Shown here: positions 1-64,000 of the stretch, piece by piece | Numbering within the stretch: the first letter of the stretch is position 1 | Layout of the letters: every line of letters begins with the position of its first letter | Virus record (IMG/VR): IMGVR_UViG_3300042542_006078 | Reading direction: 5' to 3' (one strand) | DNA from: a virus | Taxonomy: Duplodnaviria; Caudoviricetes | DNA: 64,000 bases | Program-made: the position numbers and the translations under genes | The notes under the pieces: model-generated | What the model was told of the DNA's origin: nothing | Databases searched by the model: none | What the model saw: only the letters and a program-made list of their open reading frames with translations

Positions 1-142
1 GCAATATAAAAATGGGCCAGAAAAAATTACAATTAGAAAAATCAAGGCAACCAATAATGCCAAACTTGCCATAAATACTCCAAAAAATTAATTTCTTGCC
101 ACTCTATTTATGTGGCAAAAAATATTTTAGTTTGGGTAAAAC

Positions 143-721
143 ATGACACCAAAATTCACATCAGATTGGTTTTCTCATCATATTTCAGATTGGGAAATGT
201 GGCTTCGTGATTTCAAGAATTTACCTCATTTAGATTTTTTAGAAATTGGCAGTTACGAAGGAAGGTCGGCAGTTTGGCTACTGGACAATATAATTCAAAA
301 TGAAACATGTAAAATAACATGCATTGATCAATTCGTTGATGACGATTATGAAAAAATTAACAATAAACCACTTAGAAAACAGTTTATGGAAAATTTAGGG
401 CCATATATTGAAAAAGGTAAGATTACAATTTTTCAAAATCAAAGTTTTGATGCTCTCTCGGAACTCATAAGATCAGGAAAGCAATATGATTTCATCTACA
501 TTGATGGATGTCATATGGCCAAATCTGTAATGGAAGATGCCATCTTATCTTTCAAACTTCTTAAAAAAAATGGAATTATGATCTTTGATGATAATAATTG
601 GAATGTAAAACAAAATATACATGAATGTCCAAGATTAGCAATAAACTCTTTCATGAGTGTTTATTCTTGGTACACTAAAATAATTTACTGTGGCGATCAA
701 TTAGTAGTAAGAAAAATATGA
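143..721 (+). CDS. Class I SAM-dependent methyltransferase (Methyltransf_24-like)
   Basis: Motifs FLEIGSYEGRSA (motif I), YDFIYIDGCH, GIMIFDD. Confidence 0.85.
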   Translation: MTPKFTSDWFSHHISDWEMWLRDFKNLPHLDFLEIGSYEGRSAVWLLDNIIQNETCKITCIDQFVDDDYEKINNKPLRKQFMENLGPYIEKGKITIFQNQSFDALSELIRSGKQYDFIYIDGCHMAKSVMEDAILSFKLLKKNGIMIFDDNNWNVKQNIHECPRLAINSFMSVYSWYTKIIYCGDQLVVRKI

Positions 722-1428
722 TTAGTTTAATTGTACCTGTAATGAATAGAACAGATAGGATTGTTCCCTGTCTTTCAACTTGGATTGAACAAGAAGAAAT
801 AGACGAAGTATTAATCGTTGACTGGTCGTCAACACATCCAATCAACCAAGATCAATCTGTAAAAGAAATTACAGATCACCCTAAGACCAAGATTGTTCGT
901 GTCGATGATGAAGAATATTTTATCTCAATGAGCTTTTCTCTCAATGTTGGGTTAGAAAATGCCACTCATGACCATGTCTTAAAATGCGATATTGACTATA
1001 AATTGACAAACCCAGAAATTCTTAAAATATTCAAAAGAGAACAAAATAAAAACCAATTTTATTGCGGAACCGTTCCAAAAAAGTGGGACTTTCATGGTTT
1101 TTCTTTTTTCAATAAACAACACGCTTTGAATATTGAAGGATATAATGAAAAAATCCGTGGATGGGGATGGGACGATGAAGACTTCTATAGAAGAATGGAA
1201 AAACAAGGACTAGAAAGAATAGTCATCATGAATATTGAAGAATTTCTTTACCATATTCCACATGATGATTCGCTTAGAACAGCCAATTATCCCCAAGATC
1301 AACAAAATAAAAATCAAACAAATAGGCAAAATTCACTTATATCCCAAGAATTTAGTTGTGGCTGTCTATCAACATACCAAATACTTATTGACACACCAAA
1401 ATACAAGGAAATTATCAGAAAAAAATGA
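718..1428 (+). CDS. Glycosyltransferase (GT-A fold; GT2/GT7-like)
   Basis: LIVPVMNR start, VLIVDW, CDID (DxD), GYNE..RGWGWDDEDF. Confidence 0.85.
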   Translation: MISLIVPVMNRTDRIVPCLSTWIEQEEIDEVLIVDWSSTHPINQDQSVKEITDHPKTKIVRVDDEEYFISMSFSLNVGLENATHDHVLKCDIDYKLTNPEILKIFKREQNKNQFYCGTVPKKWDFHGFSFFNKQHALNIEGYNEKIRGWGWDDEDFYRRMEKQGLERIVIMNIEEFLYHIPHDDSLRTANYPQDQQNKNQTNRQNSLISQEFSCGCLSTYQILIDTPKYKEIIRKK

Positions 1429-2279
1429 AACCCCTTCTCGTTACAGTAACTGGACACAGAACCAATACTCTCAAACATCAACTCATGCACTACAAGAATG
1501 AAATCAAAGATGCATTCATTGTCGCATATGAACATGAAAATTCTGACAAATCAACAAAAGAAGAAGTAGAAGAAATAGCAAAAGAACAAGGATTCAAAAT
1601 CCACACAGTCAGAACTCATAGACCATTCGACTGGGAACAAGTTACAAATATATACAATGAAATAAAAGATAAGTATCCAGATGATTGGTGGATAATATCT
1701 GATGATGATGAGCTTCAAATTTATTGGGAGCCTATAGAAGATCTTATCCAAGACTGTGAAAAACATGGATGGGAATATGTATCAGGAGGATTCGTTGATA
1801 GAATCGGCCTAGAAGGCACTTTTCCTGAAATCAATCCTGAATCAAACCTTTGGGAAACATTCCCAGTAGCAGCCTTTTTTCGCTATCCATTAAGCAAAGC
1901 ATGTCCCAACAAGACCTGCTTGGCAAAAGGCAGAATAAAAGTGTCTAACGGCCAACATTACATCAAGGAAGGCCAAAATGTAGTATGGGGAGCTAAAGGA
2001 TGGCTTCACCCGAAAAGATACCCTGTCAATCGAAATTTCGTCCAAGTTCACCACTTCAAGTGGGACGACACAGTATTTCAAAGACTTCTCGATGTTGCCA
2101 ATGTCAAACAAAAATATGCATACTCAGAAGAATATCAACTGATGTATGATTCTATCAAGAACAACAACTTTAGGATCGATATAAATAATTCTAATTTCTT
2201 TGCTATGAACATTCCTGAGAAAAATTATCAAGCATACACGCATTGGGGAAGGCTGAAAAACCTCATTTTACATATTTGA
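1425..2279 (+). CDS. Glycosyltransferase family 2-like protein
   Basis: WWIISDDDE DxD motif, VHHFKW; overlaps the stop of the upstream GT (ATGA). Confidence 0.65.
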   Translation: MKPLLVTVTGHRTNTLKHQLMHYKNEIKDAFIVAYEHENSDKSTKEEVEEIAKEQGFKIHTVRTHRPFDWEQVTNIYNEIKDKYPDDWWIISDDDELQIYWEPIEDLIQDCEKHGWEYVSGGFVDRIGLEGTFPEINPESNLWETFPVAAFFRYPLSKACPNKTCLAKGRIKVSNGQHYIKEGQNVVWGAKGWLHPKRYPVNRNFVQVHHFKWDDTVFQRLLDVANVKQKYAYSEEYQLMYDSIKNNNFRIDINNSNFFAMNIPEKNYQAYTHWGRLKNLILHI

Positions 2280-2333
2280 CAAACAGAAGTATGTCGTGAA
2301 AGAGTCAATTCAACAAACCAAGAGTAATTAAAA

Positions 2334-2702
2334 ATGGTTTACCCATCAATCGGAATCGACATCGACGGCTGCATCACCGATTTCCCAATCTTCTTCCAAG
2401 TTTTGTCAAGTTCTTGGCCGGGCAAGGTATTTATCATTACGATGAGATTCAGAAAAGATGATACAGAATTATTCCTCAAAAATAAAAATATACGATTCGA
2501 CCAAATACACATGGTCAATTCATTTGCTGAAAAAGGCAATATTATCAGAAACTATGGAATATCAGCTTTCTTTGATGATCAGCCAGAAATCCTAAAGTCA
2601 ATTACTCCAAACTGTGCATGCTTCCTCGTCAGAAACGAAGGGAACTTTGACTTTGAAAGAAATAAATTCACCATGTCTAGCAACACAGCAGATGTGATCT
2701 AA
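2334..2702 (+). CDS. HAD-superfamily hydrolase (small phosphatase/nucleotidase-like)
   Basis: IGIDIDGCI motif I, ITMR motif II, FFDD motif IV. Confidence 0.7.
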   Translation: MVYPSIGIDIDGCITDFPIFFQVLSSSWPGKVFIITMRFRKDDTELFLKNKNIRFDQIHMVNSFAEKGNIIRNYGISAFFDDQPEILKSITPNCACFLVRNEGNFDFERNKFTMSSNTADVI

Positions 2703-2772
2703 ATTATTTTCCAGCAAATCAAATTTTACAAACCCGTCCTTGTTTGAAGGACGGAAGGAGAGAAAGCACACC

Positions 2773-3825
2773 ATGAAGAGTATTTTTGTCAAATGGCTTG
2801 AAATTTATAGTCGAGACGAAAAAAAGTTTAACTTATTGGCCAAAAAAATTATTGGTCAAGATGCACCGCCAATTCAAGCATATGGTTGGGTTTACACAGA
2901 CCCAGAAAAAGACTCAAAAACACATATAATTGGTTACATGAACAAAAGGTCAAGCAACAAAGCTATGACCGGAAATATAAGTTTTATGGCAGCATGCCGA
3001 GCCCTTTTGGAAATATCTGGCAATCGTGATGCACAAGCCGAAATCAGGAATATCGTATACCTTCATGAATTACGCAAATTTGGCTTTCATGAATTGAATC
3101 TAAGCATCGATCAGGCTGTTGGTCTTATCAATACAGATGTCAATCTAGATGTAGATGAATTCACATCCATGTTTCCTCTCATGGTTGTCAATTTCCCAGA
3201 TGAACTTAGGCAAGTTTATTTGGAAAAAAATCAATTTTTTCCAAGCATCGCATTTGTTCGACATGAACCACAACAGGGAATGCTCCTCATAGAATTTATC
3301 CACCATTTTCAAGATTGGGACAATGTATCAAACGGTTGCCTTACCTTTTTCAGCAAGAAAAACAATAACATTTTTGATACAATTCAGGAAAAACTGAATT
3401 GGGATGAGACAAAATCCGTCATGAGGCCAGAAAGTATAGATGCTGCAAAACTTGCCATCAACAGCATTCTTCTCGCCCAAAGAACCAATAACATGGTCAG
3501 AATCGATAAAAATCAAAACGATCCAATACAACAACAATTCAAACGCACCATGAGGGGAACTGGAAACCTTGGTAAAATTACAGAAGCAACATTTTGGTCA
3601 TTCCAGCCAAACCTAAAGACTTTCAACTCCCAGCAAGAATCTAGGTCTGGAGAAGAAAAGGGCAAAATTGTTCGTCCACACTGGAGGAGAGGACATTGGA
3701 GAAGAGTTGCACATGGAGAGAAAAGAATCGAAAGAAAATGGATGCACTTTCCAGCAGTTTTTGTAAACGCAGAAAGATTCGATGGGAAAATGAATCAGAC
3801 TTTCACATCACATAATCTAAATTGA
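2773..3825 (+). CDS. Hypothetical protein with C-terminal PHWRRGHWR motif
   Basis: Long ORF; the RPHWRRGHWRRV motif is typical of uncharacterised phage proteins; start moved to ATG 2773. Confidence 0.6.
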   Translation: MKSIFVKWLEIYSRDEKKFNLLAKKIIGQDAPPIQAYGWVYTDPEKDSKTHIIGYMNKRSSNKAMTGNISFMAACRALLEISGNRDAQAEIRNIVYLHELRKFGFHELNLSIDQAVGLINTDVNLDVDEFTSMFPLMVVNFPDELRQVYLEKNQFFPSIAFVRHEPQQGMLLIEFIHHFQDWDNVSNGCLTFFSKKNNNIFDTIQEKLNWDETKSVMRPESIDAAKLAINSILLAQRTNNMVRIDKNQNDPIQQQFKRTMRGTGNLGKITEATFWSFQPNLKTFNSQQESRSGEEKGKIVRPHWRRGHWRRVAHGEKRIERKWMHFPAVFVNAERFDGKMNQTFTSHNLN

Positions 3826-3828
3826 CAA

Positions 3829-4623
3829 TCAAACGCTCTTCCATCTTGGAAGTCCAATCTTTGCACGATTTTTTTGAATCTGAGCCAGAGCGGACAAAGG
3901 ATCAAATCCCTTTGGCTCATTAGGTCCAAGGTCTGGTATTACAACCCGTCCTTTGTACATTCCTATATTTGTCGGACCTGCATCATCATGCTTGAAACCA
4001 GTAGCCCCGTACAACATTGACAAAGTATCCATCATGACAAGCATGTGTGGAAGCAAATCATCATTTCCACCATTATCACGCAAAGTTTTCAAACACAAAT
4101 CTTCCCTCTCTTTTTCCGATGAAGGAAATCCGTCCATTTCAGGATTTTCATCTATAAGAACAGTCATGAAATCTGCTGCTTTACGCATTTCTTGTGGAAC
4201 ACCAATTGTATCAACCCAATGCTGTAAAATAGCGTAAATGTTGTCTCCAAGATATTTGACAGCAACAATTGGCGCTGGGACATCATCCCTTCCAGCAACC
4301 ATTGTCGCCACATTCGCCTCAACCCTATTGGCAGACATCTTGACAACATGGTCAATTAGAAAATAACAACGACCTGCACCACCATCAGCATATGAAGGAG
4401 GAATTTCATCCGGCAATTCAACATTTAGACTTTTAAGCCAAGGAATTAAAGGGGAATTAGGATCAGTCCAATACTTCAAAGTCTCATCATGAGCTTTTCC
4501 CTCAGTTTTCATCTTGGACTTGCTAAACTTTGGAATGACAAATAAATTGCTCATCAACTTGGACAATTTTCCAACCTTGTCCTTCATCTCGCTTTTTGCA
4601 ACGAATTCTCTGAATGTAGTCAT
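3829..4623 (-). CDS. Protein kinase-like protein with capsid-targeting-like N-terminus
   Basis: GGAGRCY glycine loop, VVK, HDDAGPTN (HxDxxxxN), DLG; start MTTFREFVAKSE preceded by TAAATA 5 nt upstream. Confidence 0.7.
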   Translation of the reverse strand: MTTFREFVAKSEMKDKVGKLSKLMSNLFVIPKFSKSKMKTEGKAHDETLKYWTDPNSPLIPWLKSLNVELPDEIPPSYADGGAGRCYFLIDHVVKMSANRVEANVATMVAGRDDVPAPIVAVKYLGDNIYAILQHWVDTIGVPQEMRKAADFMTVLIDENPEMDGFPSSEKEREDLCLKTLRDNGGNDDLLPHMLVMMDTLSMLYGATGFKHDDAGPTNIGMYKGRVVIPDLGPNEPKGFDPLSALAQIQKNRAKIGLPRWKSV

Positions 4624-4701
4624 AATTTTATTTACTAAATAATAACCAATTTCTTCACATAAAACCTTATATAATACAATCATATTCATCAAGGATTATT
4701 C

Positions 4702-5334
4702 ATGTCGCAAGAAAGTCTTCATTATATTCAGTATCTTTCAGGAATTATTTCTGAAGAAAAATTCTACGAAATTGAAGAACAATTTAATGAAGGATTGGCC
4801 AGAAATCTTTTGGGGGCAGGCGCTCTTGCAATGGGAAGTCTTTTCGGAGGCGAAGCTTCAGCCCAAAGCGGAAGAGATCAAATTGATGCCATAAAGAACA
4901 AAATCTCTGATCATGAAGCGACTGAAAATGCAATAGAACTATTAAAGGATGGAAAATTAGATTTTCTTTTAATTAAAACTAATTTGACAGATAAAGAAAA
5001 TAATTTTATCAATAAGATTGAGTATATCGTAAAAAAAAATCCACATGTTGCATTAGACATATTAAAAGAAAAACAGAAACAATTTTATTTGCAGTCTACA
5101 CAAAAGGAAATAGATCAAGGTGGACTTGATCTAAATGATCCTGTTGTCAAATTGATATTTAAGCTATTTCCACAGTTCAAAAAAGCTATGGAAAAAGGTG
5201 GAAAAAATTGGGTTGAACTTGAAGGTCCAAGCACTTTATATGATCTTCAAAAGGAAAAAGACATAAAATGGAAGCAAGAAGATTTAGGTAAACTTTTAAG
5301 AAAATCAATAGAAGGCAATTTGCCTAATCGTTAA
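4702..5334 (+). CDS. Hypothetical protein, paralog A (shared 55-aa N-terminus with 5406..6014)
   Basis: MSQESLHYIQYLSGIISEE...FNEGLARNLLGAGALAMGSLFGGEASAQ, then a unique domain. Confidence 0.75.
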   Translation: MSQESLHYIQYLSGIISEEKFYEIEEQFNEGLARNLLGAGALAMGSLFGGEASAQSGRDQIDAIKNKISDHEATENAIELLKDGKLDFLLIKTNLTDKENNFINKIEYIVKKNPHVALDILKEKQKQFYLQSTQKEIDQGGLDLNDPVVKLIFKLFPQFKKAMEKGGKNWVELEGPSTLYDLQKEKDIKWKQEDLGKLLRKSIEGNLPNR

Positions 5335-5405
5335 AATTTTAATTTAGCACAATTAAAATTAAAAAAAAACCCTAAATATAACAAACCTATTTACGAGGGT
5401 AAAAA

Positions 5406-6014
5406 ATGTCACAAGAAAGCATGCATTATATTCAGTATCTTTCAGGAATTATTTCTGAAGAAAGATTCTATGAAATTGAAGAACAATTTAATGAAGGATT
5501 GGCCAGAAATCTTATGGGAGCAGGCGCTCTTGCAATGGGAAGTCTTTTCGGAGGACCATCTGCTTCAGCCCAAACACCACCTCCAGCAGCAATAACGAAG
5601 AGTGTCGATGAATTCGGTGTTGATGATGATGAAACCGTTCATCATGATGCAAAACAATACACAAAAGAACTAGTTGCCAAATTAAGGATTCACAGAAATG
5701 GTTTTGAAGACAAATATGGCAGAGAAGGAGCGGATTTAGGAAGAATGACAATCAATAAAATTATCAAAGCTGAATCTTCACCAAATGGAAAAAAAGTTAT
5801 TGTGACTATTTCTGGAATGGCAAGAGGTACTAAAGGATCATTACCCGGAAAATCAGAAGAAGCGATTAAGTCTTTAATGGGTCAAGCAGGATCTGTGAGA
5901 GTTTTTGGAGTAGAAAATAGCGGCAAATGGATGGGAGAAGTTCCTGAAGACATCGTCTCTCCCGGTTCTAAATTATACCCATTTACTGCCCAAGTTGTAA
6001 TCACGGGCAAATGA
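5406..6014 (+). CDS. Hypothetical protein, paralog B
   Basis: Near-identical first ~160 nt to 4702..5334, unrelated C-terminus. Confidence 0.75.
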   Translation: MSQESMHYIQYLSGIISEERFYEIEEQFNEGLARNLMGAGALAMGSLFGGPSASAQTPPPAAITKSVDEFGVDDDETVHHDAKQYTKELVAKLRIHRNGFEDKYGREGADLGRMTINKIIKAESSPNGKKVIVTISGMARGTKGSLPGKSEEAIKSLMGQAGSVRVFGVENSGKWMGEVPEDIVSPGSKLYPFTAQVVITGK

Positions 6015-6136
6015 AAAAATTAATTTATATTTGAAATTCAAAAGCCAGTTGTTATGACAACTGGCTTTAATCATTTAATGGCTGGTGAAAAATATAGACG
6101 AAAATTATAATATAATCAATAATAGATATTTTAATT

Positions 6137-7258
6137 ATGCAAAATATACCTCTATTCAAAGTTTTTATAGAAGAAAATTGCCATAAAGAAATATCTAAAA
6201 CAATACAATCTGGATTCATTGGTCAAGGACAAAAGGTAGAAGATTTTGAAGTCGAATTGCAGAATCTCCTTAAATCTCCTTTCATAAATACAACGAATTC
6301 AGCAACATCCGCAATTCATTTAGCTCTCCATCTAATAAAAGAATTTTCAACTAAAACAAGAAATCAAGTCATCACAACACCATTGACATGCACAGCCACA
6401 AACATACCAATTCTTCACTACGAAATGAATCCAGTTTGGGCAGACATTAACCCAATGAACTGCAATATAGACATTGATGATGTTCATAAGAAAATAGACA
6501 AAAACACATTAGCAGTCATGGTTGTTCATTGGGCAGGTTATCCAGTCGATATGGATAAAATTAACGACATACTTGATCATCACCAAAGCAAAAACAAATT
6601 CAGACCATTCCTAATAGAAGACTGCTCCCACGCCATCGCAACAAGATCACATTATCCAACTGATAATAACTTCGCTGTATACAGTTTTGGACCAATCAAA
6701 CACCTCACAACAGGAGATGGAGGATGCCTAGTTTCTCCAAACGAATACTTCCACAAAAAAGCCAAATTACTTAGATGGTACGGACTTGACAGAACATCTA
6801 AAAAAGACTTCAGATGCGAACAAAATATCGAGGAACCCGGATACAAATTCCACATGAATGACATCAATGCAACAATAGGACTTCAAAACATTAAAAAAAT
6901 TCACGATATCGTCAACAAACATAGAAAAAATGCTGATTATCTCAGGAACAAAATAACCCAAGTGACACACCTTGAACACGAAAAACAATCATCAGACTGG
7001 ATTCTCACAGTCCATGTGAAAAATAGAGATCAATTCGTTAATCACATGTCTGAAAATGGAATCCAAACAAGCAGAGTCCATGATAGAAATGATAAACATA
7101 CAATTTTCAACAAATATAAAACAGAATTACCTAAAACAACACAAACTTGTGATACAATGATTTGCATACCTTGCGGATGGTGGCTCAATCAAGAAAACCT
7201 CGAACACATTGTCAACAAGGCAAATGAAGGAGATTGGAAATGTTCTCTTACGAATTGA
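6137..7258 (+). CDS. DegT/DnrJ/EryC1/StrS PLP-dependent sugar aminotransferase
   Basis: TTNSATSAIHLAL, VVHWAGYP, IEDCSHA, SFGPIKHLTTGDGG (catalytic Lys), GYKFHMNDINATIG. Confidence 0.92.
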   Translation: MQNIPLFKVFIEENCHKEISKTIQSGFIGQGQKVEDFEVELQNLLKSPFINTTNSATSAIHLALHLIKEFSTKTRNQVITTPLTCTATNIPILHYEMNPVWADINPMNCNIDIDDVHKKIDKNTLAVMVVHWAGYPVDMDKINDILDHHQSKNKFRPFLIEDCSHAIATRSHYPTDNNFAVYSFGPIKHLTTGDGGCLVSPNEYFHKKAKLLRWYGLDRTSKKDFRCEQNIEEPGYKFHMNDINATIGLQNIKKIHDIVNKHRKNADYLRNKITQVTHLEHEKQSSDWILTVHVKNRDQFVNHMSENGIQTSRVHDRNDKHTIFNKYKTELPKTTQTCDTMICIPCGWWLNQENLEHIVNKANEGDWKCSLTN

Positions 7259-7743
7259 ATCTAAGGAAATTAGATCAAAAAGATTTGAATTTTTTACTCA
7301 AACTCAAAATGTCATCTCAAGAATATCATCACAGAACAGCAATAATAAACGAGACAGATCAAAATTTATGGTTCAATTCAATTCATCTTGATTCACATCA
7401 TCCAAAAAGTGTTTACCTTGTGGGTTATTCAGAAGATGAAATGGATGTTGGTGTATTCGGACTCGCAAACATCAATTACATAAACGGCACAGCAGAAATA
7501 CTATGTGACATAATTCCAGAACTAAGAAATCAAGGATATGGAGGAAAACTACTCAGATCTGGAATCAAATTTTCAAAATCAATACTTAATCTTAGAAAAC
7601 TTGGATGCGAAGTACTCGAAAATAACAACCCTTGTATGAAAATGCTTACCAAAAATGGTTTCTCCCAAGAGGGAATCAAAGTTAAACAAGTTTTCAAAAA
7701 TGGAGATTATCTAGACAGCGTTATATTTGGACTAATGCTGTAA
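7234..7743 (+). CDS. GNAT N-acetyltransferase (RimJ/RimL/PseH-like)
   Basis: RNQGYG acetyl-CoA loop, LRKLGCEV, N...KMLTKNGF.QEG; overlaps the aminotransferase. Confidence 0.8.
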   Translation: MEMFSYELNLRKLDQKDLNFLLKLKMSSQEYHHRTAIINETDQNLWFNSIHLDSHHPKSVYLVGYSEDEMDVGVFGLANINYINGTAEILCDIIPELRNQGYGGKLLRSGIKFSKSILNLRKLGCEVLENNNPCMKMLTKNGFSQEGIKVKQVFKNGDYLDSVIFGLML

Positions 7744-7755
7744 ATTTTTTCAAAT

Positions 7756-10065
7756 TTAATTTCTAGCCCATCTATCCGACTTTCCACTATAATAATCTAT
7801 TTTGCCCTTTCTTCTTGAACCAAAATTAAACTTCCCAGCAATATCCTCAACATCTCTTCCCTTTTCAACCCTTATCTTTAGATTGACTATATCTTTTTTA
7901 AGATCGCTAATCATGTTCGACAATATTGGCAATTTTTCCAAGAAATTTTCTTTCTCTTTTTCGCTAAGATTTTTTTCTTTACTTAGAACATTATAAACAT
8001 TTTTTAATTTGATCAATTCATTTACAATATTTTTCACCTTATCAGATAAAACATTGACTCCCAACTCTCCTGATCTGTTGAAATTATCACGCATCTTTTC
8101 AATCAACTTTTCAAGCAAATCAAAATTTTTAATCTCTGACCTAGCAAAAGAAGTATGTGTTATGACATCAGACAAAATCATATTATAATCAGCACCAGCA
8201 TCGAGAAGCTTTTCAATATATTTAATTTTTAAGGAATGACTTAAACCATTAGTGCTTAAAATACTTTCTCCCATTTCGCTCAAATGAATGCCACTCATAA
8301 GAGAATGACGAGAATCAGTATCATTCTTATCAGATTCAATTTGTTTTATCTCATGATCTAAAATATGATCGGCAATTTCCTCTTTACCCATATGCAAAGA
8401 TTTTACCAATAAATTTATATTATTGGTACGAGCATTTTGCCAATTTTCATTATTTGAATAATCTTTGTCGTAATAATCTTCTCCAGAAAAATCAAATTCC
8501 CTGTCTTTCATTCCTTTAGGACGACCATACTTGCCTCCAGAATCGAAATGCTTCTTGAAGCTATCATCATCGCCTTTATCCAAACTTATGACCATTTTGG
8601 CGTGAGGATGTAATTTTTCTATATCTGAATTTTCCAAAGATGATAATTCATTTCCGGCAATATCAATACCAGCATGACTGTTTTGAATTATAACTGACTT
8701 ATAAAGATTAAAATCTTTTTCTCTCAAAATTTCTCTTTCATCTACACACAAAGGAACAATATAACCTTTGCGACCAAGAGTAGCATTGATTTTTTTAGAC
8801 ATTCTTTTCCATAATTCATCAACCAATTCTTTATCCCCATTGTCAAGCAAAGTCCTCATTAAAAAGCCTTCTCCAATTTTTCCATAAACTCCCATTTGAG
8901 TAATATTATCGGCAAATTTAGAAATAACTTTTTTTCTCTCATCCCTCATGTTCTTGCTAATGAATTCAAATTCTTCTTCATTTATCGGGTAGGCATGAAC
9001 ATTGGCATCCACAGAAATTAAACGAAAATGCATATACTTTTTGCCCAAATCCTTGTCAGACAAAATATAATTTAACTGAGAACCAGTCATATTCAAGCCA
9101 GTAGAAACATATTGTTCCAACAAATCCCTTAACTTGTGCTTAACCAAGAAATCAAACTGCTCATCACTTAACTTGTGGCCACGACCTATGTAAGAACTCT
9201 TTTGAGCAGGATTTAATCTTATAAACCAATCATAAGAAAGATTCTCATTTCCCAAAAGTTCATTTTCTTGCTTCTCTAAATCATTGTGAGGATTGTTCTT
9301 GAATATCGAAGTGTCAATTCCTTTGCTTCTCAGATAAATAAAGTATTTTGTGTGATCCACATCTCTTAAATCGGAATTTTCAGGATTTTGACAACTTCCT
9401 GTCCTGTTAATCCTATCAGTCAATAAAATCTTGCCATAACTACCAACATCAACTACCACAATATCCAAATTATCATTCCTATTGGAATCAAAAACGAAAT
9501 AAAATGTCGCAGCATGAGAATCACGATATGACTTAAACATTTTGTTTCCCGGCTGAGAAATACAAAATGTCGTTCCACGACCCAATATTATCGCATCAGC
9601 AACATTTTCAGCCTTGAAAACTTTAATACTATTATCACTATTCGCAAAAACAGGACGCAAACGGGAAATATCCTCGTCACTAGGACGATAACGGGAAGCA
9701 GATCTGCTCCTCTCCTCTTCCTCCATTCCATGCATCGCTGCTGTCCATTCCAAATAATTGGAATATTGCCTAAACTGAGTATTCAAATTTCCACTATCAT
9801 CAAATGTAAACAACTTCATCTTGTTCCTGCCAACAAGACGATGATAAACATCAATGTCATTGCCCAATGTTCTTAAATCAGGCTGACTTTTACTAAAATA
9901 AGCAGCAACCAACAAATACTTGTTCTTCTCTTCAGGTTTGATCCCATCTGGCAATATCTCACCTAACTTAATCAAAAAATTAGTATCACCACCAACCAAA
10001 TTCAACGCAATCTCAGAAGGCTTCTTAGCCTCATTAAAATAAAACCATTCACTAAAGTTTAACAT
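7756..10065 (-). CDS. Large hypothetical protein, paralog of 10168..11835
   Basis: MLNFSEWFYFNE start; shares FCISQPGN..YR..TFYFV.D..IVVVD and YIGRGH.L...QFDFL blocks with its neighbour. Confidence 0.75.
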   Translation of the reverse strand: MLNFSEWFYFNEAKKPSEIALNLVGGDTNFLIKLGEILPDGIKPEEKNKYLLVAAYFSKSQPDLRTLGNDIDVYHRLVGRNKMKLFTFDDSGNLNTQFRQYSNYLEWTAAMHGMEEEERSRSASRYRPSDEDISRLRPVFANSDNSIKVFKAENVADAIILGRGTTFCISQPGNKMFKSYRDSHAATFYFVFDSNRNDNLDIVVVDVGSYGKILLTDRINRTGSCQNPENSDLRDVDHTKYFIYLRSKGIDTSIFKNNPHNDLEKQENELLGNENLSYDWFIRLNPAQKSSYIGRGHKLSDEQFDFLVKHKLRDLLEQYVSTGLNMTGSQLNYILSDKDLGKKYMHFRLISVDANVHAYPINEEEFEFISKNMRDERKKVISKFADNITQMGVYGKIGEGFLMRTLLDNGDKELVDELWKRMSKKINATLGRKGYIVPLCVDEREILREKDFNLYKSVIIQNSHAGIDIAGNELSSLENSDIEKLHPHAKMVISLDKGDDDSFKKHFDSGGKYGRPKGMKDREFDFSGEDYYDKDYSNNENWQNARTNNINLLVKSLHMGKEEIADHILDHEIKQIESDKNDTDSRHSLMSGIHLSEMGESILSTNGLSHSLKIKYIEKLLDAGADYNMILSDVITHTSFARSEIKNFDLLEKLIEKMRDNFNRSGELGVNVLSDKVKNIVNELIKLKNVYNVLSKEKNLSEKEKENFLEKLPILSNMISDLKKDIVNLKIRVEKGRDVEDIAGKFNFGSRRKGKIDYYSGKSDRWARN

Positions 10066-10167
10066 GAATTATTTAGAGAATATCAACGAAATTTATTCTC
10101 TTTCCTTGACTATTTCAAATAGTCAACAACATCATCACCAATTTGTGCTTATTCATAAAATACATCT

Positions 10168-11835
10168 CTAACTATAAGAATATTCACTACTTCTTCTCGC
10201 TTGCAAATAATCAACTATATCCTTATGACCATTTTGTTCTGCACCAGCAATTGCATAATTATAATTACTTATTTCTGCGCCTTTGAATAAAAGATATTTA
10301 ACAAGATTCAAATTACCAGCCGATGCTGCATTAGCAACTGCGTTTTTACCTATTTCTATTGGAAATTTATTTATTTCTTCGGCTTTATCAATAAGATCTT
10401 TAACAAAATCTAAATCACCAGTTGCCGATGCAGAAGAAATTAATTTTTCGCTAATTGGGACACCTTTTTTTACAAGATATCTAACAAGATCAAAATTTTT
10501 ATCTCTTGTTGCTACAAGGACTGCGTCATGGCTAACTGGGGCACCTTTTTCTACAAGATATCTAACAATATCAAAATTTTTATCTTTTCCCGACCTCACT
10601 GTTTGCCATATTGCTACAAGGACTGCGTTTTCGCTAATTTTAGCACCACTTTCTACAAAATGCTTAACAGTATCAAAATCATTAAATTCAATTGCCATGT
10701 TTATTTTGTTATAATCTTCACTATCATTTATTTTCTCATAATAGCTTTCTTTCTGTTTAGAACTCAATAAATAATATTCTTTAGCAGTTAAATTTCTACT
10801 ATTCTGATCAGAAATTAATCTATTATGAATATAATTGTCCTTCAAATCACGAATTTTTGCTATTTTATCAATTTGATAATCATCTAATGGCAACCCAGTT
10901 TTAACATATTGAGTCAGCAGAGAATTAAACTTGTTATCCAATAAAAAATCAAATTGCTGATTAGTCAATGGATGCCCTCTTCCAATATATTTTGACTTAT
11001 AATCAGGAGACAAAGAAATAAACCAATTCAAATCACCTTTAGCTTCTCCTAATTTTTCATCTTCTTCTTTTTCTTCTGGCGACTTGGGAATATTTACAAT
11101 TTTTGATAAATCAATACCCTTCTCCTTAAGATATTTCATATAAGACTTAGGATCAGTAGTCAATTCTCCAGTATATGGATCTAATGTTTTGCCAGTCGTA
11201 TTGACCTTGTCTGTGAGAACAGTTTTATATTGTGTTTGATCAACAACCACAATACCCAATCTGTCATCCCTCGTATCATCATACACAAAATAAAAGGTGC
11301 TAGTCTGATTGTCACGATAACTTTGCCACATTCTGTTTCCGGGTTGACTTATGCAAAAACTCTGACCTTTTCCAAGTATAATACATTGTTCTGTATTGTT
11401 AGCTTTATAAACCCTTATCTTGCCACCTGAGCCAGTCAAAATTGGCTTCTCATTCTGGAAATCAATATCGCTAGGCTTAAAATTAGATTTTTCCTTATTT
11501 GATTCTTCTCCTTTATTTCCATGAATAATCTGAGTCCAATAAAGATAATTATCCCAAGGACTAGGTGGTTTTTTAGAAACTAAATCCACAGATATCATTT
11601 TCATCTTGTCTCTGTTCAAATAACCAATATAATCCTTTATATCGATTTTAATTTGATTCAAATCTTTAGTTTTACTGTAATAATATGCTGCTAGCAATAA
11701 TAACTTATCTGCATTTTTATTGTTTTGTGGAATAACTGTGGATAAAGCATTCAAAACAGCACCAGCCAACTCTGATGCCAAAGCCTTCTCTTCTTTGGTT
11801 TCATTTATCAATAACCATTCACGAAAGTTTAACAT
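10168..11835 (-). CDS. Hypothetical protein with C-terminal ankyrin repeats
   Basis: Repeats such as NFDIVRYLVEKGA, NFDLVRYLVKKGV, GNLNLVKYLLFKGA, GHKDIVDYL; MLNFREWLLINE start. Confidence 0.8.
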   Translation of the reverse strand: MLNFREWLLINETKEEKALASELAGAVLNALSTVIPQNNKNADKLLLLAAYYYSKTKDLNQIKIDIKDYIGYLNRDKMKMISVDLVSKKPPSPWDNYLYWTQIIHGNKGEESNKEKSNFKPSDIDFQNEKPILTGSGGKIRVYKANNTEQCIILGKGQSFCISQPGNRMWQSYRDNQTSTFYFVYDDTRDDRLGIVVVDQTQYKTVLTDKVNTTGKTLDPYTGELTTDPKSYMKYLKEKGIDLSKIVNIPKSPEEKEEDEKLGEAKGDLNWFISLSPDYKSKYIGRGHPLTNQQFDFLLDNKFNSLLTQYVKTGLPLDDYQIDKIAKIRDLKDNYIHNRLISDQNSRNLTAKEYYLLSSKQKESYYEKINDSEDYNKINMAIEFNDFDTVKHFVESGAKISENAVLVAIWQTVRSGKDKNFDIVRYLVEKGAPVSHDAVLVATRDKNFDLVRYLVKKGVPISEKLISSASATGDLDFVKDLIDKAEEINKFPIEIGKNAVANAASAGNLNLVKYLLFKGAEISNYNYAIAGAEQNGHKDIVDYLQARRSSEYSYS

Positions 11836-11924
11836 GAATTATTTAGAGAATATCAACGAAAATTTATTGTCTTTTTTTAACTGATTTCAAATAATCAAAA
11901 ATATCATTACATAATTTTTATCAA

Positions 11925-12719
11925 TCAAGACTCAATCCAATCCTGTCCATTATGAACTAAAATTTTAGTCACAGGTAAAGAACTTTCTCCTGTGTACTTC
12001 AAAGCCATAGGATTCTTTCCATAATTATTCTGGAAAAACCAAGATTCTAACTTTTTATGCAATTCTGGATTACGATCCTGATGAGCATAATAAAAAGGAG
12101 CTATATTAGATGCTGCTCCTGCACTGTAATAAGGGTTATCATTCAACAAAGGATCACGAACACTTCCGATTCTACCGGGAAATTTACCATACAAATTTCT
12201 GTATTCAGGATTCTTCTTGATAGTCGAAAATGGAACTGGCTCGGCATCAATACCAGTCAACTTTTCTCCAACTTCATCCTTTGACAAATATTTTTTTGTC
12301 TTGTCTGTTAAATTAACATCTCCCAACTTGTTCAGCTTTCCAACTCTTTTAGAAGCATAAGTAAGAATGTCTTTCGCATGATTCTCAATGTCCAAATCCC
12401 ATTCACCAAAATCAATATTTGGAACATCTATTACAACAACTATAGGATTACCCTCTAAAGAACCCTTCAAACCATACAATTCTCTTTTCATACGAGCCAA
12501 AGCATGAGTTTTTGCGCTTTCATCCGATGTCCAAAGAAACAAACCACCTCCCTGACCATGACCATATCCCGAAGACCTAGCACCATCCCTCTTAAATGAA
12601 TTCAATACCTCATCGTCCTTTCCAGAACTAGTTCCATGATAAAACCTGAAAGGACCACTAATAACAAAATCATCAGAATAAACCTCATCATGTCGAAGCC
12701 AATCTTTGAAATATATCAT
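11925..12719 (-). CDS. Putative ADP-ribosyltransferase-like protein
   Basis: FYHGTS followed by GGGLFLWTS...A..HA, resembling the HGT / GxGxY core of PARP/ART-like folds; MIYFKDWLRHDE start. Confidence 0.45.
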   Translation of the reverse strand: MIYFKDWLRHDEVYSDDFVISGPFRFYHGTSSGKDDEVLNSFKRDGARSSGYGHGQGGGLFLWTSDESAKTHALARMKRELYGLKGSLEGNPIVVVIDVPNIDFGEWDLDIENHAKDILTYASKRVGKLNKLGDVNLTDKTKKYLSKDEVGEKLTGIDAEPVPFSTIKKNPEYRNLYGKFPGRIGSVRDPLLNDNPYYSAGAASNIAPFYYAHQDRNPELHKKLESWFFQNNYGKNPMALKYTGESSLPVTKILVHNGQDWIES

Positions 12720-12735
12720 AAATTATTAATCCCAT

Positions 12736-13479
12736 TTATCTATAAATCCACTCACTCTGACGCATATATCCCGGCATTCCTAATCCACGCATCCCAGCTT
12801 CCCAATCTCCACGACTACTAACCTTCACTCCACCCAATCCTAACTTCTCCATAGCAGCCTTCTTCTCAACTGGATTCATCAAATGTAACCTCTGACGCAA
12901 TTCCAATTTCTCACGATCAGAATCACTCATAGCCACACCAACATTTCCACCCATTACCTTACTTATATGTACCGTTCCCAACAAAGGCGTACTTACAAAA
13001 ACATCCTTACCTACAAAATATTCTTCCATAGACCTCAAACAATCTACCAAATTGCGTGAATATACAGATTTCTCATCATTCCAAAAACTCACTAACAAAA
13101 ACTTAACCTTCATATTATCATCTTTTTTCCTACTATCAAGAAATATAGACCAATTTCCCATCCTTCCCATTAAATCATGCTTAATTCCCTTTACCCTGTA
13201 ATCATAACTACTATCATATCCCAAACTGTCCCGCCTATCCTGCAACTCATCCCTCATATCAATCAAATCTACATGATTCCTAAAATTAATATTGTCAACA
13301 TCACTAGTATACAACTTACCACCAGATACCACTTCCTTACCCAAATATATAAATAGACGCTTAATCTGATTAGAACCTAAACCAAATATGTCATCAGGTA
13401 TGTCATCAGGACTCATATAAGGCCCCTCTAAATCAACATCAAATGACTCCACATAACTCAACCATTCCCTAAAACTCAT
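12736..13479 (-). CDS. Hypothetical protein (MSFREWLSYVE start), flanked by 14-bp direct repeats
   Basis: ORF; tccactcactctga at 12747-12760 and 13487-13500. Confidence 0.7.
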   Translation of the reverse strand: MSFREWLSYVESFDVDLEGPYMSPDDIPDDIFGLGSNQIKRLFIYLGKEVVSGGKLYTSDVDNINFRNHVDLIDMRDELQDRRDSLGYDSSYDYRVKGIKHDLMGRMGNWSIFLDSRKKDDNMKVKFLLVSFWNDEKSVYSRNLVDCLRSMEEYFVGKDVFVSTPLLGTVHISKVMGGNVGVAMSDSDREKLELRQRLHLMNPVEKKAAMEKLGLGGVKVSSRGDWEAGMRGLGMPGYMRQSEWIYR

Positions 13480-13491
13480 AAATAACTCCAC

Positions 13492-13560
13492 TCACTCTGA
13501 TGCCAAATCCTTCTCTTGTTTGCTTTCATTAAAATAAAACCATTCACGAAAGTTTAACAT
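13492..13560 (-). pseudogene. 22-codon stub MLNFREWFYFNESKQEKDLASE*, truncated paralog of 7756/10168
   Basis: Matches the N-termini of both paralogs and has the same upstream atattctctaaataattcATG. Confidence 0.7.
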
Positions 13561-13817
13561 GAATTATTTAGAGAATATCTTAAAGATATTGCATTCGATA
13601 AATAGATTAAAATAAATAAAAAGGAAAATTATGAGCAAATTTTGGCTAGTATGGTGCAGAACTATGGGATGCAAAATAAGCGATGATAAAATAGAATCAG
13701 ATACTGCCTGCCTAATTCGCACATTTTGGTGGATCATGCACATAATCACTTGCGGATTCATCATCGCAAACTGCATCAGACATTGGAATAATTGAAAACA
13801 ATAAACATAATTAAATT

Positions 13818-14561
13818 ATGGAAAAACCTAAATGGACGATAGGAACTGTGAATTGGAAATCAATTGAATTCATTGAATATCAATTGAAATATTTTCATGA
13901 ATACAATCAAGACTTTGAATTTATAGTTTGTGATAATGAAAGCAATGTTGAAACTCCTAAATTCAAAGATCTCAAAGAGAAATATCCAAAATTAAAATTG
14001 GTGAATTCGCAATCGAGGAATTGTGCATGGAGCGCACACGGAATTGGTCTCAATCAATGCATGAAAATCGCAGAAGGAAAATACATCTTGTTAATGGACC
14101 CAGACTTTTTCTGGATGAAGAAAGATATTCTTTCATTTTTTGAAAATTATTTCAAAATGGGATATCACGCTATTGGAACAGAATATGCCGGAACTGACTT
14201 TCCAATGCCTTGGGGAGCAGCTTATATTACTGATGAAATTAATGATTTAGATTTAATCGTAAAAACATCTATTTGTGAAAAATGTAACATTTTGGTTTAT
14301 GATAAAATGTATGACACCGGATGGCAACTCAGAATACGATTAAGCAATAAACCACATCATGCATTCAAACAAGTTTTGAATCAAATTCCAAATCTAGGAA
14401 GATACAACACTAATTGGTCGCAAACATATATTCATGATAACAAAGCTATAGCTCACCATTTCAAAAGCGGGAGTCAAATAGAAAAAACATATAATGAACA
14501 ACAAGTTAAAGAAATAAGAGAAAAATATACAGATTGGATGTGGAATCAATTATATGATTAA
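13818..14561 (+). CDS. Glycosyltransferase GT2-like, tandem copy 1
   Basis: FEFIVCDN, HGIGLN, YILLMDPDFFW. Confidence 0.8.
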   Translation: MEKPKWTIGTVNWKSIEFIEYQLKYFHEYNQDFEFIVCDNESNVETPKFKDLKEKYPKLKLVNSQSRNCAWSAHGIGLNQCMKIAEGKYILLMDPDFFWMKKDILSFFENYFKMGYHAIGTEYAGTDFPMPWGAAYITDEINDLDLIVKTSICEKCNILVYDKMYDTGWQLRIRLSNKPHHAFKQVLNQIPNLGRYNTNWSQTYIHDNKAIAHHFKSGSQIEKTYNEQQVKEIREKYTDWMWNQLYD

Positions 14562-14590
14562 TTTTAATTTATATTTTACTAAATTAGTTC

Positions 14591-15337
14591 ATGTCGAACA
14601 AATGGACGATAGGAACTGTGAATTGGAAATCAATTGAATTCATTGAATATCAATTGAAATATTTTCATGAATTTTCTGATGACTTTGAATTCATAGTTTG
14701 CGATAATGAAAGTAGTGTTGAAACTCCTAAATTCAAAGATCTTAAAGAGAAACATCCAAAATTAAAATTGATAAATCAACATTGGAAAAGTGATTCATGG
14801 GCCGCACACGGAATTGGTCTCAATCAATGCATGAAAATCGCAGAAGGAAAATACATCTTGTTAATGGACCCAGACTTTTTCTGGATAAAGAAAGATATAC
14901 TTTCATTTTTTGAACACTATTTCGATCAAGGCTACCATGCAATTGGAGCAAATTACATGCATATGAGAACAAGTTTTCCAATGATTTGGGCAGGAGCTTA
15001 TATCACTGATGAAATTAGAGATTTAGATTTGATGACAAGAAATCCTCGATGCGAATCTTGCAAAAATTGTATTTATGATAGAGATTACGATACTGGTTGG
15101 CAAATCAAGATAAGACTTGGTAATAAACCTCACTATTCATTTGAACAAATTCAAAACCAAGTTCCAAATTTCGGCAAATATAATAATAGAGACTCAGAAA
15201 CATATGTTTATGATACAAAAGTTATAGCTCACCACTTAAAAAGTGGAAGTCAAATAGAGGAAGATTATACCCAAGAAAAAATCAAAGAAATAAGAGAAAG
15301 ATACACAGAATGGATGTGGAGTCAATTATACGATTGA
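14591..15337 (+). CDS. Glycosyltransferase GT2-like, tandem copy 2
   Basis: Same motifs, DPD. Confidence 0.8.
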   Translation: MSNKWTIGTVNWKSIEFIEYQLKYFHEFSDDFEFIVCDNESSVETPKFKDLKEKHPKLKLINQHWKSDSWAAHGIGLNQCMKIAEGKYILLMDPDFFWIKKDILSFFEHYFDQGYHAIGANYMHMRTSFPMIWAGAYITDEIRDLDLMTRNPRCESCKNCIYDRDYDTGWQIKIRLGNKPHYSFEQIQNQVPNFGKYNNRDSETYVYDTKVIAHHLKSGSQIEEDYTQEKIKEIRERYTEWMWSQLYD

Positions 15338-15383
15338 TTTTAATTTTCACTGCAATAAATGTCGAAAACAAGATTGAGGATTT

Positions 15384-16130
15384 ATGGATAAATTAAAATG
15401 GACGGTAGGAATAGTAAACTCAGATTCTTTAGAATTTATTGAACATCAATTGAAATATTTTCACGAATTTTGTAGTGATTTTGAGTTTATTGTTTATGAT
15501 AAAGATAACATTAAAAAAAATACTTTTTTAGATGATCTTAGCAAAAAATATAAAAACACAAGAATAATTCAGACTCCTAGTTTATCACATGGAATGCATT
15601 CTTATGGACTTGGATTGAACGCTTGTGTTCAAATGGCTAAAGGAAAATATATCTTGTTAATGAACCCAGACTTTTTCTGGATGAAGAAAGATATACTTTC
15701 ATTTTTTGAACATTATTTCGATCAAGGATATCATGCAATAGGAACAGAATATTGGAGTCATTCTTTTCCAATGCCTTGGGGAGCCTCTTACATCACAGAT
15801 GAGATTAGAGATTTAGATCTAAGAGCAAAAGCCCATCCTTGCGATAAATGTCACACTTGGGCCTCTGATCGTGATCACGATACTGGTTTTCAAATAAAAA
15901 TAAGACTAAAAAATAAACCATTCTTTTTCTTCAGATCTTCTAAAAATAATCAAATTCCTGATTTGGGAAAATCAAACACCATATACGCACAAACATTCGT
16001 CTATGACGAAAAAAACATTGCACATAATTTGAATGGTGGTTGCCAACAAAAAGAAGGACAAAATAAAGATGAACTGATTGCGATTAAAAAGAAGTACGCA
16101 GAATGGATGTGGAGTCAATTATATGATTAA
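15384..16130 (+). CDS. Glycosyltransferase GT2-like, tandem copy 3
   Basis: Same motifs, DxD changed to NPD. Confidence 0.8.
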   Translation: MDKLKWTVGIVNSDSLEFIEHQLKYFHEFCSDFEFIVYDKDNIKKNTFLDDLSKKYKNTRIIQTPSLSHGMHSYGLGLNACVQMAKGKYILLMNPDFFWMKKDILSFFEHYFDQGYHAIGTEYWSHSFPMPWGASYITDEIRDLDLRAKAHPCDKCHTWASDRDHDTGFQIKIRLKNKPFFFFRSSKNNQIPDLGKSNTIYAQTFVYDEKNIAHNLNGGCQQKEGQNKDELIAIKKKYAEWMWSQLYD

Positions 16131-16159
16131 TTTTAATTTATATTTTACTAAATTAATTT

Positions 16160-16912
16160 ATGTCGAAAAAATGGACAATAGCTTTAGTTAACTGGAATTC
16201 TTTTGAATTCATTGAATATCATGCTAAATTTTTCCATTCATTTTGTGATGATTTTGAGTTTTTAGTTTGTGATAATACAAGTCCTTATCAGTCAGAAGAA
16301 TTAGATGCTATTGCTGAAAAGTATGAAAAAGTAAAAATTATTTATCCTGATGGTAAAAACTTATCTCACGGAGGTGGAATCAATAATTGTTTAGGTGAGG
16401 CATCAGGTAAATATATTTTGATTATGGACCCAGATTTTTTCTGGATGAAGAAGTCTATCTTAAAAATTTTTGAACATTATTTTGATCAGGGTTATCATGC
16501 GATTGGAACGGAATTTTGGGATCATCCATTTCCGATGCCTTGGGGAGCAGCATACTACACTGATGAAATTCGTGATTTAGATTGTACTGCCAGAGTTGAA
16601 AAATATTGTGATAAATGTAATAACAAGATTTTGGACAAGTGGTCTGATACTGGCTGGGAGATAAGAGTTAGGTTGCATAATCAGCCTCATTTTGGTTTTA
16701 GAAGAGTTATGTCTACATGTGTTCCTTATATGGGAAATCATTTTTATGCATTTAGGCCGATCAGCTTTGTATATGATGGTAATTTTATTGCTCATCATTT
16801 GATGAGGGGAGAATACAAGGACACAGATTGGCATAAGGATTTTGTTAATGATGAGATGATTTCTGCGAGAAAAAATTACATTGAATATTTCTGGAACAAT
16901 TTACAAGATTGA
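16160..16912 (+). CDS. Glycosyltransferase GT2-like, tandem copy 4
   Basis: Same motifs, DPD; most divergent copy. Confidence 0.8.
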   Translation: MSKKWTIALVNWNSFEFIEYHAKFFHSFCDDFEFLVCDNTSPYQSEELDAIAEKYEKVKIIYPDGKNLSHGGGINNCLGEASGKYILIMDPDFFWMKKSILKIFEHYFDQGYHAIGTEFWDHPFPMPWGAAYYTDEIRDLDCTARVEKYCDKCNNKILDKWSDTGWEIRVRLHNQPHFGFRRVMSTCVPYMGNHFYAFRPISFVYDGNFIAHHLMRGEYKDTDWHKDFVNDEMISARKNYIEYFWNNLQD

Positions 16913-16918
16913 GGATTT

Positions 16919-17665
16919 ATGGCTAGGTTAAAATGGACGATAGGCACGACAAATTGGGATTCTTTGGAATTCATACAATATCATGCAAAATTTTTCCATG
17001 AATTTTGTAGTGATTTTGAATTTATTGTTTATGACAACGAGAACATTCAAGGAACTGCTTCTTTCGATGATATTCGCAAAAAATATAATAACACAAAAAT
17101 ATTTCAGACTCCTAGTGTATCGCCGGGATGTCATGGACATGGTTTGGGATTGAATGCATGTGTTCAAATGGCTAAAGGCAAATACATCTTGCTAATGAAC
17201 CCAGACTTTTTTTGGATGAAGAAAGATATATTGTCATTTTTTGAAAGTTATTTCAAGATGGGATATCATGCTATTGGCACAGAGTATTGGGGGAATACTT
17301 TCCCGATGCCTTGGGGTGCAGCTTATATTACTGATGAAATTAAAGATTTAGATTTGAGGGCTAAATCACATCCTTGCGATAAATGTAACAATTGGGTTTA
17401 TGATCGTGATTATGACACTGGTTTTCAATTAAGAATAAGACTGAAGAATAAGCCATTCTTTTTCTTTAGAGAGTCTCAAAAAAGTTCAATTCCTGATTTG
17501 GGAAAATTAAATGACATGTATTCGCAAACATTTGTGTATGATGGGCGTAACATTGCACATCATTTGAAGGGAGGTAGTCAACCAAAAGAAGGCCAGAATA
17601 GAGATGAACTGATTGCGATTAAAAAGAAGTACGCAGAATGGATGTGGAGTCAATTATATGATTGA
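16919..17665 (+). CDS. Glycosyltransferase GT2-like, tandem copy 5
   Basis: Same motifs, NPD. Confidence 0.8.
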   Translation: MARLKWTIGTTNWDSLEFIQYHAKFFHEFCSDFEFIVYDNENIQGTASFDDIRKKYNNTKIFQTPSVSPGCHGHGLGLNACVQMAKGKYILLMNPDFFWMKKDILSFFESYFKMGYHAIGTEYWGNTFPMPWGAAYITDEIKDLDLRAKSHPCDKCNNWVYDRDYDTGFQLRIRLKNKPFFFFRESQKSSIPDLGKLNDMYSQTFVYDGRNIAHHLKGGSQPKEGQNRDELIAIKKKYAEWMWSQLYD

Positions 17666-17720
17666 AAAAATAAACAAAATCTTGAAATCAAATCCATTCT
17701 AATTGAAGCTCATCAATTAT

Positions 17721-18797
17721 TTATACCGAAATTTCAGGATCATTTTGGACAATGTTTGGCTGATTAATTTGATTCCTACTATTCTTTGTTCTAAGCCAAT
17801 CATTAGGAAGTCCAAGACTTATTCCATATTCCTCTTCACCTTCGTATTTTCTAGCTGCCAACGGATGTCCAGAATAGGCATGTTTTCTTGTGCTCAACCA
17901 TCTATTTAATAATGTTCTATTTGGAGGATAATTACCATTAACTTTGTAATAGTTGGCAAGTTCCTCAATTTTTTGATTATTTTTTTCTTGTAATTTTTCA
18001 GTAGTAATTTGTAGTTTGAGCCAATCATTCGGAAGACCAAGACTTATTCCATATTGCTCTTCTCCTTCATACTTGTTTAATTTTCCTCTTCCTGCATATG
18101 TTTGTCTTTTTGCTTTAATCCAATTATGCAATTTTTCTTCTTCTTTTAATTTGGCAAAAGGGTATCTTTTCCATTTTGTATAAAATTCCGCAAGTTCTTC
18201 TACTTTTTTGAAATTTTGATTTTTTCTTAATTTGTCAAGTTCTACTGACAAATCTGGATTTATTGGTATCGATTCATCATTAAAAACTTTTTCTCTTTGG
18301 TCTCTAACTTTTTCTGGAACTAAAGGATTTGCGTAATTTTCTTGGAATCCCTCTGACTTAATGAATTCTTTTATGATATTTTCCATATTGTTAATTTCCC
18401 AATAAGGAATCACAAGAAGAGGAATATTGTTTTCCTTGCAAAAATCATATTTTATTTTGTCTCTTAAAACACTTCCTTTGAAATGTGTAATTTCTCTGTG
18501 CCAATGTTTGGTAAATTTATAATGTTGCGCTCCATGAAATTCAACAACATATCTTCTGTTGTTTTCCTCAACTAAAAATGAAGCATCAAATCTCAAACAT
18601 TTTTTATTGACACATTTATCAAACTGATATTGAACATCATGAGATCCAAATAATCTTTTAAGTATTTCGCCAAGTAAAACTTCACCCTTCGATATTGACG
18701 GAACTATTGATTTATTTTGTCTTATGATTGGAGAAATAGTTGCAGTGCCATCTACAAATTCTGATTCTTCTCGATATAACCAAAGTTTGAAATTCAT
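17721..18797 (-). CDS. PD-(D/E)xK (Vsr/DUF559-like) endonuclease fused to helicase-associated (HA)-like repeats
   Basis: LRFD..F....VVEFHGAQHY...RDKIKYDFCKENNIPLLVIPYW, then two ~65-aa repeats ending KYEGEE.YGISLGLPNDWL. Confidence 0.75.
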   Translation of the reverse strand: MNFKLWLYREESEFVDGTATISPIIRQNKSIVPSISKGEVLLGEILKRLFGSHDVQYQFDKCVNKKCLRFDASFLVEENNRRYVVEFHGAQHYKFTKHWHREITHFKGSVLRDKIKYDFCKENNIPLLVIPYWEINNMENIIKEFIKSEGFQENYANPLVPEKVRDQREKVFNDESIPINPDLSVELDKLRKNQNFKKVEELAEFYTKWKRYPFAKLKEEEKLHNWIKAKRQTYAGRGKLNKYEGEEQYGISLGLPNDWLKLQITTEKLQEKNNQKIEELANYYKVNGNYPPNRTLLNRWLSTRKHAYSGHPLAARKYEGEEEYGISLGLPNDWLRTKNSRNQINQPNIVQNDPEISV

Positions 18798-18957
18798 CAA
18801 TTATTTATGAAGAAATAATCGGATTTATGACAATAAAGAATAAATTATTTGCGGTTCTTCTTCATAAATCTTCCAACATTTGGAAGAATCAGGAAAACTT
18901 ACCGGATATCCCATCATCTTGAAATCAAATCCATTTTAATTGAAGCTCATCAATTAT

Positions 18958-20058
18958 TTATGAAGAAATTTCAGGATCATTTTGGACAATGTTTGGCTGA
19001 TTAATTTGATTCATACTATTCTTTGTTCTAATCCACTTTGTTCTAAGCCAATCATTAGGAAGTCCAAGACTTATTCCATATTCCTTTTCACCTTCGTATT
19101 TTGCAACAGCACCTCTTCCCTGATATGCTTGTCTTTTGCTACTAAGCCAATTTTTTAATTGTTTTTCTGATTCTATTTTGCTTCTTTCGCTGGGATATTT
19201 TCCATTATCCCTGTAAAATGCAGCAAGTTTTCTTATTCTATCGTAATGTTCTTCTTTTGTAGTAATAATTTGTGGTTTAAGCCAATCATTCGGAAGCCCA
19301 AGACTTATTCCATATTCCTCTTCACCTTCGTATTTTGCATATTTCCCTCTTCCCAGATATATTTGCCTTTTGTCAGCAAGCCATCTTCCTAATTGATTTT
19401 CTGATTCTATCTTGCTCCCAATACTGGGATATTTTCCACTATCTCTGTAAAATGAAGCAATTTCTTGTATTTTTTGATTATTTTTTTCTTGTAATTTTAA
19501 TTTTTCATTAGTAATTTGTAGTTCGAGCCAATCATTAGGAAGTCCAAGACTTATTCCATATTCTTTTTCTCCTTCATATTTTCCAACAGCACTTCTTCCC
19601 TGATATGCTTGCCTTTTGCCATTAAGCCAAATTCCTAATTGTTTTTCTGATTCTATTTTGCTAAATTGTCTGGGATATTTTCCATTATCCTTGTAAAATA
19701 CAGCAAGTTGTCTTATTTTTTGATTATTTTTTTCTTGTAATTTTTCTTCACTAAATTGTGGTTTAACCCAATCATTAGGAAGTCCAAGACTTATCCCATA
19801 TTGCTCTTCACCTTCGTATTTTGCAGCACCAGACCCTCTTCCCAGATATGCTTGTCTTCTTTTATTAAGCCATCTTCCTAATTGTTTTTCTGATTCTATT
19901 TTGCTTACAGTGCTGGGATATTTTCCATTATCCTTGTAAAATACAGCAAGTTGTCTTATTTTTTGATTATTTTTTTCTTTATTTATGGTTGGATAAATAG
20001 TTGCAGTGCCATCTGCAAATTCTGATTCTTCTCGATATAACCAAAGTTTGAAATTCAT
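18958..20058 (-). CDS. HA-like repeat protein (5 repeats), paralog without the nuclease domain
   Basis: Repeats FYKDNGKYP...SKIESEKQLG.WL...RQ.Y.G...KYEGE..YGISLGLPNDW. Confidence 0.75.
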   Translation of the reverse strand: MNFKLWLYREESEFADGTATIYPTINKEKNNQKIRQLAVFYKDNGKYPSTVSKIESEKQLGRWLNKRRQAYLGRGSGAAKYEGEEQYGISLGLPNDWVKPQFSEEKLQEKNNQKIRQLAVFYKDNGKYPRQFSKIESEKQLGIWLNGKRQAYQGRSAVGKYEGEKEYGISLGLPNDWLELQITNEKLKLQEKNNQKIQEIASFYRDSGKYPSIGSKIESENQLGRWLADKRQIYLGRGKYAKYEGEEEYGISLGLPNDWLKPQIITTKEEHYDRIRKLAAFYRDNGKYPSERSKIESEKQLKNWLSSKRQAYQGRGAVAKYEGEKEYGISLGLPNDWLRTKWIRTKNSMNQINQPNIVQNDPEISS

Positions 20059-20671
20059 CAATTATTTATGAAGAAATAATCGGATTTATGACAATAAAAA
20101 ATAAATTATTTGCGGTTCTTCTTCATAAATCTTCCAACATTTGGAAGAATCAGGAAAACTTACCGGATATCCCATCTTCCATTCTAAACTAATTCCAAGC
20201 TCATTTTTGCCAAAAGCACAATGTGTCATATTCTTGTTCCAACATTTTTCTTTGCTGGTGTGATAAATGTTTCTTGTCATGTTAAATATCAATTTTTTTC
20301 CAATTAAAAGAAAATGCGTGACTCTTAGACCAGTTGAACGAACAAGGTCTAAATACAAACCAAGAACAGTACCAAGACATTCTCCATGAATTGGATTTAC
20401 TGGCTATTCTTGAACTAGATTCCGACCTGCCAGAAGACCAACAGTAATTTTCTGATATGCTTTTAATGAACATGTTCATTTTACTTCCCATCTAAAAAAC
20501 TAATTTTAGAAATGTTGCTCCAGTTAACAGATCTTTTTGCATTGAATACATTTGATTCATAAAAATGCAAAATACCATGATCAGATCGACACAATGTGTC
20601 AAAACTAAATCTAGCAAAAGATATAAATCCCGTGAAACAAAAACATGAAGACAAATTATTTTTCTTGAAAA

Positions 20672-20917
20672 TCATGATTCAACCACTCTTCCAGAATCTT
20701 GAAAAGGGATTTTAATCATCCATTCACAACCATTTGCTTCAAGATTTACCACATGAGCAACAATTTCCAATCCAGTTTGATAATGATTACTATCAGAATA
20801 TCTTAAAGTTTCTTCAGCTTTTGCAAGAGCCTCATGTCTATTATTCGCAACCACATCAATCGTGTGTGTTTGCGTTGATGTAATCTTTACAGTGTAATTC
20901 ATATGCTTTTCCTCCAA
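20672..20917 (-). CDS. Hypothetical protein
   Basis: 81-aa ORF with a GGAGG RBS upstream of the internal ATG. Confidence 0.55.
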   Translation of the reverse strand: MEEKHMNYTVKITSTQTHTIDVVANNRHEALAKAEETLRYSDSNHYQTGLEIVAHVVNLEANGCEWMIKIPFQDSGRVVES

Positions 20918-21352
20918 GACTTAGACCAAGCCCAAGCCCTAGACCTAGACCACGACCACGACCACGACATGGATTTAGACCAAGACTTAGACTTAAAACC
21001 AGAACCAGAACCAGAGTAAAACAAAGACCAACATTCAATCTGCGAAAAACTATTTGTTCTAAGAATCATATATTTTTACTCCAAGACTTAGAAAAAGCCC
21101 AAGCCCTAGACCACGACCAATACTTAGTCCAACGCTGAAGAACAGACCAGCATTTAGATGACCTGTTGCGATTGTGTTTGAATATCACAAATCACCATTA
21201 AACAAAGTCATGCAATCTTCTGAAGAATTAACTATATTCTGCGACCAACAAAAAGATTCCCCAAAAGACCAAGAATTATTCCACCAAGACCAAGACCCCC
21301 ATCTGTTGTCGGCAAAAGTCCTGCAACAACATTCTCCTGTCCTGAACATAAA

Positions 21353-21739
21353 TCACCACCAACTACTATAAAAAACATAAAGTCCATCACCTATTGCTCT
21401 TCTAGCCTGATAAATGAAATCAATATCATTCCTGATCGATTCATCATCAGGATGATTGTCTCCAAAGAAAAATCCTTCCGTATGAGGAAGATTTCCCAAT
21501 CTAACATCTTTTTCCAAATCTTCTAAATCTTCTAATTTAAGAGAAACATAATCACAATTGAAATCTCCTGTACCACCTTTTCTAAAGAATAGATTTCTCA
21601 TCCACCCATGAAGATCATGATGCTTACGCCAGTAAAATAATTGATTCTTATCGAGCCCTTCCACAAAAATCGGATTAATGTCTTTCATTTCAATAAAATC
21701 TTCTTTTTTAATTGAATAAACAAACATATCAAGTCCCAT
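21353..21739 (-). CDS. Conserved phage hypothetical protein
   Basis: MGLDM..YWRKH.DLHGWM..FNC...GFFFG..YSSWW pattern common in phages. Confidence 0.7.
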   Translation of the reverse strand: MGLDMFVYSIKKEDFIEMKDINPIFVEGLDKNQLFYWRKHHDLHGWMRNLFFRKGGTGDFNCDYVSLKLEDLEDLEKDVRLGNLPHTEGFFFGDNHPDDESIRNDIDFIYQARRAIGDGLYVFYSSWW

Positions 21740-22392
21740 TATCCACTACCTTTCAAAATCAACTTGGCTTCAGACATATCTAAAAAACAATCATAACCCT
21801 CTACCAAAGCACAATACTTACCCTGCCTAGAATTGTACTCCCTACGATAATCAATACCTCTCTCTAAATCCATAACAAAAAATTTACCACAACGAATTGC
21901 AAAACCCAACACAATAGCCTTAGCATCTAACAATTTACCCAACTTATCATGACGAAAATGTATCCTCCCCAAATCAACCCAATATGTCCCCCAATCTACC
22001 ATCAACTCAACAGGCCTATCTCCATACCTGAAATCAGTCAAATTACTAATCTTGCCTGAAGGCAAAAATTCCCGATCACTATCAGAACCAGATAAATCCA
22101 AACCAAATAAATCACCAACAACATCCTCAATCAACCAACCAAGAACAAGATCAGAACCATACTCCAATACCGACCTCTTATCACGATGACTTATATCCAA
22201 CATCCGATTAACATATGATAACTCAATCTCGTTCAAACTATTAGTCAAAATACCCTTAAATAACTTAAACTTGTCAAGATTAGTACCAGAAAAAACAAGA
22301 CCACGATATCTGACCAGATAATCCAAAAGATCTAATCCCTCTGAAACACAAAAATCACGAAGCAAATTCAACTTCTCGCCTATCATGATCAA
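21739..22392 (-). CDS. Hypothetical protein (possible restriction-endonuclease-like fold)
   Basis: ORF; weak TDF...VELMVD pattern. Confidence 0.55.
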   Translation of the reverse strand: MIMIGEKLNLLRDFCVSEGLDLLDYLVRYRGLVFSGTNLDKFKLFKGILTNSLNEIELSYVNRMLDISHRDKRSVLEYGSDLVLGWLIEDVVGDLFGLDLSGSDSDREFLPSGKISNLTDFRYGDRPVELMVDWGTYWVDLGRIHFRHDKLGKLLDAKAIVLGFAIRCGKFFVMDLERGIDYRREYNSRQGKYCALVEGYDCFLDMSEAKLILKGSG

Positions 22393-22567
22393 ACTCCATT
22401 AAAATTCGCCTGACCAAAACATAGACCAACTCCAAGGCGTAGACCTATATAATTGCTTTCCACGAATCCACCATGTCGAACGAACACGCCTGTATCCCTC
22501 GATAGTGCGCCAATTGGACATCATTGTCGATCTAGACCATTCTCTGGATTTATTATGCGTATTTGCC

Positions 22568-23095
22568 CTAAGAATCATTAGAATATCCATGAATTTCTAA
22601 AAAACTACTTATATCTGCAAGAAGATCAATGTTTTGCTCTACTTTTTCTTTTGGCCAATTCCACCATTCTATTTTCATTAACTGATCTATTATATTTTTT
22701 TCAAATCTATATCTAATTATTTTCGCAGGATTACCCGCAACTATGGCAAAAGGAGGCACATCTTTAGTAACAACTGATCTAGCACCAATTATAGAACCAT
22801 CACCAATAGTAACACCACCAAATATCATCGATTCTGTTCCTATCCAACAATCAGAACCAATTAAAATTGGACCCTTGTCTCTTCCCTTCGGATAACTGGA
22901 ATTAGGATAATATGACCTAAATCGAAAATTGCTCACAGTAGGATTATCCATAGATGCATGATCTATTGGACCACCACACAAAAATGTGACCCTTCTTGCT
23001 ATCCCTGAATAATTACCAACAGTAATTTGGTAATTAGGGAAATGCATGATGCAATCTTGAGCAATACTGGAAAGTGTGCCAAGAGTTATTCCCAT
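22568..23095 (-). CDS. CatB/Vat-related hexapeptide-repeat O-acetyltransferase
   Basis: IGSDCWIG, GVTIGDGSIIGARSVVTKDVPPFAIVAGNPAKIIRYRF...IEWWNW. Confidence 0.88.
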   Translation of the reverse strand: MGITLGTLSSIAQDCIMHFPNYQITVGNYSGIARRVTFLCGGPIDHASMDNPTVSNFRFRSYYPNSSYPKGRDKGPILIGSDCWIGTESMIFGGVTIGDGSIIGARSVVTKDVPPFAIVAGNPAKIIRYRFEKNIIDQLMKIEWWNWPKEKVEQNIDLLADISSFLEIHGYSNDS

Positions 23096-23327
23096 GTCGT
23101 CACCTCAGCCCCAATCATACCAAAAAAAAGACGAAAATCAACTCTTTTCTAATATGATTGAGATTATTCGCTGTAAGACCAACACGCACAACAAATGTGA
23201 CCATTCTGAACAGAAAAAATAGCAAATCCAGAGTAAGAACAATGATTGTTCCATGATCTGGAAACCGATATTTCTCCAGACCAACACCAATTGGTGTGAT
23301 TGTAAGAATTTATTCTAGTAATCATGG

Positions 23328-23780
23328 TTAGATTCCATGCTTGATAGGTTTAATTAGATAAACGACACCAGAATCATAATCTATAAAATCGACGACATCC
23401 ATTTTATACTTATTCTTTAACCAAATATCAAAAGAATTATAAAAGTCTACAATCGAATCATCATAATTTTTCAGCTTCTGAATGTGATCAAGAGGAATTT
23501 CAAGTTTAACTTTATGCAATTCCTCTGGTTCTGTGATATTCCACCTATCAACCAGATCAGTTTCATTTTGCCAAAATTCTTTTGCTTCTCTATCACTCAG
23601 AGGAATCCAATTTTTAGCATCATTAACCAATGATGAGAAAAACTCATTGTCTGTTTTTTTATTCTCATTCAACCATTCCGCAAAAGAAAATTTATTTTCT
23701 TTAACACAATTTGGAACTGTTCTTCCACCTTTCTTTTTCATGCCTACTTGCTTATAACCTCTCCAACAAGCCTCATTCAT
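23328..23780 (-). CDS. Hypothetical protein with CWxGY..GMKKKG..VPNCV motif
   Basis: Motif typical of T4-like and huge-phage proteins, followed by FSFAEWLNE. Confidence 0.7.
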   Translation of the reverse strand: MNEACWRGYKQVGMKKKGGRTVPNCVKENKFSFAEWLNENKKTDNEFFSSLVNDAKNWIPLSDREAKEFWQNETDLVDRWNITEPEELHKVKLEIPLDHIQKLKNYDDSIVDFYNSFDIWLKNKYKMDVVDFIDYDSGVVYLIKPIKHGI

Positions 23781-23831
23781 GATTTTTCCTCACTGACATA
23801 AAATACTGGAATTTGTTCCTCTTATCAAAAA

Positions 23832-25019
23832 TCACGGTGCCCATTTATCATACTTCTCGTCTTTTTGTTGAACCCAATTACGATCATGACCATGCTGATT
23901 GATCCTATATGGCAATTCAAAACCAAATATTATTTCCATAGGAGAAGAACTAGAATTGTAAATACTACCAGTGTTGTGTATATTAGAAAATAATTTCTTC
24001 TGTTCTTCAGGTAAATTTTTAGCCCAATTATAATAATCTTCCTGAAAATCCAAATACTTCAACTTATATTTCTGAATATCATTAGCATCATCTACAATCT
24101 TATGAATATTATTTCTTATAAGTTCTATCTTTTCTAAAACATTTTTATACTCTTCTTTCATGCTCTTAAGACGATTAAAAAATTTATCATTTTCCACAGA
24201 TTTCTTCCACTCATCAAAATCCATAGTTGCTACTACATCACTTATTATAACAGAATCATATGACCTATAACCCCTTTCATCTGAACTCAAATATTCACCA
24301 CCAGTATCGTGAACAGTCTTTTTAATCTGCTCAATAACTATATCGTCAATGGCTTCATATCCAGAAAAAGGATTATATAAATTAGGAATCTTCTTCACAA
24401 AACTTGTTCTGTATTTTATAGGATATATCTCAAATTCATAAGAAATATACTTAGAAGGATTCTCTGGAGCCTTTTTGCCCGGAGGAACCATCACCTCGCC
24501 CGGATACTTAGGAATCTCAATTTCACCAGACCTAAGTTTGGCAATAGTATCTTCAAAAGATACAGAACTTTTCATGTTATTTACAGCATCTTTAACCAAA
24601 ACATTAATTGATATCATACGACCTTTTTCTACCTTCTGCTCCTTACCTTTATAACGCAAAAATACAGCATTCTTTTCTACCCTATACTCAAAATCATGAG
24701 GAATCAAATTGTGCAAATCCACGCAACCAGCGCAAACACCGGGATCAACTATTATAGCACCACTATTCTTATCGCTAGGCTTAGTGTCAAACTTGAAAAT
24801 ACATTCCTGAAAATGAAAAAAACAACATCGACCTTCCTTACCTCTCTCAGGAAATGCTATTTTATGAACACCTTCAATTTCACCAATTATACCTCTTCTA
24901 CCTTCACTCCAACTAACCTTTACCTTCTGCCCCCTCTGCAAATCATGCTCCAATAACTCCTCATATACTGACTCATTCAAAACACCAGCTAACTTCAAGA
25001 TTTCATATTTTTCTTTCAT
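23832..25019 (-). CDS. Hypothetical protein (MKEKYEILKLAGVLNE start)
   Basis: Long ORF, GGAG RBS. Confidence 0.7.
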   Translation of the reverse strand: MKEKYEILKLAGVLNESVYEELLEHDLQRGQKVKVSWSEGRRGIIGEIEGVHKIAFPERGKEGRCCFFHFQECIFKFDTKPSDKNSGAIIVDPGVCAGCVDLHNLIPHDFEYRVEKNAVFLRYKGKEQKVEKGRMISINVLVKDAVNNMKSSVSFEDTIAKLRSGEIEIPKYPGEVMVPPGKKAPENPSKYISYEFEIYPIKYRTSFVKKIPNLYNPFSGYEAIDDIVIEQIKKTVHDTGGEYLSSDERGYRSYDSVIISDVVATMDFDEWKKSVENDKFFNRLKSMKEEYKNVLEKIELIRNNIHKIVDDANDIQKYKLKYLDFQEDYYNWAKNLPEEQKKLFSNIHNTGSIYNSSSSPMEIIFGFELPYRINQHGHDRNWVQQKDEKYDKWAP

Positions 25020-25413
25020 GATATACTCCATAAAACTATAATCTTATATATCACTTATTCAAACTTTGTAACATGTCCACAACCAAGCTTTTCGTATAAA
25101 TTCCGACCAGAGATTATATCATGATCTGTCATCACACAACCCTCACAAATATCTCATTAGACCATTGATGATTATCAGAAAAACATTGCGATCTCGTTAC
25201 CCAAGATCTACTGAAAAATCTACTCAAATCTTGATAAGATGTGAAAGCACAACTACTTGTATGACTGTTAACACGAACAAGAGATTCTTCCTTCCAGATA
25301 GAATGCTTCGGTGTATTTGCACTAAAATTAATCATAATCCCACAATACCTCAACCAATCCAAACCGTAAAACCATAAAAAACATTTTTATACACAAAAAT
25401 AACTAAATAATTC

Positions 25414-26220
25414 ATGAATAATTTCAAGTATTGGCTAAACATACAAGAAGGACTAGCTCTAAAAGGAGGATTCAAAGGAAGCTGGTTCCAAAGACTAGTA
25501 GCAGCAATGTATGTACTAGCACCAGAATCAGAACAAGAAGCAGTCCAACTCTACATAGCACCAAATGGACTAACAAACGCAATCAATCACCAATTCAACC
25601 AACTACAAACCAAATACACCCACCACCTAAGCAAATCCGACCCATTCAAAAGCAGCAAAGAACTCGCCAAACATATAGATGACCAAAAAAAAGCAGGAAT
25701 CAAAAAACCATCTGTACCTTCATATGACGCAGAACTAGGTCCAAATATCACACAAGACCAAAAAGGGCACCCAGTCTGGAATAAAGACCAAGACCAAAAA
25801 TTCGGATGGGTACACGACCTCTTAACTCACTATGCCGGTAAATTACCATTCGATGCCCGTGGAGAAGCAAAAGCTTACCTCAAACACCTAAAAACACTAC
25901 CACCTCATTTAGCACCAATACTATTCACAGAAATTATCGCCCAAACATCATACTACTACATCTATGGAGACTTCCCTAAACAAAAAGTAACTATACTCAA
26001 AGACTTCGATCACATCAATGTCGGAAAACTTAACCCACAATCAAAACTAAATCAATTCTTTGAATTCAAAAACAAAGAACTTATACCCAAAAAAAATATA
26101 AAATTAGAAGAACTAAAATCAGTAAACCCACTACTACCAACTATACTCAAAAACCAAGAATCAAGATGGCATAACAACGACAAACCTAAACACAAACTCG
26201 ATACACTAAACCAAAATTAA
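25414..26220 (+). CDS. Hypothetical protein with HDxxxH...GEAKAY..H motif
   Basis: MNNFKYWLNIQE start, TAAATA 4 nt upstream. Confidence 0.7.
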   Translation: MNNFKYWLNIQEGLALKGGFKGSWFQRLVAAMYVLAPESEQEAVQLYIAPNGLTNAINHQFNQLQTKYTHHLSKSDPFKSSKELAKHIDDQKKAGIKKPSVPSYDAELGPNITQDQKGHPVWNKDQDQKFGWVHDLLTHYAGKLPFDARGEAKAYLKHLKTLPPHLAPILFTEIIAQTSYYYIYGDFPKQKVTILKDFDHINVGKLNPQSKLNQFFEFKNKELIPKKNIKLEELKSVNPLLPTILKNQESRWHNNDKPKHKLDTLNQN

Positions 26221-26649
26221 TTACTTCCCAAATGAAGAAAATTTAATCAATATCAAACCACTAAACATCATCAATATACCAACCAATCCAAACCTATCAA
26301 ACTTAATCCCAAATACCAATATAGGCAAAAAATAATATACCAATACCAATGTAAAATCATAAATCATGCTAAAACAATATATCTCACTCTCATCAAAAGA
26401 AGATGAAGAAGATATAATCCTAACACCAATAAACCAAAGATAACTACATATACCACCCAATAATACACCTAAAGGAATATACCACCATAAAATATGAAAA
26501 TCCTTCCTGTAACTAATAAAACATGATAAACAATTAAAAAGAAAAGCAAAAAAAAGAATCAAATATTGCATAAAATAATACCCAAAAATAAATCCGCCCA
26601 CAATAAATGTGAACGGATTTATTAACACAACTAAACTAAAATCAATCAT
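26221..26649 (-). CDS. Multi-pass membrane protein (SMR/EamA-like)
   Basis: Four to five hydrophobic segments; GILMMFSGLILI C-terminus. Confidence 0.6.
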   Translation of the reverse strand: MIDFSLVVLINPFTFIVGGFIFGYYFMQYLILFFAFLFNCLSCFISYRKDFHILWWYIPLGVLLGGICSYLWFIGVRIISSSSSFDESEIYCFSMIYDFTLVLVYYFLPILVFGIKFDRFGLVGILMMFSGLILIKFSSFGK

Positions 26650-26968
26650 CCAAAGAAAAGTAAGCCCACTGAGGCTGATATATTAACTCAACTGCATTCA
26701 AAGATATCACCACAGATGAACCAATAACATCCTCACTATTAGGACGCTCACTATTCGACGCACCACTACTCTCAACTGCCCTAGCCTGCGCCAAAATTAA
26801 ACAATCATCTGTAACCTTAGACAATATACCACGATAATTAAACCTAGCACACAATACAGCTAAAGGCTGACCCAAATAATCCTTCAAAATACTAGCCATA
26901 TTCTCACCAGTAGATAACTCAGGAGAAATACGACTAAATGACCTCTTAACAGACATTTCAAACTCCAT
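26642..26968 (-). CDS. Putative Sm/LSm-like fold protein
   Basis: LKDYLGQPLAVL...YRGILSKVTDDCLILAQA resembles the Sm1 motif. Confidence 0.5.
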   Translation of the reverse strand: MEFEMSVKRSFSRISPELSTGENMASILKDYLGQPLAVLCARFNYRGILSKVTDDCLILAQARAVESSGASNSERPNSEDVIGSSVVISLNAVELIYQPQWAYFSLDD

Positions 26969-26979
26969 TCTATAAAAAA

Positions 26980-27306
26980 TTAATCAACCACAATCCTCGA
27001 CTCAGATTCCAAATAATTATATTCCCTCTGACGAGATACACATATCCACTCACCACAAGGCAATGTCACTACATTATGCTCGTCATGACCAACAGTAATC
27101 TCTCTATCATTACTCCTCACATATATGTCACCATTACTGTCAACATAAGATTCCATCTCCGAAATAGATGGACTCATAATACGATGACTATGACCAGTAA
27201 CCTCACCATATGCAAGAATATTATCAGACTTCCTCTTCATCCCCTCAACAAAAGGAACACTAACTACCCTAAAGAAAATATCACCCTGCCTAGCCTGAAA
27301 TGCCAT
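26980..27306 (-). CDS. Conserved RQGD-family protein (His-rich, likely metal-binding)
   Basis: RQGDI, LAYGEVTGHSHRI, HDEH..V.LP.G.W..RQREY. Confidence 0.75.
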   Translation of the reverse strand: MAFQARQGDIFFRVVSVPFVEGMKRKSDNILAYGEVTGHSHRIMSPSISEMESYVDSNGDIYVRSNDREITVGHDEHNVVTLPCGEWICVSRQREYNYLESESRIVVD

Positions 27307-27317
27307 AAATAAACCCC

Positions 27318-27920
27318 CTATGTCTCCTGAACAGGATTATAATCATCAGAAGACATTCCAAATGTCCAAGAAACTGCCTCCTTACAACTACTCATCGTAG
27401 GAGGTACACACAAATAGTAATTCTTGAAACTACCATCTGACTCAGGTGTACTGTTAATCACCTTCAAAAATAAAACAGGACCAGAAAAAATCCCAGATAC
27501 ACTAAACAACTCCATACCACTCAAATTACATCTATCCAACAAAACACTACCACTACTAGAAACTATCCTCTCATGGCCTATTATCTTCACGCCAACATAA
27601 CGACACTCAGAATTAGGATGACCCAATACATCCCCAACACTCAATAAATCAGGATCACTCACTGCACGATGAAAATTCGCAGGTATCCTTATACCCTCAT
27701 AGTAATAAAATATACTACCATGGATATCAGCATCTATACCATGCTTCTTCCCATCCTTATACCAAATCACCCTAGTCTTACTTCTCCAAGCAGGACTATC
27801 ATCAGAATGCAAATTACCCAAATCATTCACCAAACGAACAATACCACCAGATGTAAATGGAAACTCCTTGGACATATAGTCCAATCTAGCTCTCCATGCA
27901 GAATATCCAGTGTTTTTCAT
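27318..27920 (-). CDS. DUF6745-like domain protein
   Basis: C-terminal LKVINSTPESDGSFKNYYLCVPP...CKEAVSWTFG; start moved to ATG 27920. Confidence 0.7.
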   Translation of the reverse strand: MKNTGYSAWRARLDYMSKEFPFTSGGIVRLVNDLGNLHSDDSPAWRSKTRVIWYKDGKKHGIDADIHGSIFYYYEGIRIPANFHRAVSDPDLLSVGDVLGHPNSECRYVGVKIIGHERIVSSSGSVLLDRCNLSGMELFSVSGIFSGPVLFLKVINSTPESDGSFKNYYLCVPPTMSSCKEAVSWTFGMSSDDYNPVQET

Positions 27921-27987
27921 CACAATTACCCCAACCCACAAACCATTAACCAAAAACAAAATACCACAACAAACCAAATAAGTAAAA

Positions 27988-28470
27988 TCAAACCTTCTGA
28001 GCCCCAACAGATTTTTTCTGCAAATACTCAATAGCAATCTTATTCGCAAATCCCTTCAAGCTATCAGGTGTAACAGACTTAGGATTAGAAGATATCTGCT
28101 GTATCCTACCCTGAACCAATCCCATAATCTCATTCTTCGCAACAGGACTCAATATCCCAGTCTTATCATCCCACAATGAATCATCTATATCAAAAATTTC
28201 CGAATTAGGAACACTACCACGAGAAGAATCAGGAATAGACATAGCCTGCTTTATCAAATTACCAGCATCCTGACGACTCTTTATCAAACTAAAAATCTGA
28301 CCAGCTAAACCAGCAGCCTGAATAATCGAATCTATTCCCATTAAACCACTAACAGCACCAACAGCAGTCTGACCAACAGCCCTCGCTACCTGACCAGCAG
28401 TTCCTATGTTAGATTGCTGCGCTATATTAGCCTCCCTCATAAAAACATAATCGTAAAAAGAAAGATTCAT
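27988..28470 (-). CDS. Hypothetical protein (MNLSFYDYVFMRE start)
   Basis: ORF with GGGGG RBS. Confidence 0.7.
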   Translation of the reverse strand: MNLSFYDYVFMREANIAQQSNIGTAGQVARAVGQTAVGAVSGLMGIDSIIQAAGLAGQIFSLIKSRQDAGNLIKQAMSIPDSSRGSVPNSEIFDIDDSLWDDKTGILSPVAKNEIMGLVQGRIQQISSNPKSVTPDSLKGFANKIAIEYLQKKSVGAQKV

Positions 28471-29990
28471 AAAATACCCCCATAACCAAAATTAAAAACA
28501 ACAAAATATCTATAAAACCAATATTAACAATAATCCAAAATAACAAGATATTACCATATCATCAAAACCACAACAAACCAAATCCATATCATCAAAACAC
28601 AAAACACAACAAATTTCACCAGTAGAGTACTCTACAACCATTCACATTCACAATTTATCACATTAACATTCACAATTTATTCACAATTTCATAAACCACA
28701 ATTTCATAAATCACAATTCATCCACAATTCCATATCTCACAATTCATCCACAATTAATCATATACATAAAATAAATTCTTTACAAAAAGACACATAGAAG
28801 ACAATTATTCGCAAAAACGACCCAAACACCAAATAAAAATAATTGTGAGCTAAAAAGGCCAAAATAAGGCCTCTAAAACCCAAATCAATAAACAAACATT
28901 AATCCCAATCATAAAAACAAAACAAATAATCAAATCTGTTCACAATAAGATCAAATCAATAAACACAAAACTTCTATCACAAAAAAAACTAATTAAGAAC
29001 CAAAATTTCACACAAATACAAAAAATCAATCACAACAAAAAACACAAAAACTAAAAATCAATAAGAAATAAAAATCAAATTAAATAATAAACCAATAATC
29101 GTAAATTGTGATCAAATATAAAAGAACACAAAAAACATAAAGATATTCATCAATATCACATAAATCAATCACAATTTACATCAATTTACATCAAAGAATA
29201 ATCAACAATTAAACAACCTTATAAAAACAATAATCAACAAATATAAAATTCACAATTTACATGATAATAGGACTTTCACAAAAAAACCTTAAATCATAGA
29301 TTGTATGCAGCAATTCATTTTTTTATAATCCAATTTTATTCTTTTGGTGAGAAAGTAAGAGAAAAAATTGTAATTTTGTGAAGGTTATAAGTTGTTTCTG
29401 TGAAAGGCGTGAATTGTATTTTGATGGGTTTGATTGGAAAATAGGTCAAAAATGGGCCTAGCCGCCGCCCCATTTTTTTACCATTTTACATAGTTTTTTT
29501 ATGATTAAGGATATTATTTGATGATTAATTTGATGTAAAATCCACTTAAAAAGTAGATTTTTGATTTATTTTATGATTTTCTTTTTGTTTTTTTGGATAA
29601 ATGATCAAATATTGAGTTAATTCTTAAAAAAATGTAAAATAAATCATAAAGAAATGAAAAAAGGCGATGATTATTGTATTTTTTGTTTATTTTTGGTCAA
29701 ATTGTTGATAAAACTGTGATTTTCTTGGTGATTTTGTTGATTATGTGATTATAATTGCAAAAAATATGTGTTTAGAAGGAGATTGGAGTTGTGTTTTGTA
29801 ATTTGTTGGTTATTTCTTTGTGATTTCTTTGTGATTTTGAGGTTAAAACACAAAAAAACCTTTATTTTATGATTAATTTGTTTAAGATTAATTTGTTTTA
29901 TTTTAAGATTAGATTAATCTTAAAGAAATGGTTGATTTTGTGATGTAATCTGGTTTACGCACTTGTACTTTGCTTGAATACTTGTACTTT
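28471..29990. other. Long non-coding divergent region, candidate replication origin
   Basis: No ORF over ~1.5 kb; + strand flips from A/C-rich to T/G-rich near 29300; 8 CACAATT copies in 28649-28755. Confidence 0.5.
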
Positions 29991-30147
29991 TTGTTCAATT
30001 GATTTTTTACGCACTTGTACTCTGGGTTGTTTTTCTTGTTTTCCATGTATATGAGGTTGGGAAATGTCAAAGAAACTGCTTCGGAGACGGAAGAAGCAAA
30101 GCCGATATATGGTTGTTGGCAAGGAGTGGTGAAAAGGAGTGTGAGAG

Positions 30148-30477
30148 ATGCGATTCCAGACAGAACTTTTCAGTTTTGATGGTATGAGTCTTTACTACGA
30201 CAACAAGTTTGTCGCCAGATTCAAGTATATGAAGAGTAATATGTCAGGATTTCGTAGTTTTCTGATGAAGAACTTCGATGTTGATGAGTATTTTGCCAGA
30301 TTGGCAGATCATTGTGGTGGAAAAGGCAAAGAATCGCCTTTGGAAATTCTTGAGAGCAAGGGTTTTGTTCTCAATCACATCAAGAAATGGTTGAAGAGGG
30401 ATGGTTACCAGCCTAATTCAGAAGGATATCGTCTCTGGAGAGAATATCAGAGGCAAAAAATTGCACAAAGTCGATAA
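30148..30477 (+). CDS. Hypothetical early protein
   Basis: Downstream of promoter copy 1, AGGAG RBS. Confidence 0.7.
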   Translation: MRFQTELFSFDGMSLYYDNKFVARFKYMKSNMSGFRSFLMKNFDVDEYFARLADHCGGKGKESPLEILESKGFVLNHIKKWLKRDGYQPNSEGYRLWREYQRQKIAQSR

Positions 30478-30662
30478 ATGGAAAGAAACTGCTTCGGATT
30501 CGGAAGAAGCAAAGCCGATATATGGGTGTTCGATATTTTAACAATGATCTGAAGTAGAAAAAACTGCTTCGGATTCGGAAGAAGCAAAGCCGATATATGG
30601 GTGTGAAGACGATCACAACTTCGTGGTTGTCTTTTTTTTGGTTTTTCATGGAGGGTTTCGCA

Positions 30663-30974
30663 ATGGCTAATGTTGCTAAGAAGGTTTCTAAGAAGGTTGC
30701 CAAGGTTGGTCGTCCTAAGAAGTTTACTTCTGAACAGGTTCGTCTTTTCAAGTCTGTTGTTCGTGAGTTTGGTCTTACTGGAGCTATTCCGGTACTTCTA
30801 GAGAAGGGTCTGAGCGTTTCAGCACCGACTCTGAGCAAGTACATCTCGACTGGAGCAGGAGGTCGTCCTCCTGTTCGATTGAAGAGGGGTCGTCCTCGTA
30901 AGGTCGAGACTAATCAGGTTGTTTCTTCTGTCGAAGAAGTAAAAGTTGAAGCAACTGTTGAAGCAGTTGCCTAA
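30663..30974 (+). CDS. Small basic protein with AT-hook-like motifs
   Basis: VGRPKK and KRGRPRK; GGAGG RBS. Confidence 0.7.
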   Translation: MANVAKKVSKKVAKVGRPKKFTSEQVRLFKSVVREFGLTGAIPVLLEKGLSVSAPTLSKYISTGAGGRPPVRLKRGRPRKVETNQVVSSVEEVKVEATVEAVA

Positions 30975-31003
30975 TTTTTAACGATAACCCAAAGGAGTAT
31001 GAC

Positions 31004-31210
31004 ATGCCTAAGAAGAAACTGGTTCGTCGGGAGTTTTACATTCAGGAAACTGGTCAGGGTTACGATGTGATGGTAGTGGTTCTTGGTGTTGATGGTTATG
31101 AGTATTGTCATGGGCAATTCTTCTGCAAGAAATATGCAGAAGATATCTTGAGTGATCTCAATGAGGCCGAGACTCGTAAGCAGGAAGCTGCTTACGAACT
31201 TAACGGTTGA
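31004..31210 (+). CDS. Hypothetical early protein
   Basis: AAGGAG RBS. Confidence 0.65.
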   Translation: MPKKKLVRREFYIQETGQGYDVMVVVLGVDGYEYCHGQFFCKKYAEDILSDLNEAETRKQEAAYELNG

Positions 31211-31225
31211 TTATTTAGGATTCAA

Positions 31226-31258
31226 GGGTGGCATAGTTAACTCTATGCCACCCTTTTT
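31226..31258 (+). terminator. Hairpin GGGTGGCATAG-ttaact-CTATGCCACCC plus T-run (copy 1 of 4; others near 31857, 32987, 33319)
   Basis: 11-bp GC-rich stem followed by TTTTT. Confidence 0.75.
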
Positions 31259-31290
31259 CATGCGATTTTTTACCAAAAGGAGTGTGTGAT

Positions 31291-31545
31291 ATGAGTCGTA
31301 ACGAAATGTTTTGCAGGCTTGACGAAGCGGTTATCACCGATGACGGGGATTTCATCCCTAAAAGAACGCCAGTACGGGTTTTGTATTGGAGTACAGAAGC
31401 AGAAGGATTGATTCGGGTCGAACCTACAGCCCATATGTATTCTGACTCTTGTGATGATGAATTTCATTCATTTATTGGAACTGGACTGTTAATCGATGTC
31501 AAGCCTAGTGCCTTAACTTTTAGTTCTTGTGACAAAGGAGAATGA
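31291..31545 (+). CDS. Hypothetical protein, paralog of 31921..32184 (SH3-like beta pattern)
   Basis: NEMFCRL..DGDFIP..TPVRVLYWS. Confidence 0.7.
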   Translation: MSRNEMFCRLDEAVITDDGDFIPKRTPVRVLYWSTEAEGLIRVEPTAHMYSDSCDDEFHSFIGTGLLIDVKPSALTFSSCDKGE

Positions 31546-31546
31546 T

Positions 31547-31828
31547 ATGGCAAAGTATGAAGTGATCTTTGAAGAGATTCTGCATCATAAGGTAGAGGTG
31601 GAAGGAAATAGCCTAAAAGAGGCGAAGGAGAAAGCGTGCGAAATTGTAATGTACGGTCCTGAGACCGATTATGATACAGAAAGCTTAGGGACACAATTAA
31701 TTTCGGCTGAAGGCGAAGACGGTGAAGACGGTGAAGACGGTGAAGACGGTGAAGACGGTGAAGACGGCCAAGGTGAAGACGGCCAAGGTGAAGGCGAAGA
31801 CGGTGCCGATGAAGACGGTGCCGATTAA
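31547..31828 (+). CDS. Acidic protein with (GED)n tail
   Basis: 9-bp gaagacggt tandem repeat at ~31735-31825. Confidence 0.65.
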   Translation: MAKYEVIFEEILHHKVEVEGNSLKEAKEKACEIVMYGPETDYDTESLGTQLISAEGEDGEDGEDGEDGEDGEDGQGEDGQGEGEDGADEDGAD

Positions 31829-31920
31829 TTCAGTATTAGTAAACTAACAATTTTAAGGGTGGCATAGAGTTAACTCTATGCCACCCTTTTTCATGCGATT
31901 AACCCAAAGGAGTGTGTGAT

Positions 31921-32184
31921 ATGGCAAAGGATAACGAAATGTTTTGCAGGCTTAAATGGACACATGTGACCGAAGATGGCGATTACATCCCTCAGGGCAC
32001 ACCAGTACGGGTTTTGTATTGGAGTCCAGACACGGACTCAGGATTGCTGCGGGTCGAAGCTACAGCCTATATGTATTGTGAATGTGATGATAATGATGAT
32101 TTTCGATCATTTATTGGAACTGGAATGCTGATTGATGTTAAGCCTAATGCCTTAACTTTTAGTTCTTTTCACAAAGGAGAATGA
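31921..32184 (+). CDS. Hypothetical protein, paralog of 31291..31545
   Basis: NEMFCRL..DGDYIP..TPVRVLYWS. Confidence 0.7.
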   Translation: MAKDNEMFCRLKWTHVTEDGDYIPQGTPVRVLYWSPDTDSGLLRVEATAYMYCECDDNDDFRSFIGTGMLIDVKPNALTFSSFHKGE

Positions 32185-32185
32185 T

Positions 32186-32533
32186 ATGATCGAGATTAAG
32201 AACATTAATCATAATCATGAACTATTGAATGTTGCCGAGGAAATTATTGACAACAATTTCACATCTTGTAACTGTGGCGATGAGTGCAATGGCACTTGTA
32301 CGCATAGCAAGTTGATGCTGGCCATAGCTAATGCCAAGAGGGACAAGAAACAAAATAAAGCTTCCTTAGAGGAAAGGGTTGAAGCGTTAGAGAAATTATA
32401 CTTCTTGGTATCAGAGCCTACAGAGGCAAGGGTTGAAGCGATAGAGAAATATATCGTCGAAAAAACTGAGTCTATTTGTAAATTTGGTATGTTAGAACAC
32501 TCTAAAATTAGCCGGTTGTTCGGTAGTAAATGA
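32186..32533 (+). CDS. Hypothetical protein (CxCxxxCxxxC motif)
   Basis: AAGGAG RBS; SCNCGDECNGTCTH. Confidence 0.65.
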   Translation: MIEIKNINHNHELLNVAEEIIDNNFTSCNCGDECNGTCTHSKLMLAIANAKRDKKQNKASLEERVEALEKLYFLVSEPTEARVEAIEKYIVEKTESICKFGMLEHSKISRLFGSK

Positions 32534-32685
32534 AAAATAACCAAAAGTATTGTGTGAATGTGTAACAATTCCGAATTAGAAAAAACTTCTTCGGAATCCA
32601 GAGAAGCAAAGCCGATAGTATGGTGTGGAGACAATCACAACTTCGTGGTTGTCTTGTGTTGCAGAAGGGTAGAAGGAGTAATGAT

Positions 32686-32955
32686 ATGGCACACACAGAA
32701 GAAGATCATTTGTTTGCTCTTTCCGGCGAATTCGCCGTTTCAAGCCACTTGAAACCAATTTTTGCGGGACGAAAAAACACCATTATTGGTTTTGAACTGC
32801 CAGATGGTCGTAAAGTTAAACTCATAGTTGGTTTAGAACTGGAAAATGAAGTCAATGGTGATTATGATCACATTACTTCAGCGAAAGGAATGCAGGACTT
32901 GGGTTTTGGTTTGATTGATTACCATATGAGTTCTTTTGAGCCAAAAGGAGTATGA
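32686..32955 (+). CDS. Hypothetical early protein
   Basis: Promoter copy at 32583, AAGGAG RBS. Confidence 0.65.
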   Translation: MAHTEEDHLFALSGEFAVSSHLKPIFAGRKNTIIGFELPDGRKVKLIVGLELENEVNGDYDHITSAKGMQDLGFGLIDYHMSSFEPKGV

Positions 32956-33051
32956 TTAAATCTTATAATGTTGATTAATATTTCAAGGGTGGCATAGTTA
33001 ACTCTATGCCACCCTTTTTCATGCGATTTTTTACCCAAAGGAGTTTGTGCT

Positions 33052-33309
33052 ATGATTGATACTTCTTGTTGTGTAAGATACCATCTTAATAAATTAGAGT
33101 ATCTATCTTACAAAGGACGCTCTTATATTAAATTAGAAAGGGGTAAAATGGTATTCTGGGGTAGTAGTGTCCCGTACTTTGTCATTGAATGGCAACCGGA
33201 AAATGGTCCCGGTGCGTACTGGCTCGTTAATGGTGCTGGCGAATCTGCTGTCGCAGCACCAAGTGAATTAACAGAGTACCCAATCAACCAGAAGATTGAT
33301 GTTGAATGA
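33052..33309 (+). CDS. Hypothetical protein
   Basis: AAGGAG RBS after hairpin copy 3. Confidence 0.6.
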   Translation: MIDTSCCVRYHLNKLEYLSYKGRSYIKLERGKMVFWGSSVPYFVIEWQPENGPGAYWLVNGAGESAVAAPSELTEYPINQKIDVE

Positions 33310-33383
33310 TTGAGGACAGGGTGGCATAGTTAACTCTATGCCACCCTTTTTCATGCGATTTTTTACCCAAAGGAGTGTGTGAT

Positions 33384-34172
33384 ATGTCTACTCGTGGAAC
33401 TTATCAATTCGATTCTGGTCATAATCATGAAGGAATTACAACTGTGTACATTCATCATGACAATTATCCGAAAGGAGCGGCACGGTATTTTTACGAAACT
33501 CTTATCAATCCTTCTAAGGGTAATCTAGCAACCCAATTTATTCGAGCAAACCCCAATTCAGAAATCACAGATAGTCATGAACCTTATGCAAAGCCTTATA
33601 TTCATGGCGATACCAAATATCAATACTACATTGATGGAAATGATGCAGGGGCAATTGTGAGTGTTTATGAGGTCGATTTGAAATTGATGGGTCAAGAAGG
33701 CATTCCTAAAAAGGAATTGTGTCTTCTAGATTCATTACCTCTTTACGAGTTTATCAACAAGTATATTGATGATTCAGAAATTGAAATAATCGTTCCTGTT
33801 TCCTTTAATGAAATTCCTCATGAATGTACGATTTATTTGAACAAAGAATTGGCTAGGAAAGAATTAGCTAGGAAAGGTTTGCCAGATGAAGTGAAAAAAG
33901 TTATTCGCAATTACATTGGAGATATTGGTAAGAGTAAATTTTTTGAAACTGTTTGCATTGTTCCAAACATGATTGTTCTTGTTGCTCCTACAGGTGAGTC
34001 AATTGACATCAGGATTCGTGATGAAAAATTGCTCATCATGGTGAATACCGATTCACCAGAAAATCCTTCTTCCTACACCGAGGAATGGGAAAGAAATAAA
34101 TATCAAACAAATCCAAAAGATAAAATTTACTATCAAAGAATATCACTTCCTTGTTCTAAGAGAGAGAGTTAA
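33384..34172 (+). CDS. Conserved phage hypothetical protein
   Basis: MSTRG...VYIHHDNYPKGA pattern. Confidence 0.7.
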   Translation: MSTRGTYQFDSGHNHEGITTVYIHHDNYPKGAARYFYETLINPSKGNLATQFIRANPNSEITDSHEPYAKPYIHGDTKYQYYIDGNDAGAIVSVYEVDLKLMGQEGIPKKELCLLDSLPLYEFINKYIDDSEIEIIVPVSFNEIPHECTIYLNKELARKELARKGLPDEVKKVIRNYIGDIGKSKFFETVCIVPNMIVLVAPTGESIDIRIRDEKLLIMVNTDSPENPSSYTEEWERNKYQTNPKDKIYYQRISLPCSKRES

Positions 34173-34270
34173 AAATATATCATGAGGTATATCCTTGTGG
34201 AGTATTCCACAAGGATTTTGATTTTATTGATTTGATAAAACGAGGTATTTGGTTTTAAGGAAGGTGATTA

Positions 34271-35479
34271 ATGGAACAGCCTCATTTTATATTTTTTGGG
34301 GAAGGCGATTCTCTGAGAAGAAAAGCGCCAACTGAGGAAGAGAAGTTGGTTCTTGTAGACAGGAAAGCCAAAGAGAGTCCTTTTCACAAGTTTGTTGGAA
34401 ACGACAAGGCAGTGAAGAAGTTGCAGGTTGCGGCCTATCATGCTTTGGGTCACCCTAATCACATGATGAGGGATTTGAGCTTTAGCATATTTGGGCCAGC
34501 AAGTGCAGGAAAGACGACTTTGGCAAGGATCTATGGTGAAGCAGTAAGGCTCCCATTCATCGAAATAAGTCCAAAGGGTGTTAAGGCCCTTGATGATGTA
34601 TTCGACTTTATAGACGGTGTTTTAAGCCGTGCAGGTATTGGATTGGTTGATTTAGATGAAGGCAAGCATGTTTTGCCTCCCTGTGTTTTGTTCTTTGACG
34701 AGGTCCATGCTTTATCTGATGGAATCATTCAAGGTTTGCTCAAGGCTACCGAGTTTGGCGATGCCATCATGCAGACAGAGAGCGGAAGGATTCTGGACAC
34801 ATATGCGGCAACATGGATGGTTGCCACTACAGATGAGGGAAAGTTATTTGATGCATTTAGGACTAGGTTTAATCCAATTCATCTTCAATATCTTGGCAAG
34901 AAGGATGTTGCGAAGATTGTAGGAAATAATCATCCTGATTTGTCTGAGGAAGTCTGCAACCTTGTTTCTCATTATAATCCAAGGGTTCCTAGGCAGGCAT
35001 TACAATTTGCTAGGTACATGGAAATGTATAGGAAAATGCATAATGACATGTCGTGGAAAGAAATAGCCAAGTCGGTGGCTAATGACGAAGGAATCAATGA
35101 ATATGGATTCAATGAGAATCAGATGAAGGTTTTGAAGAACCTCGAGGGTGGCGCTCTCAGTAAAAAGAACTTGGCTACGATGATTGGAAGGAAGGAAGAG
35201 GAGCTTGAGAATTACATTATTCCAACATTGATTGCAGAAACAGAAGATCAGAGTTCTCTGATTAAGAGCAGTACCAGAGGTTATATTCTTACTGATGAAG
35301 GAAGTCGTCTCTTAGTTGACATGAGGTTGTTTGACCAGTTAGCTCATGATCCGAATGGTCCTTCTGTCAACATTGATCCCAAGTATGTAATTGTGGAAGT
35401 ACTTAAAAGACTTGGTAGTGAAGAACAAAAGAAATCATTCATGAAAAGTCTGATCAAAGAAATCGAATCTATGATTTGA
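34271..35479 (+). CDS. ruvB: RuvB-like AAA+ ATPase
   Basis: Walker A GPASAGKTT, Walker B LFFDEVH, ATT...FRTRF, PRQA, C-terminal GINEYG...GGA...LA..IG...LE.YI.P.L...RG..LT winged helix. Confidence 0.75.
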   Translation: MEQPHFIFFGEGDSLRRKAPTEEEKLVLVDRKAKESPFHKFVGNDKAVKKLQVAAYHALGHPNHMMRDLSFSIFGPASAGKTTLARIYGEAVRLPFIEISPKGVKALDDVFDFIDGVLSRAGIGLVDLDEGKHVLPPCVLFFDEVHALSDGIIQGLLKATEFGDAIMQTESGRILDTYAATWMVATTDEGKLFDAFRTRFNPIHLQYLGKKDVAKIVGNNHPDLSEEVCNLVSHYNPRVPRQALQFARYMEMYRKMHNDMSWKEIAKSVANDEGINEYGFNENQMKVLKNLEGGALSKKNLATMIGRKEEELENYIIPTLIAETEDQSSLIKSSTRGYILTDEGSRLLVDMRLFDQLAHDPNGPSVNIDPKYVIVEVLKRLGSEEQKKSFMKSLIKEIESMI

Positions 35480-35735
35480 TTTCTTTGAATCAAGGTTAAC
35501 AATAAGAGAATCCATATGGATTCTCTTATTTTATTTTCAGTTGGTTGCAGAGTACAAGTGCGTAAGTTGATTTTACGCACTTGTACTTTGTCTTCATCGT
35601 GATTTTTTGAAACTGCTTCGGATTGGCAAGAAGCAAAGCCGATATATGGGTGCAACCAATCATGTTGATCACTAATTCTTGAAACTGCTTCGGATTGGGA
35701 AGAAGCAAAGCCGATATATGGTTGAGGAGAATTCA

Positions 35736-36071
35736 ATGCCAGAAGACAACAAGGTCAAGACTTCTGAATGTATTGCTGGTGATATAGTTTACACAAATTT
35801 TGCGGGGTTGAGTCAGAATTACGAACCTCGTGATTGTGCATTTTTCCATTTGTTCAAGTGGAAGGTTATTCTTCCTGAGTATTCATTGTGTGCCAGAATC
35901 CAAGATAATGGTTCTTTTGATGAGAAGCCAGTAATCATGGAAGAGTGCTACAAGACTAAGAAAGAAGCACTCTTTGCTTGTGCCCAAAGGCTACAAAGTT
36001 TTGTTGACAATATATCAGGTACTATCAATAAGGCACTTGAGCAGGCAATGCTCATCATTGATAAGGAGTAA
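35736..36071 (+). CDS. Hypothetical early protein
   Basis: After two tandem promoter copies, GAGGAG RBS. Confidence 0.65.
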   Translation: MPEDNKVKTSECIAGDIVYTNFAGLSQNYEPRDCAFFHLFKWKVILPEYSLCARIQDNGSFDEKPVIMEECYKTKKEALFACAQRLQSFVDNISGTINKALEQAMLIIDKE

Positions 36072-36074
36072 ATC

Positions 36075-37190
36075 ATGAGTAGTTTGGTTGATTCTTTGAA
36101 GAATTCTCATTTCATTTACGACTTTGGGAATGGTGTTTCCAAACCTGTTCATTATGTCAATCGTGATAGTTCGGGTAGGTGGAATTTGGCACTTCCTTAT
36201 TGCAGGGAAGAAACTGGCAAGTACATTGCTGGCCAAAGGGAAGAAAGCGGTAATATCCGTTTTTATATCAGCAAGTCTGATATGAATTTCGCAACCATTG
36301 ATGAAATGGCAGAATGGTGCGTTCAAAATGATCGTAGTATTGTTTATCGACTTTCTTCTCAATCCAACGATTCTTTCAAGGTTGATTATGAAACGATAAT
36401 TGGTTTGAGGTCTAAAAAACCAACAACTGCCAACATCAATTCTTTTCTCAATGCAATTGGTTTGGGATTCGTCAATGTCACAAGAGCTAGGAAAAACAGA
36501 AGATTATCAGGTCGTGTTGATTATGATCGTCTTGATTTAACTTATAGCATCAACAATTCAACACAAAACAGTTTAAGACAACGAAATTTTAATCTTGAAT
36601 ACTATGACGAAAAATCTTTTCACTTATTCAGTTCTTTATTGAAGGTTTTGACTCTACATCATTCTGATTCAATAGTTCAAGACAACAATTACTTTCTTGG
36701 TTTAAGCAACTTTGGTCGTGATAGTTATGATTTAGTTTTGGGTCATTTTTTAAGGTCTATAAAGACCCAGAATTGTACGAGTAATAATTTTGATCAGAAT
36801 TCTTTTGATCCCGAAAGGTTAGGTGAAATCAACAAGTTTCTTTTCCCTGCCCAGTCTATAATGCTTGCTCATATTTCATCTCAGGTTTTGAATAATCTTG
36901 ACAAGTATCAATTAGATCCAATGAATCCTAGTCTTTATATTAAATCGACAGTTGTTGATTCTTGGGGATTGAAAATTAATTATACAAACCAAGGGGCAAA
37001 TCCTATTCATTATGGATTTGACCATTTCTACTGTTCTGATTATGGATATTCTCCAAAAAGATTTATCTCAGGTTTTGTTAGAAATAGTCCTGTTGTGGAA
37101 AAGGTGAAAGAGCTTTTCCAGATGTCTGTTTCTAGAATGGATGAATGGAGGAGCAATCTTGCTTCAAGGTTGAAGAGGACTTCATCATGA
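36075..37190 (+). CDS. Hypothetical protein
   Basis: 371-aa ORF, AAGGAG RBS. Confidence 0.75.
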   Translation: MSSLVDSLKNSHFIYDFGNGVSKPVHYVNRDSSGRWNLALPYCREETGKYIAGQREESGNIRFYISKSDMNFATIDEMAEWCVQNDRSIVYRLSSQSNDSFKVDYETIIGLRSKKPTTANINSFLNAIGLGFVNVTRARKNRRLSGRVDYDRLDLTYSINNSTQNSLRQRNFNLEYYDEKSFHLFSSLLKVLTLHHSDSIVQDNNYFLGLSNFGRDSYDLVLGHFLRSIKTQNCTSNNFDQNSFDPERLGEINKFLFPAQSIMLAHISSQVLNNLDKYQLDPMNPSLYIKSTVVDSWGLKINYTNQGANPIHYGFDHFYCSDYGYSPKRFISGFVRNSPVVEKVKELFQMSVSRMDEWRSNLASRLKRTSS

Positions 37191-37480
37191 CAATTAAAAA
37201 AAAGGAAAAGGATTGGCCTAAAAGTGAAAAAGAACTCAAACCATTTTCCGTTAAAAATTTTCATTTCTATCCTTGTGTTTTTTCTTCGAGCATAGATCAA
37301 GGTTTTGTGTATTACCTTCAAAAATTTGATTGGAAGGGAATTCTTCAGATAGAACAAAATAGCCCTAGATTCAAAAACATAGAAGAAGCATATGATTACA
37401 TTGGAATGCCTTTTGATAAAACTGTTTCGGAATCGGAAGAAGCAAAGCCGATAAAACAAAGAAGGGGGAATCGCACATGA
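37187..37480 (+). CDS. Hypothetical protein (contains promoter copy 7 in its 3' end)
   Basis: ATGA overlaps with both neighbours. Confidence 0.6.
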   Translation: MTIKKKEKDWPKSEKELKPFSVKNFHFYPCVFSSSIDQGFVYYLQKFDWKGILQIEQNSPRFKNIEEAYDYIGMPFDKTVSESEEAKPIKQRRGNRT

Positions 37481-38925
37481 GTAGTGAAACAGAAGCCAAG
37501 TTGATTGCTGTTTGTGAAGACATCAAGTCTTCAAGTCAATTCCGAGAAGCAGCAGATGCCATGAGAAATGGCACAAGCATTGTTTTGTCGAGGCTCAAGA
37601 ATAATTTTGGTTCAGTAATCAATGATTCTTGTGATAAGGATGTTGCGAACCTTAAAGAAAAGATTACATCTCAGCTTGAGGGCTATTGTAATTCTTGGGT
37701 CAACAATCAATCTAATCAATTAATTGTTTTCCCAGAAGGGACAAGGTTTGTCCATCGTGAAGGTAGAGATGTTAACATTGTCATTGAGCAGAAGCCAACT
37801 GTTCGTGTGATTAATTTTCTTGGTCAAAACTACAATGTGGCATTGCCTTTCGTGCAATTCTACATTGTTTTTTCGGCGAACAATAACAACACCTTGAGGT
37901 TGATTCAGGTGAGAATTTCTGGGTCGAAGAAACCAATTTCTTCTCTCGATTCCAATGTTGAGCGTTTGCAGTTGCCCAACATGGGAAACAGTTTGTGTCT
38001 TGGTGATATTATGAATCAGGCAAGTAGTTCTTATAATCTGGAAGTTGATATTTCGACGAAGTGCAATGAAATAATCAACCTTTTCTGGCAGAGTGAGTTC
38101 AACATTGACTTATCCGAGTATTTCAGGATATGGTTGGATAGAAACTTCTCACAAGAATACCGTAAAAACGGTGATAATGGCAGCAATGTCAACATTCATG
38201 GTTGCATGGCAGCATGGCACAAGAAAAGTGCAGCAGATCCTCTTTTTGTGCTTTCCAATAGTTGCCTTTATGAATCTTATGGTCCTGTTAGTCAGTTTAT
38301 TTCAAGTGACTATAGTAGTCGCAATAATCGTGCTGTTCTGCTCAACAACATTACAGGCGTAATTCAGAGCGAGACTGAAAATTATGTCTCAAGTGTTATC
38401 AGCAGTCTGAATAGTGTTGATGTTGCAGAAGAGAATAGAAATTCGGCTCATTTAACAGTACTGACAAATAATTTGAATTATATGGTCAATCAAGCCTATT
38501 CCAATCTTTGGAAAGTTGCTCATTCCGAGCATAAGGATAAGGTCTTTGAAGACGAGAGCAGGCTTAGTAATTTGGAGAGAGATATTTCCGTTAGGGAAAG
38601 GAATTTGGGATACCAGATCAGCAATTTTAATTCTCAGAAAGAGTCTTGGGACAATCTAAGGAACCTTGTTCAGCTTGAGCTTTTCAACATTTACAACTAT
38701 TTGCAAGATGAGTTGAAAAGTGTTGAATCCATTAAGGCCAAGTTGCAACAGAATTTTGATGAACAAGGTGCTGTTCTTTCTAAGCCTCGCCGTGGAAGGC
38801 CAAAGAAGGAATCTCTTCCTCCAGATATTGAGAAAAGCATCGACTTGGTAGCAAGCAGTGGTTGTCTTGTTGGTCCTAATGGTGAGACTCTGAGAAAGCG
38901 TGGAAGGCCAAGGAAAGTTTCTTAA
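37477..38925 (+). CDS. Prokaryotic E2 (Prok-E2_D/PRTRC-B-like) ubiquitin-conjugating-fold protein with coiled coil and two AT-hooks
   Basis: EQKPTVRVINF...LPFVQFYI...LPNMGNSLCLG (Cys174)...FWQSEFN; C-terminal PRRGRPKK and RKRGRPRK. Confidence 0.7.
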   Translation: MSSETEAKLIAVCEDIKSSSQFREAADAMRNGTSIVLSRLKNNFGSVINDSCDKDVANLKEKITSQLEGYCNSWVNNQSNQLIVFPEGTRFVHREGRDVNIVIEQKPTVRVINFLGQNYNVALPFVQFYIVFSANNNNTLRLIQVRISGSKKPISSLDSNVERLQLPNMGNSLCLGDIMNQASSSYNLEVDISTKCNEIINLFWQSEFNIDLSEYFRIWLDRNFSQEYRKNGDNGSNVNIHGCMAAWHKKSAADPLFVLSNSCLYESYGPVSQFISSDYSSRNNRAVLLNNITGVIQSETENYVSSVISSLNSVDVAEENRNSAHLTVLTNNLNYMVNQAYSNLWKVAHSEHKDKVFEDESRLSNLERDISVRERNLGYQISNFNSQKESWDNLRNLVQLELFNIYNYLQDELKSVESIKAKLQQNFDEQGAVLSKPRRGRPKKESLPPDIEKSIDLVASSGCLVGPNGETLRKRGRPRKVS

Positions 38926-38951
38926 TCATCAACAATTAAGGAGAATCAAGT

Positions 38952-39947
38952 ATGTCGATTGTTACATTTCCAGTTTATTTAGCTTCTAATGGTTTTACTC
39001 CTCCTGAAAATGGAACATATTATGTTGTTGCCAAAGACGGCATTTATCTCCGAGTGGAGAGGCTACATGGTTCATCTCTTGTCAAGGTTGGCTCCATTCC
39101 TTTTCTTGACAATGCAAAGCTGAATACAAAGTTCACTTTGCCAAACATCCCTGTCAAGATCATGTATCAGGCAAAGACATTCTTCAGAACTGTCTTTTCC
39201 AATCACAGAAGCGAGTCTTATTTGACTCTTCTTTATTCAAAGAAGTTGAATGACTATAAGCTTTGGTGCCCAAACCAAACAGTGAGCTATTGTTCAGTTG
39301 ATTACGACAGAACAGATACTGTTTCTTTTGAGGAGCGTGATTATATCGGCAGCGAAGGTGCTGGATGGCAGATGGTTGGAACTATTCACTCTCATTGTGA
39401 TTTTAGTGCATTCCACAGTGGAACTGACGAGGCAGACGAGGCCAGCTTTGATGGTATTCACCTGACATTTGGCCATGTTAATTCCGACAAGTTTAGTATC
39501 GCAAGCAGCATTTGCTTTAACAACAATAGAACGAAAATGAATCCAACAGATGTCGCAGATGGACTTGTTGCTGATTCGGAAGAGGAAGTTACGGAAAAAG
39601 AAGAATATAGTCATCGTGGGTCTGTCTACGAGCGTACAACCAAAAGAACTGAGTATTGGTTCAGACTCGATGAACTCAATGAACAAGAAAAGTCTGATCA
39701 TGCTGAATTCTTGGCAAATGTCCTTCCAGCTTGGATGGAAAAAGTAACCAAGTTCGTCTCACCAATCACTGATTCTGCTCCTAGCTCTTCTTGGACTTAT
39801 CAAGATATCAAGTCCAAGAAGGATAGTGATGACGAAGAATGGTATGATATGTGGAAACTTAATCAACACAACCGTAGCCGAGGTAGAGACTCAATCTACA
39901 GGTCAGAAGAAAATTACTACGGAATTCGTGAATGGGATGGTGATTGA
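38952..39947 (+). CDS. JAB/JAMM (Mov34/MPN) metallo-isopeptidase, PRTRC-A-like
   Basis: GTIHSHCDFSAFHSGTD = HxHx7Sx2D (H146,H148,S156,D159); YVVAKDGIYLRV N-terminal block. Confidence 0.88.
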   Translation: MSIVTFPVYLASNGFTPPENGTYYVVAKDGIYLRVERLHGSSLVKVGSIPFLDNAKLNTKFTLPNIPVKIMYQAKTFFRTVFSNHRSESYLTLLYSKKLNDYKLWCPNQTVSYCSVDYDRTDTVSFEERDYIGSEGAGWQMVGTIHSHCDFSAFHSGTDEADEASFDGIHLTFGHVNSDKFSIASSICFNNNRTKMNPTDVADGLVADSEEEVTEKEEYSHRGSVYERTTKRTEYWFRLDELNEQEKSDHAEFLANVLPAWMEKVTKFVSPITDSAPSSSWTYQDIKSKKDSDDEEWYDMWKLNQHNRSRGRDSIYRSEENYYGIREWDGD

Positions 39948-40053
39948 TATATCTTGATATCAACCCATCTTTTATAAGTTTTGTTAAAACTGCTTCGGAA
40001 AGGGGAGAAGCAAAGCCGATATATGGGTGTGGTGAAAGTTTTAAGGGGGGTTG

Positions 40054-40782
40054 ATGATGCAAAAGGTTAAGGTTGTAGGGACAGGAGGAATTGGATTGTG
40101 TCTTCTTCCTGTCCTTTGTCGTTTCATTAATTACGAGGCCAAGAAATTTCCTGTTGCCGAGGTCCATCTAATAGATGGAGACGAGTTTGAGGCAAGGAAT
40201 GCCGAGAGGCAAGACTTTAACGAGATTGGCCCCAAGGCAACAGTCACTGCCAATCAGTTGAGACAAAAGTTTGGAAGGATCAGGATTGTCGATCATCCTG
40301 TTTTCCTTAGCGAAGACAATATTGTTCCTCACATTCGTGAGAACGACATTGTGATTTTGGCTGTTGACAATCACAACAGTCGTAAGATTGTGAGTGACAG
40401 AGCTATCGAGTTAAACAATATCACGGTCATAAGTGGTGGTAACGATCTTCATGATGGCAATGTGTTAATTCACATTCGTCGTGATGGAAAAGATTTGACT
40501 CCTCCCCTTGCATCACAATATCATCCAGAGATTGCAAGTCCTGACGACTTGCATCCTAGTCAGTTGAATCAGCCGGGTTCTTGTAGTCGTCAGGCTGAAC
40601 AAACTCCTCAGTTGGTGATTGTGAACAATCTGATTGCAGCGAATATGCTTTCAGCATTTTACAATCTCACCGATAGTGAGGTATTTAGAAGTAAGGTTTT
40701 GAAGAGTCCTGAGAAGTATGGAGAGGTTTTACTTGACATGGTGGTCATGTCAGGTGTTGTTCGTGATCGGTTTGTTTCCTGA
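40054..40782 (+). CDS. ThiF/E1-like adenylating enzyme
   Basis: VVGTGGIG, DGDEFE.RN.ERQ, AVDN..SRK, SGGND, GSC..Q...Q.VIVNNLIA; no CxxC zinc motifs. Confidence 0.9.
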   Translation: MMQKVKVVGTGGIGLCLLPVLCRFINYEAKKFPVAEVHLIDGDEFEARNAERQDFNEIGPKATVTANQLRQKFGRIRIVDHPVFLSEDNIVPHIRENDIVILAVDNHNSRKIVSDRAIELNNITVISGGNDLHDGNVLIHIRRDGKDLTPPLASQYHPEIASPDDLHPSQLNQPGSCSRQAEQTPQLVIVNNLIAANMLSAFYNLTDSEVFRSKVLKSPEKYGEVLLDMVVMSGVVRDRFVS

Positions 40783-40797
40783 TTAATGGGGGTTACC

Positions 40798-41073
40798 ATG
40801 AGCAATACTACTGGTTTTTCTAACAGCGTTCAGACTAATGAATCTTTGGGCCAATTGGCTCAAAGTCTTGTAAAAGTCATCCATGGTACGGCAGATGGGA
40901 TGTATCCCTTGGCCAACCACACTGTTGCTGCTGTACGCAACACATTCTCCCAGACTCACAATATCCCAGCAGATGCTGTGGCCTTTGTGAATGGTGTTAA
41001 GGTTGGAGATGACTTTCTCATTACTGAGAACTCAACACTTGAGTTCATCAAGCAAGCTGGCAAGAAGGGTTAA
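40798..41073 (+). CDS. Prokaryotic ubiquitin-like (beta-grasp) protein ending ...KQAGKKG
   Basis: VKVIHG / TVAAVR helix / IPADAVAFVNG / DDFLI / STLEF, plus a free C-terminal Gly. Confidence 0.8.
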   Translation: MSNTTGFSNSVQTNESLGQLAQSLVKVIHGTADGMYPLANHTVAAVRNTFSQTHNIPADAVAFVNGVKVGDDFLITENSTLEFIKQAGKKG

Positions 41074-41350
41074 TTCTGCCAGCGGGTGGGGGGCAAAACC
41101 ACCCTCCTCCCACCCACTCGTACAGAGGGTGAAACCATGTTCTATGTGTGAGAGAAAATTCAAGAACCTTGAATTTTCTCTTATTGGTTGCCCAGATCGT
41201 TTCCAGACGGTCTGCAATGGGGTACTCGCAAGGCAACTGGGCATGGCGAATAAACGGCAGGTGAAAGGTCGTCAACTGGTTAGGCGATTGACAGTAATCT
41301 GCTAGTGCCTTCTTTCAACCATCTGGATTTTTTCAGATGGTTGATTTTTT
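41074..41350 (+). ncRNA. Candidate structured RNA ending in an intrinsic terminator
   Basis: GC-richer segment with several stems (e.g. AGAGAAAATTCAAG/CTTGAATTTTCTCT, TGCCCAG/CTGGGCA); terminator hairpin 41315-41344 plus T-run. Confidence 0.35.
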
Positions 41351-41463
41351 ATTTCTCGATACAAGTCTGGCAGGTTTTTTGGGGCAAGATGTTATTGTCC
41401 TAAAGGGCATGACCTGCCAGACTTCAAAAAGTTCTTCTCATAATCTTGAGTAGAGTATTCTAC

Positions 41464-41505
41464 AAGGCCCCCTCCTTGCACAAAAGCAAGGAGGGGGCCT
41501 TTTTT
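41464..41505 (+). terminator. Intrinsic terminator
   Basis: AAGGCCCCCTCCTTGC/GCAAGGAGGGGGCCTT plus T-run. Confidence 0.8.
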
Positions 41506-41592
41506 CGTTTCCAAGTCCAGCAATTTGTCATTTTATGATCAATTCAAATTGGGATATTATGATGATGCTAGAACACAATAGGAGTCAAGGAA

Positions 41593-42369
41593 ATGTTCAA
41601 TATCGAATCGAATTGGGGAAGGGCCGCTGTAACCGAAATGAGTGAAGTGATAATCAATAAAAACAAACCTCCTCACGATGCATTGATTGCAGGAATGTTC
41701 ACACATACAGGAACTGACATCCACTTTGGTGGACACTATCAGAGGACATTGTTTGAATACACATTGGCAGCTTATGTGAACAGGATTTGCCAGAAGAGTG
41801 GAATAAAATCAATTGGCTCAAGGATTATAAATGTTCCTCTCAAGGGAACCAATGTTTACGAACACTCATTTGAGAGCAAGGATAAGAAAGTTTTTTGGTG
41901 TTATCAATATGGATTTTGCCCAACAAATCCTTTTGATCATTTGACACTAAGCATTCTTGAGAGAGGAGTTACTAAGGGTTGTAGGAACTGTAATTACAAA
42001 GGATTTACTGATGATGATATTGAATGTTTTAACTGCCGAAATGGAGCAGTAAGAAACTTAATTCTCAATAATCCTGAATACAAAGCATTCAGGTCACACA
42101 GTTGGGAAATTTTCAAGGATTTGATCGGTGAAGAAGAAACTAATGTTCTTGAGAAGTTCAGATATCATTACATCAAGTTCCACACTGATGATTTTCTTTA
42201 TAAGCAAGAATTTTCCCCAGTCATGAGAGAATATGTTGATTCTGATAGATTTGGGGACTACTTTGAGGTTGACTTGGAGCGTGATCTTCTCATGCTTTAT
42301 CGAGATGATGAGCCAGAAGGATCGACATATGAAGATGATGAAAGCGAAGATCAAACACAAGATGACTGA
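41593..42369 (+). CDS. Hypothetical protein (CxxC motifs)
   Basis: GGAG RBS; CRNC...CFNC. Confidence 0.7.
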   Translation: MFNIESNWGRAAVTEMSEVIINKNKPPHDALIAGMFTHTGTDIHFGGHYQRTLFEYTLAAYVNRICQKSGIKSIGSRIINVPLKGTNVYEHSFESKDKKVFWCYQYGFCPTNPFDHLTLSILERGVTKGCRNCNYKGFTDDDIECFNCRNGAVRNLILNNPEYKAFRSHSWEIFKDLIGEEETNVLEKFRYHYIKFHTDDFLYKQEFSPVMREYVDSDRFGDYFEVDLERDLLMLYRDDEPEGSTYEDDESEDQTQDD

Positions 42370-42546
42370 TTTTGGAGAGAATGTTTTAAGACAGTTGTTT
42401 TCAGAAAGAGTTAAAATTATGGATAGCCATTCCCAAATTAAAATGACGAAAACTACTTTATTTTCGGAAAATAAAGAAGAATTATTTTGGGTATGGCTTG
42501 AATATGTAAAGAATATAGGTTCAAATAAAAATGAAGGAGATTAATC

Positions 42547-43194
42547 ATGTTGAACGAATCTGCATCTAAAAGTCTTACTCGTGTATTAGGCCACTTTGAA
42601 AACAATTCTTTTTCCATTGTATCAGCATCAAGAGGAATATACGGCAAGGAAGAGAATAAGATAAGAACAGAGAATCTTATATCAGATGTTAGAGGTGGTG
42701 GATTTGGTTTTGTGAAGATGAAGGGTCGTTATGTAGAAGGATATGGAACAGAAGGAGAGAAGAATCCTGTCCAAGAAGATGTTTTGTTTATTGCATCTAA
42801 GCCTATGAAGGTGAATACGGAGACAACTCCAGAAGATGAATCTAGGCACAATGATGAAGTGAATTCTAAATGGAATGAAGAGTTTAAGCAAAATATGATG
42901 AAATTGGGAAACAAGTATGATCAGGAATCAATTGTTTTCAAGCCTTATGGAGAAGAAAAGGCATATTTGATTGGAACAGTAGATATTGATGAGAATGGTA
43001 AGAAGGTTTGGCCGGGACATGGTAACATGATAGAAGTTGGTGACATTCACCCCGGCAAGGCTGGAATGTTTCATACAATGTTGTGGAAAAACAAGAGGAC
43101 ATTCACATTTGAAAGCGTAGAATATCCCAAGAGCTTCATGGGATCATGGTCTGAATTCCTCCATAGAAAAGCTATCAATGAAGGAAGGGCTTAA
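42547..43194 (+). CDS. Conserved T4-like phage hypothetical protein (DUF3293-like)
   Basis: SL.RV..H....IVSASR...N....L...R..G.G...G.Y.E...KYDQESIV pattern. Confidence 0.55.
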   Translation: MLNESASKSLTRVLGHFENNSFSIVSASRGIYGKEENKIRTENLISDVRGGGFGFVKMKGRYVEGYGTEGEKNPVQEDVLFIASKPMKVNTETTPEDESRHNDEVNSKWNEEFKQNMMKLGNKYDQESIVFKPYGEEKAYLIGTVDIDENGKKVWPGHGNMIEVGDIHPGKAGMFHTMLWKNKRTFTFESVEYPKSFMGSWSEFLHRKAINEGRA

Positions 43195-43242
43195 ACTGCT
43201 TCGGATTTCCTAGAAGCAAAGCCGATAAGGTAGTGAATCAAA

Positions 43243-43316
43243 GACCTCGTAGCTCAGTCCGGTAGAGCAACGCACTTTTAATGCGTGGGTCTTGGGTTCA
43301 AATCCCAACGAGGTCA
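43243..43316 (+). tRNA. trnK: tRNA-Lys (UUU)
   Basis: Acceptor GACCTCG/CGAGGTC, D arm GCTC/GAGC, anticodon stem ACGCA/TGCGT with loop CTTTTAA, T arm TTGGG-TTCAAAT-CCCAA; no encoded CCA. Confidence 0.95.
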
Positions 43317-43339
43317 TGTTCAGTTAAAAAGGGGGCAAT

Positions 43340-43621
43340 ATGACTGCTACTGCTACTAAGAAAGAACAGAAACAATTTAAGGAAATATCATCTGAAATTG
43401 TCATGAAAAACCTTCATGACAAGATTGGCATACCAGATAACTATAGTCACAGTCGTGGATTCAATGTCTATGACAACAGATGGCGCATCAATGTCTACTC
43501 ATTAGTCAGGACAGATATCCCAACTCTTATCAAAAGGCTCTTTATCTCTAACAGCTACTTTGTTGAAGTTGATAAAGAAGGCCAAATAGTAAGGCCAAAA
43601 GAAATCCAAAAGATTAAGTAA
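43340..43621 (+). CDS. Hypothetical protein
   Basis: GGGGG RBS; followed by terminator hairpin 43628-43660. Confidence 0.65.
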   Translation: MTATATKKEQKQFKEISSEIVMKNLHDKIGIPDNYSHSRGFNVYDNRWRINVYSLVRTDIPTLIKRLFISNSYFVEVDKEGQIVRPKEIQKIK

Positions 43622-43728
43622 TACAAAAGACAGGTGCAGCACAAAACTGCACCTGTCTTTTTTTATGCCCATTGAAAACTTCTTCGGAAAAGGAAGAAGT
43701 AAAGCCGATAATCTGTCAGGAGGACACA

Positions 43729-44286
43729 ATGAATAACAGCATCGCAACTAAGCAAACCCGTGAAAGAGTCGAAGCTGGAAAGAAAGTTGAGTCAGCAATT
43801 ATTGCGAAACTCAACGAGATAGGAATGAAACTATCTCAACCAACAAACAGCGAAGACATATTACAAAAAGTTGATGCTTGGTATGTAAACAAGCAAGGAA
43901 AGCGTGTTGGAATACAAATCAAGTATCGTGAATCTGGAAGTGATCTTTTGTTTGAAGTCTTTGATACATTCGTTGGATTCAAGAGTGACAAGAACAAAAT
44001 GGGAAGAGACATGATTGGATTGGCAAAAGAATATGCAGTCCTGATTGAAAATAAGATCATTATTGTTGAGAAGCAAAAAGCAATTGATGTGATCAATGAA
44101 ATGCTCGACGAAGCAAGATGTAATGGTTGGTCAAAGTCGAATGAAAGAACAAAGACTCTTTTCTATGAATCTGATAGATGTGAACTGCAAATGAAGTTGC
44201 AGGACGATCCTGCTGACGGAAGAAAGAAGATTGTGGCATACATCCCCAAGGAATTTTTTCAGGCTAACCTATCTGTCTCAGTTTAG
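43729..44286 (+). CDS. Putative PD-(D/E)xK nuclease-like protein
   Basis: EDI..KVDAW...GIQIKYR; own promoter copy (43676) and GGAGG RBS. Confidence 0.5.
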   Translation: MNNSIATKQTRERVEAGKKVESAIIAKLNEIGMKLSQPTNSEDILQKVDAWYVNKQGKRVGIQIKYRESGSDLLFEVFDTFVGFKSDKNKMGRDMIGLAKEYAVLIENKIIIVEKQKAIDVINEMLDEARCNGWSKSNERTKTLFYESDRCELQMKLQDDPADGRKKIVAYIPKEFFQANLSVSV

Positions 44287-44295
44287 GAGAATCTG

Positions 44296-44670
44296 ATGAA
44301 ACCTAAGTACCAGAGTGACCAGCAGATAGCCGATTCTTATGGAGTTCCCTTTATCTTCGATGACGAAATGGAGTATGTCAACGAAGATCCTGATCTGACT
44401 ATCAAAAGAATAGTTGGAATGCACAATGTAGTAACAAAGTGGATCGAAAAGAACAGGAGAATACCATCTTCAAATCCCAATGCTGAAAGGGATGAACGCA
44501 AGATGGCTGGATGGTTGCGTGTCGTCATGTTCTATAAAGAGATCATGCTAGACCCGCAAGATGAACATCGTGATGAAAGATTGCACAACAATTTCATCCA
44601 CGATTATTGCCAGACAATTATCAGAACAGGTTCATTACCAGAACAAGAATACAAGGAGCAAGATCAATGA
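44296..44670 (+). CDS. Protein with one HA-like motif
   Basis: WIEKNRRIPS...DERKMAGWLR resembles the repeats in 18958..20058. Confidence 0.55.
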   Translation: MKPKYQSDQQIADSYGVPFIFDDEMEYVNEDPDLTIKRIVGMHNVVTKWIEKNRRIPSSNPNAERDERKMAGWLRVVMFYKEIMLDPQDEHRDERLHNNFIHDYCQTIIRTGSLPEQEYKEQDQ

Positions 44671-44912
44671 AAGCCAAACTGCCTAGAGTATATGATTTCG
44701 TTGTAAGAAAGCCATTCAAAAGTGAAAATGATAGCTTTGAAAAAGGAAAAAAGTTCAAAGCATTCGTCAAATCATTTGTAGTTAAAAGTAATGAAACAGG
44801 ATGGATTGAAATGTTTCGATTCGTCTCAGATGACGACTCATTTACCCCATTTGAAACATCTTGCCAGAATGTTAAATTTGCTACCGATGAAGTAGAGGTG
44901 AAGGACAACTAA
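44667..44912 (+). CDS. Hypothetical protein
   Basis: AAGGAG RBS, ATGA overlap. Confidence 0.55.
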   Translation: MKAKLPRVYDFVVRKPFKSENDSFEKGKKFKAFVKSFVVKSNETGWIEMFRFVSDDDSFTPFETSCQNVKFATDEVEVKDN

Positions 44913-45107
44913 GAAATTGGCTTTTATTATGTAAGAAAATTAGTGTATTTTCCCTTTGTCATTGGCAATGATTGCCTCTGACAAAGGGAGTTTTTTTTAT
45001 GGTCAGATTTCTTTCGATGGCCACAAAGGCTTTGCATAAGGTTTTTGAATCACTTGTTCTATATGCAATAAGTGAAATGGCCAAGGGCCAACAATAGGAG
45101 AATTACC

Positions 45108-45539
45108 ATGAGAAGCATGATGCTTTTGGTTGTTCTAGTAGCAGGTTGTTCTTGCTTAAACAAAAATAATGATTTACCACCAAACTGCACAATCATCTAT
45201 CCCGGCCCAAGAAGGATAGTTGAAACACTACCTCCTCCTGAATTATATCAGGATAGAGACTTACCACCAGCAGGTCCACCAATACCATTAAATACTGTTC
45301 CTGCTCCTGCAATGCCAACAGGAAGAGTCAAGGTCATCGAAGTAAGACCAATTCACATTTATCCACCATTGCCTCCTGATCTCCCAGAATGGCAAGAACC
45401 AAAGATCATAATCCCCAAAGATGGTAATCCAGTTTTGAGGGCTAAGGTTGTAAAGACTAATCTCAAGTTAATCATGACTGAGAACCCACCTTATAACGGC
45501 CCTCCAAATGTAGGATGGGAAATTTGCTGGAACTGGTGA
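45108..45539 (+). CDS. Proline-rich predicted lipoprotein
   Basis: MRSMMLLVVLVAG-C lipobox, Pro-rich body. Confidence 0.65.
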   Translation: MRSMMLLVVLVAGCSCLNKNNDLPPNCTIIYPGPRRIVETLPPPELYQDRDLPPAGPPIPLNTVPAPAMPTGRVKVIEVRPIHIYPPLPPDLPEWQEPKIIIPKDGNPVLRAKVVKTNLKLIMTENPPYNGPPNVGWEICWNW

Positions 45540-45655
45540 CAATTTTGAGCCTTGTAGAGTATTCTACAAGGCTCAATCATTTCCTTTAGAAAACTCCTTC
45601 GGTTTTGCGAGAAGTAAAGCCGATATAAATATGTCTCAAACAACAGGAGTCAAAC

Positions 45656-45862
45656 ATGAAAAAGTTGGCAGCACAGGTCACAGTCAACATCACATTCCTT
45701 TTTGCGAACAATGAAACCTTTACAATCTCTGCTGATGAAACAGCAAGAGACAAAGTGATGCAATTGAAGGCAAGAATCGATGAGTGGGGAACACCTATCT
45801 CTGTACAGACTGGAACTAGCCTGCAAATCTGCGGGGCTAAAAAGTCATCAACACCTAATTAA
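45656..45862 (+). CDS. Hypothetical early protein
   Basis: Promoter copy 45591, GGAG RBS. Confidence 0.6.
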   Translation: MKKLAAQVTVNITFLFANNETFTISADETARDKVMQLKARIDEWGTPISVQTGTSLQICGAKKSSTPN

Positions 45863-45874
45863 TGGAGTCTGACA

Positions 45875-46072
45875 ATGACAAGCAATACGCCTTCTTGTTT
45901 CAATAATTCCGATTTCATCCATATAACTGAAATACTGGAACATCTAAAGAAACATAAAAAAGCTTTGGAATCAATACTTGAAGATTTGGACATTAACGAT
46001 CAATACTATGACGAATTGTTAAAAATGATGAACAAGATGATATCAACTGGTAACTTCACAATAGAATGTTGA
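45875..46072 (+). CDS. Hypothetical protein
   Basis: GGAG RBS. Confidence 0.55.
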   Translation: MTSNTPSCFNNSDFIHITEILEHLKKHKKALESILEDLDINDQYYDELLKMMNKMISTGNFTIEC

Positions 46073-46095
46073 TATTATTTACAATGGAGAATAAC

Positions 46096-46257
46096 ATGAA
46101 GGCCAATTACCCTTTAGAATTCGCCAAGTTATTGGGTTTCTTTGGACTCGGATACTTTGGATTTATGTACTTCCGTTCAGCAATATACGCAATACCACTT
46201 GCTATGCTTGGAAGTGCAATAGTTAGTGTGATCTATACTTCATTGGAAAGTGAATAA
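46096..46257 (+). CDS. Small two-helix membrane protein
   Basis: GGAG RBS; two hydrophobic segments. Confidence 0.55.
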   Translation: MKANYPLEFAKLLGFFGLGYFGFMYFRSAIYAIPLAMLGSAIVSVIYTSLESE

Positions 46258-46271
46258 CAAGGAAAAGTAAT

Positions 46272-46469
46272 ATGTTTGATAGTGAAAGGGAACACAAAGA
46301 TTTCTGGTATGACAGTCCATACCAACACGCAGTTCACCAAGCAATTGTTGATGCAGTTGATAAAGGTGATGAGTCACCTTGGCTTCTCACAAATTATGAC
46401 ACATGGGTTGCAAACCCAAACTATAAAGGCCCACCAAACCCTCCTCATCCTGAGGGTTATTATGACTAA
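46272..46469 (+). CDS. Hypothetical protein
   Basis: AAGG RBS; WLLTNYDTWVANPNYKGP..PHPE. Confidence 0.6.
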   Translation: MFDSEREHKDFWYDSPYQHAVHQAIVDAVDKGDESPWLLTNYDTWVANPNYKGPPNPPHPEGYYD

Positions 46470-46478
46470 AGGAATATC

Positions 46479-46970
46479 ATGAACATCTTTGTTCTTTCTC
46501 ATGATGTTAATCAAGCAGCAAAGTGGCATGTAGATCGTCATGTTGTCAAGATGCCACTTGAATCGGCTCAAATGCTTTGCACTAATTTAAGCCAATTAAA
46601 AATAGAAAATCCATACCTTCCAGTTCATGCTAAACATCCATGTACAATTTGGGCTGGCCAATCAAGATCCAATTTCAAATGGTTATGTGATTTGGGAATA
46701 GAACTTTGCAAGGAATATACTTTCCGATATAAGAAGGTTCATAAGTGTGAAGAAGTAATTAATTATTGCATGAGATTTATTGATATTTTCCCCAATTGTG
46801 GAATGACACCATTTGCACAAGCAATGCCAGATGAATTTAAGAACGATAATCCTGTCAAGGCATATCGTGACTATTATGTGAAAGCCAAAAATCACTTACA
46901 TAAGTGGACACTAAGATCAGTACCTGAGTGGTGTAATAGAACAGAAAGGAACAATAATGTACAAGATTGA
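46479..46970 (+). CDS. Pyrimidine-dimer DNA glycosylase/endonuclease V-like family protein
   Basis: MNIFVL...HVDRHVVKMPLESAQML...HPCTIW...TPFAQAMP...AYRDYY. Confidence 0.7.
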   Translation: MNIFVLSHDVNQAAKWHVDRHVVKMPLESAQMLCTNLSQLKIENPYLPVHAKHPCTIWAGQSRSNFKWLCDLGIELCKEYTFRYKKVHKCEEVINYCMRFIDIFPNCGMTPFAQAMPDEFKNDNPVKAYRDYYVKAKNHLHKWTLRSVPEWCNRTERNNNVQD

Positions 46971-47175
46971 TTTCTCTAATGGTGATAGCTCTTCAATTTA
47001 TGCAGATTACGATTCAGTAATCGAAGCTGTTCGTAAACTTTATGGCAATGATGTAGAAATAGGTCATGATGGTGACCTATCTGATGGAGGAGATAGAACA
47101 TTAATCTGGGATAACGAAGAAGATTCTCTTAATGATTCTGGATATAAAGCAGTGGCATCTATAAGGAAATCATAA
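46957..47175 (+). CDS. Hypothetical protein
   Basis: AAGG RBS, overlaps the previous gene. Confidence 0.6.
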   Translation: MYKIDFSNGDSSSIYADYDSVIEAVRKLYGNDVEIGHDGDLSDGGDRTLIWDNEEDSLNDSGYKAVASIRKS

Positions 47176-47192
47176 ATTAAGGAGTAATTAAG

Positions 47193-47525
47193 ATGATCTG
47201 GACACCATTCCATCTGGTTGAATCGTGTGACTTCGATATAACACCAAGACAAGAACCTATACATGATAAACTTAGTCCAAATTATGACCTAAATGCTGCC
47301 ATGGCAGATGCAAGACGCACACTCGATCAAATCCTGAGAGTCTCCGGTCAACCTCCAGAAGGATCGCTCCTTCGTATCGATGAGACCCTTCGTATCGATG
47401 AGACATTGGAACCACATATTTTAATATGTCTTACAATAAGATTTACATTTAACAAAGAATCAAAAGAACACTCAGATTATCTACTCAAAATTTTTGATAA
47501 CTTTCCTGAAAAATACGATTCATAG
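47193..47525 (+). CDS. Hypothetical protein
   Basis: AAGGAG RBS. Confidence 0.6.
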   Translation: MIWTPFHLVESCDFDITPRQEPIHDKLSPNYDLNAAMADARRTLDQILRVSGQPPEGSLLRIDETLRIDETLEPHILICLTIRFTFNKESKEHSDYLLKIFDNFPEKYDS

Positions 47526-47536
47526 TATATCACAAG

Positions 47537-47639
47537 CTCGTAGAGTATTCTATGTGCCTCGTAGAGTATTCTACAAGCTCGTAGAGTATTCTATGTGCCT
47601 CGTAGAGTATTCTACAAGCTCGTAGAGTATTCTATGTGC
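47537..47639. repeat. Tandem array of TAGAGTATTCTA quasi-palindrome, 5 copies, 20/21-bp period
   Basis: Cores at 47541,47562,47582,47603,47623. Confidence 0.9.
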
Positions 47640-47770
47640 TTATAAATTGATATCACAATTTATAAAACAATCATATTATCTCGATTATAAAAACTGCTTC
47701 GGAAAGCGGAGAAGCAAAGCCGATATTGTGGTGTAACCAGCAACGATAACCAAAAAGAATGGAGAAGTCG

Positions 47771-48250
47771 ATGAGCAAGATCGTTTCCAAGGACTTTGTT
47801 GTGGCAGGAAACGCTACCTTCACATTAGCTCTTCCTGAGCATTACGCAGTAGAAGAGGCACTTAAGCCTCATTATACATTCAAGGTGCGGTTCAAGGAAG
47901 GGACAAACGGATTCAAAGACACATATTTTGTGTCTTTGCTAACTGGACCAGATAATTACGCTAACTACACCTATCTGGGAATGCTTAACCCAGATAATGG
48001 TTCAGTTCGCACGACAGCAAAGTCGTGCATGAATGGCGAAAGCCTCCCAGTTCGACTTCTCAATCGTGCATTGCAGTTGATCTGGGAAAACAACCCAGAA
48101 CCACTGATTGAGAAGGGATTTGCAGTCCATCATGAAGGGAAGTGTGGCCGATGTGGCCGCAAACTAACAGTACCTGAGTCAATCGAAACTGGACTTGGGC
48201 CTGAATGTGCTGGCCGTGTTGGCCGCAACTCCACAGAAGAGTCCTACTGA
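47771..48250 (+). CDS. DUF6011-like zinc-finger protein
   Basis: CGRCGRKLTVPESIETGLGPECA. Confidence 0.75.
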   Translation: MSKIVSKDFVVAGNATFTLALPEHYAVEEALKPHYTFKVRFKEGTNGFKDTYFVSLLTGPDNYANYTYLGMLNPDNGSVRTTAKSCMNGESLPVRLLNRALQLIWENNPEPLIEKGFAVHHEGKCGRCGRKLTVPESIETGLGPECAGRVGRNSTEESY

Positions 48251-48260
48251 TTATCACTAC

Positions 48261-48297
48261 ACCCCCCTGCCTCAAAGCAGGGGGGCCTTTTTTTTTG
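48261..48297 (+). terminator. Intrinsic terminator
   Basis: CCCCCTGC-ctcaaa-GCAGGGGG, then GGCC and a T-run. Confidence 0.7.
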
Positions 48298-48497
48298 GCC
48301 AAAATTTTATCATATTAGAAAACTGTGATGAATCACATTTTCATTTATGCAAATCCAAGAATGACAAATTATGAAAATGAAATATAAAGATTTTATTTTA
48401 TGATGATTTTTTATGGATGAATATAAGTGCTGCAATGAAATTATAAGTTCTGCACTGAAAATCTGAACTATCCCTTACTGAAAATTATGTGTTGTGA

Positions 48498-48860
48498 TTA
48501 TTTATTGATTTCAATTATTCCTGACAGATAAATTGTTGGCATTTCTTTCCAATCTGTAAGCATATTAGATAATGCTGGTTTACCACCAGCAGATCTATTG
48601 ACAGCTATTGTGATGTGTTTAATTTTATTTCTGCTTGGCACATCAGTCTTAACTTCTATTGCAATGTTCTTATCATCTTGAGCAATTTTATCAGCTATAA
48701 GATGAACTTCTTCACCAATTCTTGCTTCAATATCAGGGCTTGGTTTACCAAGATCAATGGTCATATGATGACAAATCAACTCCCATTCAGAAGGCAATTT
48801 ACTGAAAATTCCCAACAAACGCATCCTGCTTTCTTTATCCAGATTAACAGCACTATACAT
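48498..48860 (-). CDS. 2H phosphoesterase-like protein
   Basis: Two HxT motifs (CHHMTI, KHITIAV) followed by GGKPALSN. Confidence 0.6.
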   Translation of the reverse strand: MYSAVNLDKESRMRLLGIFSKLPSEWELICHHMTIDLGKPSPDIEARIGEEVHLIADKIAQDDKNIAIEVKTDVPSRNKIKHITIAVNRSAGGKPALSNMLTDWKEMPTIYLSGIIEINK

Positions 48861-49069
48861 AAAACCACCAGTTAGAGTACAAGTATATATGAAATGATTT
48901 TTTTGCTTTTACAAACTTGTACTTTCAGTTTACATCTTACACACTTGTACTCCAGACTTACCATCAACAAAGCAATTCTGGACAAGCAAGTCTATTGACC
49001 AAACTGCTTCGGAAAGCGAAGAAGCAAAGCCGATATTATGGTGTAACGATAACCACAAGGAGAAAGACA

Positions 49070-49372
49070 ATGGCAACTATTCGCTGCGAAGAATTGAAAT
49101 ACAAAGGGAAACTTTTTGATGTGACCTTTGGTTACGAGTTTACTGTTGATAAATGGAATGATGTCGAGATTCACAAATGTGACATCTGGTTGGAGAAAAT
49201 CGGTTTTTACGATGAAGACCAAGACAAAGTGATTGAATATAAACCAGATGATATTGAAACTAAGGAAGTGATTGAACTTTTCCCATACGACAGTGTTTAT
49301 AAAGACCTTGATCTTGAAAAAGTAGTCGAAGACTACTGGCAAGGAGTTAAAGACGGTCATGTGGGCATCTAA
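49070..49372 (+). CDS. Hypothetical early protein
   Basis: Promoter 49001, AAGGAG RBS. Confidence 0.65.
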   Translation: MATIRCEELKYKGKLFDVTFGYEFTVDKWNDVEIHKCDIWLEKIGFYDEDQDKVIEYKPDDIETKEVIELFPYDSVYKDLDLEKVVEDYWQGVKDGHVGI

Positions 49373-49388
49373 TTGCGAAAGGAATGCA

Positions 49389-49751
49389 ATGAAAATCAAA
49401 GTTCGATTCCATCTCGCCAATGGCGAAAACTACAGGAAATGGCAAGTCAAAGTTGGTTCAGAGGTCAATTACTATGATCCTGAATCAACACGAATCGTCA
49501 TGAAAGAATGCAAGCTGAGGAACAGTAAGAAAATAGCAAATCAAATCAATCAAGGCGCAAACAAAACAGTATGCGCTTGGATAGAATGCCAAGATCTGGA
49601 AATCCAAACTGTAAAAGAAGAACTATCATCATCTGCTATCACATACAACCCAAGAGTACAACCAAATTGGGTTGAAAATGGCAAAGATGTAGATAACGAA
49701 AGATATCAAGTCCTATACACAAATGGTAGAGGAGTTTATCGTCCTTCTTAA
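49389..49751 (+). CDS. Conserved phage hypothetical protein
   Basis: KVRFHLANGENYRKWQVK...KTVCAWIEC...YNPRV.P.W. Confidence 0.65.
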   Translation: MKIKVRFHLANGENYRKWQVKVGSEVNYYDPESTRIVMKECKLRNSKKIANQINQGANKTVCAWIECQDLEIQTVKEELSSSAITYNPRVQPNWVENGKDVDNERYQVLYTNGRGVYRPS

Positions 49752-49843
49752 TCTGGACAAGATTATCCCCTTTCCAAACTGCTTCGGAAAGGGGAGAAGC
49801 AAAGCCGATATATGGGTGTAACCAATCGGCAAGGAGAAAGACA

Positions 49844-49981
49844 ATGATTTTTATTCCAAAGTGTGAAATTGAGATGATGGCTCAGGTTTCGGCAGAATTA
49901 TTCAGGAATAAGTGTCAAATCAAAGTGACACTTGAGTGTAACACTCATTGGAGAATTGAAATCCTGAGTGTTGATGAGTAA
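49844..49981 (+). CDS. 45-aa small protein (not in ORF track)
   Basis: Promoter 49776, AAGGAG RBS, MIFIPKCEIE...LSVDE*. Confidence 0.55.
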   Translation: MIFIPKCEIEMMAQVSAELFRNKCQIKVTLECNTHWRIEILSVDE

Positions 49982-50019
49982 CAGTTCTAACAGTAACAGT
50001 TCTAACAAGGAGAAAGACA

Positions 50020-50412
50020 ATGGCTAAGATTACGATTGATATTGAAGACCAGCTTCCTGATCTCGTCAATGATGCGATTGATGGAGTAAAAGAAATTCTC
50101 AAAGATTATGTCGAGGAAAACAAATCAGATAGCCTTCCAGATATAAGCGATCTGGACTACTCTGGTTCAGTACATGAACTTATTGATGGACTAATCCCTG
50201 TATATGATAAAAATATTGAAGATATATGGTATCTTCACAAGAAAGATTTGATCAGATCATACGAAGATTCAGGAGTGGGTAATAACCCCATGGAAAATAA
50301 TGGATTGTCTGCCATATACTTCTACTTGAATCAGGAAGTAAACAACTGGTATGGCGACAATGCTCAAGATTACTTTGATGAAATTGCCAAAGTTGATATT
50401 GTAGAAGAATAA
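50020..50412 (+). CDS. Acidic hypothetical protein
   Basis: AAGGAG RBS; Asp/Glu-rich; followed by hairpin 50424-50453. Confidence 0.65.
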   Translation: MAKITIDIEDQLPDLVNDAIDGVKEILKDYVEENKSDSLPDISDLDYSGSVHELIDGLIPVYDKNIEDIWYLHKKDLIRSYEDSGVGNNPMENNGLSAIYFYLNQEVNNWYGDNAQDYFDEIAKVDIVEE

Positions 50413-50596
50413 AAGTTGATATAAGAGGCAAGCAGTAAAATGCTTGCCTCTTTTTTTTTGGTTTCCATTTTTTTACACACTTGTACTCTCAAGCCAAATC
50501 AATTACAGACAAGATTGTCTTTTGTCTAAACTGCTTCGGAAAGCGGAGAAGCAAAGCCGATATTATGGTGTAACGATAACCACAAGGAGAAAGACA

Positions 50597-50995
50597 ATGA
50601 CTATGCCAATCATTCCTATCGATCACCTGAGCGTTGAAGAGCGTGAAATCGCTTCTGGAATTATTGCCAATCAAGGCAAGAATAAGGGTAGGCTTAGGGC
50701 TGGAAAACCTAAGATCGAATATTCCATTTTTGAAGAGAATGGCAGGAAGTTGCGACGACCAACTGATAAGACTGGTAAGGTTGCTTATCTCTGGCGAATG
50801 GTTGCTTTTCATGTTAGCCCTACTCCACAACACCAATGTCTGCCTGTATTGGCATTCGTTGATCTTCCCGGCACATATCAAGATGGTCAAGTTCTTGCAA
50901 AAGAACTTGATCTGATCGTAAATAAAATCATCGATGCAATGCCTCGCAAGGAATGGCAAGGCATTAACAGGTGGGCCAAGGCACTTGGTTACTAA
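50597..50995 (+). CDS. Conserved phage hypothetical protein
   Basis: GRLRAGKP...AYLWRMVAF.VSP..QHQCLPV.A...W..ALG. Confidence 0.65.
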   Translation: MTMPIIPIDHLSVEEREIASGIIANQGKNKGRLRAGKPKIEYSIFEENGRKLRRPTDKTGKVAYLWRMVAFHVSPTPQHQCLPVLAFVDLPGTYQDGQVLAKELDLIVNKIIDAMPRKEWQGINRWAKALGY

Positions 50996-51004
50996 GGAGA
51001 AAAT

Positions 51005-51190
51005 ATGAAAAAGTTTTGCAAACTTTTCTTCTGCAACAAAGATCATGATCATGATATCAATCTCTGCAATCAATGCAAGGAAGCATATGCAGAGATCAAA
51101 AGAGACGAAGCTATCTTCTTTCAAATAGATAGTCCAATCTATAGAACAGATTTGGAAAAAGCAGCACTTGATTGCAATGGCCAACCATAA
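51005..51190 (+). CDS. Small Cys/His protein
   Basis: AAGGAG RBS. Confidence 0.5.
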   Translation: MKKFCKLFFCNKDHDHDINLCNQCKEAYAEIKRDEAIFFQIDSPIYRTDLEKAALDCNGQP

Positions 51191-51461
51191 GGAGAATTTA
51201 GTGAAGCACTATCCAATCGTCTTCTTGCAAGGAGATGAAGCCTACAATCTAATTGATCTTGATGAAAAAGATCGAGATCAATTCATCAATGCTATCAGGG
51301 AATATATCCCTGATGATCTGCCTGATTCTGTTAATGGTGAACCAGCAACATTGAACTATAGGATAAATTTCAGAACCACAATTGGAAGCAAGTTGTATCG
51401 GATTGGTTATACAACTGGTGATGGTGGTTGCCTTGGAATCGATCTTATTGATGATAATTAA
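51168..51461 (+). CDS. Hypothetical protein
   Basis: ORF in an operon-like run. Confidence 0.55.
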   Translation: MIAMANHKENLVKHYPIVFLQGDEAYNLIDLDEKDRDQFINAIREYIPDDLPDSVNGEPATLNYRINFRTTIGSKLYRIGYTTGDGGCLGIDLIDDN

Positions 51462-51489
51462 TTGCTATGCCCAGTTTTATAAAACAAAC

Positions 51490-51614
51490 CGTAGAGTATT
51501 CCACAAGCCTCGTAGAGTATTCCACAAGCCTCGTAGAGTATTCCACAAGCCTCGTAGAGTATTCCACAAGCCTCGCAGAGTATTCCACAAGCCTCGCAGA
51601 GTATTCCACAAGCC
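51490..51614. repeat. Tandem array CGTAGAGTATTCCACAAGCCT, 6 copies, 21-bp period
   Basis: Units start at 51490,51511,51532,51553,51574,51595. Confidence 0.95.
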
Positions 51615-51631
51615 ATTAAAAGGAGATTGAT

Positions 51632-52036
51632 ATGCAATACAACACTCATGTTCTTGCTAATGGTGCTAAATTAGTCACTCTATCACCTCACAGTTTCAAG
51701 TTTTCAGACGGAACAGAGTCTCCTCCTCAAGATAAAGATTTTTGCAACAAATTCACTCTGAAGAAAAATTTCAGTGTTGCTAGGCAAATAAAAGGAATGA
51801 ATGTTACAAAAACATTTTTCGTCGTATCTTCAGAACAATATGATTGCCTAAATGAAATTGCCAAATCAGTAGACATCATACTCGTTCCATTCCAATTCCT
51901 TCAAGCACTGCATGACACTTTTGGACCTAATGGAGCATTCGACAATGTCGTAGCCTTCAATGCTACTGTTGATACAGCAAGGTCTTCTCCTAATGAAAAG
52001 ATCGTTGATATCAACAACTGGTCTTCTATTGATTGA
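51632..52036 (+). CDS. Hypothetical protein
   Basis: AAGGAG RBS. Confidence 0.65.
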
Positions 52037-52254
52037 AATCAACAAGGAGAATTCAATTGAACAAACAAGAAAATTGCTCTTGTGGAGGAAGATTTGTCTT
52101 CACACAATATTGTGGAGCAAAAATTTGTAACAATTGCAATAATCATCTTGGATATGCAAGATGTTATTGTGGATGGAGCGAATCAGGAGGAAATGGATAC
52201 CAAGAACTAATCGATCTTGGCGAAACAATTGAACCAGAACCAGATGACTGCTAA
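52033..52254 (+). CDS. Small Cys-rich (zinc-ribbon-like) protein
   Basis: CSCGG..CG..ICNNC...CYCGW. Confidence 0.5.
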   Translation: MKSTRRIQLNKQENCSCGGRFVFTQYCGAKICNNCNNHLGYARCYCGWSESGGNGYQELIDLGETIEPEPDDC

Positions 52255-52407
52255 ATCATCTTGGATATACAAGATGCTATTGTTGATGGATAGAATCAGG
52301 GAAAAATAGATACCAAGAACTAATCGATCTTGGCGAAACAATTGAACCAGATGACTACTAATTATGTTTATAAAATCGTCACAATATGACGAAGAAAGGA
52401 TTCCTTC

Positions 52408-52584
52408 ATGAGTGAATTTGATGCAGTGATGATTGCAGAAGGAGTTCAAGAAGAAGAAGAACATGTAGTTATCGAAGCATGGCAAAAGTTGATTGATACA
52501 GGTCTTGCATGGAAGCTTCAAGGAATCTTTGGAAGAACAGCGCAAATACTGATTGATGCAGGAATCTGTAATGCATGCCAATGA
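52408..52584 (+). CDS. Conserved 58-aa phage protein (not in ORF track)
   Basis: AWQKLIDTGLAWKLQGIFGRTAQILIDAGIC. Confidence 0.65.
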   Translation: MSEFDAVMIAEGVQEEEEHVVIEAWQKLIDTGLAWKLQGIFGRTAQILIDAGICNACQ

Positions 52585-53047
52585 TTCATTAACCAATCCA
52601 TTAAACAATAAGGAGTATTGCCACATGAGTGAAGAACTTAATGTCAAGTATGATGATATCGAAATGGCAATAGAACCAGATGAAGTATTAGACTGGAATG
52701 AGGATAAGATAAAATGGCGATATGATATGGCAGATTGATATAATAACCCTGATTCTAACCACAAAAGGTTAGAATCAGGGTTCTTTTTTTTTAATCTTAA
52801 ATTACAAAATTGTTCATCATAATTGATAAATTGTCACCAATAGTATCAGGATAAAACAAATCCTGATACTATTTTTTTATTGCCCACAACAAATAGTACA
52901 AGTGTGTAAAATCCTTTTACGCACTTGTACTCTGAGCCTCGCTTCAGAATTACAGACAACAATGTCGCCTTTCCAAACTGCTTCGGAAAGCTGAGAAGCA
53001 AAGCCGATATATGGGTGTAACGATAACCAACACCAAGGAGACGAAAG

Positions 53048-53326
53048 ATGAGCAACACCAACACCAACACCAACACCACCATCAACACCATCATCGATGC
53101 AGCAATTTCATTGGATCTTCATCACATATACCGTGATAACAATCATTATAGCATTGAAGTGAATGGTATAGAAGTATGCTATGCCTCAATGGAAAGTGAT
53201 ATCAGATATGCATATCTGAAATTAAAGCCTCTGATCCCACAGGAGATGGATGTTAAGTTCTTTTTCCTAATTCCTAGTGAGACACCATCGATTTATCTTC
53301 ATGATAAGACACAGATTGAGCTTTAA
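53048..53326 (+). CDS. Hypothetical early protein (single-gene cassette)
   Basis: Promoter 52975, AAGGAG RBS, terminator 53334-53362. Confidence 0.7.
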   Translation: MSNTNTNTNTTINTIIDAAISLDLHHIYRDNNHYSIEVNGIEVCYASMESDIRYAYLKLKPLIPQEMDVKFFFLIPSETPSIYLHDKTQIEL

Positions 53327-53505
53327 CCAAAATAAAAAAGAGCCTTCTGGCTCTTTTTTTATTTGTCATTCCTTTTACACACTTGTACTCTGAGCCTCGC
53401 TTCAGAATTACAGACAAGAATGTCGCCTTTCCAAACTGCTTCGGAAAGCCGAGAAGCAAAGCCGATATATGGGTGTAACCAACAACAACACCAAGGAGAC
53501 GAAAG

Positions 53506-53823
53506 ATGAATGCTAACATCACGGTTTTTGGCGAAAGCTACAAAGTAACGATAAAGGAGTCCCGTTACAACAATAATGGGAATATTGCTTTGGTTGCTTA
53601 CAACCAAGAGGATAATTCCCTGTTTGGTAAAATAACGGCTAACATCGAGGAAACAATCAAGAAAGGATACATCCTCGTAAAAACATATGGGGAAAATGAG
53701 GAATGGGTTCCTCAAATTCTGGCTCAATTGCCAAACAATTTCCGCAGCACAGGTCAAACCCTGTCTGTGGGATTCACAGAATTAGAAATCTGGGAATACT
53801 TCCCAGAGTCGATCAACAATTAG
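53506..53823 (+). CDS. Hypothetical early protein (DUF4313-like)
   Basis: Y.NNGNIAL...FGKITANI...VKTYGENE; promoter 53433. Confidence 0.65.
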   Translation: MNANITVFGESYKVTIKESRYNNNGNIALVAYNQEDNSLFGKITANIEETIKKGYILVKTYGENEEWVPQILAQLPNNFRSTGQTLSVGFTELEIWEYFPESINN

Positions 53824-53860
53824 TTTTCAACCTCAACAACCAACAATCAAAAGGAGAAAT

Positions 53861-54187
53861 ATGATGCGTGATTTTTACGATTGGGACACAACACCGTATG
53901 AAGTAGAAGGACAGATGTTGGGATCGAATTACGATCCTATCAAGGCAAGAGAGGAGGCAAGGGAAACAATAAAGATTCTCTGCCGAAAGTTCGGGGTTCC
54001 ACCTGCTGGTAGTCTCCTGAAGGTTCATAGCAACCCTCATGATTTTGGAAACTACTACAGCATCCGGTTTATTTTCAATGATGCAGATGATGATCACATT
54101 GAATACCTTAACAGGGTAGAAAACAATTGGCCAAAAGATTGGGATGATTCTGAATTTGTGGCAGCAGAACAACCTGCTTCCAAATGA
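53861..54187 (+). CDS. Conserved phage hypothetical protein
   Basis: TTPYEVEG.MLG....NPHDFGNYYSI. Confidence 0.65.
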   Translation: MMRDFYDWDTTPYEVEGQMLGSNYDPIKAREEARETIKILCRKFGVPPAGSLLKVHSNPHDFGNYYSIRFIFNDADDDHIEYLNRVENNWPKDWDDSEFVAAEQPASK

Positions 54188-54190
54188 ACA

Positions 54191-54300
54191 TCGAATACTC
54201 TACAAGCAAGTAGAATACTCTACAAGCAAGTAGAGTATTCTACAAGACATAGAGTATTCTACAAGACATAGAGTATTCTACACGGTGTATAATACTCTAT
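54191..54300. repeat. TAGAGTATTCTA/TAGAATACTCTA array, 5-6 copies, 19-20-bp period
   Basis: Cores at ~54193,54211,54231,54250,54269. Confidence 0.9.
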
Positions 54301-54324
54301 AGGTTGATATACGGAGTTCATAAT

Positions 54325-54738
54325 ATGAATGATGCGATTATTGTGGCCCTTCTTAAAAGCCTGAAATCACCTGAACTCAAACCCGGTCAATATCAGGTTG
54401 ATGAGGTCGTCACCCTTCACATTAAGGGTAACATCACAAAAGATAATGAGGAACTTTACACTCCAACAGTGCAAGTTCCTCAGAAGCTCCTAATGGCCTG
54501 TCTCCTAGAAAGACTAGGTGCCATTCGTGAATGCACAATTGATCTTATCACTAAAGCCATGAGTGATGCCATCAGACTCAATGAGTCTGGATCGACTCAC
54601 CTTGGCCACTTCTTGAAAGACTACGATGATGCCATGGAGCGTGTCCAAGATGTGCTTGGAAACCTTCCAAAGAAAACAAGAACTGGCAAAACCAAGGTCA
54701 AAGCAACAGTAACAGAAGTCAAAACAGTAAAAGTATAA
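54325..54738 (+). CDS. Hypothetical protein
   Basis: GGAG RBS. Confidence 0.65.
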   Translation: MNDAIIVALLKSLKSPELKPGQYQVDEVVTLHIKGNITKDNEELYTPTVQVPQKLLMACLLERLGAIRECTIDLITKAMSDAIRLNESGSTHLGHFLKDYDDAMERVQDVLGNLPKKTRTGKTKVKATVTEVKTVKV

Positions 54739-54765
54739 TATGTGATCAGAATACAAATAATGATA

Positions 54766-54842
54766 TAGAGTATTCCCCAAGCAAATAGAGTATTCTACAA
54801 GCACATAGAATACTCTACAAGCATATAGAATACTCTACAAGC
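54766..54842. repeat. Quasi-palindrome array, 4 copies, 20-bp period
   Basis: Cores at 54766,54786,54806,54826. Confidence 0.9.
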
Positions 54843-55250
54843 ATATATGGTATTGCACGATATAGAATTATACTTATATAAAAGAAGGGTCATCCACAAT
54901 AAATGGATGACCCTTCTTTTTTTTATGCCCATATTGTCACAAACCACAATTAAAATGGAGTTCCTATCATGGATGGCAACATTTTTGATTCCGATGCATT
55001 GGATGGTATGCTCAAAATAAACATCGTAATCGGCCAAAATCAATTGCCAGTAAGCAAACCACAAGAAGATGAAATACTATTTTGCTCATCCAAAATCATC
55101 AAGGAAACATATAGCCGTTGGCTAATGTCTGCTTCTTAATTCCTACAATTATAGACAAGAATGTCCTCTTTCCAAACTGCTTCGGAAAGGGGAGAAGCAA
55201 AGCCGATATTATGATGTGGCGACAATGATTCTTTTCATGAGGGTTTTCAA

Positions 55251-55496
55251 ATGGCTAGTCTTACAAAGTCAAAAGAGGAAGTCCAGAAGCAAGTCGAGGA
55301 ATTCAACAAGGCGGTTTACAACCGTCTTGACGCTTGGGTTCCTGCATGCGGAGGAACAGAAGTTCCGTTCCGTTCAAGGAGCGGAGCAACTCTACTCTAC
55401 TGCTTCAACCCTCGCCTTGGCAAACATGCCTACATCAATCTAGAAACAGACATGATCCTAGAAGATGAAGAGGCCTTCGCTCACCTCAACAAATAA
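55251..55496 (+). CDS. Conserved phage hypothetical protein
   Basis: WVPACGGTEVPF..RSG..LLYC.NP...H.YI...D.IL...EA; promoter 55174; terminator 55506-55540. Confidence 0.7.
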   Translation: MASLTKSKEEVQKQVEEFNKAVYNRLDAWVPACGGTEVPFRSRSGATLLYCFNPRLGKHAYINLETDMILEDEEAFAHLNK

Positions 55497-55745
55497 GCCA
55501 ATTCAGATGGGAGCGACACATGCTCCCATCTGAATTTTTTTATGTATTTAATATGAGAGTACAAGTGTGTAAAAACTCTTTACATACTTGTACTCTGAGC
55601 TTCGCTGTCGCCTCGAAGAGGCCAATTACAGACAAGATTGTCTGTTGTCCAAACTGCTTCGGAAAGCCGAGAAGCAAAGCCGATATATGGGTGTAACGAA
55701 ACCAATGGTCGCCCCTCACACGCACGGGGCACGGAGGCATCACTC

Positions 55746-56054
55746 ATGGCCGCTAATAATTACTCGGATCAGGGCATCGCTTGGGTCGAGAATTCCCTTG
55801 AGGGCATCGCCCAAAGGGACAAGATTACCCTGAGATCCATCTGGGGTCAGACGGAACTCCGTCTTTCCGGCACGGAGTACGCCATAGGGGAACTCCGTGC
55901 CAAGCTGCATAAGCTTGAGGAGGATCACCGCCTCTTTTCCGCTCGCAAGGAGGCGATATTTAAGGCGTATTTCCTTCTTCGCAAGGAGGAAAATCCGTCT
56001 ATAGACGAGGATGACACCTTGTGTGAAATCAAGGATGACATTGAAATAGATTGA
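55746..56054 (+). CDS. Hypothetical early protein
   Basis: Promoter 55651, GGAGG RBS, terminator 56065-56095. Confidence 0.65.
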   Translation: MAANNYSDQGIAWVENSLEGIAQRDKITLRSIWGQTELRLSGTEYAIGELRAKLHKLEEDHRLFSARKEAIFKAYFLLRKEENPSIDEDDTLCEIKDDIEID

Positions 56055-56301
56055 CGAGTCTCTAGGAGTAGGATACAATCCTACTCCTTTTTTTTCAAAA
56101 GCGAAGCTCAGAGTACAAGTTTACAAAAAATTTTTACACACTTGTACTATCAGTAATTCCAAATTCACCTTTACGCACTTGTACTCTGAGCCTCGCTCCA
56201 GAATTACAGACATCAATGTCCCCTTTCCAAACTGCTTCGGAAAGGGGAGAAGCAAAGCCGATATATGGGTGTAACCAACAACAACACCAAGGAGACGAAA
56301 G

Positions 56302-56523
56302 ATGAGCGAATCATGCGTAATCAAGGGCGAAGAAAATACTCGCCGCTACCAACTGGTAGTGCTTGTAAAAGCACTCCAGATACATGTGTTGACTGGAGGC
56401 CAAATGCGCCTCACAAGGGCCGATTACATCGGCCTAGCAAGGAATCTAGGCTATAAGGGACGAACTGCAAAGTCCCTTCTTGCCGACATAATAAGCAAGA
56501 ACCCTGACTTGAACAGGGCGTAA
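56302..56523 (+). CDS. Hypothetical early protein
   Basis: Promoter 56229, AAGGAG RBS. Confidence 0.65.
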   Translation: MSESCVIKGEENTRRYQLVVLVKALQIHVLTGGQMRLTRADYIGLARNLGYKGRTAKSLLADIISKNPDLNRA

Positions 56524-56621
56524 TACAGACATCAATGTCCCCTTTCCAAACTGCTTCGGAAAGGGGAGAAGTAAAGCCGATATATGGGTGTGGCGAAAAT
56601 GATTCTTCAGGAGTGCGAGAG

Positions 56622-56858
56622 ATGAAGAGAAGGAAGTATGCTTTTGTTTCTCTAGTCGAAACCCCTAACAGGGGGGTCGAAGTTTCCTATCACTTCCGCA
56701 GCGATCTGCGTGAGGTGATGGAAGGACTCGGCTACCGTGAGGGTAGCTATGAGGTCCATCCTGAAGGGCTGGCTTCCAAGCCCTCACCTTGGAAGCCAGC
56801 CAAGGTGCCTGTAAACAGGTTACTAGGCGTATCCAAGCTTGTAGCCGAGCTTGGATGA
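56622..56858 (+). CDS. Hypothetical early protein
   Basis: Promoter 56548, AGGAG RBS, terminator 56867-56905. Confidence 0.6.
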   Translation: MKRRKYAFVSLVETPNRGVEVSYHFRSDLREVMEGLGYREGSYEVHPEGLASKPSPWKPAKVPVNRLLGVSKLVAELG

Positions 56859-57044
56859 TATTGTGGAGCATGAAGGGTAATTAAACCCTTCATGCTCTTT
56901 TTTATTTGCCATTCCTTTTACGCACTTGTACTCTCAGTCCCGACAATAAAGGACAAGATTGTCTGTTGTCCAAACTCCTTCGGAAAGCCGAGAAGTAAAG
57001 CCGATATATGGGTGTAACGAAACCAACAACAAGGAGAATGAAAG

Positions 57045-57146
57045 ATGATCAGCTTGATAATTTTGGGTGCTATTGGAATATATTGTGCGAGAAAAATGCT
57101 AGCAGAAAAGTGGGAGAATAGCACCACCAGCTACGAGCGATACTGA
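57045..57146 (+). CDS. 33-aa single-TM peptide (not in ORF track)
   Basis: Promoter 56972, AAGGAG RBS; MISLIILGAIGIYCARK... Confidence 0.5.
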   Translation: MISLIILGAIGIYCARKMLAEKWENSTTSYERY

Positions 57147-57245
57147 CAATTACAGACAAGTTTATCCCCTTTCCAAACTTCTTCGGAAAGGGGAGAAGCA
57201 AAGCCGATATATGGGTGTAACCAACAACAACACGGAGACTAGACA

Positions 57246-57716
57246 ATGAGCGTTGCTCAATTTTTTGCGACAAAAGGTCAGTTCATCAAGGTTTCTTTCC
57301 AGACAGAAAAAAAGCCTTCTTCTGCCCACAAGGGCACGATTCTTCGCAAAGAAACAACCGGAGTCTTCAGGGCTGGCATTAACTTTGCCAACCTCAAATC
57401 GGTGCGGGAAGGCATCGAAAATAACGAGAGAGGCGAGGTTCAGCCCTTGCCTTGGGGCAGGTGGGTCAGGTTCCCCTACCTGATCGAACACAATGGCGCA
57501 AATTATCTGCGCCTGTACCCTGCCGTAAACGGCAAGGTTACTGTTAAGTACCTTGTCAACGGGCAGGCCGTTGACAAAGCTGTTTTCAACAGCTACCTCA
57601 CTCCAAGTGAGGCCAACAGGACAGATCCTGTTGAATGCTTCACTGTAAAGGCTGACAACATCGTCAGCATTGGCAGTGAAGCAGTAGAGACTGTTGAGGC
57701 TGCTGAAGCAGCCTAA
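57246..57716 (+). CDS. Conserved phage hypothetical protein
   Basis: KGQF...RAGINFANL...PWG.WV.FPYLIEHNG.NYLRLYP; promoter 57175. Confidence 0.75.
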   Translation: MSVAQFFATKGQFIKVSFQTEKKPSSAHKGTILRKETTGVFRAGINFANLKSVREGIENNERGEVQPLPWGRWVRFPYLIEHNGANYLRLYPAVNGKVTVKYLVNGQAVDKAVFNSYLTPSEANRTDPVECFTVKADNIVSIGSEAVETVEAAEAA

Positions 57717-57836
57717 CAAATAAGGATGCAACAACAACCAAAAGGAGAGAGAAATGATTTTCCAATTATGTGAGTTGCTTGGTATTGCAGACTTAGTGTG
57801 GGCAATCCTCAATCAATTTTGGGGAGGATTCTAAAG

Positions 57837-57925
57837 TAGAGTATTCTACAAGACATGGAATACTCTACAAGCAAGTAGAGTATTCTACAAGCAAGTAGAG
57901 TATTCTACAAGCAAGTAGAGTATTC
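57837..57925. repeat. Quasi-palindrome array, 5 copies, 19-20-bp period
   Basis: Cores at 57837,57856,57876,57896,57916. Confidence 0.9.
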
Positions 57926-58015
57926 GATGATCTGGACACCATTCCATCTGGTTGAGATGTGTGAAAATATATGTCTTCAATCTTGATTTTTTACTATAAC
58001 CCAATGGAGATGAAG

Positions 58016-58276
58016 ATGGCCATATATGTCACGATGACTGATAAGTTCATGAGTGGATGGGGTCAGGCTGAAGGCCTCATCAATAAGTATGTTATAGAGT
58101 GCGAGTCTCAACAGCAGGCTCAAATCTGCGCTAAAAACGCTCGCTTAAGAAGCGAGATGAAATATGTCAACATCGTTTCAAAGAAGCCTTACTACAATCA
58201 AGAAAGGTATCTGGTTTCACTTAAAAAGTTTTCTGAACTAGGTTCTATCTGGACACAAGATCCAGATGCAAAATAA
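58016..58276 (+). CDS. Conserved phage hypothetical protein
   Basis: YVTMTDKFMSGWGQAEG.INK.VIEC...R.EMKYV. Confidence 0.7.
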   Translation: MAIYVTMTDKFMSGWGQAEGLINKYVIECESQQQAQICAKNARLRSEMKYVNIVSKKPYYNQERYLVSLKKFSELGSIWTQDPDAK

Positions 58277-58278
58277 CC

Positions 58279-58315
58279 GTAGAGTATTCTACAAGCAAGT
58301 AGAGTATTCTACAAG
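58279..58315. repeat. Quasi-palindrome pair, 20-bp period
   Basis: Cores at 58280,58300. Confidence 0.85.
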
Positions 58316-58426
58316 AATCATTTATATCAAATTATAATACATGATGGCATCACAATATGCCATCATGTATGTTTTTTTTATTTCTATTTCTTTTATACAC
58401 AATTTCTTGACCACAAAGGAGTCAAC

Positions 58427-58639
58427 ATGTTTTGTGTAATGGCTAAAAGCAAAAAACTATTCTGTGCTTCGGTTGATATGCTCGGAAAAATAAAAAAGGT
58501 AATATCATCATTAAATGATAATGATGATGATATAGTTTTTTATATTGAGAATTGCGAAGAAAAAGAAATGTCAGTATCAGTGATCGATTCTTTTAAGAAA
58601 GCTTTGGAAATTATAGAAAGTGCATATGTTTTTGCTTGA
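58427..58639 (+). CDS. Hypothetical protein
   Basis: AAGGAG RBS. Confidence 0.55.
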   Translation: MFCVMAKSKKLFCASVDMLGKIKKVISSLNDNDDDIVFYIENCEEKEMSVSVIDSFKKALEIIESAYVFA

Positions 58640-58650
58640 TATATGATAAT

Positions 58651-58740
58651 ATGAAACTATGCATATCAACATCTGCATATGAAACTCTGCATATGAAACT
58701 CTGCATATCAACTTATGCATATCAACTTATACATATCAAC
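58651..58740. repeat. 14-bp tandem repeat (AT[GC]AA[AC]..[AC]T[GA]CAT), 6 copies
   Basis: Units at 58651,58665,58679,58693,58707,58721. Confidence 0.85.
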
Positions 58741-58840
58741 CTCGTAATACAGACAAGTTTCTCCTCTTTCCAAACTGCTTCGGAAAGGGGAGAAGCAAAG
58801 CCGATATATGGGTGTAACGATAACCACAAGGAGAATGATC

Positions 58841-59152
58841 ATGGCAAATTTTGTCAATTTGACACCTCATGCGATCAACCTCAACGATGGGCGGGTTTTC
58901 CCCCCATCTGGGGTTGTGGCTCGTGTTTCGTCGTCACATTCACCATTCGATGGTGATGGTGTGGCAACACTCACCTTCGGTGATGTTGTAGGCCTTCCCG
59001 TCCAGCAGGACGGTGTTTTGCTTATTACATCGGCCTTGGTGGCTCAAGCTGCCAAGAGGCAGGATGTGGTTTCCCCAGCCACGGGTCACCATGACTGTGT
59101 CCGTAACGACAAAGGGCATATTGTTTCAGTGCCCGGATTCGTCCGTGGTTAA
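58841..59152 (+). CDS. Conserved NLTPH-motif protein
   Basis: FVNLTPHAI...FPPSG.VARV...TFG.V.GLP...S.LVAQA..R.DV..P. Confidence 0.7.
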   Translation: MANFVNLTPHAINLNDGRVFPPSGVVARVSSSHSPFDGDGVATLTFGDVVGLPVQQDGVLLITSALVAQAAKRQDVVSPATGHHDCVRNDKGHIVSVPGFVRG

Positions 59153-59337
59153 TTAACAAAAAATAAGAGAGACTAAATGTCTCTCTTATTTTTTTATTTG
59201 TCATTGCTTTTACGCACTTGTACTCTCAGTCCCGACAATTATAGACAAGCAGGTCTGTTGTCCAAACTGCTTCGGAATTCCGAGAAGCAAAGCCGATAGT
59301 ATGGTGTAACCAATAACAACACCACGGAGACTGAAAG

Positions 59338-59547
59338 ATGAACAGCTATAATATCACTGTCAAGATGCGGGATTTCAGCGGCTTCGTAATCGGGGCCAAA
59401 ATAAAATGTGACGGCGATCACATGTACCACGCTGACGAGCGTGGACAGATCCTATCTGTGCCTCCCGATAAGAAAATGGTTTATACCATCTTGTGGCAGG
59501 ATGGAACCGTGGATAGAATCCACTCTGATTTTATCCAGCTAATATAA
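59338..59547 (+). CDS. Hypothetical early protein
   Basis: Promoter 59264, GGAG RBS. Confidence 0.6.
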   Translation: MNSYNITVKMRDFSGFVIGAKIKCDGDHMYHADERGQILSVPPDKKMVYTILWQDGTVDRIHSDFIQLI

Positions 59548-59553
59548 AGACAT

Positions 59554-59589
59554 GGTATGAGGTGATATCACCTCATACCTTTTTTTATT
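59554..59589 (+). terminator. Perfect 26-bp palindrome GGTATGAGGTGATATCACCTCATACC plus T-run (also at 59997-60022 and 60406-60431)
   Basis: Identical palindrome after three consecutive ORFs. Confidence 0.8.
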
Positions 59590-59774
59590 TGCCATTACTT
59601 TTACGCACTTGTACTCTGAGCTTCGCTTTGGCCTCGCTCCAGAATTACAGACAAGAATGTCTGTTGTCCAAACTGCTTCGGAAAGCCGAGAAGCAAAGCC
59701 GATATATGGGTGTGGTGACAAGGAAACAATCGAGGCCATCGCCTCAGACTTGTCTCACAATTGAGGATTCGACC

Positions 59775-59990
59775 ATGAACATGAACATTGCGACCATCAA
59801 AGACATCAATGACATCTATAAGATGAAAAAGGTGGTGCGCCGCCAAAAAGAGGCGGTGGTGCAGGAAAAAGGATTGGCCACCTTCTACGGGGCACCTTGC
59901 CCCGAGTATATCACATTGAAGGAAAAATCTCTAGAAGATATAGAAAGGAAGCTCAACGATATGTTGAGCAACATGGATATGGCAGACTGA
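59775..59990 (+). CDS. Hypothetical early protein
   Basis: Promoter 59670, GAGG RBS. Confidence 0.6.
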   Translation: MNMNIATIKDINDIYKMKKVVRRQKEAVVQEKGLATFYGAPCPEYITLKEKSLEDIERKLNDMLSNMDMAD

Positions 59991-60168
59991 TGGTAAGGTA
60001 TGAGGTGATATCACCTCATACCTTTTTTTATTTGTCATTGCTTTTACGCACTTGTACTCTCAGTCCCGACAATTAAAGACAAGATTGTCTGTTGTCCAAA
60101 CTGCTTCGGAAAGCCGAGAAGCAAAGCCGATATATGGGTGTAACGAAACCACAACAAGGAGAATGATC

Positions 60169-60399
60169 ATGGCTAACCTCAACAACCTGATTCGTATGGG
60201 GGCCGACAAGGCAATAGTTGCGGCTGTGATGGCCAAAGAATCCCGCTGTATTGCTGGAGCAGTAAAGGGTTCACCCGTCAGGGTGATACTAAAATTTGGA
60301 CGAGCTGAGTGCCTGATGGGCACAGATGCTGGGGTACTAGAGGCCGTTAAGGCCTCTATCGGCGGACCCCGCACAGAAATCAGGCTTCTCAGAGCCTGA
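60169..60399 (+). CDS. Hypothetical early protein
   Basis: Promoter 60098, AAGGAG RBS. Confidence 0.65.
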   Translation: MANLNNLIRMGADKAIVAAVMAKESRCIAGAVKGSPVRVILKFGRAECLMGTDAGVLEAVKASIGGPRTEIRLLRA

Positions 60400-60574
60400 T
60401 GGTTAGGTATGAGGTGATATCACCTCATACCTTTTTTATTTGTCATTACTTTTACGCACTTGTACTCTCAGTCCTGACAATAAAGGACAAGATTGTCTGT
60501 TGTCCAAACTGCTTCGGAAAGCCGAGAAGCAAAGCCGATATATGGGTGTGACGATAACCACAAGGAGAAAGACA

Positions 60575-60889
60575 ATGGCTAACATGCTGCACACAACCCG
60601 GTCTCGGTTCATTGGTTCAGAGTCAAAGGCTTACGGCGACAGCGTATATTACGCTGTCCCGTTCACGGTTGATCGTGAATTGGGTGCTGGCTACATCGCT
60701 CGCAAGCGAGAAGCCTTAGACAGCCTTTACAAGAGGCTCGTCAAAGCCTACGAGAAGTATCAAAGGGCAGGGATAAAGGCCAACGGGTGCCACGCACCAG
60801 ATAACCTGCCTTATTATTACAACATAGAGATGACGAATGAAACTGAAGGGGTTTTGAAAGTAGAAATTTATCACAGTCGTGGAGACTGA
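60575..60889 (+). CDS. Hypothetical early protein
   Basis: Promoter 60506, AAGGAG RBS, terminator 60893-60920. Confidence 0.65.
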   Translation: MANMLHTTRSRFIGSESKAYGDSVYYAVPFTVDRELGAGYIARKREALDSLYKRLVKAYEKYQRAGIKANGCHAPDNLPYYYNIEMTNETEGVLKVEIYHSRGD

Positions 60890-61060
60890 TGAAAGGGGGC
60901 TTCGGCCCCCTTTTTTATTTGTCATTACTTTTACGCACTTGTACTCTCAGTCCCGACAATAAAGGACAAGATTGTCTGTTGTCCAAACTGCTTCGGAAAG
61001 GGGAGAAGCAAAGCCGATATATGGGTGTAAGATGTGTGACGATAACCAACAACAAGGAGA

Positions 61061-61249
61061 ATGATCATGGCTTACCACGATGACGGCAGATGCGACAGTT
61101 GCGAGAAGCACATCAAGCTCATTCCAGAGTGGAGCTTGAAGGAGCAGAATTCCCACATATACGGGAACGGAAAGCTTGGTTCGGCTTACTGTCCTTCCTG
61201 TGCGAAGGACTTTGTCGAGAATGAGTATCAGGATGGTGTTCGCTCTTGA
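61061..61249 (+). CDS. Small zinc-finger-like protein
   Basis: CDSC...CPSC; promoter 60985. Confidence 0.6.
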   Translation: MIMAYHDDGRCDSCEKHIKLIPEWSLKEQNSHIYGNGKLGSAYCPSCAKDFVENEYQDGVRS

Positions 61250-61362
61250 AATGACAATATAGACATCAATGTCCCCTTTCCAAACTGCTTCGGAAAGGGG
61301 AGAAGCAAAGCCGATATATGGATGTAAGATGTGTGACGATAACCAACAACAAGGAGAATGAA

Positions 61363-61452
61363 ATGAATCTTGCTGACTTTGTATTTTTATTCACGGCCAC
61401 AATGGTGGCCATCATGTCTGCTTCGTGTCTATATGACACGATTGCAGGATGA
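61363..61452 (+). CDS. 29-aa hydrophobic peptide (not in ORF track)
   Basis: Promoter 61282, AAGGAG RBS, terminator 61461-61505. Confidence 0.5.
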   Translation: MNLADFVFLFTATMVAIMSASCLYDTIAG

Positions 61453-61808
61453 TAGATTTAGTAACACTGTGATGCGAGTGACATCACAGTGTTACTTTTT
61501 TTTATTTCAAAATTATTTTACGCACTTGTACTCTAAAATATTTTTACACACTTGTACTCTAAAAATATTTTTACAAAAAAAATAATTCAAAAATTATTTG
61601 CTAAAAAGTTATAGCAGCAGATAGCCACCCTACCGCCGGTCCCTACTATGACCCCCTCCTTTTTTATTCATTAGCATTTTTTTATTTTTCCTAGATTTTT
61701 GCAAAGATTTAGTCCTGACAATTTTGGATAAATGCTGAAAAAGTTTGAAATCTTATAATGATGGCATCTTAAAAAAATGTGGAGTGGGGATTTTTGTTGA
61801 TTATGGTA

Positions 61809-62189
61809 TTACATTTTGAATTGTTCTAGTTCATTTTGGTTGATTAGGTATGCTTTGATATTTTTATGGTTTTTGGAATTTGCTTTATAGAGTCTATGTA
61901 CACCGTCAGCTATAAATAGTCCGTCTTGGTATTGGACTACTATGATTGGGTATTTGAGTTCAGTTTGTTCTGCTCTTTCGATGAATTCTGGGTGGCCGGG
62001 AAGTTCTGATCCTGATTCATGAGGAGATGGTTCTAGGTTGTGAAGTAGTGGTTCTATTGGTAGATTTTGTATTAATTTATTTTCTGTTGCGTATTTGACT
62101 ATTTTTGGAACTGAGTATGTTCCGTTGTTATCTGAGAATGTCTGGTCTTCCATTCTGTAGGATTCTAGGAATTGTTTGAATGTTTTCAT
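61809..62189 (-). CDS. ParB/Sulfiredoxin-like domain protein with capsid-targeting-like N-terminus
   Basis: YPIIVV...IADGVHRLYKA; MKTFKQFLES; TAAATA 4 nt upstream. Confidence 0.7.
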   Translation of the reverse strand: MKTFKQFLESYRMEDQTFSDNNGTYSVPKIVKYATENKLIQNLPIEPLLHNLEPSPHESGSELPGHPEFIERAEQTELKYPIIVVQYQDGLFIADGVHRLYKANSKNHKNIKAYLINQNELEQFKM

Positions 62190-62208
62190 GATTTATTTAG
62201 TGGTTTTT

Positions 62209-62802
62209 TTATTTTTTAAGGTCTGGGTAAAGGTCGAATATTTTTTGATAGTCATTTGGTTCAACTAGGTTTGATTCTAGTTCGTGTGCAATTGCTTGTT
62301 TGTGTACATTTCTCCATAATTCTTCACCTCCTTTGATATTGACATATTGATCTGGAGTTAGTTTATAAGCTAATGGTTCATCTGGTTCTTCGGGTTTATC
62401 TGGTTTATCTGGCATATTTGGTGGTTGAATATTCAGATTATAAGCCATAGTGAGTGTTGGTTGTCCAGAAAGGCTTGTCCATTTTTTGCCTGATGCTATT
62501 TCCAGTTCTGATCCATTTATTCTTATTGCGCTTCTGTTTTTTGGTGTAACTACTGATGTTTTTGTCATTGTGTTGAATATTACATTTTTTCCTTCGTCCC
62601 AATTTTTGTTTGCTGCGTCCATTAATTTTTGTGCGAATTCTTTTTTTATTGATCTGGATTGATTTTTGTATTCATCTAGTTCTTTTTTATATTTTTCCAT
62701 TTCTTTTTCATATTTTTCTTTAGATAAGATGTATTCATCATATTCATTATTTTCTTTGTATATGAAAAATTTATTTTCCATGAATTGCTTGAATGTTTTC
62801 AT
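62209..62802 (-). CDS. Hypothetical protein (MKTFKQFMEN start)
   Basis: Start moved to ATG 62802; TAAATA 5 nt upstream. Confidence 0.7.
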   Translation of the reverse strand: MKTFKQFMENKFFIYKENNEYDEYILSKEKYEKEMEKYKKELDEYKNQSRSIKKEFAQKLMDAANKNWDEGKNVIFNTMTKTSVVTPKNRSAIRINGSELEIASGKKWTSLSGQPTLTMAYNLNIQPPNMPDKPDKPEEPDEPLAYKLTPDQYVNIKGGEELWRNVHKQAIAHELESNLVEPNDYQKIFDLYPDLKK

Positions 62803-62816
62803 GGTAATATTTATTG

Positions 62817-63398
62817 TCATCCAGTAAAATCTGTGCCGAATAATTTTGATAATACGAGGTAAGATTTTTTGCAAGCTTTTTCTTTGTCGAATATTCGATT
62901 ACCCATACGAGCTTGTCCACTATTAAGCATTTCAGAATATAACATAGACCATCCTTTGCAGCCGTATTGACTGAATGTATATGGTGAAGTGTTTAGTATT
63001 GATGCGCTAAATCTTGCGTAAATTTTTGGTAATATTTCAATATTACCTTTTGAAACATCAGAATCTGGTTCTGGTGGCTCCAGCATGTCATATAGTTCTG
63101 GCATGTTTTTAATGTACATAGCTGCTCTGTTGACTTCTTCTTTTGGTCCGCAGTAGATGGTAATATCTTTTTCGTCTGGTTCACCTCCTCCTAATATTTT
63201 TGATTTCCATTTGTTGCCGCTATTTTCAATTATTTTTAGGACAAGTTTATAGGCATCGTTTCTTTTTTTGTCATCTAATCCTGTTCTGAGGTGAATTTTC
63301 CATCCTCCGAATCCACCTACTGGTATTGATCTTTGTTTTATTTGTGGTTGTTCTTCTTTTTGTTCTTGATTTTCGAGAAATTGTTTGAATGTGATCAT
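62817..63398 (-). CDS. Hypothetical protein (MITFKQFLEN start)
   Basis: WKIHL motif; TAAATA 5 nt upstream. Confidence 0.7.
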   Translation of the reverse strand: MITFKQFLENQEQKEEQPQIKQRSIPVGGFGGWKIHLRTGLDDKKRNDAYKLVLKIIENSGNKWKSKILGGGEPDEKDITIYCGPKEEVNRAAMYIKNMPELYDMLEPPEPDSDVSKGNIEILPKIYARFSASILNTSPYTFSQYGCKGWSMLYSEMLNSGQARMGNRIFDKEKACKKSYLVLSKLFGTDFTG

Positions 63399-63445
63399 GG
63401 TAATATTTAGTTGGTGTTTGAATTTTGTTAACTGTTAAATAAAGT

Positions 63446-64000
63446 TTATCTACGAGAACGAGACATAGCTTGAGAAACATAATTAGACAATTCTGGTCTA
63501 TTCTTCATTATAAATGAACAAATTCCCCAGAAGTCTGTTGAATATTTCATTAACAATGAAATATCATCAACTGTTAATTCTTTTTTATTTTGTATAATCA
63601 TTTTTGCAAATTCGTCTTTATTTTTAACAGAATTCATTATTTTTAATAATTCATCTTTTTCAATATTTTTCTCTAGTTTAAGTTTTTTGATTATTTCCAA
63701 GACAGTTGGATTTTTTTCTTTTATTTTAAGATATTTTTCTCTTTGTCCGTATGGGGTTTTATCAATAGATTTGAATTTGGCTATATCTGTTGATGTTGTC
63801 CAATTTTGAGATTTTTCTAAATCTTTCATTCTATTTTTGCTTTTTATCATCCCATCTTTTTCATAATATTTGTGTGGGTCGGTCGCATATCCGATCATAG
63901 TAATTGTTCCGTCATTTACTGGACGGAATTTAAGCAAGCAATATCCATCATCATATCCCCAATAAATAACGCCTTTTATTTTACTTTTTATCCATTCGTT
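63446..64000 (-). CDS. Partial hypothetical protein (open at window edge)
   Basis: Frame stays open from 64000 (NEWIKSK...) to the stop at 63446. Confidence 0.6.
   Translation of the reverse strand, partial: NEWIKSKIKGVIYWGYDDGYCLLKFRPVNDGTITMIGYATDPHKYYEKDGMIKSKNRMKDLEKSQNWTTSTDIAKFKSIDKTPYGQREKYLKIKEKNPTVLEIIKKLKLEKNIEKDELLKIMNSVKNKDEFAKMIIQNKKELTVDDISLLMKYSTDFWGICSFIMKNRPELSNYVSQAMSRSRR

What the first reader, a model, noticed from the sequence alone, without database searches (positions are those of the whole stretch)
3829..63398. A family of genes with T4 capsid-targeting-like N-termini and TAAATA 4-5 nt before the ATG (leaderless late genes for injected proteins)
Seen: N-termini MTTFREFVAKSE (4623), MLNFSEWFYFNE (10065), MLNFREWLLINE (11835), MIYFKDWLRHDE (12719), MSFREWLSYVE (13479), stub 13560, MNFKLWLYREE (18797, 20058), MNNFKYWLNIQE (25414), MKTFKQFLE (62189), MKTFKQFME (62802), MITFKQFLE (63398). 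Ten of these have TAAATA only 4-5 nt upstream of the ATG and no Shine-Dalgarno. Known: T4 late promoters are TATAAATA (gp55), and T4 internal proteins use an N-terminal capsid-targeting sequence (MKTYQEFIAE type) that the gp21 head protease removes after Glu. Inference: these unrelated domains share a plug-in address (late promoter + leaderless start + packaging peptide) and form a cargo of proteins injected with the DNA.
Basis: partly seen in the sequence, partly recalled or inferred. Interest (0 to 1): 0.75.

Follow-up and report, generated by a model that had tools for sequence, protein, structure and literature searches.

The report
Portable head-loading tag in huge phage
About a dozen unrelated genes in this piece of an uncultured giant lake phage start with a near-copy of the ten-residue label that phage T4 uses to load proteins into its head, each behind a tiny promoter-like box set 4-5 bases before the start codon, so the phage's injected protein cargo may be readable from sequence, although packaging itself has not been shown.

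Summary
All 12 N-termini are at the stated positions. Ten have TAAATA 4-5 nt before ATG and none of those has a Shine-Dalgarno, whereas 57 of 96 other genes do.

The pattern is far above chance:
- The leader occurs 11 times against 1.3 expected.
- A 373-kb relative shows the same coupling (p=1e-18), with the box-to-ATG spacer peaking at 4-5 nt.

The leader is a modular add-on:
- The bodies fall into about 10 unrelated families, including a kinase-fold enzyme, a probable ADP-ribosyltransferase, a nuclease and ankyrin repeats.
- In the ADP-ribosyltransferase-like family, 39 homologues carry the leader and 42 begin directly at the domain.
- The two most conserved leader positions are the two that T4 needs for capsid targeting.

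- No T4-type, phiKZ-type or HK97-type head protease, and no T4-type capsid or portal gene, was detectable in the 98%-complete relative.
- The box is TAAATA or CTAAATA, not the full T4 TATAAATA.
- An rIIA-like gene also carries it.
- No transcript 5' end, virion or cleavage data exist.

This scan had already noted the same tag elsewhere in this genome, and similar tags in at least 39 other huge-phage genomes. Verdict: a new variant of the T4 capsid-targeting system.

The parts
3829..4623 (-). Leader gene 1 (MTTFREFVAKSE), with a protein-kinase-like body. The true start is 4623, not the upstream ATG at 4689.
   Evidence: 57 homologues. F4 is invariant in 35 sequences at 35-80% identity, and the kinase motifs GxGxxG, VVK, E, HxDxxxxN and DLG are invariant. 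The model has pLDDT 88 and its top PDB matches are all APH, MEK1 or MPS1 kinase fold.
4629..4634 (-). TAAATA box, 5 nt before ATG 4623
7756..10065 (-). Leader gene 2 (MLNFSEWFYFNE), 769 aa. Its N-terminal 330 aa are paralogous to gene 3. CTAAATA box at 10070-10075.
   Evidence: 5' cassette repeats are.
10168..11835 (-). Leader gene 3 (MLNFREWLLINE), 555 aa, with C-terminal ankyrin repeats. CTAAATA box at 11840-11845.
   Evidence: Pfam Ank_2 E=2.9e-14. 42% identical to gene 2 over 333 aa.
11925..12719 (-). Leader gene 4 (MIYFKDWLRHDE), with an ADP-ribosyltransferase-like body (FYHGT...GQG...DLDxE). Degenerate box TTAATA at 12724-12729.
   Evidence: 104 HMMER relatives. 39 carry the leader and 42 do not. 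The model has pLDDT 87.5 and weak PDB matches that are almost all ART fold. Atlas neighbours include ART-PolyVal and AcrIF11.
12736..13479 (-). Leader gene 5 (MSFREWLSYVE). Body unknown. Shine-Dalgarno-led, with no box of its own.
13492..13570 (-). Boxed 22-codon stub (MLNFREWFYFNESKQEKDLASE*). It is a copy of the 5' cassette of genes 2 and 3 and looks like a recombination scar that supplies a promoter to gene 5.
   Evidence: 98% identical to 10031-10084 and 91% to 11769-11854..
17721..18797 (-). Leader gene 6 (MNFKLWLYREE): homing-endonuclease-like domain plus HA-type repeats. Box at 18802-18807.
   Evidence: PHROG 559 and 9084, E=6e-19 and 7e-16. The cassette 18722-18915 is 98% identical to 19983-20176.
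18958..20058 (-). Leader gene 7 (MNFKLWLYREE), body of HA-type repeats only. Box at 20063-20068.
   Evidence: Pfam HA E=2.6e-11..
17702..17723 (-). Copy of the promoter-ATG cassette (TATAAATAATTGATG, MSFN*) overlapping the stop codon of gene 6. A twin lies at 18939-18960 behind gene 7.
25404..26220 (+). Leader gene 8 (MNNFKYWLNIQE) with a CTAAATA box at 25404-25409. The body resembles a domain of Rhodococcus phage E3 gp205, annotated 'structural protein'.
   Evidence: PHROG 3170 E=2e-11.
61809..62199 (-). Leader gene 9 (MKTFKQFLE), 126 aa, with a CTAAATA box at 62194-62199.
   Evidence: PHROG 17560 E=4e-10.
62209..62813 (-). Leader gene 10 (MKTFKQFME), 197 aa, with a TAAATA box at 62808-62813. 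Short metatranscriptome contigs lie inside it.
62817..63409 (-). Leader gene 11 (MITFKQFLE), 193 aa, with a CTAAATA box at 63404-63409.
2773..3825 (+). Possible extra member. It starts MKSIFVKWLE but is Shine-Dalgarno-led. A precomputed label calls it AcrVA2-like.
   Evidence: The label was not reproduced by my own Pfam scan.
27988..28470 (-). Possible extra member. It starts MNLSFYDYVFMRE and is Shine-Dalgarno-led.

Best explanation
The window belongs to an uncultured freshwater huge phage. At least 11 of its genes, in about 10 unrelated body families, carry a portable 5' cassette.

The cassette has two parts:
- a (C)TAAATA box fixed 4-5 nt before an ATG, with no Shine-Dalgarno;
- a 9-13-residue leader peptide, M-x(0-2)-[NTS]-F-[KR]-[EQD]-[WFY]-[LVF], followed by Glu at +5 or +8 from the Phe.

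Most likely reading, marking what is shown and what is inferred:
- The box is the -10-like element of a T4/Aeh1-type promoter, and it starts the mRNA at or within one base of the AUG. The leaderless or near-leaderless transcript is inferred from geometry.
- The short amphipathic N-terminal helix works like the T4 capsid-targeting sequence. It docks the protein on the assembling prohead core so that it is packed with the DNA and delivered into the next host. Modularity and T4-likeness are shown; the destination is inferred.
- The head protease then probably removes the leader after the Glu. This is inferred, and no protease has been identified.
- The cassette is also a recombination handle. It is kept nearly identical at nucleotide level on diverged or unrelated bodies and leaves stubs behind, which explains the rapid turnover of the cargo set.
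- The cargo looks like host-takeover and counter-defence enzymes: a kinase-fold enzyme, a probable ADP-ribosyltransferase, a nuclease with DNA-binding repeats, and ankyrin repeats.
For: Presence and enrichment:
- Coordinates and spacers were verified.
- The leader occurs 11 times against 1.3 expected.
- Leader versus box: p=1.7e-8 in the window and 1.2e-18 in the 373-kb relative G003.
- The spacer histogram peaks at 4 nt (23 cases) and 5 nt (16 cases), against 0.48 expected.

Consistent with leaderless mRNA:
- 0 of 7 boxed genes in the window and 5 of 47 in G003 have a Shine-Dalgarno, against 57/96 and 343/603 of the other genes.
- Box plus 4-5 nt is followed by ATG 36 times, against GTG 3, TTG 1 and CTG 2.
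- The T4 late box ends at -6, and phage Aeh1 uses CTAAATA (PMC1524935).

Conservation:
- Orthologues of the kinase-like gene in five relatives at 33-54% identity all keep the box 4-5 nt before ATG, with different spacer letters.
- F4 is invariant in 35 orthologues.

Modularity:
- The bodies are unrelated by BLASTP.
- In the ART-like family 39 members carry the leader and 42 start 4-16 residues before the catalytic His. That is where cleavage after the leader's Glu (8-17 residues before the His) would leave the mature end.
- The same domain also sits inside proteins of 2,500-6,400 aa.

T4 likeness:
- T4 IPII/IPIII read MKTYQEFIAE.
- The T4 targeting determinants are residues 4 and 7 (PMC9026906). 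The matching positions here are F in 33/34 and W/F/Y in 34/34 sequences.

Structure: the leader is modelled as a separate N-terminal helix followed by a low-confidence linker.

Cassette repeats: 88-98% nucleotide identity on diverged bodies, plus stubs.
Against: - No T4-type (PF03420, phrog_207), phiKZ-type (phrog_3014) or HK97-type (PF04586) prohead protease was found in G003 (98% complete) or three partial relatives. The same is true of T4-type capsid and portal genes. The machinery that reads the T4 CTS is therefore not recognisable here.
- The Glu lies at +5 or +8 from the first aromatic residue, not +6 as in T4, and the P3 residue is not always Leu or Ile.
- None of the ten boxes is the full TATAAATA.
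- The rIIA-like gene of G003 carries the box. In T4, from my own knowledge, rIIA is not a late gene.
- About 20 boxed genes in G003 have no leader, and some leader genes are Shine-Dalgarno-led. The two features are therefore associated, not obligatorily linked.
- There is no virion proteome and no mapped 5' end. The window's own genome could not be searched.
Confidence: 0.55

Rival explanations
1. The leader is a real portable address tag, but for a destination other than the capsid interior. Candidates are a phage-built intracellular compartment or assembly factory, a chaperone or partner protein, or the tail or baseplate.
For: No T4-like head machinery was detected in relatives. The only cultured-phage homologue of any body is a domain of Rhodococcus phage E3 gp205, which lies next to the tail-fibre gene rather than among head genes. 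No large protein in G003 repeats the leader motif, so no scaffold-like docking partner is visible.
Against: The two best-conserved positions coincide with the two residues that T4 needs for capsid targeting (PMC9026906). The cargo types, a putative ADP-ribosyltransferase and nuclease among them, parallel known injected proteins: T4 Alt and the polyvalent proteins (PMC9026906, PMC5512222). The domain of gene 4 occurs in giant polyvalent-type proteins, which are thought to be injected.
Confidence: 0.2
2. The TA[AT]ATA box is not a promoter that creates leaderless mRNA. It could be a translation-initiation or RNA-processing element within longer transcripts, or a promoter whose start lies a few bases upstream and gives a very short leader.
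For: In the tandem genes 61809-63398 only 14-19 nt separate one gene's stop from the next ATG, so read-through transcripts are possible. The spacer of 4 nt is one base shorter than the T4 geometry predicts for a start at the A (PMC1524935). No 5' ends are available.
Against: A specific hexamer at a fixed 4-5 nt distance, with variable spacer letters, is conserved across orthologues at 33-54% identity. It matches the core of known T4-family late promoters. It is mutually exclusive with Shine-Dalgarno sequences and is followed almost only by ATG, as leaderless translation requires. A minor second peak at 15-19 nt suggests the same box also serves ordinary leadered genes.
Confidence: 0.2
3. The shared 5' module is only a recombination hot spot or selfish cassette that spreads by gene conversion. 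On this view the peptide has no function of its own.
For: There are nucleotide-level cassette repeats of 88-98% identity on diverged bodies, together with stubs and scars.
Against: The peptide is conserved at amino-acid level where the DNA has diverged. F4 is invariant in 35 orthologues down to 35% identity. The motif is also kept in G003, which shares only one body with the window.
Confidence: 0.04

Closest known systems
Capsid targeting sequence (CTS) of phage T4 internal proteins IPII and IPIII (MKTYQEFIAE), removed by the gp21 prohead protease (PMC9026906, PMC3012670; sequence read from AF158101)
   Same: - A peptide of about 10 residues at the extreme N-terminus.
- Aromatic residues at the two positions T4 needs for targeting (4 and 7), an aliphatic residue next, then Glu.
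- Some members are 6-7/10 identical to the T4 CTS: MKTFKQFLE in the window, MKTFKEFIAS in a relative.
- The same tag on unrelated, fast-turning-over bodies.
- Cargo that includes a putative ADP-ribosyltransferase, as T4 Alt is.
   Different: - Glu lies at +5 or +8 from the first aromatic residue, not +6.
- There are about a dozen genes in 64 kb, and dozens per genome by earlier scan notes, against four in T4.
- No gp21, gp22, gp23 or gp20 homologues are detectable in relatives.
- The genes are Shine-Dalgarno-less with a box 4-5 nt from ATG, whereas T4 ipII and ipIII are Shine-Dalgarno-led.
- Nothing has been shown experimentally.
T4-family late promoters: TATAAATA at -13 to -6, and the CTAAATA variant of Aeromonas phage Aeh1 (PMC1524935)
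   Same: The core TAAATA is shared. Six of the ten boxes here read CTAAATA, as in Aeh1. There is no -35 element.
   Different: Here the box sits 4-5 nt from the start codon, so the leader would be 0-1 nt. T4 late genes have ordinary Shine-Dalgarno leaders. TATATA is an accepted variant in the relative G003. The recognising factor is unknown: the only candidate is a weak 110-aa sigma-region-2 protein in G003.
Propeptides of ejection and inner-head proteins of giant phages SPN3US, phiKZ and 201phi2-1 (PMC5694885)
   Same: These are giant phages that pack many different proteins. N-terminal propeptides are proposed to act as CTS, and paralogues share identical N-termini (MANFVKSKLARESVE). Cleavage is after Glu.
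   Different: Those propeptides are mostly 80-160 residues long. They are cleaved at A/S/G-x-E by an identified protease (gp245 in SPN3US, gp175 in phiKZ). That protease family was not detected here.
Polyvalent proteins of phages and conjugative elements (PMC5512222)
   Same: The body of gene 4 belongs to a domain family that is also embedded in 2,500-6,400-aa multidomain proteins. Both are effector enzymes thought to be delivered with the DNA.
   Different: Here the effector domains are single genes, each with its own tag and promoter, rather than beads on one giant polypeptide.
Leaderless mRNAs of bacteria and phages (for example the mycobacterial leaderless transcriptome, PMC4633059)
   Same: A -10-like element lies a few bases before the start codon, there is no Shine-Dalgarno, and AUG is strongly preferred.
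   Different: Here the arrangement is a phage-specific box tied to one functional class of genes. The same genome also has many strongly Shine-Dalgarno-led genes.

Membership tests
T4 CTS / internal-protein system | Short peptide at the extreme N-terminus with aromatic residues at positions 4 and 7, the targeting determinants of IPIII | tested here: met
   In 34 boxed leader genes of the window and G003, the first aromatic is F in 33 and the residue at +3 is W/F/Y in all 34. Determinants are from PMC9026906.
T4 CTS / internal-protein system | Processing site hydrophobic-x-Glu at residues 8-10, cleaved by the head protease | tested here: inconclusive
   An aliphatic residue follows the second aromatic in most leaders, and Glu or Asp lies at +5 (13 of 34) or +8 (21 of 34), not +6. 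Cleavage itself cannot be tested. Cleavage after Glu would leave the N-terminus where leader-less homologues start.
T4 CTS / internal-protein system | The same leader on otherwise unrelated mature proteins | tested here: met
   About 10 BLASTP-unrelated bodies. Leader present in 39 and absent in 42 members of one domain family.
T4 CTS / internal-protein system | gp21-type (S77) prohead protease encoded by the phage | tested here: not met
   PF03420 and phrog_207 gave no match in G003 (373 kb, 98% complete) or in G001, G002, G004 and G005. The phiKZ-type family phrog_3014 and the HK97-type family PF04586 were also absent. Caveat: the window's own genome is not held, and very divergent proteases escape HMMs.
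T4 CTS / internal-protein system | T4-type head core and shell (gp22 scaffold, gp23 capsid, gp20 portal) | tested here: not met
   PF07068, phrog_138 and phrog_213 gave no match in the relatives. phmmer of the T4 proteins against G003 ORFs found nothing.
T4 CTS / internal-protein system | The proteins are physically present in virions and ejected into the host | not testable with these tools
   No cultured relative was found. tblastn against 50,697 phage records found none for the kinase-like gene.
T4-type late promoter (gp55/gp33/gp45) | TATAAATA octamer at -13 to -6 | tested here: inconclusive
   The hexamer TAAATA is present in 10 of 10 boxes. The full octamer is present in none of the ten real genes, only in the stub at 17713. 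CTAAATA, the Aeh1 variant, is present in 6 of 10 (PMC1524935).
T4-type late promoter (gp55/gp33/gp45) | gp55-family sigma factor | tested here: inconclusive
   phrog_234 gave one weak match (E=6.4e-4) in G003. It is a 110-aa protein with sigma-70 region 2 only. None was found in the window or other loci.
Leaderless mRNA | No Shine-Dalgarno, AUG start, and a -10-like element a few nt before the start codon | tested here: met
Leaderless mRNA | Primary 5' end at the start codon | not testable with these tools
   Only two short metatranscriptome contigs lie inside 62209-62802, and they carry no end information.
Protein-kinase-like fold (body of 3829-4623) | Gly-rich loop, VAIK-type Lys, alpha-C Glu, HxD...N catalytic loop and DxG; kinase fold | tested here: met
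   Invariant G81, G84, K95, E102, H212, D214, N219, D231, L232 and G233. Foldseek top 50 hits are all APH or protein-kinase structures at probability 0.84-1.0, though TM-scores are low at about 0.3. Weak profile hits to STK16, RIO1 and MKK7.
ADP-ribosyltransferase fold, ART-PolyVal-like (body of 11925-12719) | H-Y-E-type NAD pocket and ART fold | tested here: inconclusive
   H28 is present in at least 90% of sequences, and D110 and E112 are invariant. Foldseek hits are weak (E>=0.04), but Tpt1, PARP, diphtheria/cholix toxin, DarT and MbcT dominate the list. Atlas neighbours carry PF18760, PF26151 or PF00644. Pfam gave no significant hit.

The most novel reading that the evidence does not exclude
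Huge phages that lack any recognisable T4-type head machinery use a T4-like, sequence-readable N-terminal address to load dozens to perhaps a hundred different effector enzymes into the capsid. On this reading each effector is expressed from a minimal promoter-ATG cassette as a leaderless mRNA, and the cassette also serves as the recombination handle that lets the cargo set turn over quickly. Leaderless translation might be tuned by the phage's own IF3 gene. That gene is reported by earlier scan notes and was not tested here.
Probability: 0.35. Interest if true: 0.8.

Novelty: new variant of a known kind. Interest (0 to 1): 0.62.

Why it matters
If the tag really addresses proteins to the head, the injected protein arsenal of uncultured huge phages could be listed from sequence alone. 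That would give a direct catalogue of candidate host-takeover and anti-defence enzymes. Here these are a kinase-fold enzyme, a probable ADP-ribosyltransferase, a nuclease and ankyrin proteins.

It would also show that the T4 capsid-targeting principle works with very different head machinery. And it would add a compact promoter-plus-tag cassette, apparently giving leaderless mRNAs, as a natural plug-in for phage engineering.

The full-text searches I ran, and the jumbo-phage review and T4 and giant-phage head papers I read, do not mention such tags in uncultured huge phages.

Tried and rejected
- DNA and protein searches of the 50,697 GenBank phage records: no close relative.
- The window's own assembly is not held. 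The 525-kb metagenome contig of a 54%-identical relative cannot be searched whole.
- Searches for head and late-transcription genes in relatives all gave no match. These were PF03420, phrog_207, PF07068, phrog_138, phrog_213, phrog_3014, PF04586 and PF05065. phmmer of 12 T4 proteins against G003 ORFs found nothing.
- A small sigma profile built from G003 found nothing in the window or other loci.
- RNA evidence: no RNA holder was listed for 7700-13700. Two metatranscriptome runs hold only a 131-nt and a 291-nt contig inside 62209-62802, with no information on starts.
- Search for a scaffold-like protein in G003 that repeats the leader motif internally, a lead from another genome's note: none found.
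- The precomputed AcrVA2-like label of 2773-3825 was not reproduced by my Pfam scan.
- Eukaryotic giant-virus reading (poxvirus-like TAAAT late promoter): rejected. Reasons are the strong AAGGAG Shine-Dalgarno sequences, the PHROG hits and the phage-only relatives.
- The idea that the peptide is merely a codon-level requirement of leaderless translation: rejected. About 20 boxed genes in G003 have unrelated N-termini, and some leader genes are Shine-Dalgarno-led.

Full report
**What is in the sequence**

A pattern scan finds TAAATA followed by 4-5 nt and ATG at ten of them:
- 4 nt before 10065, 11835, 13560, 18797, 20058, 25414 and 62189;
- 5 nt before 4623, 62802 and 63398.

Two genes differ:
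- 12719 has a one-mismatch box (TTAATA, 4 nt).
- 13479 has no box. It has a GGAG Shine-Dalgarno and lies 81 nt behind the boxed 22-codon stub at 13560.

Two more boxed four-codon stubs (MSFN*) lie at 17713 and 18950. There the box overlaps the stop codon of the preceding gene.

For 3829-4623 and 62209-62802 the first in-frame ATG lies upstream. Public gene calls use it or one just inside it. The alignment of 35 orthologues shows that the leader Met is the real start.

**More than chance**

- With a simple gene call of 103 ORFs, the leader pattern is found at 11 N-termini against 1.3 expected from its frequency inside proteins.
- None of the boxed genes has a Shine-Dalgarno, while 57 of 96 other genes do. 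The 30-61 kb block has textbook AAGGAG 6-9 nt before ATG.
- Leader and box are associated with Fisher p=1.7e-8.

**What the genome is**

The window's own assembly is not held. Earlier notes of this scan describe it as a freshwater huge phage of at least 434 kb that carries Cas12i. Lake-water metagenomes of 16 studies hold this stretch.

Homologues of the first leader gene occur on metagenome contigs of up to 640 kb. One IMG/VR relative, G003, is 373 kb and 98% complete by CheckV. It could be fetched whole.

**The same arrangement in relatives**

In G003, 29 genes match the leader pattern:
- 20 of these 29 have TA[AT]ATA 3-6 nt before ATG;
- only 27 of the 621 other genes do (p=1.2e-18);
- several of those 27 are leader-like but escape the pattern.

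The histogram of box-to-ATG spacers has 23 cases at 4 nt and 16 at 5 nt, against 0.48 expected per bin. It also has a small second hump at 15-19 nt.

After the box plus 4-5 nt the codon is ATG 36 times, against GTG 3, TTG 1 and the control CTG 2.

Orthologues of the kinase-like gene in five different relatives, at 33-54% identity, all keep the box 4-5 nt before ATG although the spacer letters differ. The arrangement is therefore under selection and is not a local repeat.

**The leader is a module**

After removal of the first 15 residues, the window's leader proteins fall into about ten BLASTP-unrelated families. Only 7756-10065/10168-11835 and 17721-18797/18958-20058 are paralogous pairs. Only one family is shared with G003, so the tagged set turns over quickly.

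Two families were followed outwards.

*Kinase-like family (3829-4623).* It has 57 homologues. The Phe of the leader is invariant in 35 aligned sequences at 35-80% identity.

*ART-like family (11925-12719).* An exhaustive HMMER search found 104 relatives:
- 39 small homologues begin with the leader, for example MNFKDWLELYE, MKFANWLQFNE and MISFKQYLERKE.
- 42 begin 4-16 residues before the conserved His, for example MKFYHAA and MELYHVT.
- The domain also sits inside proteins of 2,500-6,400 residues.
- In the tagged members the first acidic residue after the aromatic pair lies 8-17 residues before that His. Cutting after it would give about the same N-terminus as the untagged relatives have naturally.

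In both AlphaFold models the leader is a separate short N-terminal helix of lower confidence. It is followed by a low-confidence linker in the kinase-like model and a short coil in the ART-like model.

**Likeness to T4**

In the T4 record itself, IPII and IPIII begin MKTYQEFIAE. The window has MKTFKQFLE, MKTFKQFME and MITFKQFLE. A relative has MKTFKEFIAS.

Mutational work summarised in PMC9026906 places T4 capsid targeting mainly at residues 4 and 7, and processing at residues 8 and 10. In 34 boxed leader genes:
- the position matching residue 4 is Phe in 33;
- the position matching residue 7 is Trp, Phe or Tyr in all 34;
- the next residue is mostly Leu or Val.

Glu or Asp follows at +5 or +8 from the Phe, not at +6 as in T4. 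The putative processing site is therefore similar but not the same.

**The box**

PMC1524935 states that the T4 late promoter TATAAATA lies between -13 and -6. It also reports that the T4-like phage Aeh1 uses CTAAATA starting at -12. With the last A at -6:
- a 5-nt spacer puts the A of the ATG at +1;
- a 4-nt spacer puts it at -1.

Together with the missing Shine-Dalgarno and the near-exclusive ATG, this fits leaderless or nearly leaderless mRNA.

Three points limit that reading:
- It is geometry only. The public RNA data hold just two short contigs inside 62209-62802 and give no ends.
- None of the ten genes has the full octamer. Six have CTAAATA.
- In G003 the rIIA-like gene carries the box, so a 'late' class is not established.

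T4's own ipII and ipIII are Shine-Dalgarno-led. The leaderless layout is therefore a difference from T4.

**The machinery was not found**

In G003 and three partial relatives I found none of the following:
- a T4-type protease (PF03420, phrog_207);
- a T4-type capsid protein (PF07068, phrog_138);
- a T4-type portal (phrog_213);
- a phiKZ-type protease (phrog_3014);
- an HK97-type protease or capsid protein (PF04586, PF05065).

The only gp55-like candidate is a 110-residue protein of G003 with sigma-70 region 2 only. Its matches are weak: E=6.4e-4 to phrog_234, and PF04542 on its close homologues. It lies next to two leader genes.

This weakens the claim 'it is a T4 CTS system'. It does not weaken 'it works like one': giant phages such as SPN3US and phiKZ also load ejection proteins through N-terminal propeptides cut after Glu by very divergent proteases (PMC5694885).

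**The cassette as a recombination handle**

At nucleotide level the promoter-plus-leader segment is much better conserved than the bodies behind it:
- 10031-10084 against 13526-13579: 98%;
- 11769-11854 against 13494-13579: 91%;
- 10043-10144 against 11813-11917: 88%;
- 18722-18915 against 19983-20176: 98%.

The stub at 13560 is a truncated copy of the cassette of genes 2 and 3, sitting in front of an unrelated leader gene. Both HA-repeat genes end inside a copy of their own cassette. This is what recombination between cassettes would leave. It recalls the variable internal-protein sets of the T-even phages, which share only the CTS (PMC3012670, PMC9026906).

**What the cargo looks like**

- 3829-4623 has every catalytic motif of the protein-kinase-like fold. 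Its model matches aminoglycoside phosphotransferases and MEK1 or MPS1 kinases.
- 11925-12719 is probably an ADP-ribosyltransferase. Evidence is a YHGT motif, an invariant D-x-E, fold matches that are almost all Tpt1, PARP, toxin or DarT, and ART-PolyVal or AcrIF11 neighbours. The scores are weak.
- 17721-18797 has a homing-endonuclease-like domain plus helicase-associated-type repeats. 18958-20058 has the repeats only.
- 10168-11835 ends in ankyrin repeats.
- The body of 25414-26220 resembles a domain of Rhodococcus phage E3 gp205, which is annotated as a structural protein.

This mix resembles known injected effectors, namely T4 Alt and the polyvalent proteins (PMC5512222).

**Verdict**

The plug-in nature of the leader is shown by comparative data. 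Capsid loading, removal after Glu, injection, late timing and leaderless transcripts remain inferences. I put the capsid-cargo reading at about 0.55.

The same tag was already noted by this scan in other windows of this genome. Related tags were noted in at least 39 other huge-phage genomes. It is therefore a recurrent, apparently unpublished theme rather than a one-off: the full-text searches I ran and the reviews I read do not describe it.

Noticed in passing
window 13818-17665 (+): Five tandem paralogous genes of 247-250 aa, 75-83% identical in DNA, with a weak glycosyltransferase family 2 match. Two of them are preceded by CTAAATTA about 5 nt before ATG, a near-variant of the box.
   Followed up: partly
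window 4702-5334 and 5406-6014 (+): Two adjacent paralogues (MSQES[LM]HYIQYLSGII) whose first 169 nt are 92% identical. No family match was sought.
   Followed up: no
window 2773-3825 (+): This 350-aa protein carries a precomputed label AcrVA2-like (PF26125) on public contigs and starts with a leader-like MKSIFVKWLE, but it is Shine-Dalgarno-led. My own Pfam scan did not reproduce the label. If the label is correct, this could be a packaged anti-CRISPR in a phage that itself carries Cas12i.
   Followed up: partly
window 30000-61300 (+): Long co-oriented block of small genes with strong AAGGAG Shine-Dalgarno sequences. Many share a repeated upstream leader of about 30 nt (TGCGATTTTTTACCCAAAGGAGTGTGTGAT) or another repeated motif (CTTCGGAAAGCCGAGAAGCAAAGCCGATAT). 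GC is higher here (38-45%) than in the leader-gene regions (about 31-35%).
   Followed up: no
window 38952-39947 (+): Weak prokaryotic JAB-domain match. An earlier scan note reads 37477-41073 as a ubiquitin-like conjugation module.
   Followed up: no
L034:1495-1827 (-) = G003 96335-96667: 110-aa protein with sigma-70 region 2 only, directly next to two leader genes. It is a candidate minimal sigma for the TA[AT]ATA box. Only five close homologues were found.
   Followed up: partly
G003 220002-222119 (+): The rIIA-like gene (PHROG 612, E=2e-112) has GTAAATA 4 nt before its ATG, so the box is not confined to leader or obviously structural genes.
   Followed up: partly
G003 217065-217931 (+): Here the box overlaps an ATG, and the leader (VLNFSKWFLNE) begins at a GTG 5 nt after the box. 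This is a possible rare leaderless GTG start.
   Followed up: no
L002:6423-7526 and 17177-18280: Two IS605 OrfB/TnpB-type genes within 20 kb of the kinase-like orthologue on a 525-kb relative contig.
   Followed up: no
fold search of model m0d8980c673a2: The top, weak hit of the ART-like model was a chain of the cyanophage A4 pre-ejectosome (9k3a_B, E=0.04, probability 0.33). It is too weak to use but is of interest for an ejected-protein reading.
   Followed up: no

Follow-up and report, generated by a model that had tools for sequence, protein, structure and literature searches.

What reads a 35-nt element that recurs thirty times along one strand of a phage genome? The window analysed here, a 64,000-nt stretch of DNA from an uncultured giant lake phage, carries the motif AAACTGCTTCGG-N7-AGAAGCAAAGCCGATA in 30 copies when up to three mismatches are allowed, 21 being exact. 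Every one is on the + strand, between positions 30073 and 61316, and 100 dinucleotide-preserving shuffles yielded none; the count of thirty given in the first-pass annotation thus holds. Neither half occurs without the other in the window, and 30 of its 33 GCCGATA heptamers are part of the motif. The earlier statement that the motif is confined to 30.0-61.3 kb is correct inside the window but fails beyond it: directly adjoining DNA (L044; the adjoining-sequence overlap is that of L041, 100% identical to window positions 1-10721) holds three further copies at about -10.2, -7.25 and -7.16 kb, making 33 known copies in total, and these upstream copies of the same genome precede the genes of an SNF2 helicase and a sigma factor.

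All 30 copies in the window lie in gaps or gene ends within a + strand gene block and are co-oriented with its genes. Start codons are Shine-Dalgarno-led and follow the motif at 18-112 nt, mostly 28-46; the ribosome-binding site, previously placed 30-70 nt downstream, usually lies about 20-30 nt away. The block opens with the copy at 30073..30107 (ATG 30148, 40 nt downstream), followed by a tandem pair 75 nt apart at 30486..30520 and 30561..30595 (ATG 30663), the latter with a terminator-like leader hairpin (30605-30634) that is the same behind the copy at 32583..32617 (G6 to T; ATG 32686). A second tandem pair occupies 35610..35644 (terminator end 80 nt upstream) and 35682..35716 (ATG 35736, 19 nt downstream, Shine-Dalgarno from 8 nt after the motif). 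The copy at 37419..37453 (C7 to T) precedes the gene of a 482-aa protein (ATG 37477), and that at 39987..40021 a ThiF/E1-like gene starting at 40051. The 482-aa protein gene is the first of a ubiquitin-like module. As noticed before, the copy at 43193..43227 ends 15 nt before a tRNA, the tRNA-Lys (UUU) at 43243..43316, a non-coding target in front of which a translation signal would be senseless. Two copies, 43676..43710 (T6, T25; ATG 43729, 18 nt downstream) and 45591..45625 (C6, T25; ATG 45656), begin only 15 nt after a terminator, with nothing else between. Further copies stand at 47691..47725 (ATG 47771), 49001..49035 (ATG 49070), 49776..49810 (ATG 49844) and 50528..50562 (terminator 76 nt upstream; ATG 50597).

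A hyperplastic block of single-gene cassettes extends over 48900..61600 on the + strand, as judged from alignment, terminator enrichment and counts of the box and dyad described here. Alignment of the copies at 49-61 kb shows the motif to be part of a cassette conserved over about 110-150 nt, in the order intrinsic terminator, TTTTACGCACTTGTACTCT box, GACA-N4-TGTC dyad and 35-nt motif, then a CA-rich leader with AAGGAG and a small ORF. The single-gene cassette of the copy at 52975..53009 (ATG 53048) is followed by cassettes with copies at 53433..53467 (ATG 53506), 55174..55208 (ATG 55251), 55651..55685 (ATG 55746), 56229..56263 (ATG 56302), 56548..56582 (T25; ATG 56622), 59264..59298 (ATG 59338), 59670..59704 (ATG 59775), 60098..60132 (ATG 60163), 60506..60540 (ATG 60575) and 60985..61019 (ATG 61061). 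Interspersed are copies at 56972..57006 (C6, T25; before a 33-aa hydrophobic ORF from 57045), 57175..57209 (T6; ATG 57246) and 58772..58806 (ATG 58835), and the last, 61282..61316, precedes a 29-aa hydrophobic ORF from 61363, itself followed by a terminator (61460-61496). Positions 60550-61251 are missing from strains L032 and L037, the junction falling inside the repeated promoter region near the copy at 60506..60540, and spacers have been exchanged between neighbouring copies. The arrangement recalls the PeSL (promoter-early stem-loop) cassettes of the T4-type phages RB49 and phi1, which carry strong sigma70-type promoters (PMC2839356): in both, small non-essential ORFs of a hyperplastic region are bordered by recurrent units of promoter and terminator, and whole cassettes are what strains differ in, the junctions falling within the repeat. 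Unlike PeSLs, the cassettes described here would use a phage-specific promoter class and contain two extra modules, the box and the GACA-N4-TGTC dyad.

The window holds 56 intrinsic terminators on the + strand against 12.7 expected, and half of the motif copies (15 of 30) follow a strong one that ends no more than 152 nt upstream, which implies a need for re-initiation. Sigma70-like sites show no enrichment in either of two counts (46 versus 57 expected and 37 versus 46 expected). Position, polarity and surroundings of the motif therefore fit a promoter, as the first-pass annotation had read it. Alternatively, the motif could act as RNA, as a leader hairpin that affects processing or stability or binds a protein, in longer transcripts from upstream promoters, for example one in the TTGTCA-N17-TACTCT 'box' region; the conserved cassette sequence upstream could hold a weak sigma70-like promoter, a 6-bp hairpin is possible in every copy, and in about eight copies the flank CCCCTTTCC pairs with the spacer GGAAAGGGG. 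This reading is very unlikely given that 15 copies with unrelated flanks have the motif alone in common, that two copies sit just 15 nt behind a terminator and that one precedes a tRNA. Moreover, the hairpin common to the copies has little stability (about -7 kcal/mol, z -0.1 to -2); of six variant cells at pairs 6-25 and 7-24, five disrupt the pairing instead of compensating; the flank-spacer pairing is lost in a strain variant; AAACT and AAAGCCGATA, where conservation is strongest, fall outside any stem; and Rfam gave no match. The two most divergent copies, 43676 and 45591, nevertheless speak for an RNA role, forming unusually stable hairpins with G-U pairs in shifted registers (z -3.5 and -4.8) that a purely double-stranded reading does not account for.

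Within the motif, only positions 6, 7, 13-19 and 25 vary among the 30 copies. The N7 spacer (positions 13-19) comes in 15 different versions; since it varies freely, invariance elsewhere reflects constraint rather than recent copying. In copies with unrelated flanks conservation is abrupt from position 1 and stops at 35-36, and past the octamer G40, T42 and G43 are partly conserved. The Shine-Dalgarno sequence of the two tightest copies begins 8 nt after the motif, which would bound the transcription start within about 7 nt of the octamer.

The octamer itself, GCCGATA followed by A or T and with GC ahead of its CGA core, is identical or nearly so to the -10 element of the sigma28 class, for which the B. 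subtilis SigD consensus is GCCGATAT. A hijacked host flagellar or alternative sigma28 (FliA/SigD/WhiG) might in principle read it. The motif octamer equals the sigma28 -10 consensus GCCGATAA, and the full class reads TAAAGTTT-N11-GCCGATAA (PMC2859248). However, TAAAGTTT is absent from the position it must occupy, 11 nt upstream of the octamer, in the motif copies: its place is taken by CGG and the variable spacer, with one or two of eight matches, there is no TAAA box at N11 or N15, and the A-rich element present upstream lies about 9 nt too far away. Because this -35 element is absent and single -35 changes already lower sigma28 promoter activity about 4- to 10-fold (PMC2859248), host sigma28 is an improbable reader, the least probable of those considered here. 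Related phages, in addition, have ACCGAGTA, and for early genes, dependence on a host sigma made only under certain conditions would carry a risk.

A more plausible candidate is encoded by the phage. The motif copy at L044:8798-8832 lies 68 nt before the ATG of the sigma gene P0002, whose product matches TIGR02937 in NCBIfam (E 4e-11), with no FliA model in that collection at E<=1. The P0002 family profile scores about 1e-10 against primary SigA/RpoD across sigma2-sigma4, compared with 3.6e-4 against FliA in sigma2 only, and the predicted fold (pLDDT 90.8) runs from sigma1.2 to sigma4 and is nearest to full-length Thermus sigmaA. Judged from profiles and model, P0002 is a full-length sigma70-type protein nearest to primary sigmas and outside the FliA/WhiG group. 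A second sigma70-family protein, P0001, is its paralogue. The search for a phage sigma factor suggested by the first-pass annotation was hence productive, and the sigma28/FliA/WhiG-like character envisaged for the factor was not borne out; overall that reading is partly supported.

Orthologous sigma genes (33-41% identity) also have an upstream motif in six related phage lineages, 39-110 nt before the sigma-gene ATG. The shared part is the two ends only, an A-tract and an octamer about 22 nt downstream. The A-tract is AAACTG in three lineages (including L051 and L055/L060), with the variants AAAAAG (L056), AAAAAA (L082) and AAATTC (L080/81). The downstream end is RCCGAnnA in five of the six, in the form RCCGA(G/A)(T/A)A, and L078 has an A/T-rich element and then CGAT. 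The middles are mutually unrelated, and the CTTC/GAAG dyad is confined to the phage studied here. In L051 and L078 the lineage's own version is repeated before the SNF2 or a syntenic gene, as in this phage. The sigma gene of lineage L053/L054 has no such motif upstream, and in front of the distant L049 sigma gene a sigma70-like promoter takes its place. The comparison points to the A-tract at positions 1-6 as the conserved upstream element, not to the CGGA to which this role had been assigned.

We put the probability at roughly 55% that the motif forms the core of a phage-specific class of promoter read by the host core enzyme together with a phage sigma70-family protein. Its essential elements would be the A-tract/AAACTG (positions 1-6, about -42 to -37) and, 22 nt further on, the -10-like octamer RCCGAKWA (positions 29-36), with transcription probably starting about 4-8 nt downstream of the octamer, where the G-TG is conserved. 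The likeliest reader may be P0002, in which case the sigma would read its own motif-headed gene and amplify itself, or P0001 acting in a sigma cascade. If the only promoter of its gene is one that it reads itself, a sigma needs something to prime it; one can guess at P0001, a packaged copy or leaky reading by the host.

Promoters read by phage sigmas include the SPO1 gp28 and gp33/34 classes, those of phiEco32 gp36 and the T4 gp55 late promoters, and ECF-type sigmas have self-regulated promoters. Like the former, the present system combines its own sigma70-family protein with a repeated non-sigma70 consensus before one gene class, and like the latter it has the sigma gene itself behind the motif. 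It differs from known phage-sigma promoters, as far as sequence tells, in ends about 22 nt apart, a sigma28-like -10, 28 invariant positions and an internal dyad, and from minimal gp55-like or ECF-like sigmas in the primary-sigma architecture (sigma1.2 to sigma4) of the protein. Genes outside the motif block carry CTAAATA 4-5 nt upstream of their start codons, which have no Shine-Dalgarno sequence. These elements form a separate class that resembles T4 late promoters and serves other genes.

The 22-nt gap between the conserved ends is about one helical turn longer than sigma28 spacing and exceeds the normal span of a sigma2/sigma4 pair, so the upstream element may be bound by something other than sigma4. 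Within the gap lies the centre, CTTCGG-N7-AGAAGCAAA, which is constrained in this phage and absent from relatives. The CTTC-N10-GAAG dyad, described earlier, is indeed present in all 30 window copies and invariant in all 33 known ones, and in most is longer (TGCTTC/GAAGCA). It raises the possibility, unlikely in our estimate, that host sigma70 holoenzyme reads the motif with a phage dimeric activator at TGCTTC-N10-GAAGCA, comparable to Mu Mor/C, T4 MotA/AsiA or MerR-type spacer binding, the phage sigma being merely one of the regulated genes. The invariance of the dyad, its centre at about -27 inside the over-long gap and the fact that 6 and 25, the sole variable positions within the two conserved blocks, are symmetry partners all favour such an activator. 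In T4 middle promoters, MotA/AsiA act at a MotA box, TGCTTtA with the core TGCTT, at -30 together with a sigma70 -10; the motif likewise places a TGCTT core ahead of a non-consensus promoter, and the phage has T4-like traits. In contrast to MotA promoters, TGCTTC lies about 20 nt from the octamer rather than 12 +/- 1 nt and is paired with an inverted copy, a TAnnnT -10 is missing, and MotA/AsiA were not found in the part of the genome searched. No copy has a TATAAT-like or TTGACA-like hexamer at workable spacing, and no activator gene was identified among ten early ORFs, which gave no convincing Pfam match. Relatives, furthermore, keep both ends at the same spacing without the dyad, so the dyad is not the family's recognition element.

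A phage RNA polymerase, single-subunit and T7/N4-like or non-canonical multisubunit, and possibly virion-borne, is a still less likely reader. T7 promoters start at TATA-GGG and N4 promoters are hairpins; the long near-invariant motif, carrying far more information in its 28 invariant positions than a sigma normally needs, recalls the T7 class, the ATAT-GGG after the octamer resembles the T7 start and the inverted repeat recalls N4. However, conservation spans about 43 nt and extends to about -42, farther than a T7-type footprint, and the loop is 10 nt long with a variable register, where N4 has 3-nt loops. The units, moreover, finish in classical hairpin-plus-T-run terminators, and motif and sigma family co-occur across lineages. 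Pfam and PHROGS revealed no RNA polymerase among ten window ORFs, ten early window ORFs and eight L044 ORFs tested, nor did the Pfam matches precomputed for the 29 kb upstream.

Reading by a phage sigma with the host core would make the motif the head of Shine-Dalgarno-led, terminator-bounded transcription units of non-late genes, which we infer to be early: many small ORF cassettes, the ubiquitin-like conjugation genes, tRNA-Lys, the SNF2 helicase and the phage sigma. Most likely, the motif switches on early or middle genes of this phage. Its centre would be an addition particular to this lineage, in the simplest case a binding site for a dimeric regulator, and such a regulator bound at the dyad could switch all motif promoters together.

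The 35-nt motif AAACTGCTTCGG-N7-AGAAGCAAAGCCGATA occurs 30 times in the window, always on the + strand and between positions 30073 and 61316 (window search with at most three mismatches), and 100 shuffles of the sequence yielded 0 matches. Neither half of the motif is ever found in the window without the other. Variation among the 30 copies is confined to positions 6, 7, 13-19 and 25, with 15 versions of the N7 spacer. All 30 contain the -10-like GCCGATA, and in 28 of them the next base is A or T. Because 28 positions stayed fixed while the N7 spacer diverged freely, the invariance points to selection and not merely to recent copying. Among 15 copies with unrelated flanks, information content, about 0 in the upstream flank, reaches 2 bits at position 1 and drops after position 35-36; in the same copies G40, T42 and G43 downstream of the motif are partially conserved, as expected of a start region.

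Every copy in the window is co-oriented with the + strand gene block and lies ahead of a Shine-Dalgarno-led start or a tRNA. The count and strand given in the first-pass annotation thus hold, as does its observation that one copy (copy 9, 43193-43227) ends 15 nt before a tRNA, here tRNA-Lys (43243-43316). Its ribosome-binding sites 30-70 nt downstream are in fact nearer, the distance from motif end to start codon being 18-112 nt and mostly 28-46 nt, and its restriction of the motif to 30.0-61.3 kb is true inside the window but not beyond it. Three further copies lie on contigs L041 and L044, a tandem pair ahead of an SNF2 helicase gene and a single copy 68 nt before the ATG of P0002, a sigma70-family protein of this phage; L041 is 100% identical to window 1-10721, so both contigs represent the adjoining upstream DNA. 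The genes between these upstream copies and the 30-61 kb group are without the motif. Two copies precede very short hydrophobic ORFs of 33 and 29 aa (57045-57146 and 61363-61452), possibly membrane peptides. A ubiquitin-like conjugation module (37477-41073; a 482-aa protein, a JAB peptidase, a ThiF/E1 protein and a small protein) has motif copies ahead of its first gene and of its E1 gene. No near match to the window was found among deposited phages, and the DNA runs containing this phage are lake-water metagenomes; a 16-mer scan of IMG/VR returned only two same-species contigs, at 92-99% identity, and chance singletons, one of them on a 336-kb contig.

The surroundings of the motif are those of a promoter. 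Intrinsic terminators on the + strand number 56 in 44-64 kb (12.7 expected) and 20 in 28-44 kb (9.4 expected), and half of the motif copies (15/30) have a terminator ending within 152 nt upstream. Only 15 nt separate the end of the terminator from the copies starting at 43676 and 45591, too little to accommodate another signal. No enrichment of sigma70-like sites is seen in either interval, and the motif itself contains no hexamers of the TTGACA/TATAAT type. Two copies, 35682 and 43676, have a Shine-Dalgarno sequence that starts 8 nt past the motif, so a promoter here would have to initiate transcription within about 7 nt of the octamer formed by GCCGATA and the next base. Judged by sequence, the motif is a real, non-random family of putative promoters that forms a phage-specific class, whose most likely reader is a phage sigma from a new family. 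About 10 nt after two motif copies the same GC-poor hairpin recurs (30605-30634 and 32627-32660); the first runs into nine consecutive T and is scored as a terminator, and a leader attenuator is possible there.

The first-pass annotation had proposed, as one of two options, reading by a sigma28/FliA-WhiG-like factor with altered -35 specificity. The sigma28 consensus is TAAAGTTT-N11-GCCGATAA, with a -10 element of GC plus CGATAA and a -35 box also given as TAAA-N15, and single changes in the -35 octamer reduce activity about 4- to 10-fold (PMC2859248). The octamer of the motif matches GCCGATAA, and to that extent the proposal stands, but TAAAGTTT is missing 11 nt upstream. Motif positions 10-17, which occupy the -35 site, read CGG plus five variable bases and match the sigma28 octamer at 1-2 of 8 positions, and the sole A-rich element, the A-tract at positions 1-3, lies about 9 nt too far upstream. 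Nor is the phage sigma P0002 a FliA/WhiG-family (group 3) factor. With both the -35 element and this candidate reader at variance, two of the three defining features fail and the motif falls outside the sigma28 class; its likeness to sigma28 promoters, as far as sequence comparison goes, is confined to the -10 octamer.

The phage does encode sigma70-family proteins. P0002, encoded behind a motif copy, matches the sigma-70 family model TIGR02937 over residues 93-319 (E 3.9e-11), and no FliA/WhiG model matches it at E<=1. A 44-sequence profile recovers primary SigA/RpoD chains in the PDB at 3e-10 to 1e-7 over sigma2-sigma4, whereas FliA is matched at 3.6e-4 and over sigma2 only. The AlphaFold2 model (pLDDT 90.8) has full-length Thermus sigmaA as its nearest fold, and the phage thus possesses a sigma with the sigma2 and sigma4 domains that a promoter class read by a phage sigma would require. 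About 190 homologues of around 320 residues are found in metagenomes. The N-terminal 90 residues form a folded region conserved across the family; being conserved and modelled like sigmaA, they are best seen as a region-1.2-like part and not a tag. The idea that the MNFK... start is a capsid-targeting tag was set aside on these grounds as one of low probability. The recognition helix of region 4.2 is well conserved across the sigma lineages, in keeping with an upstream element common to them. Jackhmmer also detected a paralogue, P0001, encoded on the opposite strand at a distance of 6 kb, and its operon has sigma70-like hexamers upstream in both L044 and the related contig L051. As a guess, host sigma70 would drive P0001, which would act on the motif and thereby produce P0002.

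The surroundings of the sigma genes were compared in seven sigma lineages that are 33-41% identical to P0002. Six of the seven carry a motif of this kind ahead of the sigma orthologue: AAACTG-N22-ACCGAGTA in L051 and L055/L060, AAAAAG-N22-GCCGAGTA in L056, AAAAAA-N22-ACCGAGTA in L082, AAATTC-N22-GCCGAATA in L080/81, and an A/T-rich element followed by CGAT in L078. L051 has three copies of its own 42-nt version at syntenic places, one before the sigma gene and a tandem pair further on, and the L078 version is repeated ahead of its SNF2 gene. Between lineages the central part, with the CTTC/GAAG dyad, is completely different. Since the ends are kept while the middles are unrelated, the family-level signal, as read from these comparisons, is an A-tract (AAACTG in three lineages) and RCCGAnnA at a fixed 22 nt, which travels with the sigma family. 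The L053/54 lineage has no such motif upstream of its sigma gene, and neither has the 14 kb of the distant relative L049 (SNF2 47% and sigma 26% identical), where the sigma gene has a sigma70-like TTGACA-N17-TATGCT site instead. In two further relatives, L047 and L057, the contig breaks off right before the sigma gene, in the way that assemblies commonly stop at repeats. The L051 version has no match in IMG/VR, and a scan of metagenome contigs for the family pattern gave 20 single matches, with L060 the only true relative. The sigma gene and a gene for an SNF2-family helicase are linked in this phage (L044:8901-9893 and 11948-14146) and across distant relatives (L078:3408-9095), and adjacent in L049 (4988-8148). 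SNF2 ATPases such as RapA act on RNA polymerase, and the two genes may make up one transcription module.

Within this phage the TGCTTC/GAAGCA dyad is invariant, and positions 6 and 25, the variable ones inside the conserved blocks, mirror each other in it, as a dimeric binder or a loosely closed stem would lead one to expect. The generic motif folds only weakly as RNA (about -7 kcal/mol, z -0.1 to -2), and changes at 6/25 mostly break the pair. The two most divergent copies (43676-43710 and 45591-45625) form strong hairpins with G-U pairs in shifted, different registers (z -3.5 and -4.8). Promoters of the N4 virion RNA polymerase, a giant enzyme encoded by phage N4, have a 5-7 bp stem and a 3-nt loop of fixed sequence. 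The motif has a comparable stem of 5-6 bp but a variable loop of 10 nt, and its hairpin register shifts in the two divergent copies. In T4 middle promoters the MotA box is centred at -30, 12 +/- 1 nt upstream of a sigma70 -10 element of the form TAnnnT, whereas TGCTTC (motif positions 5-10) sits 18-20 nt from the octamer and a conserved TAnnnT hexamer is absent. Rfam detected only the tRNA, and Pfam and PHROGS searches of the early ORFs gave nothing convincing for most and no dyad-binding protein. We conclude that the motif centre is a lineage-specific functional add-on with a putative partner.

Between 49 and 61.5 kb the motif is embedded in cassettes, which when aligned run in the order terminator, 19-nt box, GACA-N4-TGTC dyad, motif, CA-rich leader with AAGGAG, and a single small ORF. 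The box, TTTTACGCACTTGTACTCT, has 22 sites (at 29954, 30006 and 35572 and across 48908-61543), some of them inverted, and precedes many motif copies by 38-72 nt; three inverted pairs occur (35551/35572, 52895/52916, 55558/55579), and two sites lie past the last terminator (61517, 61543). Together with a preceding TTGTCA the box could form a weak sigma70-like site. The small dyad AGACA-N4-TGTC(T) has about 17 sites in 50505-61259, 20-25 nt upstream of the motif in cassettes, and the 9 nt after it (CCCCTTTCC) are complementary to the spacer GGAAAGGGG in about eight copies, a pairing that is broken in a strain variant. CCGACA, considered as a second -10 element in some cassettes, is limited to one subfamily and probably due to chance. 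The differences between strains of the same phage consist of entire cassettes, the junctions falling within the repeat, and of spacers swapped between neighbouring copies; in L032 and L037 the stretch 60550-61251 is missing, with 75 nt of overlap at the junction, within the repeat. In the PeSL cassettes of T4-type phages, a strong early promoter and a stem-loop terminator lie between the small ORFs of hyperplastic regions (PMC2839356). This phage shares with them the repeated promoter-terminator cassette and the shuffling of genes between strains by cassette recombination, but not the sigma70-like promoter, its motif being of another class.

In the genes between the two motif groups and in minus-strand genes, the start codons mostly lack a Shine-Dalgarno sequence and are preceded, at 4-5 nt, by CTAAATA (outside the motif block at the start codons 10065, 11835, 14591, 16160, 25414, 62189 and 63398), which suggests T4-late-like promoters producing leaderless mRNAs. 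The genome appears to hold three promoter classes, host-like, motif and T4-late-like. The minus-strand and plus-strand gene blocks are separated by a 1.6-kb non-coding switch region (28470-30070), strongly strand-asymmetric, A/C-rich to about 29300 and then G/T-rich, that abounds in short repeats (CACAATT, for example) and could represent an origin, a genome end or an entry region. Elsewhere in the window, the product of 2740-3825 has a precomputed AcrVA2-like Pfam match (PF26125), 13818-17665 holds a tandem array of five paralogous genes, each of about 248 aa, and the two paralogous minus-strand genes that follow (17721-20061; 359 and 367 aa) have upstream regions with one difference in 70 nt.

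A joint reading of these observations, to which we give roughly a one-in-five chance, is that huge freshwater phages possess an undescribed sigma/promoter pair. A sigma of primary architecture would read two elements, a sigma28-type -10 octamer and an A-tract one helical turn beyond any known -35 element; through the dyad operator added in this phage, a single dimeric protein would control 33 or more promoters at once; and the sigma would prime its own synthesis via its paralogue or a virion-delivered copy.

The motif offers a regulatory code, concrete and open to testing, for an uncultured phage, and its class marks takeover and accessory genes, including the ubiquitin-like conjugation module and dozens of ORFan cassettes. 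PeSL-style cassette shuffling is evidently not bound to sigma70 promoters. The odd geometry and the lineage-specific dyad pose the question of how sigma domains or helpers bridge 22 nt. Finally, the sigma family, with about 190 members known from public metagenomes, receives a candidate promoter in the motif, and that family could yield orthogonal sigma/promoter parts.

Follow-up and report, generated by a model that had tools for sequence, protein, structure and literature searches.

A probable ubiquitin-like conjugation cassette, with an E2-like protein bearing two AT-hooks, in a very large freshwater bacteriophage

Four-gene kits for the conjugation of ubiquitin-like proteins (Ubls) are familiar from bacteria; we found no description of one in phages. 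The window analysed here (the whole 64,000-nucleotide stretch of DNA from IMG/VR record IMGVR_UViG_3300042542_006078) comes from a very large freshwater bacteriophage and contains four adjacent plus-strand open reading frames (37477-41073) in the order E2-JAB-E1-Ubl. Do these encode a conjugation system and, if so, what would a phage modify with it? The four-part Ubl conjugation cassette of this phage is very probably genuine, and its novelty lies in this phage location and in an E2 with a helix of ∼105 residues and two AT-hooks. The cassette and its surroundings comprise the following features.

35616..35716, plus strand: two full copies of a promoter-like motif (35616-35644 and 35688-35716)
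35736..36071, plus strand: small ORF, the first gene after the promoter-like copies, 111 aa from ATG 35736
36075..37190, plus strand: 371-aa protein, outside the widely conserved core
37187..37480, plus strand: conserved 97-aa protein with a same-position gene in related contig L003
37425..37453, plus strand: degenerate promoter-like motif copy inside the 97-aa gene
37477..38925, plus strand: E2-like conjugating enzyme, 482 aa
38952..39947, plus strand: JAB/JAMM metallopeptidase with an N-terminal extension, 331 aa
39993..40021, plus strand: canonical intergenic promoter-like motif copy, ∼30 nt upstream of the E1 ribosome-binding site
40051..40782, plus strand: minimal ThiF-type E1, 243 aa
40786..41073, plus strand: ubiquitin-like beta-grasp protein, 95 aa (91 aa from 40798)
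41074..41344, plus strand: highly structured non-coding 3' region of ∼240 nt (z = -5.6), then a terminator-like hairpin

The E2, JAB, E1 and Ubl signatures reported in an earlier sequence-only reading of this DNA are present as described, in residues, family matches and models. The E2-like protein contains the motifs LPNMGNSLCLG (residues 166-176, with Cys174) and FWQSEFN (residues 203-209), and Asn168, Cys174, Trp204, Ser206, Phe208 and Asn209 are invariant across 13 homologues. In the family of 83 members the Cys is invariant and LPN (Leu166-Pro-Asn168 here) is found in 68; the residue preceding FWQS, a Leu in the window, is His in only 24. A long N-terminal helix (residues 4-79) leads into the UBC-like core (residues ∼81-260), which is followed by a helical region with an invariant E319-N-R-N-x3-H325, a single helix of ∼105 residues (321-426) that is likely to be a coiled coil, and the two AT-hooks (RGRPKK, residues 439-444; RGRPRK, residues 475-480). 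Both R-G-R-P cores, with basic flanks, are kept in all ten long-form homologues, and one family member matches Pfam AT_hook. In other lineages the same E2 bears membrane-spanning-like segments. The window's own E2 matches no Pfam, NCBIfam, PADLOC or PHROG model, while six of 13 family members match Pfam Prok-E2_D (best 1.6e-7). The UBC fold on which the earlier reading depended is supported by an AF2 model with a pLDDT of 72 (∼52 in the loop around Cys174), the best Foldseek matches of which are dominated by E2 enzymes at middling strength (E about 0.08). VIA also returned many E2 enzymes, with 115-130 residues aligned across model residues 81-260 and Z scores of 4.7-5.9, although unrelated entries fall in the same range of about 5-6.

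The JAB protein contains the sequence HSHCDFSAFHSGTD at residues 146-159, the HxHx7Sx2D motif noted earlier, together with an upstream Glu88; the predicted catalytic residues are Glu88, His146, His148, Ser156 and Asp159. Its match to Pfam Prok-JAB (4.7e-5) lies just under the cutoff. The E1, which likely starts at ATG 40054 or 40057, matches Pfam ThiF (3e-15) and contains GTGGIG (residues 10-15), DGD (42-44, with Asp42 and Asp44), RQ (53-54), Asp106 and GSC (176-178). As the earlier reading had it, no CxxC motif is found; the protein has three Cys in all and no rhodanese domain. Seven diverged homologues all retain the nucleotide-binding residues and Cys178. The Ubl was previously given as 91 aa, which agrees with a start at 40798, where the ribosome-binding site is better and homologues begin, the open reading frame itself being 95 aa from 40786. 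It has a disordered N-terminus and ends in AGKKG, and a C-terminal [AS]G-x-KG followed by the stop is kept in eight loci; two homologues bear 4-residue C-terminal extensions. The window's own Ubl matches no Pfam, NCBIfam, PADLOC or PHROG model, but its structural model is the expected beta-grasp and matches NEDD8, SUMO and ubiquitin through the C-terminal Gly (probability 1.0, TM 0.5-0.65), with residues 28-95 aligned to SUMO1 23-97.

By sequence, the cassette belongs to the uncharacterised '6d'/E2-D class, which includes PRTRC. Operon type 6d of the prokaryotic E1/E2/JAB/Ubl systems was defined by Iyer, Burroughs and Aravind in 2006 (PMC1779556), and its E2 is Pfam Prok-E2_D (PF14460). As in type 6d, the ThiF-type E1 (which lacks a rhodanese domain), the N-terminally extended JAB and the small beta-grasp Ubl are encoded by genes of their own, and the C-terminal Gly of the Ubl is conserved. 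The E2-like protein likewise has a conserved Cys and lacks His at the HPN position (LPN here), and relatives of it match PF14460. The cassette differs in being phage-carried, in an E2 too diverged to match PF14460 itself, in Leu at the position before FWQS, and in the long helix and AT-hooks with which the E2 ends; furthermore, there is no separate gene for an alpha-helical protein, and the helical ENRN-x3-H region is fused after the E2 core.

PRTRC is the ParB-related, ThiF-related cassette of plasmids and ICEs (NCBIfam TIGR03735/TIGR03736 and partners). The earlier label 'PRTRC-type' holds insofar as, within NCBIfam, the JAB matches PRTRC_A best (1.6e-9, JAB residues 14-195) and the E1 PRTRC_ThiF, both alignments spanning almost the whole profile, with the two proteins equal in size and architecture to their PRTRC counterparts. 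Both systems also have a link to DNA, through ParB in PRTRC and the AT-hooks in the window's E2. The label does not hold for the cassette as a whole: scores of 37.6 and 47.6 bits compare with cutoffs of 101.8 and 144.75 bits, respectively, every PRTRC cutoff is failed, the E2 and Ubl match no PRTRC model, and no ParB-like gene lies near the cassette. In a tblastn search with the E2, no match was obtained in 72,556 plasmids, so the cassette is no ordinary PRTRC of a plasmid or ICE. Membership of Bil or CBASS was likewise rejected, as PADLOC gave weak matches for the E1 only and none for the E2, JAB or Ubl. Bil (BilABCD) consists of a Ubl, E2, JAB and E1 with no E3, so that its E2 probably chooses targets directly (PMC11601596). 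The window has the same four components and also no E3, whereas its E1 consists of one adenylation domain of 243 aa rather than the multi-domain E1 of Bil (PMC11601596), and the cassette is encoded by a phage rather than by the host.

The gene order E2-JAB-E1-Ubl recurs in at least seven diverged lineages of metagenomic or viral contigs (among them the window, the P0003 contig, L003-5, L008/9, L020 and L010/11), and a variant with two E2 genes is found in L001/2/6. A 36-kb IMG/VR viral contig (L007) is 98% identical to the window and is rated ∼8% complete, which suggests a genome of several hundred kilobases. Diverged copies of the cassette lie on IMG/VR contigs of 102-144 kb (L008/9) that also encode a large terminase (1e-12). 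The E2 tblastn search gave no match in 50,697 GenBank phages, and relatives were found in only two of 185,579 species genomes, both of them candidate-phyla-radiation MAGs. The window holds an HNH homing endonuclease, a tRNA and, adjoining the cassette, a SAM-lyase-like gene; known phage members of the SAM-lyase family are anti-restriction enzymes. Fragments of the JAB, E1, E1/Ubl and 3' region occur in metatranscriptome contigs from two freshwater libraries, a weak signal that may come from carried-over DNA.

A non-sigma70, phage-specific promoter-like motif, CTTCGG-N9-GAAGCAAAGCCGATA, occurs in 26 copies between 30079 and 61316, all on the plus strand, where chance predicts zero. Two full copies (35616 and 35688) lie after a terminator-like hairpin (35501-35530) and ahead of a run of genes with translational coupling, so the transcription unit containing the cassette probably begins near 35616. 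The first ORF of the run has no family match. The 371-aa protein also has none, and its N-terminus alone is weakly conserved in related contigs (28% identity, 7e-07, to L003), with no relation to lineages other than that of L003. No family was found for the 97-aa protein, which is 47% identical (3e-22) to its L003 counterpart and the gene of which is joined by ATGA overlaps both to the preceding 371-aa gene, at its stop, and to the E2 gene, at its start. Two motif copies had been thought to drive the cassette. That at 39993, before the E1, is canonical; the other, placed at 37419 and located here at 37425, is intragenic and degenerate, with one core mismatch and without the conserved 3' half (TATGGGTGT). 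The 3' region matches no Rfam family and closes with an intrinsic-terminator-like hairpin at 41315-41344, a second terminator following at 41464-41501.

The explanation that we prefer, with moderate confidence, is a working Ubl conjugation cascade of a very large phage, of the E2-D/6d class, with DNA-proximal targeting. Its steps are deduced from conserved residues and established E1/E2 chemistry. The E1, presumably a homodimer like MoeB/ThiF, would adenylate the C-terminal Gly of the Ubl and hold it as a thioester on Cys178 before its transfer to Cys174 of the E2. Because the cassette has no E3 gene, the E2 itself would select the target lysines. The JAB would trim the short C-terminal extensions of some Ubl homologues and reverse conjugation. 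The long helix and two AT-hooks lead us to propose, tentatively, that the E2 stays bound to AT-rich DNA as it works and modifies proteins near that DNA, which might be host nucleoid proteins or the replication and transcription machinery of the phage. The membrane-spanning-like segments on the E2 in other lineages suggest that the appended module determines where the tag is applied. The position of the cassette in a same-strand block with the 26-copy motif, beside the SAM-lyase-like gene, is consistent with a pre-late role in takeover or establishment.

That position would also suit counter-defence, in which the phage JAB strips the Ubl or cGAS conjugates of host Bil or type II CBASS and the other three phage proteins may mis-tag host defence proteins or compete with them. 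The bacterial Ubl systems characterised to date are antiphage (PMC11601596), and both the adjoining SAM-lyase-like gene and the pre-late-looking block accord with such a role. We consider it unlikely, since stripping would need no more than a deconjugase, whereas even very diverged lineages retain all four genes, with the catalytic Cys residues and the C-terminus of the Ubl invariant; the proteins are distant from Bil and Cap2/Cap3, with only the weak PADLOC matches of an E1 that lacks the Bil architecture, and the AT-hooks would be left unexplained. A phage-borne defence that acts as Bil does, by tagging structural proteins of phages infecting the same cell or of other mobile elements, is improbable: the cassette is not a member of Bil at the sequence level, the defence-island regulators CapW and CapH/CapP were not seen among the scanned neighbours, and a DNA-tethered E2 would be an odd design for tagging tail proteins.

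If the E1 and Ubl instead worked together as ThiF/ThiS or MoeB/MoaD do, in sulfur carriage or adenylation for a cofactor, tRNA thiolation or small-molecule modification, no protein would be conjugated. The nearest solved relatives of the E1 by sequence are indeed MoeB, Uba4 and ThiF, and MoaD is among the matches to the Ubl model, but strict co-conservation links the pair to a JAB peptidase and to an E2 whose Cys is invariant, and there is no rhodanese, CxxC zinc site or, in agreement with the earlier reading, thiamine or molybdopterin gene among the scanned neighbours, which makes this very improbable. That the window belongs to an ICE, a plasmid or a cellular island, settings in which operons of the PRTRC type are commonplace, is scarcely credible despite the 'provirus' label given by IMG/VR to two related contigs, the two MAG matches and the lack of capsid, terminase or other hallmark genes in the window: the viral assignment, made earlier and upheld here, rests for this genome on the IMG/VR classification of the near-identical contig and agrees with the terminase on relatives, the absence of plasmid matches to the E2, and the phage-typical genes and motif copies.

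The preferred reading, a conjugation cascade of a very large phage, has distant parallels in cultured jumbo phages (genomes of 186-230 kb) with adjacent E2-D-like, JAB and ThiF genes, namely Vibrio phage D69 (VPHD69_0301-0304) and Bacillus phage vB_BceM_WH1 (gp214-216). Their proteins are only 23-31% identical to those of the window and their E2s lack AT-hooks; no Ubl was recognised beside either set, and a 95-aa neighbour in D69 has no terminal Gly. Nearly all of these genes are annotated as 'hypothetical protein', the sole named one being WH1 gp216, a ThiF family adenylyltransferase.

The cassette consists of four adjacent genes, all proposed in the sequence-only reading and all found intact on the plus strand, inside a plus-strand gene run at 35.5–41.5 kb:

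37477–38925, plus strand, E2 gene (482 aa)
38952–39947, plus strand, JAB gene (331 aa)
40051–40782, plus strand, E1 gene (243 aa)
40786–41073, plus strand, gene for the ubiquitin-like protein (Ubl; 95 aa, or 91 aa from a second ATG at 40798)

A G-rich ribosome-binding site precedes the second Ubl start, which is also where several homologues begin. E1 matches Pfam ThiF (3e-15) with no additional domain, and its gene lies directly downstream of the JAB gene. In NCBIfam, E1 comes closest to PRTRC_ThiF (1.2e-12, residues 5–206 of the 245-position profile, well under the model cutoff), and the nearest solved structures by sequence are MoeB, Uba4 and ThiF. In an alignment of seven homologues from diverged contigs, the invariant residues are G10-x-G-G-I-G15, D42, D44, R53-Q54, K62, D106 and a single cysteine, Cys178. 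JAB displays a complete JAMM signature, with Glu88 followed by H146-x-H148-x7-S156-x2-D159.

No family match was obtained for Ubl in Pfam (to E 10), NCBIfam, PADLOC or PHROGs. The predicted model (pLDDT 69) adopts a β–β–α–β–β–β arrangement and its leading structural matches are all β-grasp proteins (NEDD8, SUMO1, ubiquitin, TGS and MoaD; probability 1.0, TM 0.5–0.65), with model residues 28–95 aligning with residues 23–97 of SUMO1. The model and these matches bear out the β-grasp fold that had been proposed for it. The Ubl C-terminus reads [AS]G-x-KG and then a stop codon in eight loci, including very diverged forms of 153–162 aa. Two homologues (P0018 and the Ubl of contig locus L006) carry four extra residues beyond the C-terminal glycine, which is the pattern that would be expected if JAB trims precursors.

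The E2 of the window itself has no family-model match (Pfam to E 10, also with its sub-domains; NCBIfam; PADLOC; PHROGs). A search of 5.8 billion proteins returned 13 E2 homologues, including two with a Prok-E2_D domain already precomputed; scanned singly, six of the 13 family members match PF14460 (Prok-E2_D; best 1.6e-7), and a fusion protein from contig locus L010 matches it at 1.2e-6, over the cutoff. Residues N168, C174, G176, W204, S206, F208 and N209 are invariant in the alignment of the 13 homologues. The tripeptide LPN precedes the cysteine in 68 of 83 wider relatives and is the E2 ‘HPN’ motif with leucine replacing histidine. An AlphaFold2 model built on the homologue alignment (pLDDT 72) is laid out like a UBC core, with a long N-terminal helix, a β-meander (89–163), the LPN/Cys174 loop, a short helix and more helices. 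The best PDB matches in Foldseek are UBE2W, Cdc34, UBE2A and UBE2D (E about 0.08–0.3; probability up to 0.77). On re-alignment, E2 enzymes account for about 30 of the 50 entries listed, model residues 81–260 pairing with nearly full-length E2 at Z 4.7–5.9. The suggested Foldseek check thus returned a UBC-like core with E2 enzymes as the top matches; the scores are middling and no proof alone, and they agree with the relation to Prok-E2_D seen in sequence. Searching PDB sequences with an E2-family profile gave coiled-coil noise only.

The E2 core is followed by a helical region with an invariant E319-N-R-N-x3-H325 motif, H325 being a further invariant histidine farther downstream of Cys174, and by a single helix of about 105 residues (321–426). 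The tail contains two AT-hook cores, RGRPKK (439–444) and RGRPRK (475–480), which are kept in all ten long-form homologues; one family member matches Pfam AT_hook. With its AT-hooks and long helix, E2 may act as a dimer tethered to DNA. Many relatives of about 700 aa (P0085, P0086, P0096, P0114 and P0141, metagenomic proteins of 689–789 aa, and a protein at contig locus L019) show several hydrophobic, membrane-spanning-like segments, read from the sequences, N-terminal to the same E2-D core. These fusions may be membrane-anchored conjugating enzymes and, as such, suggest that the module appended to E2 determines where the tag gets applied. The gene family is large and unstudied, since among 1.84 billion metagenome representatives the E2 profile matches 1,824 clusters (50% identity) at E ≤ 1e-3, of which 702 reach ≤ 1e-10.

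In operon type 6d, of the Prok-E2_D class, E1 is separate and lacks rhodanese, JAB has an N-terminal domain, the small Ubl carries a C-terminal glycine and E2 has a cysteine but not the usual histidine (PMC1779556). The architecture of the cassette matches this type. E1 is a standalone ThiF-type protein without rhodanese beside JAB, the predicted β-grasp Ubl is small with a highly conserved C-terminal glycine, and Cys174 of E2 is invariant, the PF14460 matches being those of the homologues and the L010 fusion rather than of the window E2. The 6d E2 has an absolutely conserved histidine downstream of the cysteine, on a helix near the active site; the window E2 has Leu203 before its FWQS-type motif, and the residue preceding [FY]W-x-S is histidine in 24 of the 83 family members. 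The 6d JAB has a JAB-N domain with a conserved arginine and tryptophan; the alignment of the window JAB with NCBIfam PRTRC_A runs across its N-terminal extension (residues 14–195; 1.6e-9, under cutoff). Type 6d also includes a separate α-helical protein with conserved polar residues, whereas no such gene is conserved across the cassette lineages and the conserved helical region lies within the E2 polypeptide.

The cassette had been called PRTRC-type, and the nearest curated families are indeed PRTRC models, but all cutoffs are missed (JAB, 37.6 bits versus 101.8 for PRTRC_A; E1, 47.6 bits versus 144.75 for PRTRC_ThiF), PRTRC_B, PRTRC_C and PRTRC_E are unmatched by the cassette and no ParB domain occurs among the neighbours scanned. 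Against Pfam Prok-JAB, JAB scores 23.7 bits (cutoff 25). Cap2 of CBASS is a fusion of E1 and E2. An assignment to type II CBASS Cap2/Cap3 was rejected: E1 and E2 are separate genes here, the PADLOC E1–E2 matches to E1 are only weak (5e-5) and no nucleotidyltransferase was found among the neighbours scanned. The E1 proteins of Bil are multi-domain (PMC11601596), and the cassette was rejected as type I or II Bil on account of its single-adenylation-domain E1 of 243 aa and the lack of PADLOC matches for E2, JAB and Ubl. A ThiF/ThiS or MoeB/MoaD sulfur-carrier pair is dismissed, because none of the three cysteines of E1 forms a CxxC and no thiamine or molybdopterin genes were found among the neighbours scanned, both as first noted from the sequence.

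The order E2–JAB–E1–Ubl recurs in contig loci L003–L005, L008/L009, L010/L011 and L020 and in the contig of the metagenomic E2-family protein P0003. In the P0003 contig E2 is 52% identical, and the flanking RuvB-like ATPase, 258-aa and SAM-lyase-like genes are syntenic too. In L010/L011 the E2 domain forms the N-terminus of a protein of about 850 aa, and in L001, L002 and L006 a second, Cys-bearing E2 paralogue lies between E2 and JAB. This two-E2 variant (L001, 10001–14174; L006, 705–5011) is flanked by genes for an NAD-dependent DNA ligase, a thioredoxin and a calcineurin-like phosphoesterase. Upstream of E2, the gene for a 97-aa protein (37187–37480) extends over the E2 start codon; the protein shares 47% identity with its L003 counterpart and probably belongs with the cassette in the clade of the window and L003. 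A 371-aa protein encoded upstream of the 97-aa gene was considered as a core member and dropped, as it is poorly conserved. No protein of the other lineages is related to it, neither the ~700-aa E2 fusions in their N-terminal halves nor the product of the upstream gene of L009; like E2 and Ubl, it has no NCBIfam match at E ≤ 0.1. For both the 371-aa and the 97-aa protein, the ESM Atlas yielded no usable match.

The sequence-only reading had named an ICE or plasmid, where PRTRC operons are routine, as the alternative carrier. tblastn of E2 against 72,556 plasmids found no homologue (four weak matches were obtained there for JAB), and viral contigs with terminase occur among the relatives: L008 and L009, with cassettes 28% identical, are viral contigs of 102 and 144 kb (21% and 33% complete) with a large terminase (1e-12), labelled ‘provirus’ in IMG/VR. 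A 98%-identical E2 copy is located on a 36-kb IMG/VR viral contig (L007) that CheckV places at about 8% completeness, which suggests a carrier genome of several hundred kilobases; no terminase is present on this near-identical contig. Lake-water and freshwater metagenomes from about 18 studies contain the stretch almost in full. It also carries an HNH homing endonuclease, a SAM-lyase-like protein, a tRNA-Lys and many small ORFs. The carrier, we conclude, is a huge freshwater phage rather than such an ICE or plasmid. No match was found among 50,697 GenBank phages by blastn of the cassette or tblastn of E2, and among 185,579 species genomes E2 relatives occur on two contigs only, both from candidate-phyla-radiation MAGs. 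One of these (L017, a 34-kb Candidatus Vogelbacteria MAG contig) encodes a 712-aa E2 fusion, JAB and E1 in the same order, and the other (L018) is a Paceibacterota MAG contig with an E2 relative; they may be mis-binned phage contigs or hint at hosts.

A promoter-like motif, CTTCGG-N9-GAAGCAAAGCCGATA, occurs in 26 copies, on the plus strand only, between 30079 and 61316. In register, the copies share a conserved block of about 45 nt (CTTCGG-N9-GAAGCAAAGCCGATA plus TATGGGTGT), which includes a 6-bp inverted repeat around a variable loop and ends in TATATGGGTGT; the motif usually stands 30–40 nt upstream of a Shine–Dalgarno sequence and ATG. A σ70 promoter was rejected, as the −35/−10 spacing does not fit, and a phage-specific polymerase or factor is therefore the likely reader. 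A σ70 scan gave 10 promoter-like sites, fewer than the mean of 14.8 in shuffled sequence. The motif has the look of a promoter for a transcription class specific to the phage. Many of the copies in the 49–61 kb region have a second inverted repeat (ACAGACA-N4-TGTCTGT) in front of them. The signals around the cassette are:

35616 and 35688, plus strand, motif copies following a terminator-like hairpin at 35501
39993, plus strand, motif copy between JAB and E1
41315 and 41464, plus strand, terminator-like hairpins downstream of Ubl

Motif copies had been proposed before E2 and before E1: the latter (39993) holds its position, whereas the former (37425) is degenerate and intragenic. The motif copies and terminator-like hairpins make a transcription unit at 35616–41344 likely, with an internal promoter before E1–Ubl. 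Short contigs from two freshwater metatranscriptome libraries match four short pieces (parts of JAB, E1, the E1/Ubl junction and the 3′ region), a weak indication that the cassette is transcribed; one RNA run gave no match. The approximately 240 nt between the Ubl stop and the first terminator (41074–41344, plus strand) form a very stable predicted fold (−112.5 kcal/mol, z = −5.6 versus shuffles), matched by no Rfam family, and one metatranscriptome contig spans 41123–41307. This region may be a small RNA or a structured 3′ UTR. Between the two terminators (41345–41464) there is another inverted repeat.

Directly upstream of the transcription unit, 34271–35479 (plus strand) encodes a RuvB-like AAA+ ATPase with the RuvB C-terminal winged helix (NCBIfam RuvB 1e-20, under cutoff; PHROG clamp loader), the gene that is syntenic in the P0003 contig. 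Just 3′ of the cassette, a 258-aa protein (41593–42369, plus strand) contains CxxC-x12-CxxC, is zinc-ribbon or treble-clef-like and has no family match; a gene of the same size occupies its position in the P0003 contig. It is followed by the SAM-lyase-like protein (42547–43316, plus strand; Pfam PF23780, 5.4e-7) and then by a copy of the promoter-like motif and tRNA-Lys(UUU).

By analogy with established E1/E2 chemistry, the cascade would proceed from adenylation through an E1 thioester and an E2 thioester to a lysine isopeptide, with JAB processing and reversing; we infer this from the invariant residues and known E1/E2 enzymology. Takeover, counter-defence and competition between phages are candidate purposes. 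A DNA-proximal role in takeover or establishment is ranked first, because it is the sole reading that uses all conserved features. Our tentative proposal, which we hold to be possible and rather less than probable, is that large phages of several lineages encode a complete Ubl conjugation system in which an appended module aims E2 at a compartment (DNA through the AT-hooks here, membrane-spanning-like segments elsewhere), and that the DNA-sited E2 here covalently tags host nucleoid-associated or defence proteins, or the phage's own proteins bound to its genome, to take over or protect the replication compartment. If this is true, bacterial viruses would have a counterpart to the way eukaryotic viruses manipulate ubiquitin and SUMO, and the 6d/PRTRC class would gain its first function. 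Predictions of that class date from 2006, and no report of what it does was found in the literature. The cassette represents a complete E1–E2–JAB–Ubl set of the class on the virus side, its gene order kept across very diverged phage contigs, and the bacterial Ubl conjugation systems whose role is known (type II CBASS, Bil) all act in antiphage defence (PMC11601596). The AT-hook E2 offers a concrete, testable idea of the tagging site. A literature search, with most subscription journals outside it, found no paper describing phage-encoded E1/E2/JAB/Ubl systems; a broad jumbo-phage survey leaves JAB, ThiF and E2-like genes unmentioned (PMC7824862), and in a 2026 review ubiquitin signalling is listed for giant viruses of eukaryotes, not for phages (PMC13359090). 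Related E2-D/JAB/ThiF gene sets are present in cultured jumbo phages, among them Vibrio phage D69 and Bacillus phage vB_BceM_WH1, nearly all annotated as hypothetical and with no Ubl recognised beside them, and provide a route to genetics.

Elsewhere in the window, a sugar-modification cluster (143–7258 and 13818–17665) encodes a methyltransferase, glycosyltransferases and an aminotransferase. The sugar-modification genes are followed by five tandem ORFs of near-equal length (about 248 aa), the one scanned (13818–14561) having a family-2 glycosyltransferase domain. A hexapeptide-repeat transferase is encoded at 22568–23095 (minus strand). The 555-aa protein encoded at 10168–11835 (minus strand) has ankyrin repeats in its C-terminal part (Pfam Ank_2, 2.9e-14), here in a phage genome. 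At 17721–20061 (minus strand), the HNH homing-endonuclease-like gene (PHROG 559, 7e-19) adjoins a 367-aa ORF with a helicase-associated (HA) domain. The region at 28000–30100 combines a G+C content down to 0.28, a gap with no ORF of at least 90 aa, a switch from minus- to plus-strand genes and a change in the sign of the GC skew, which makes it a possible origin or divergent control region.
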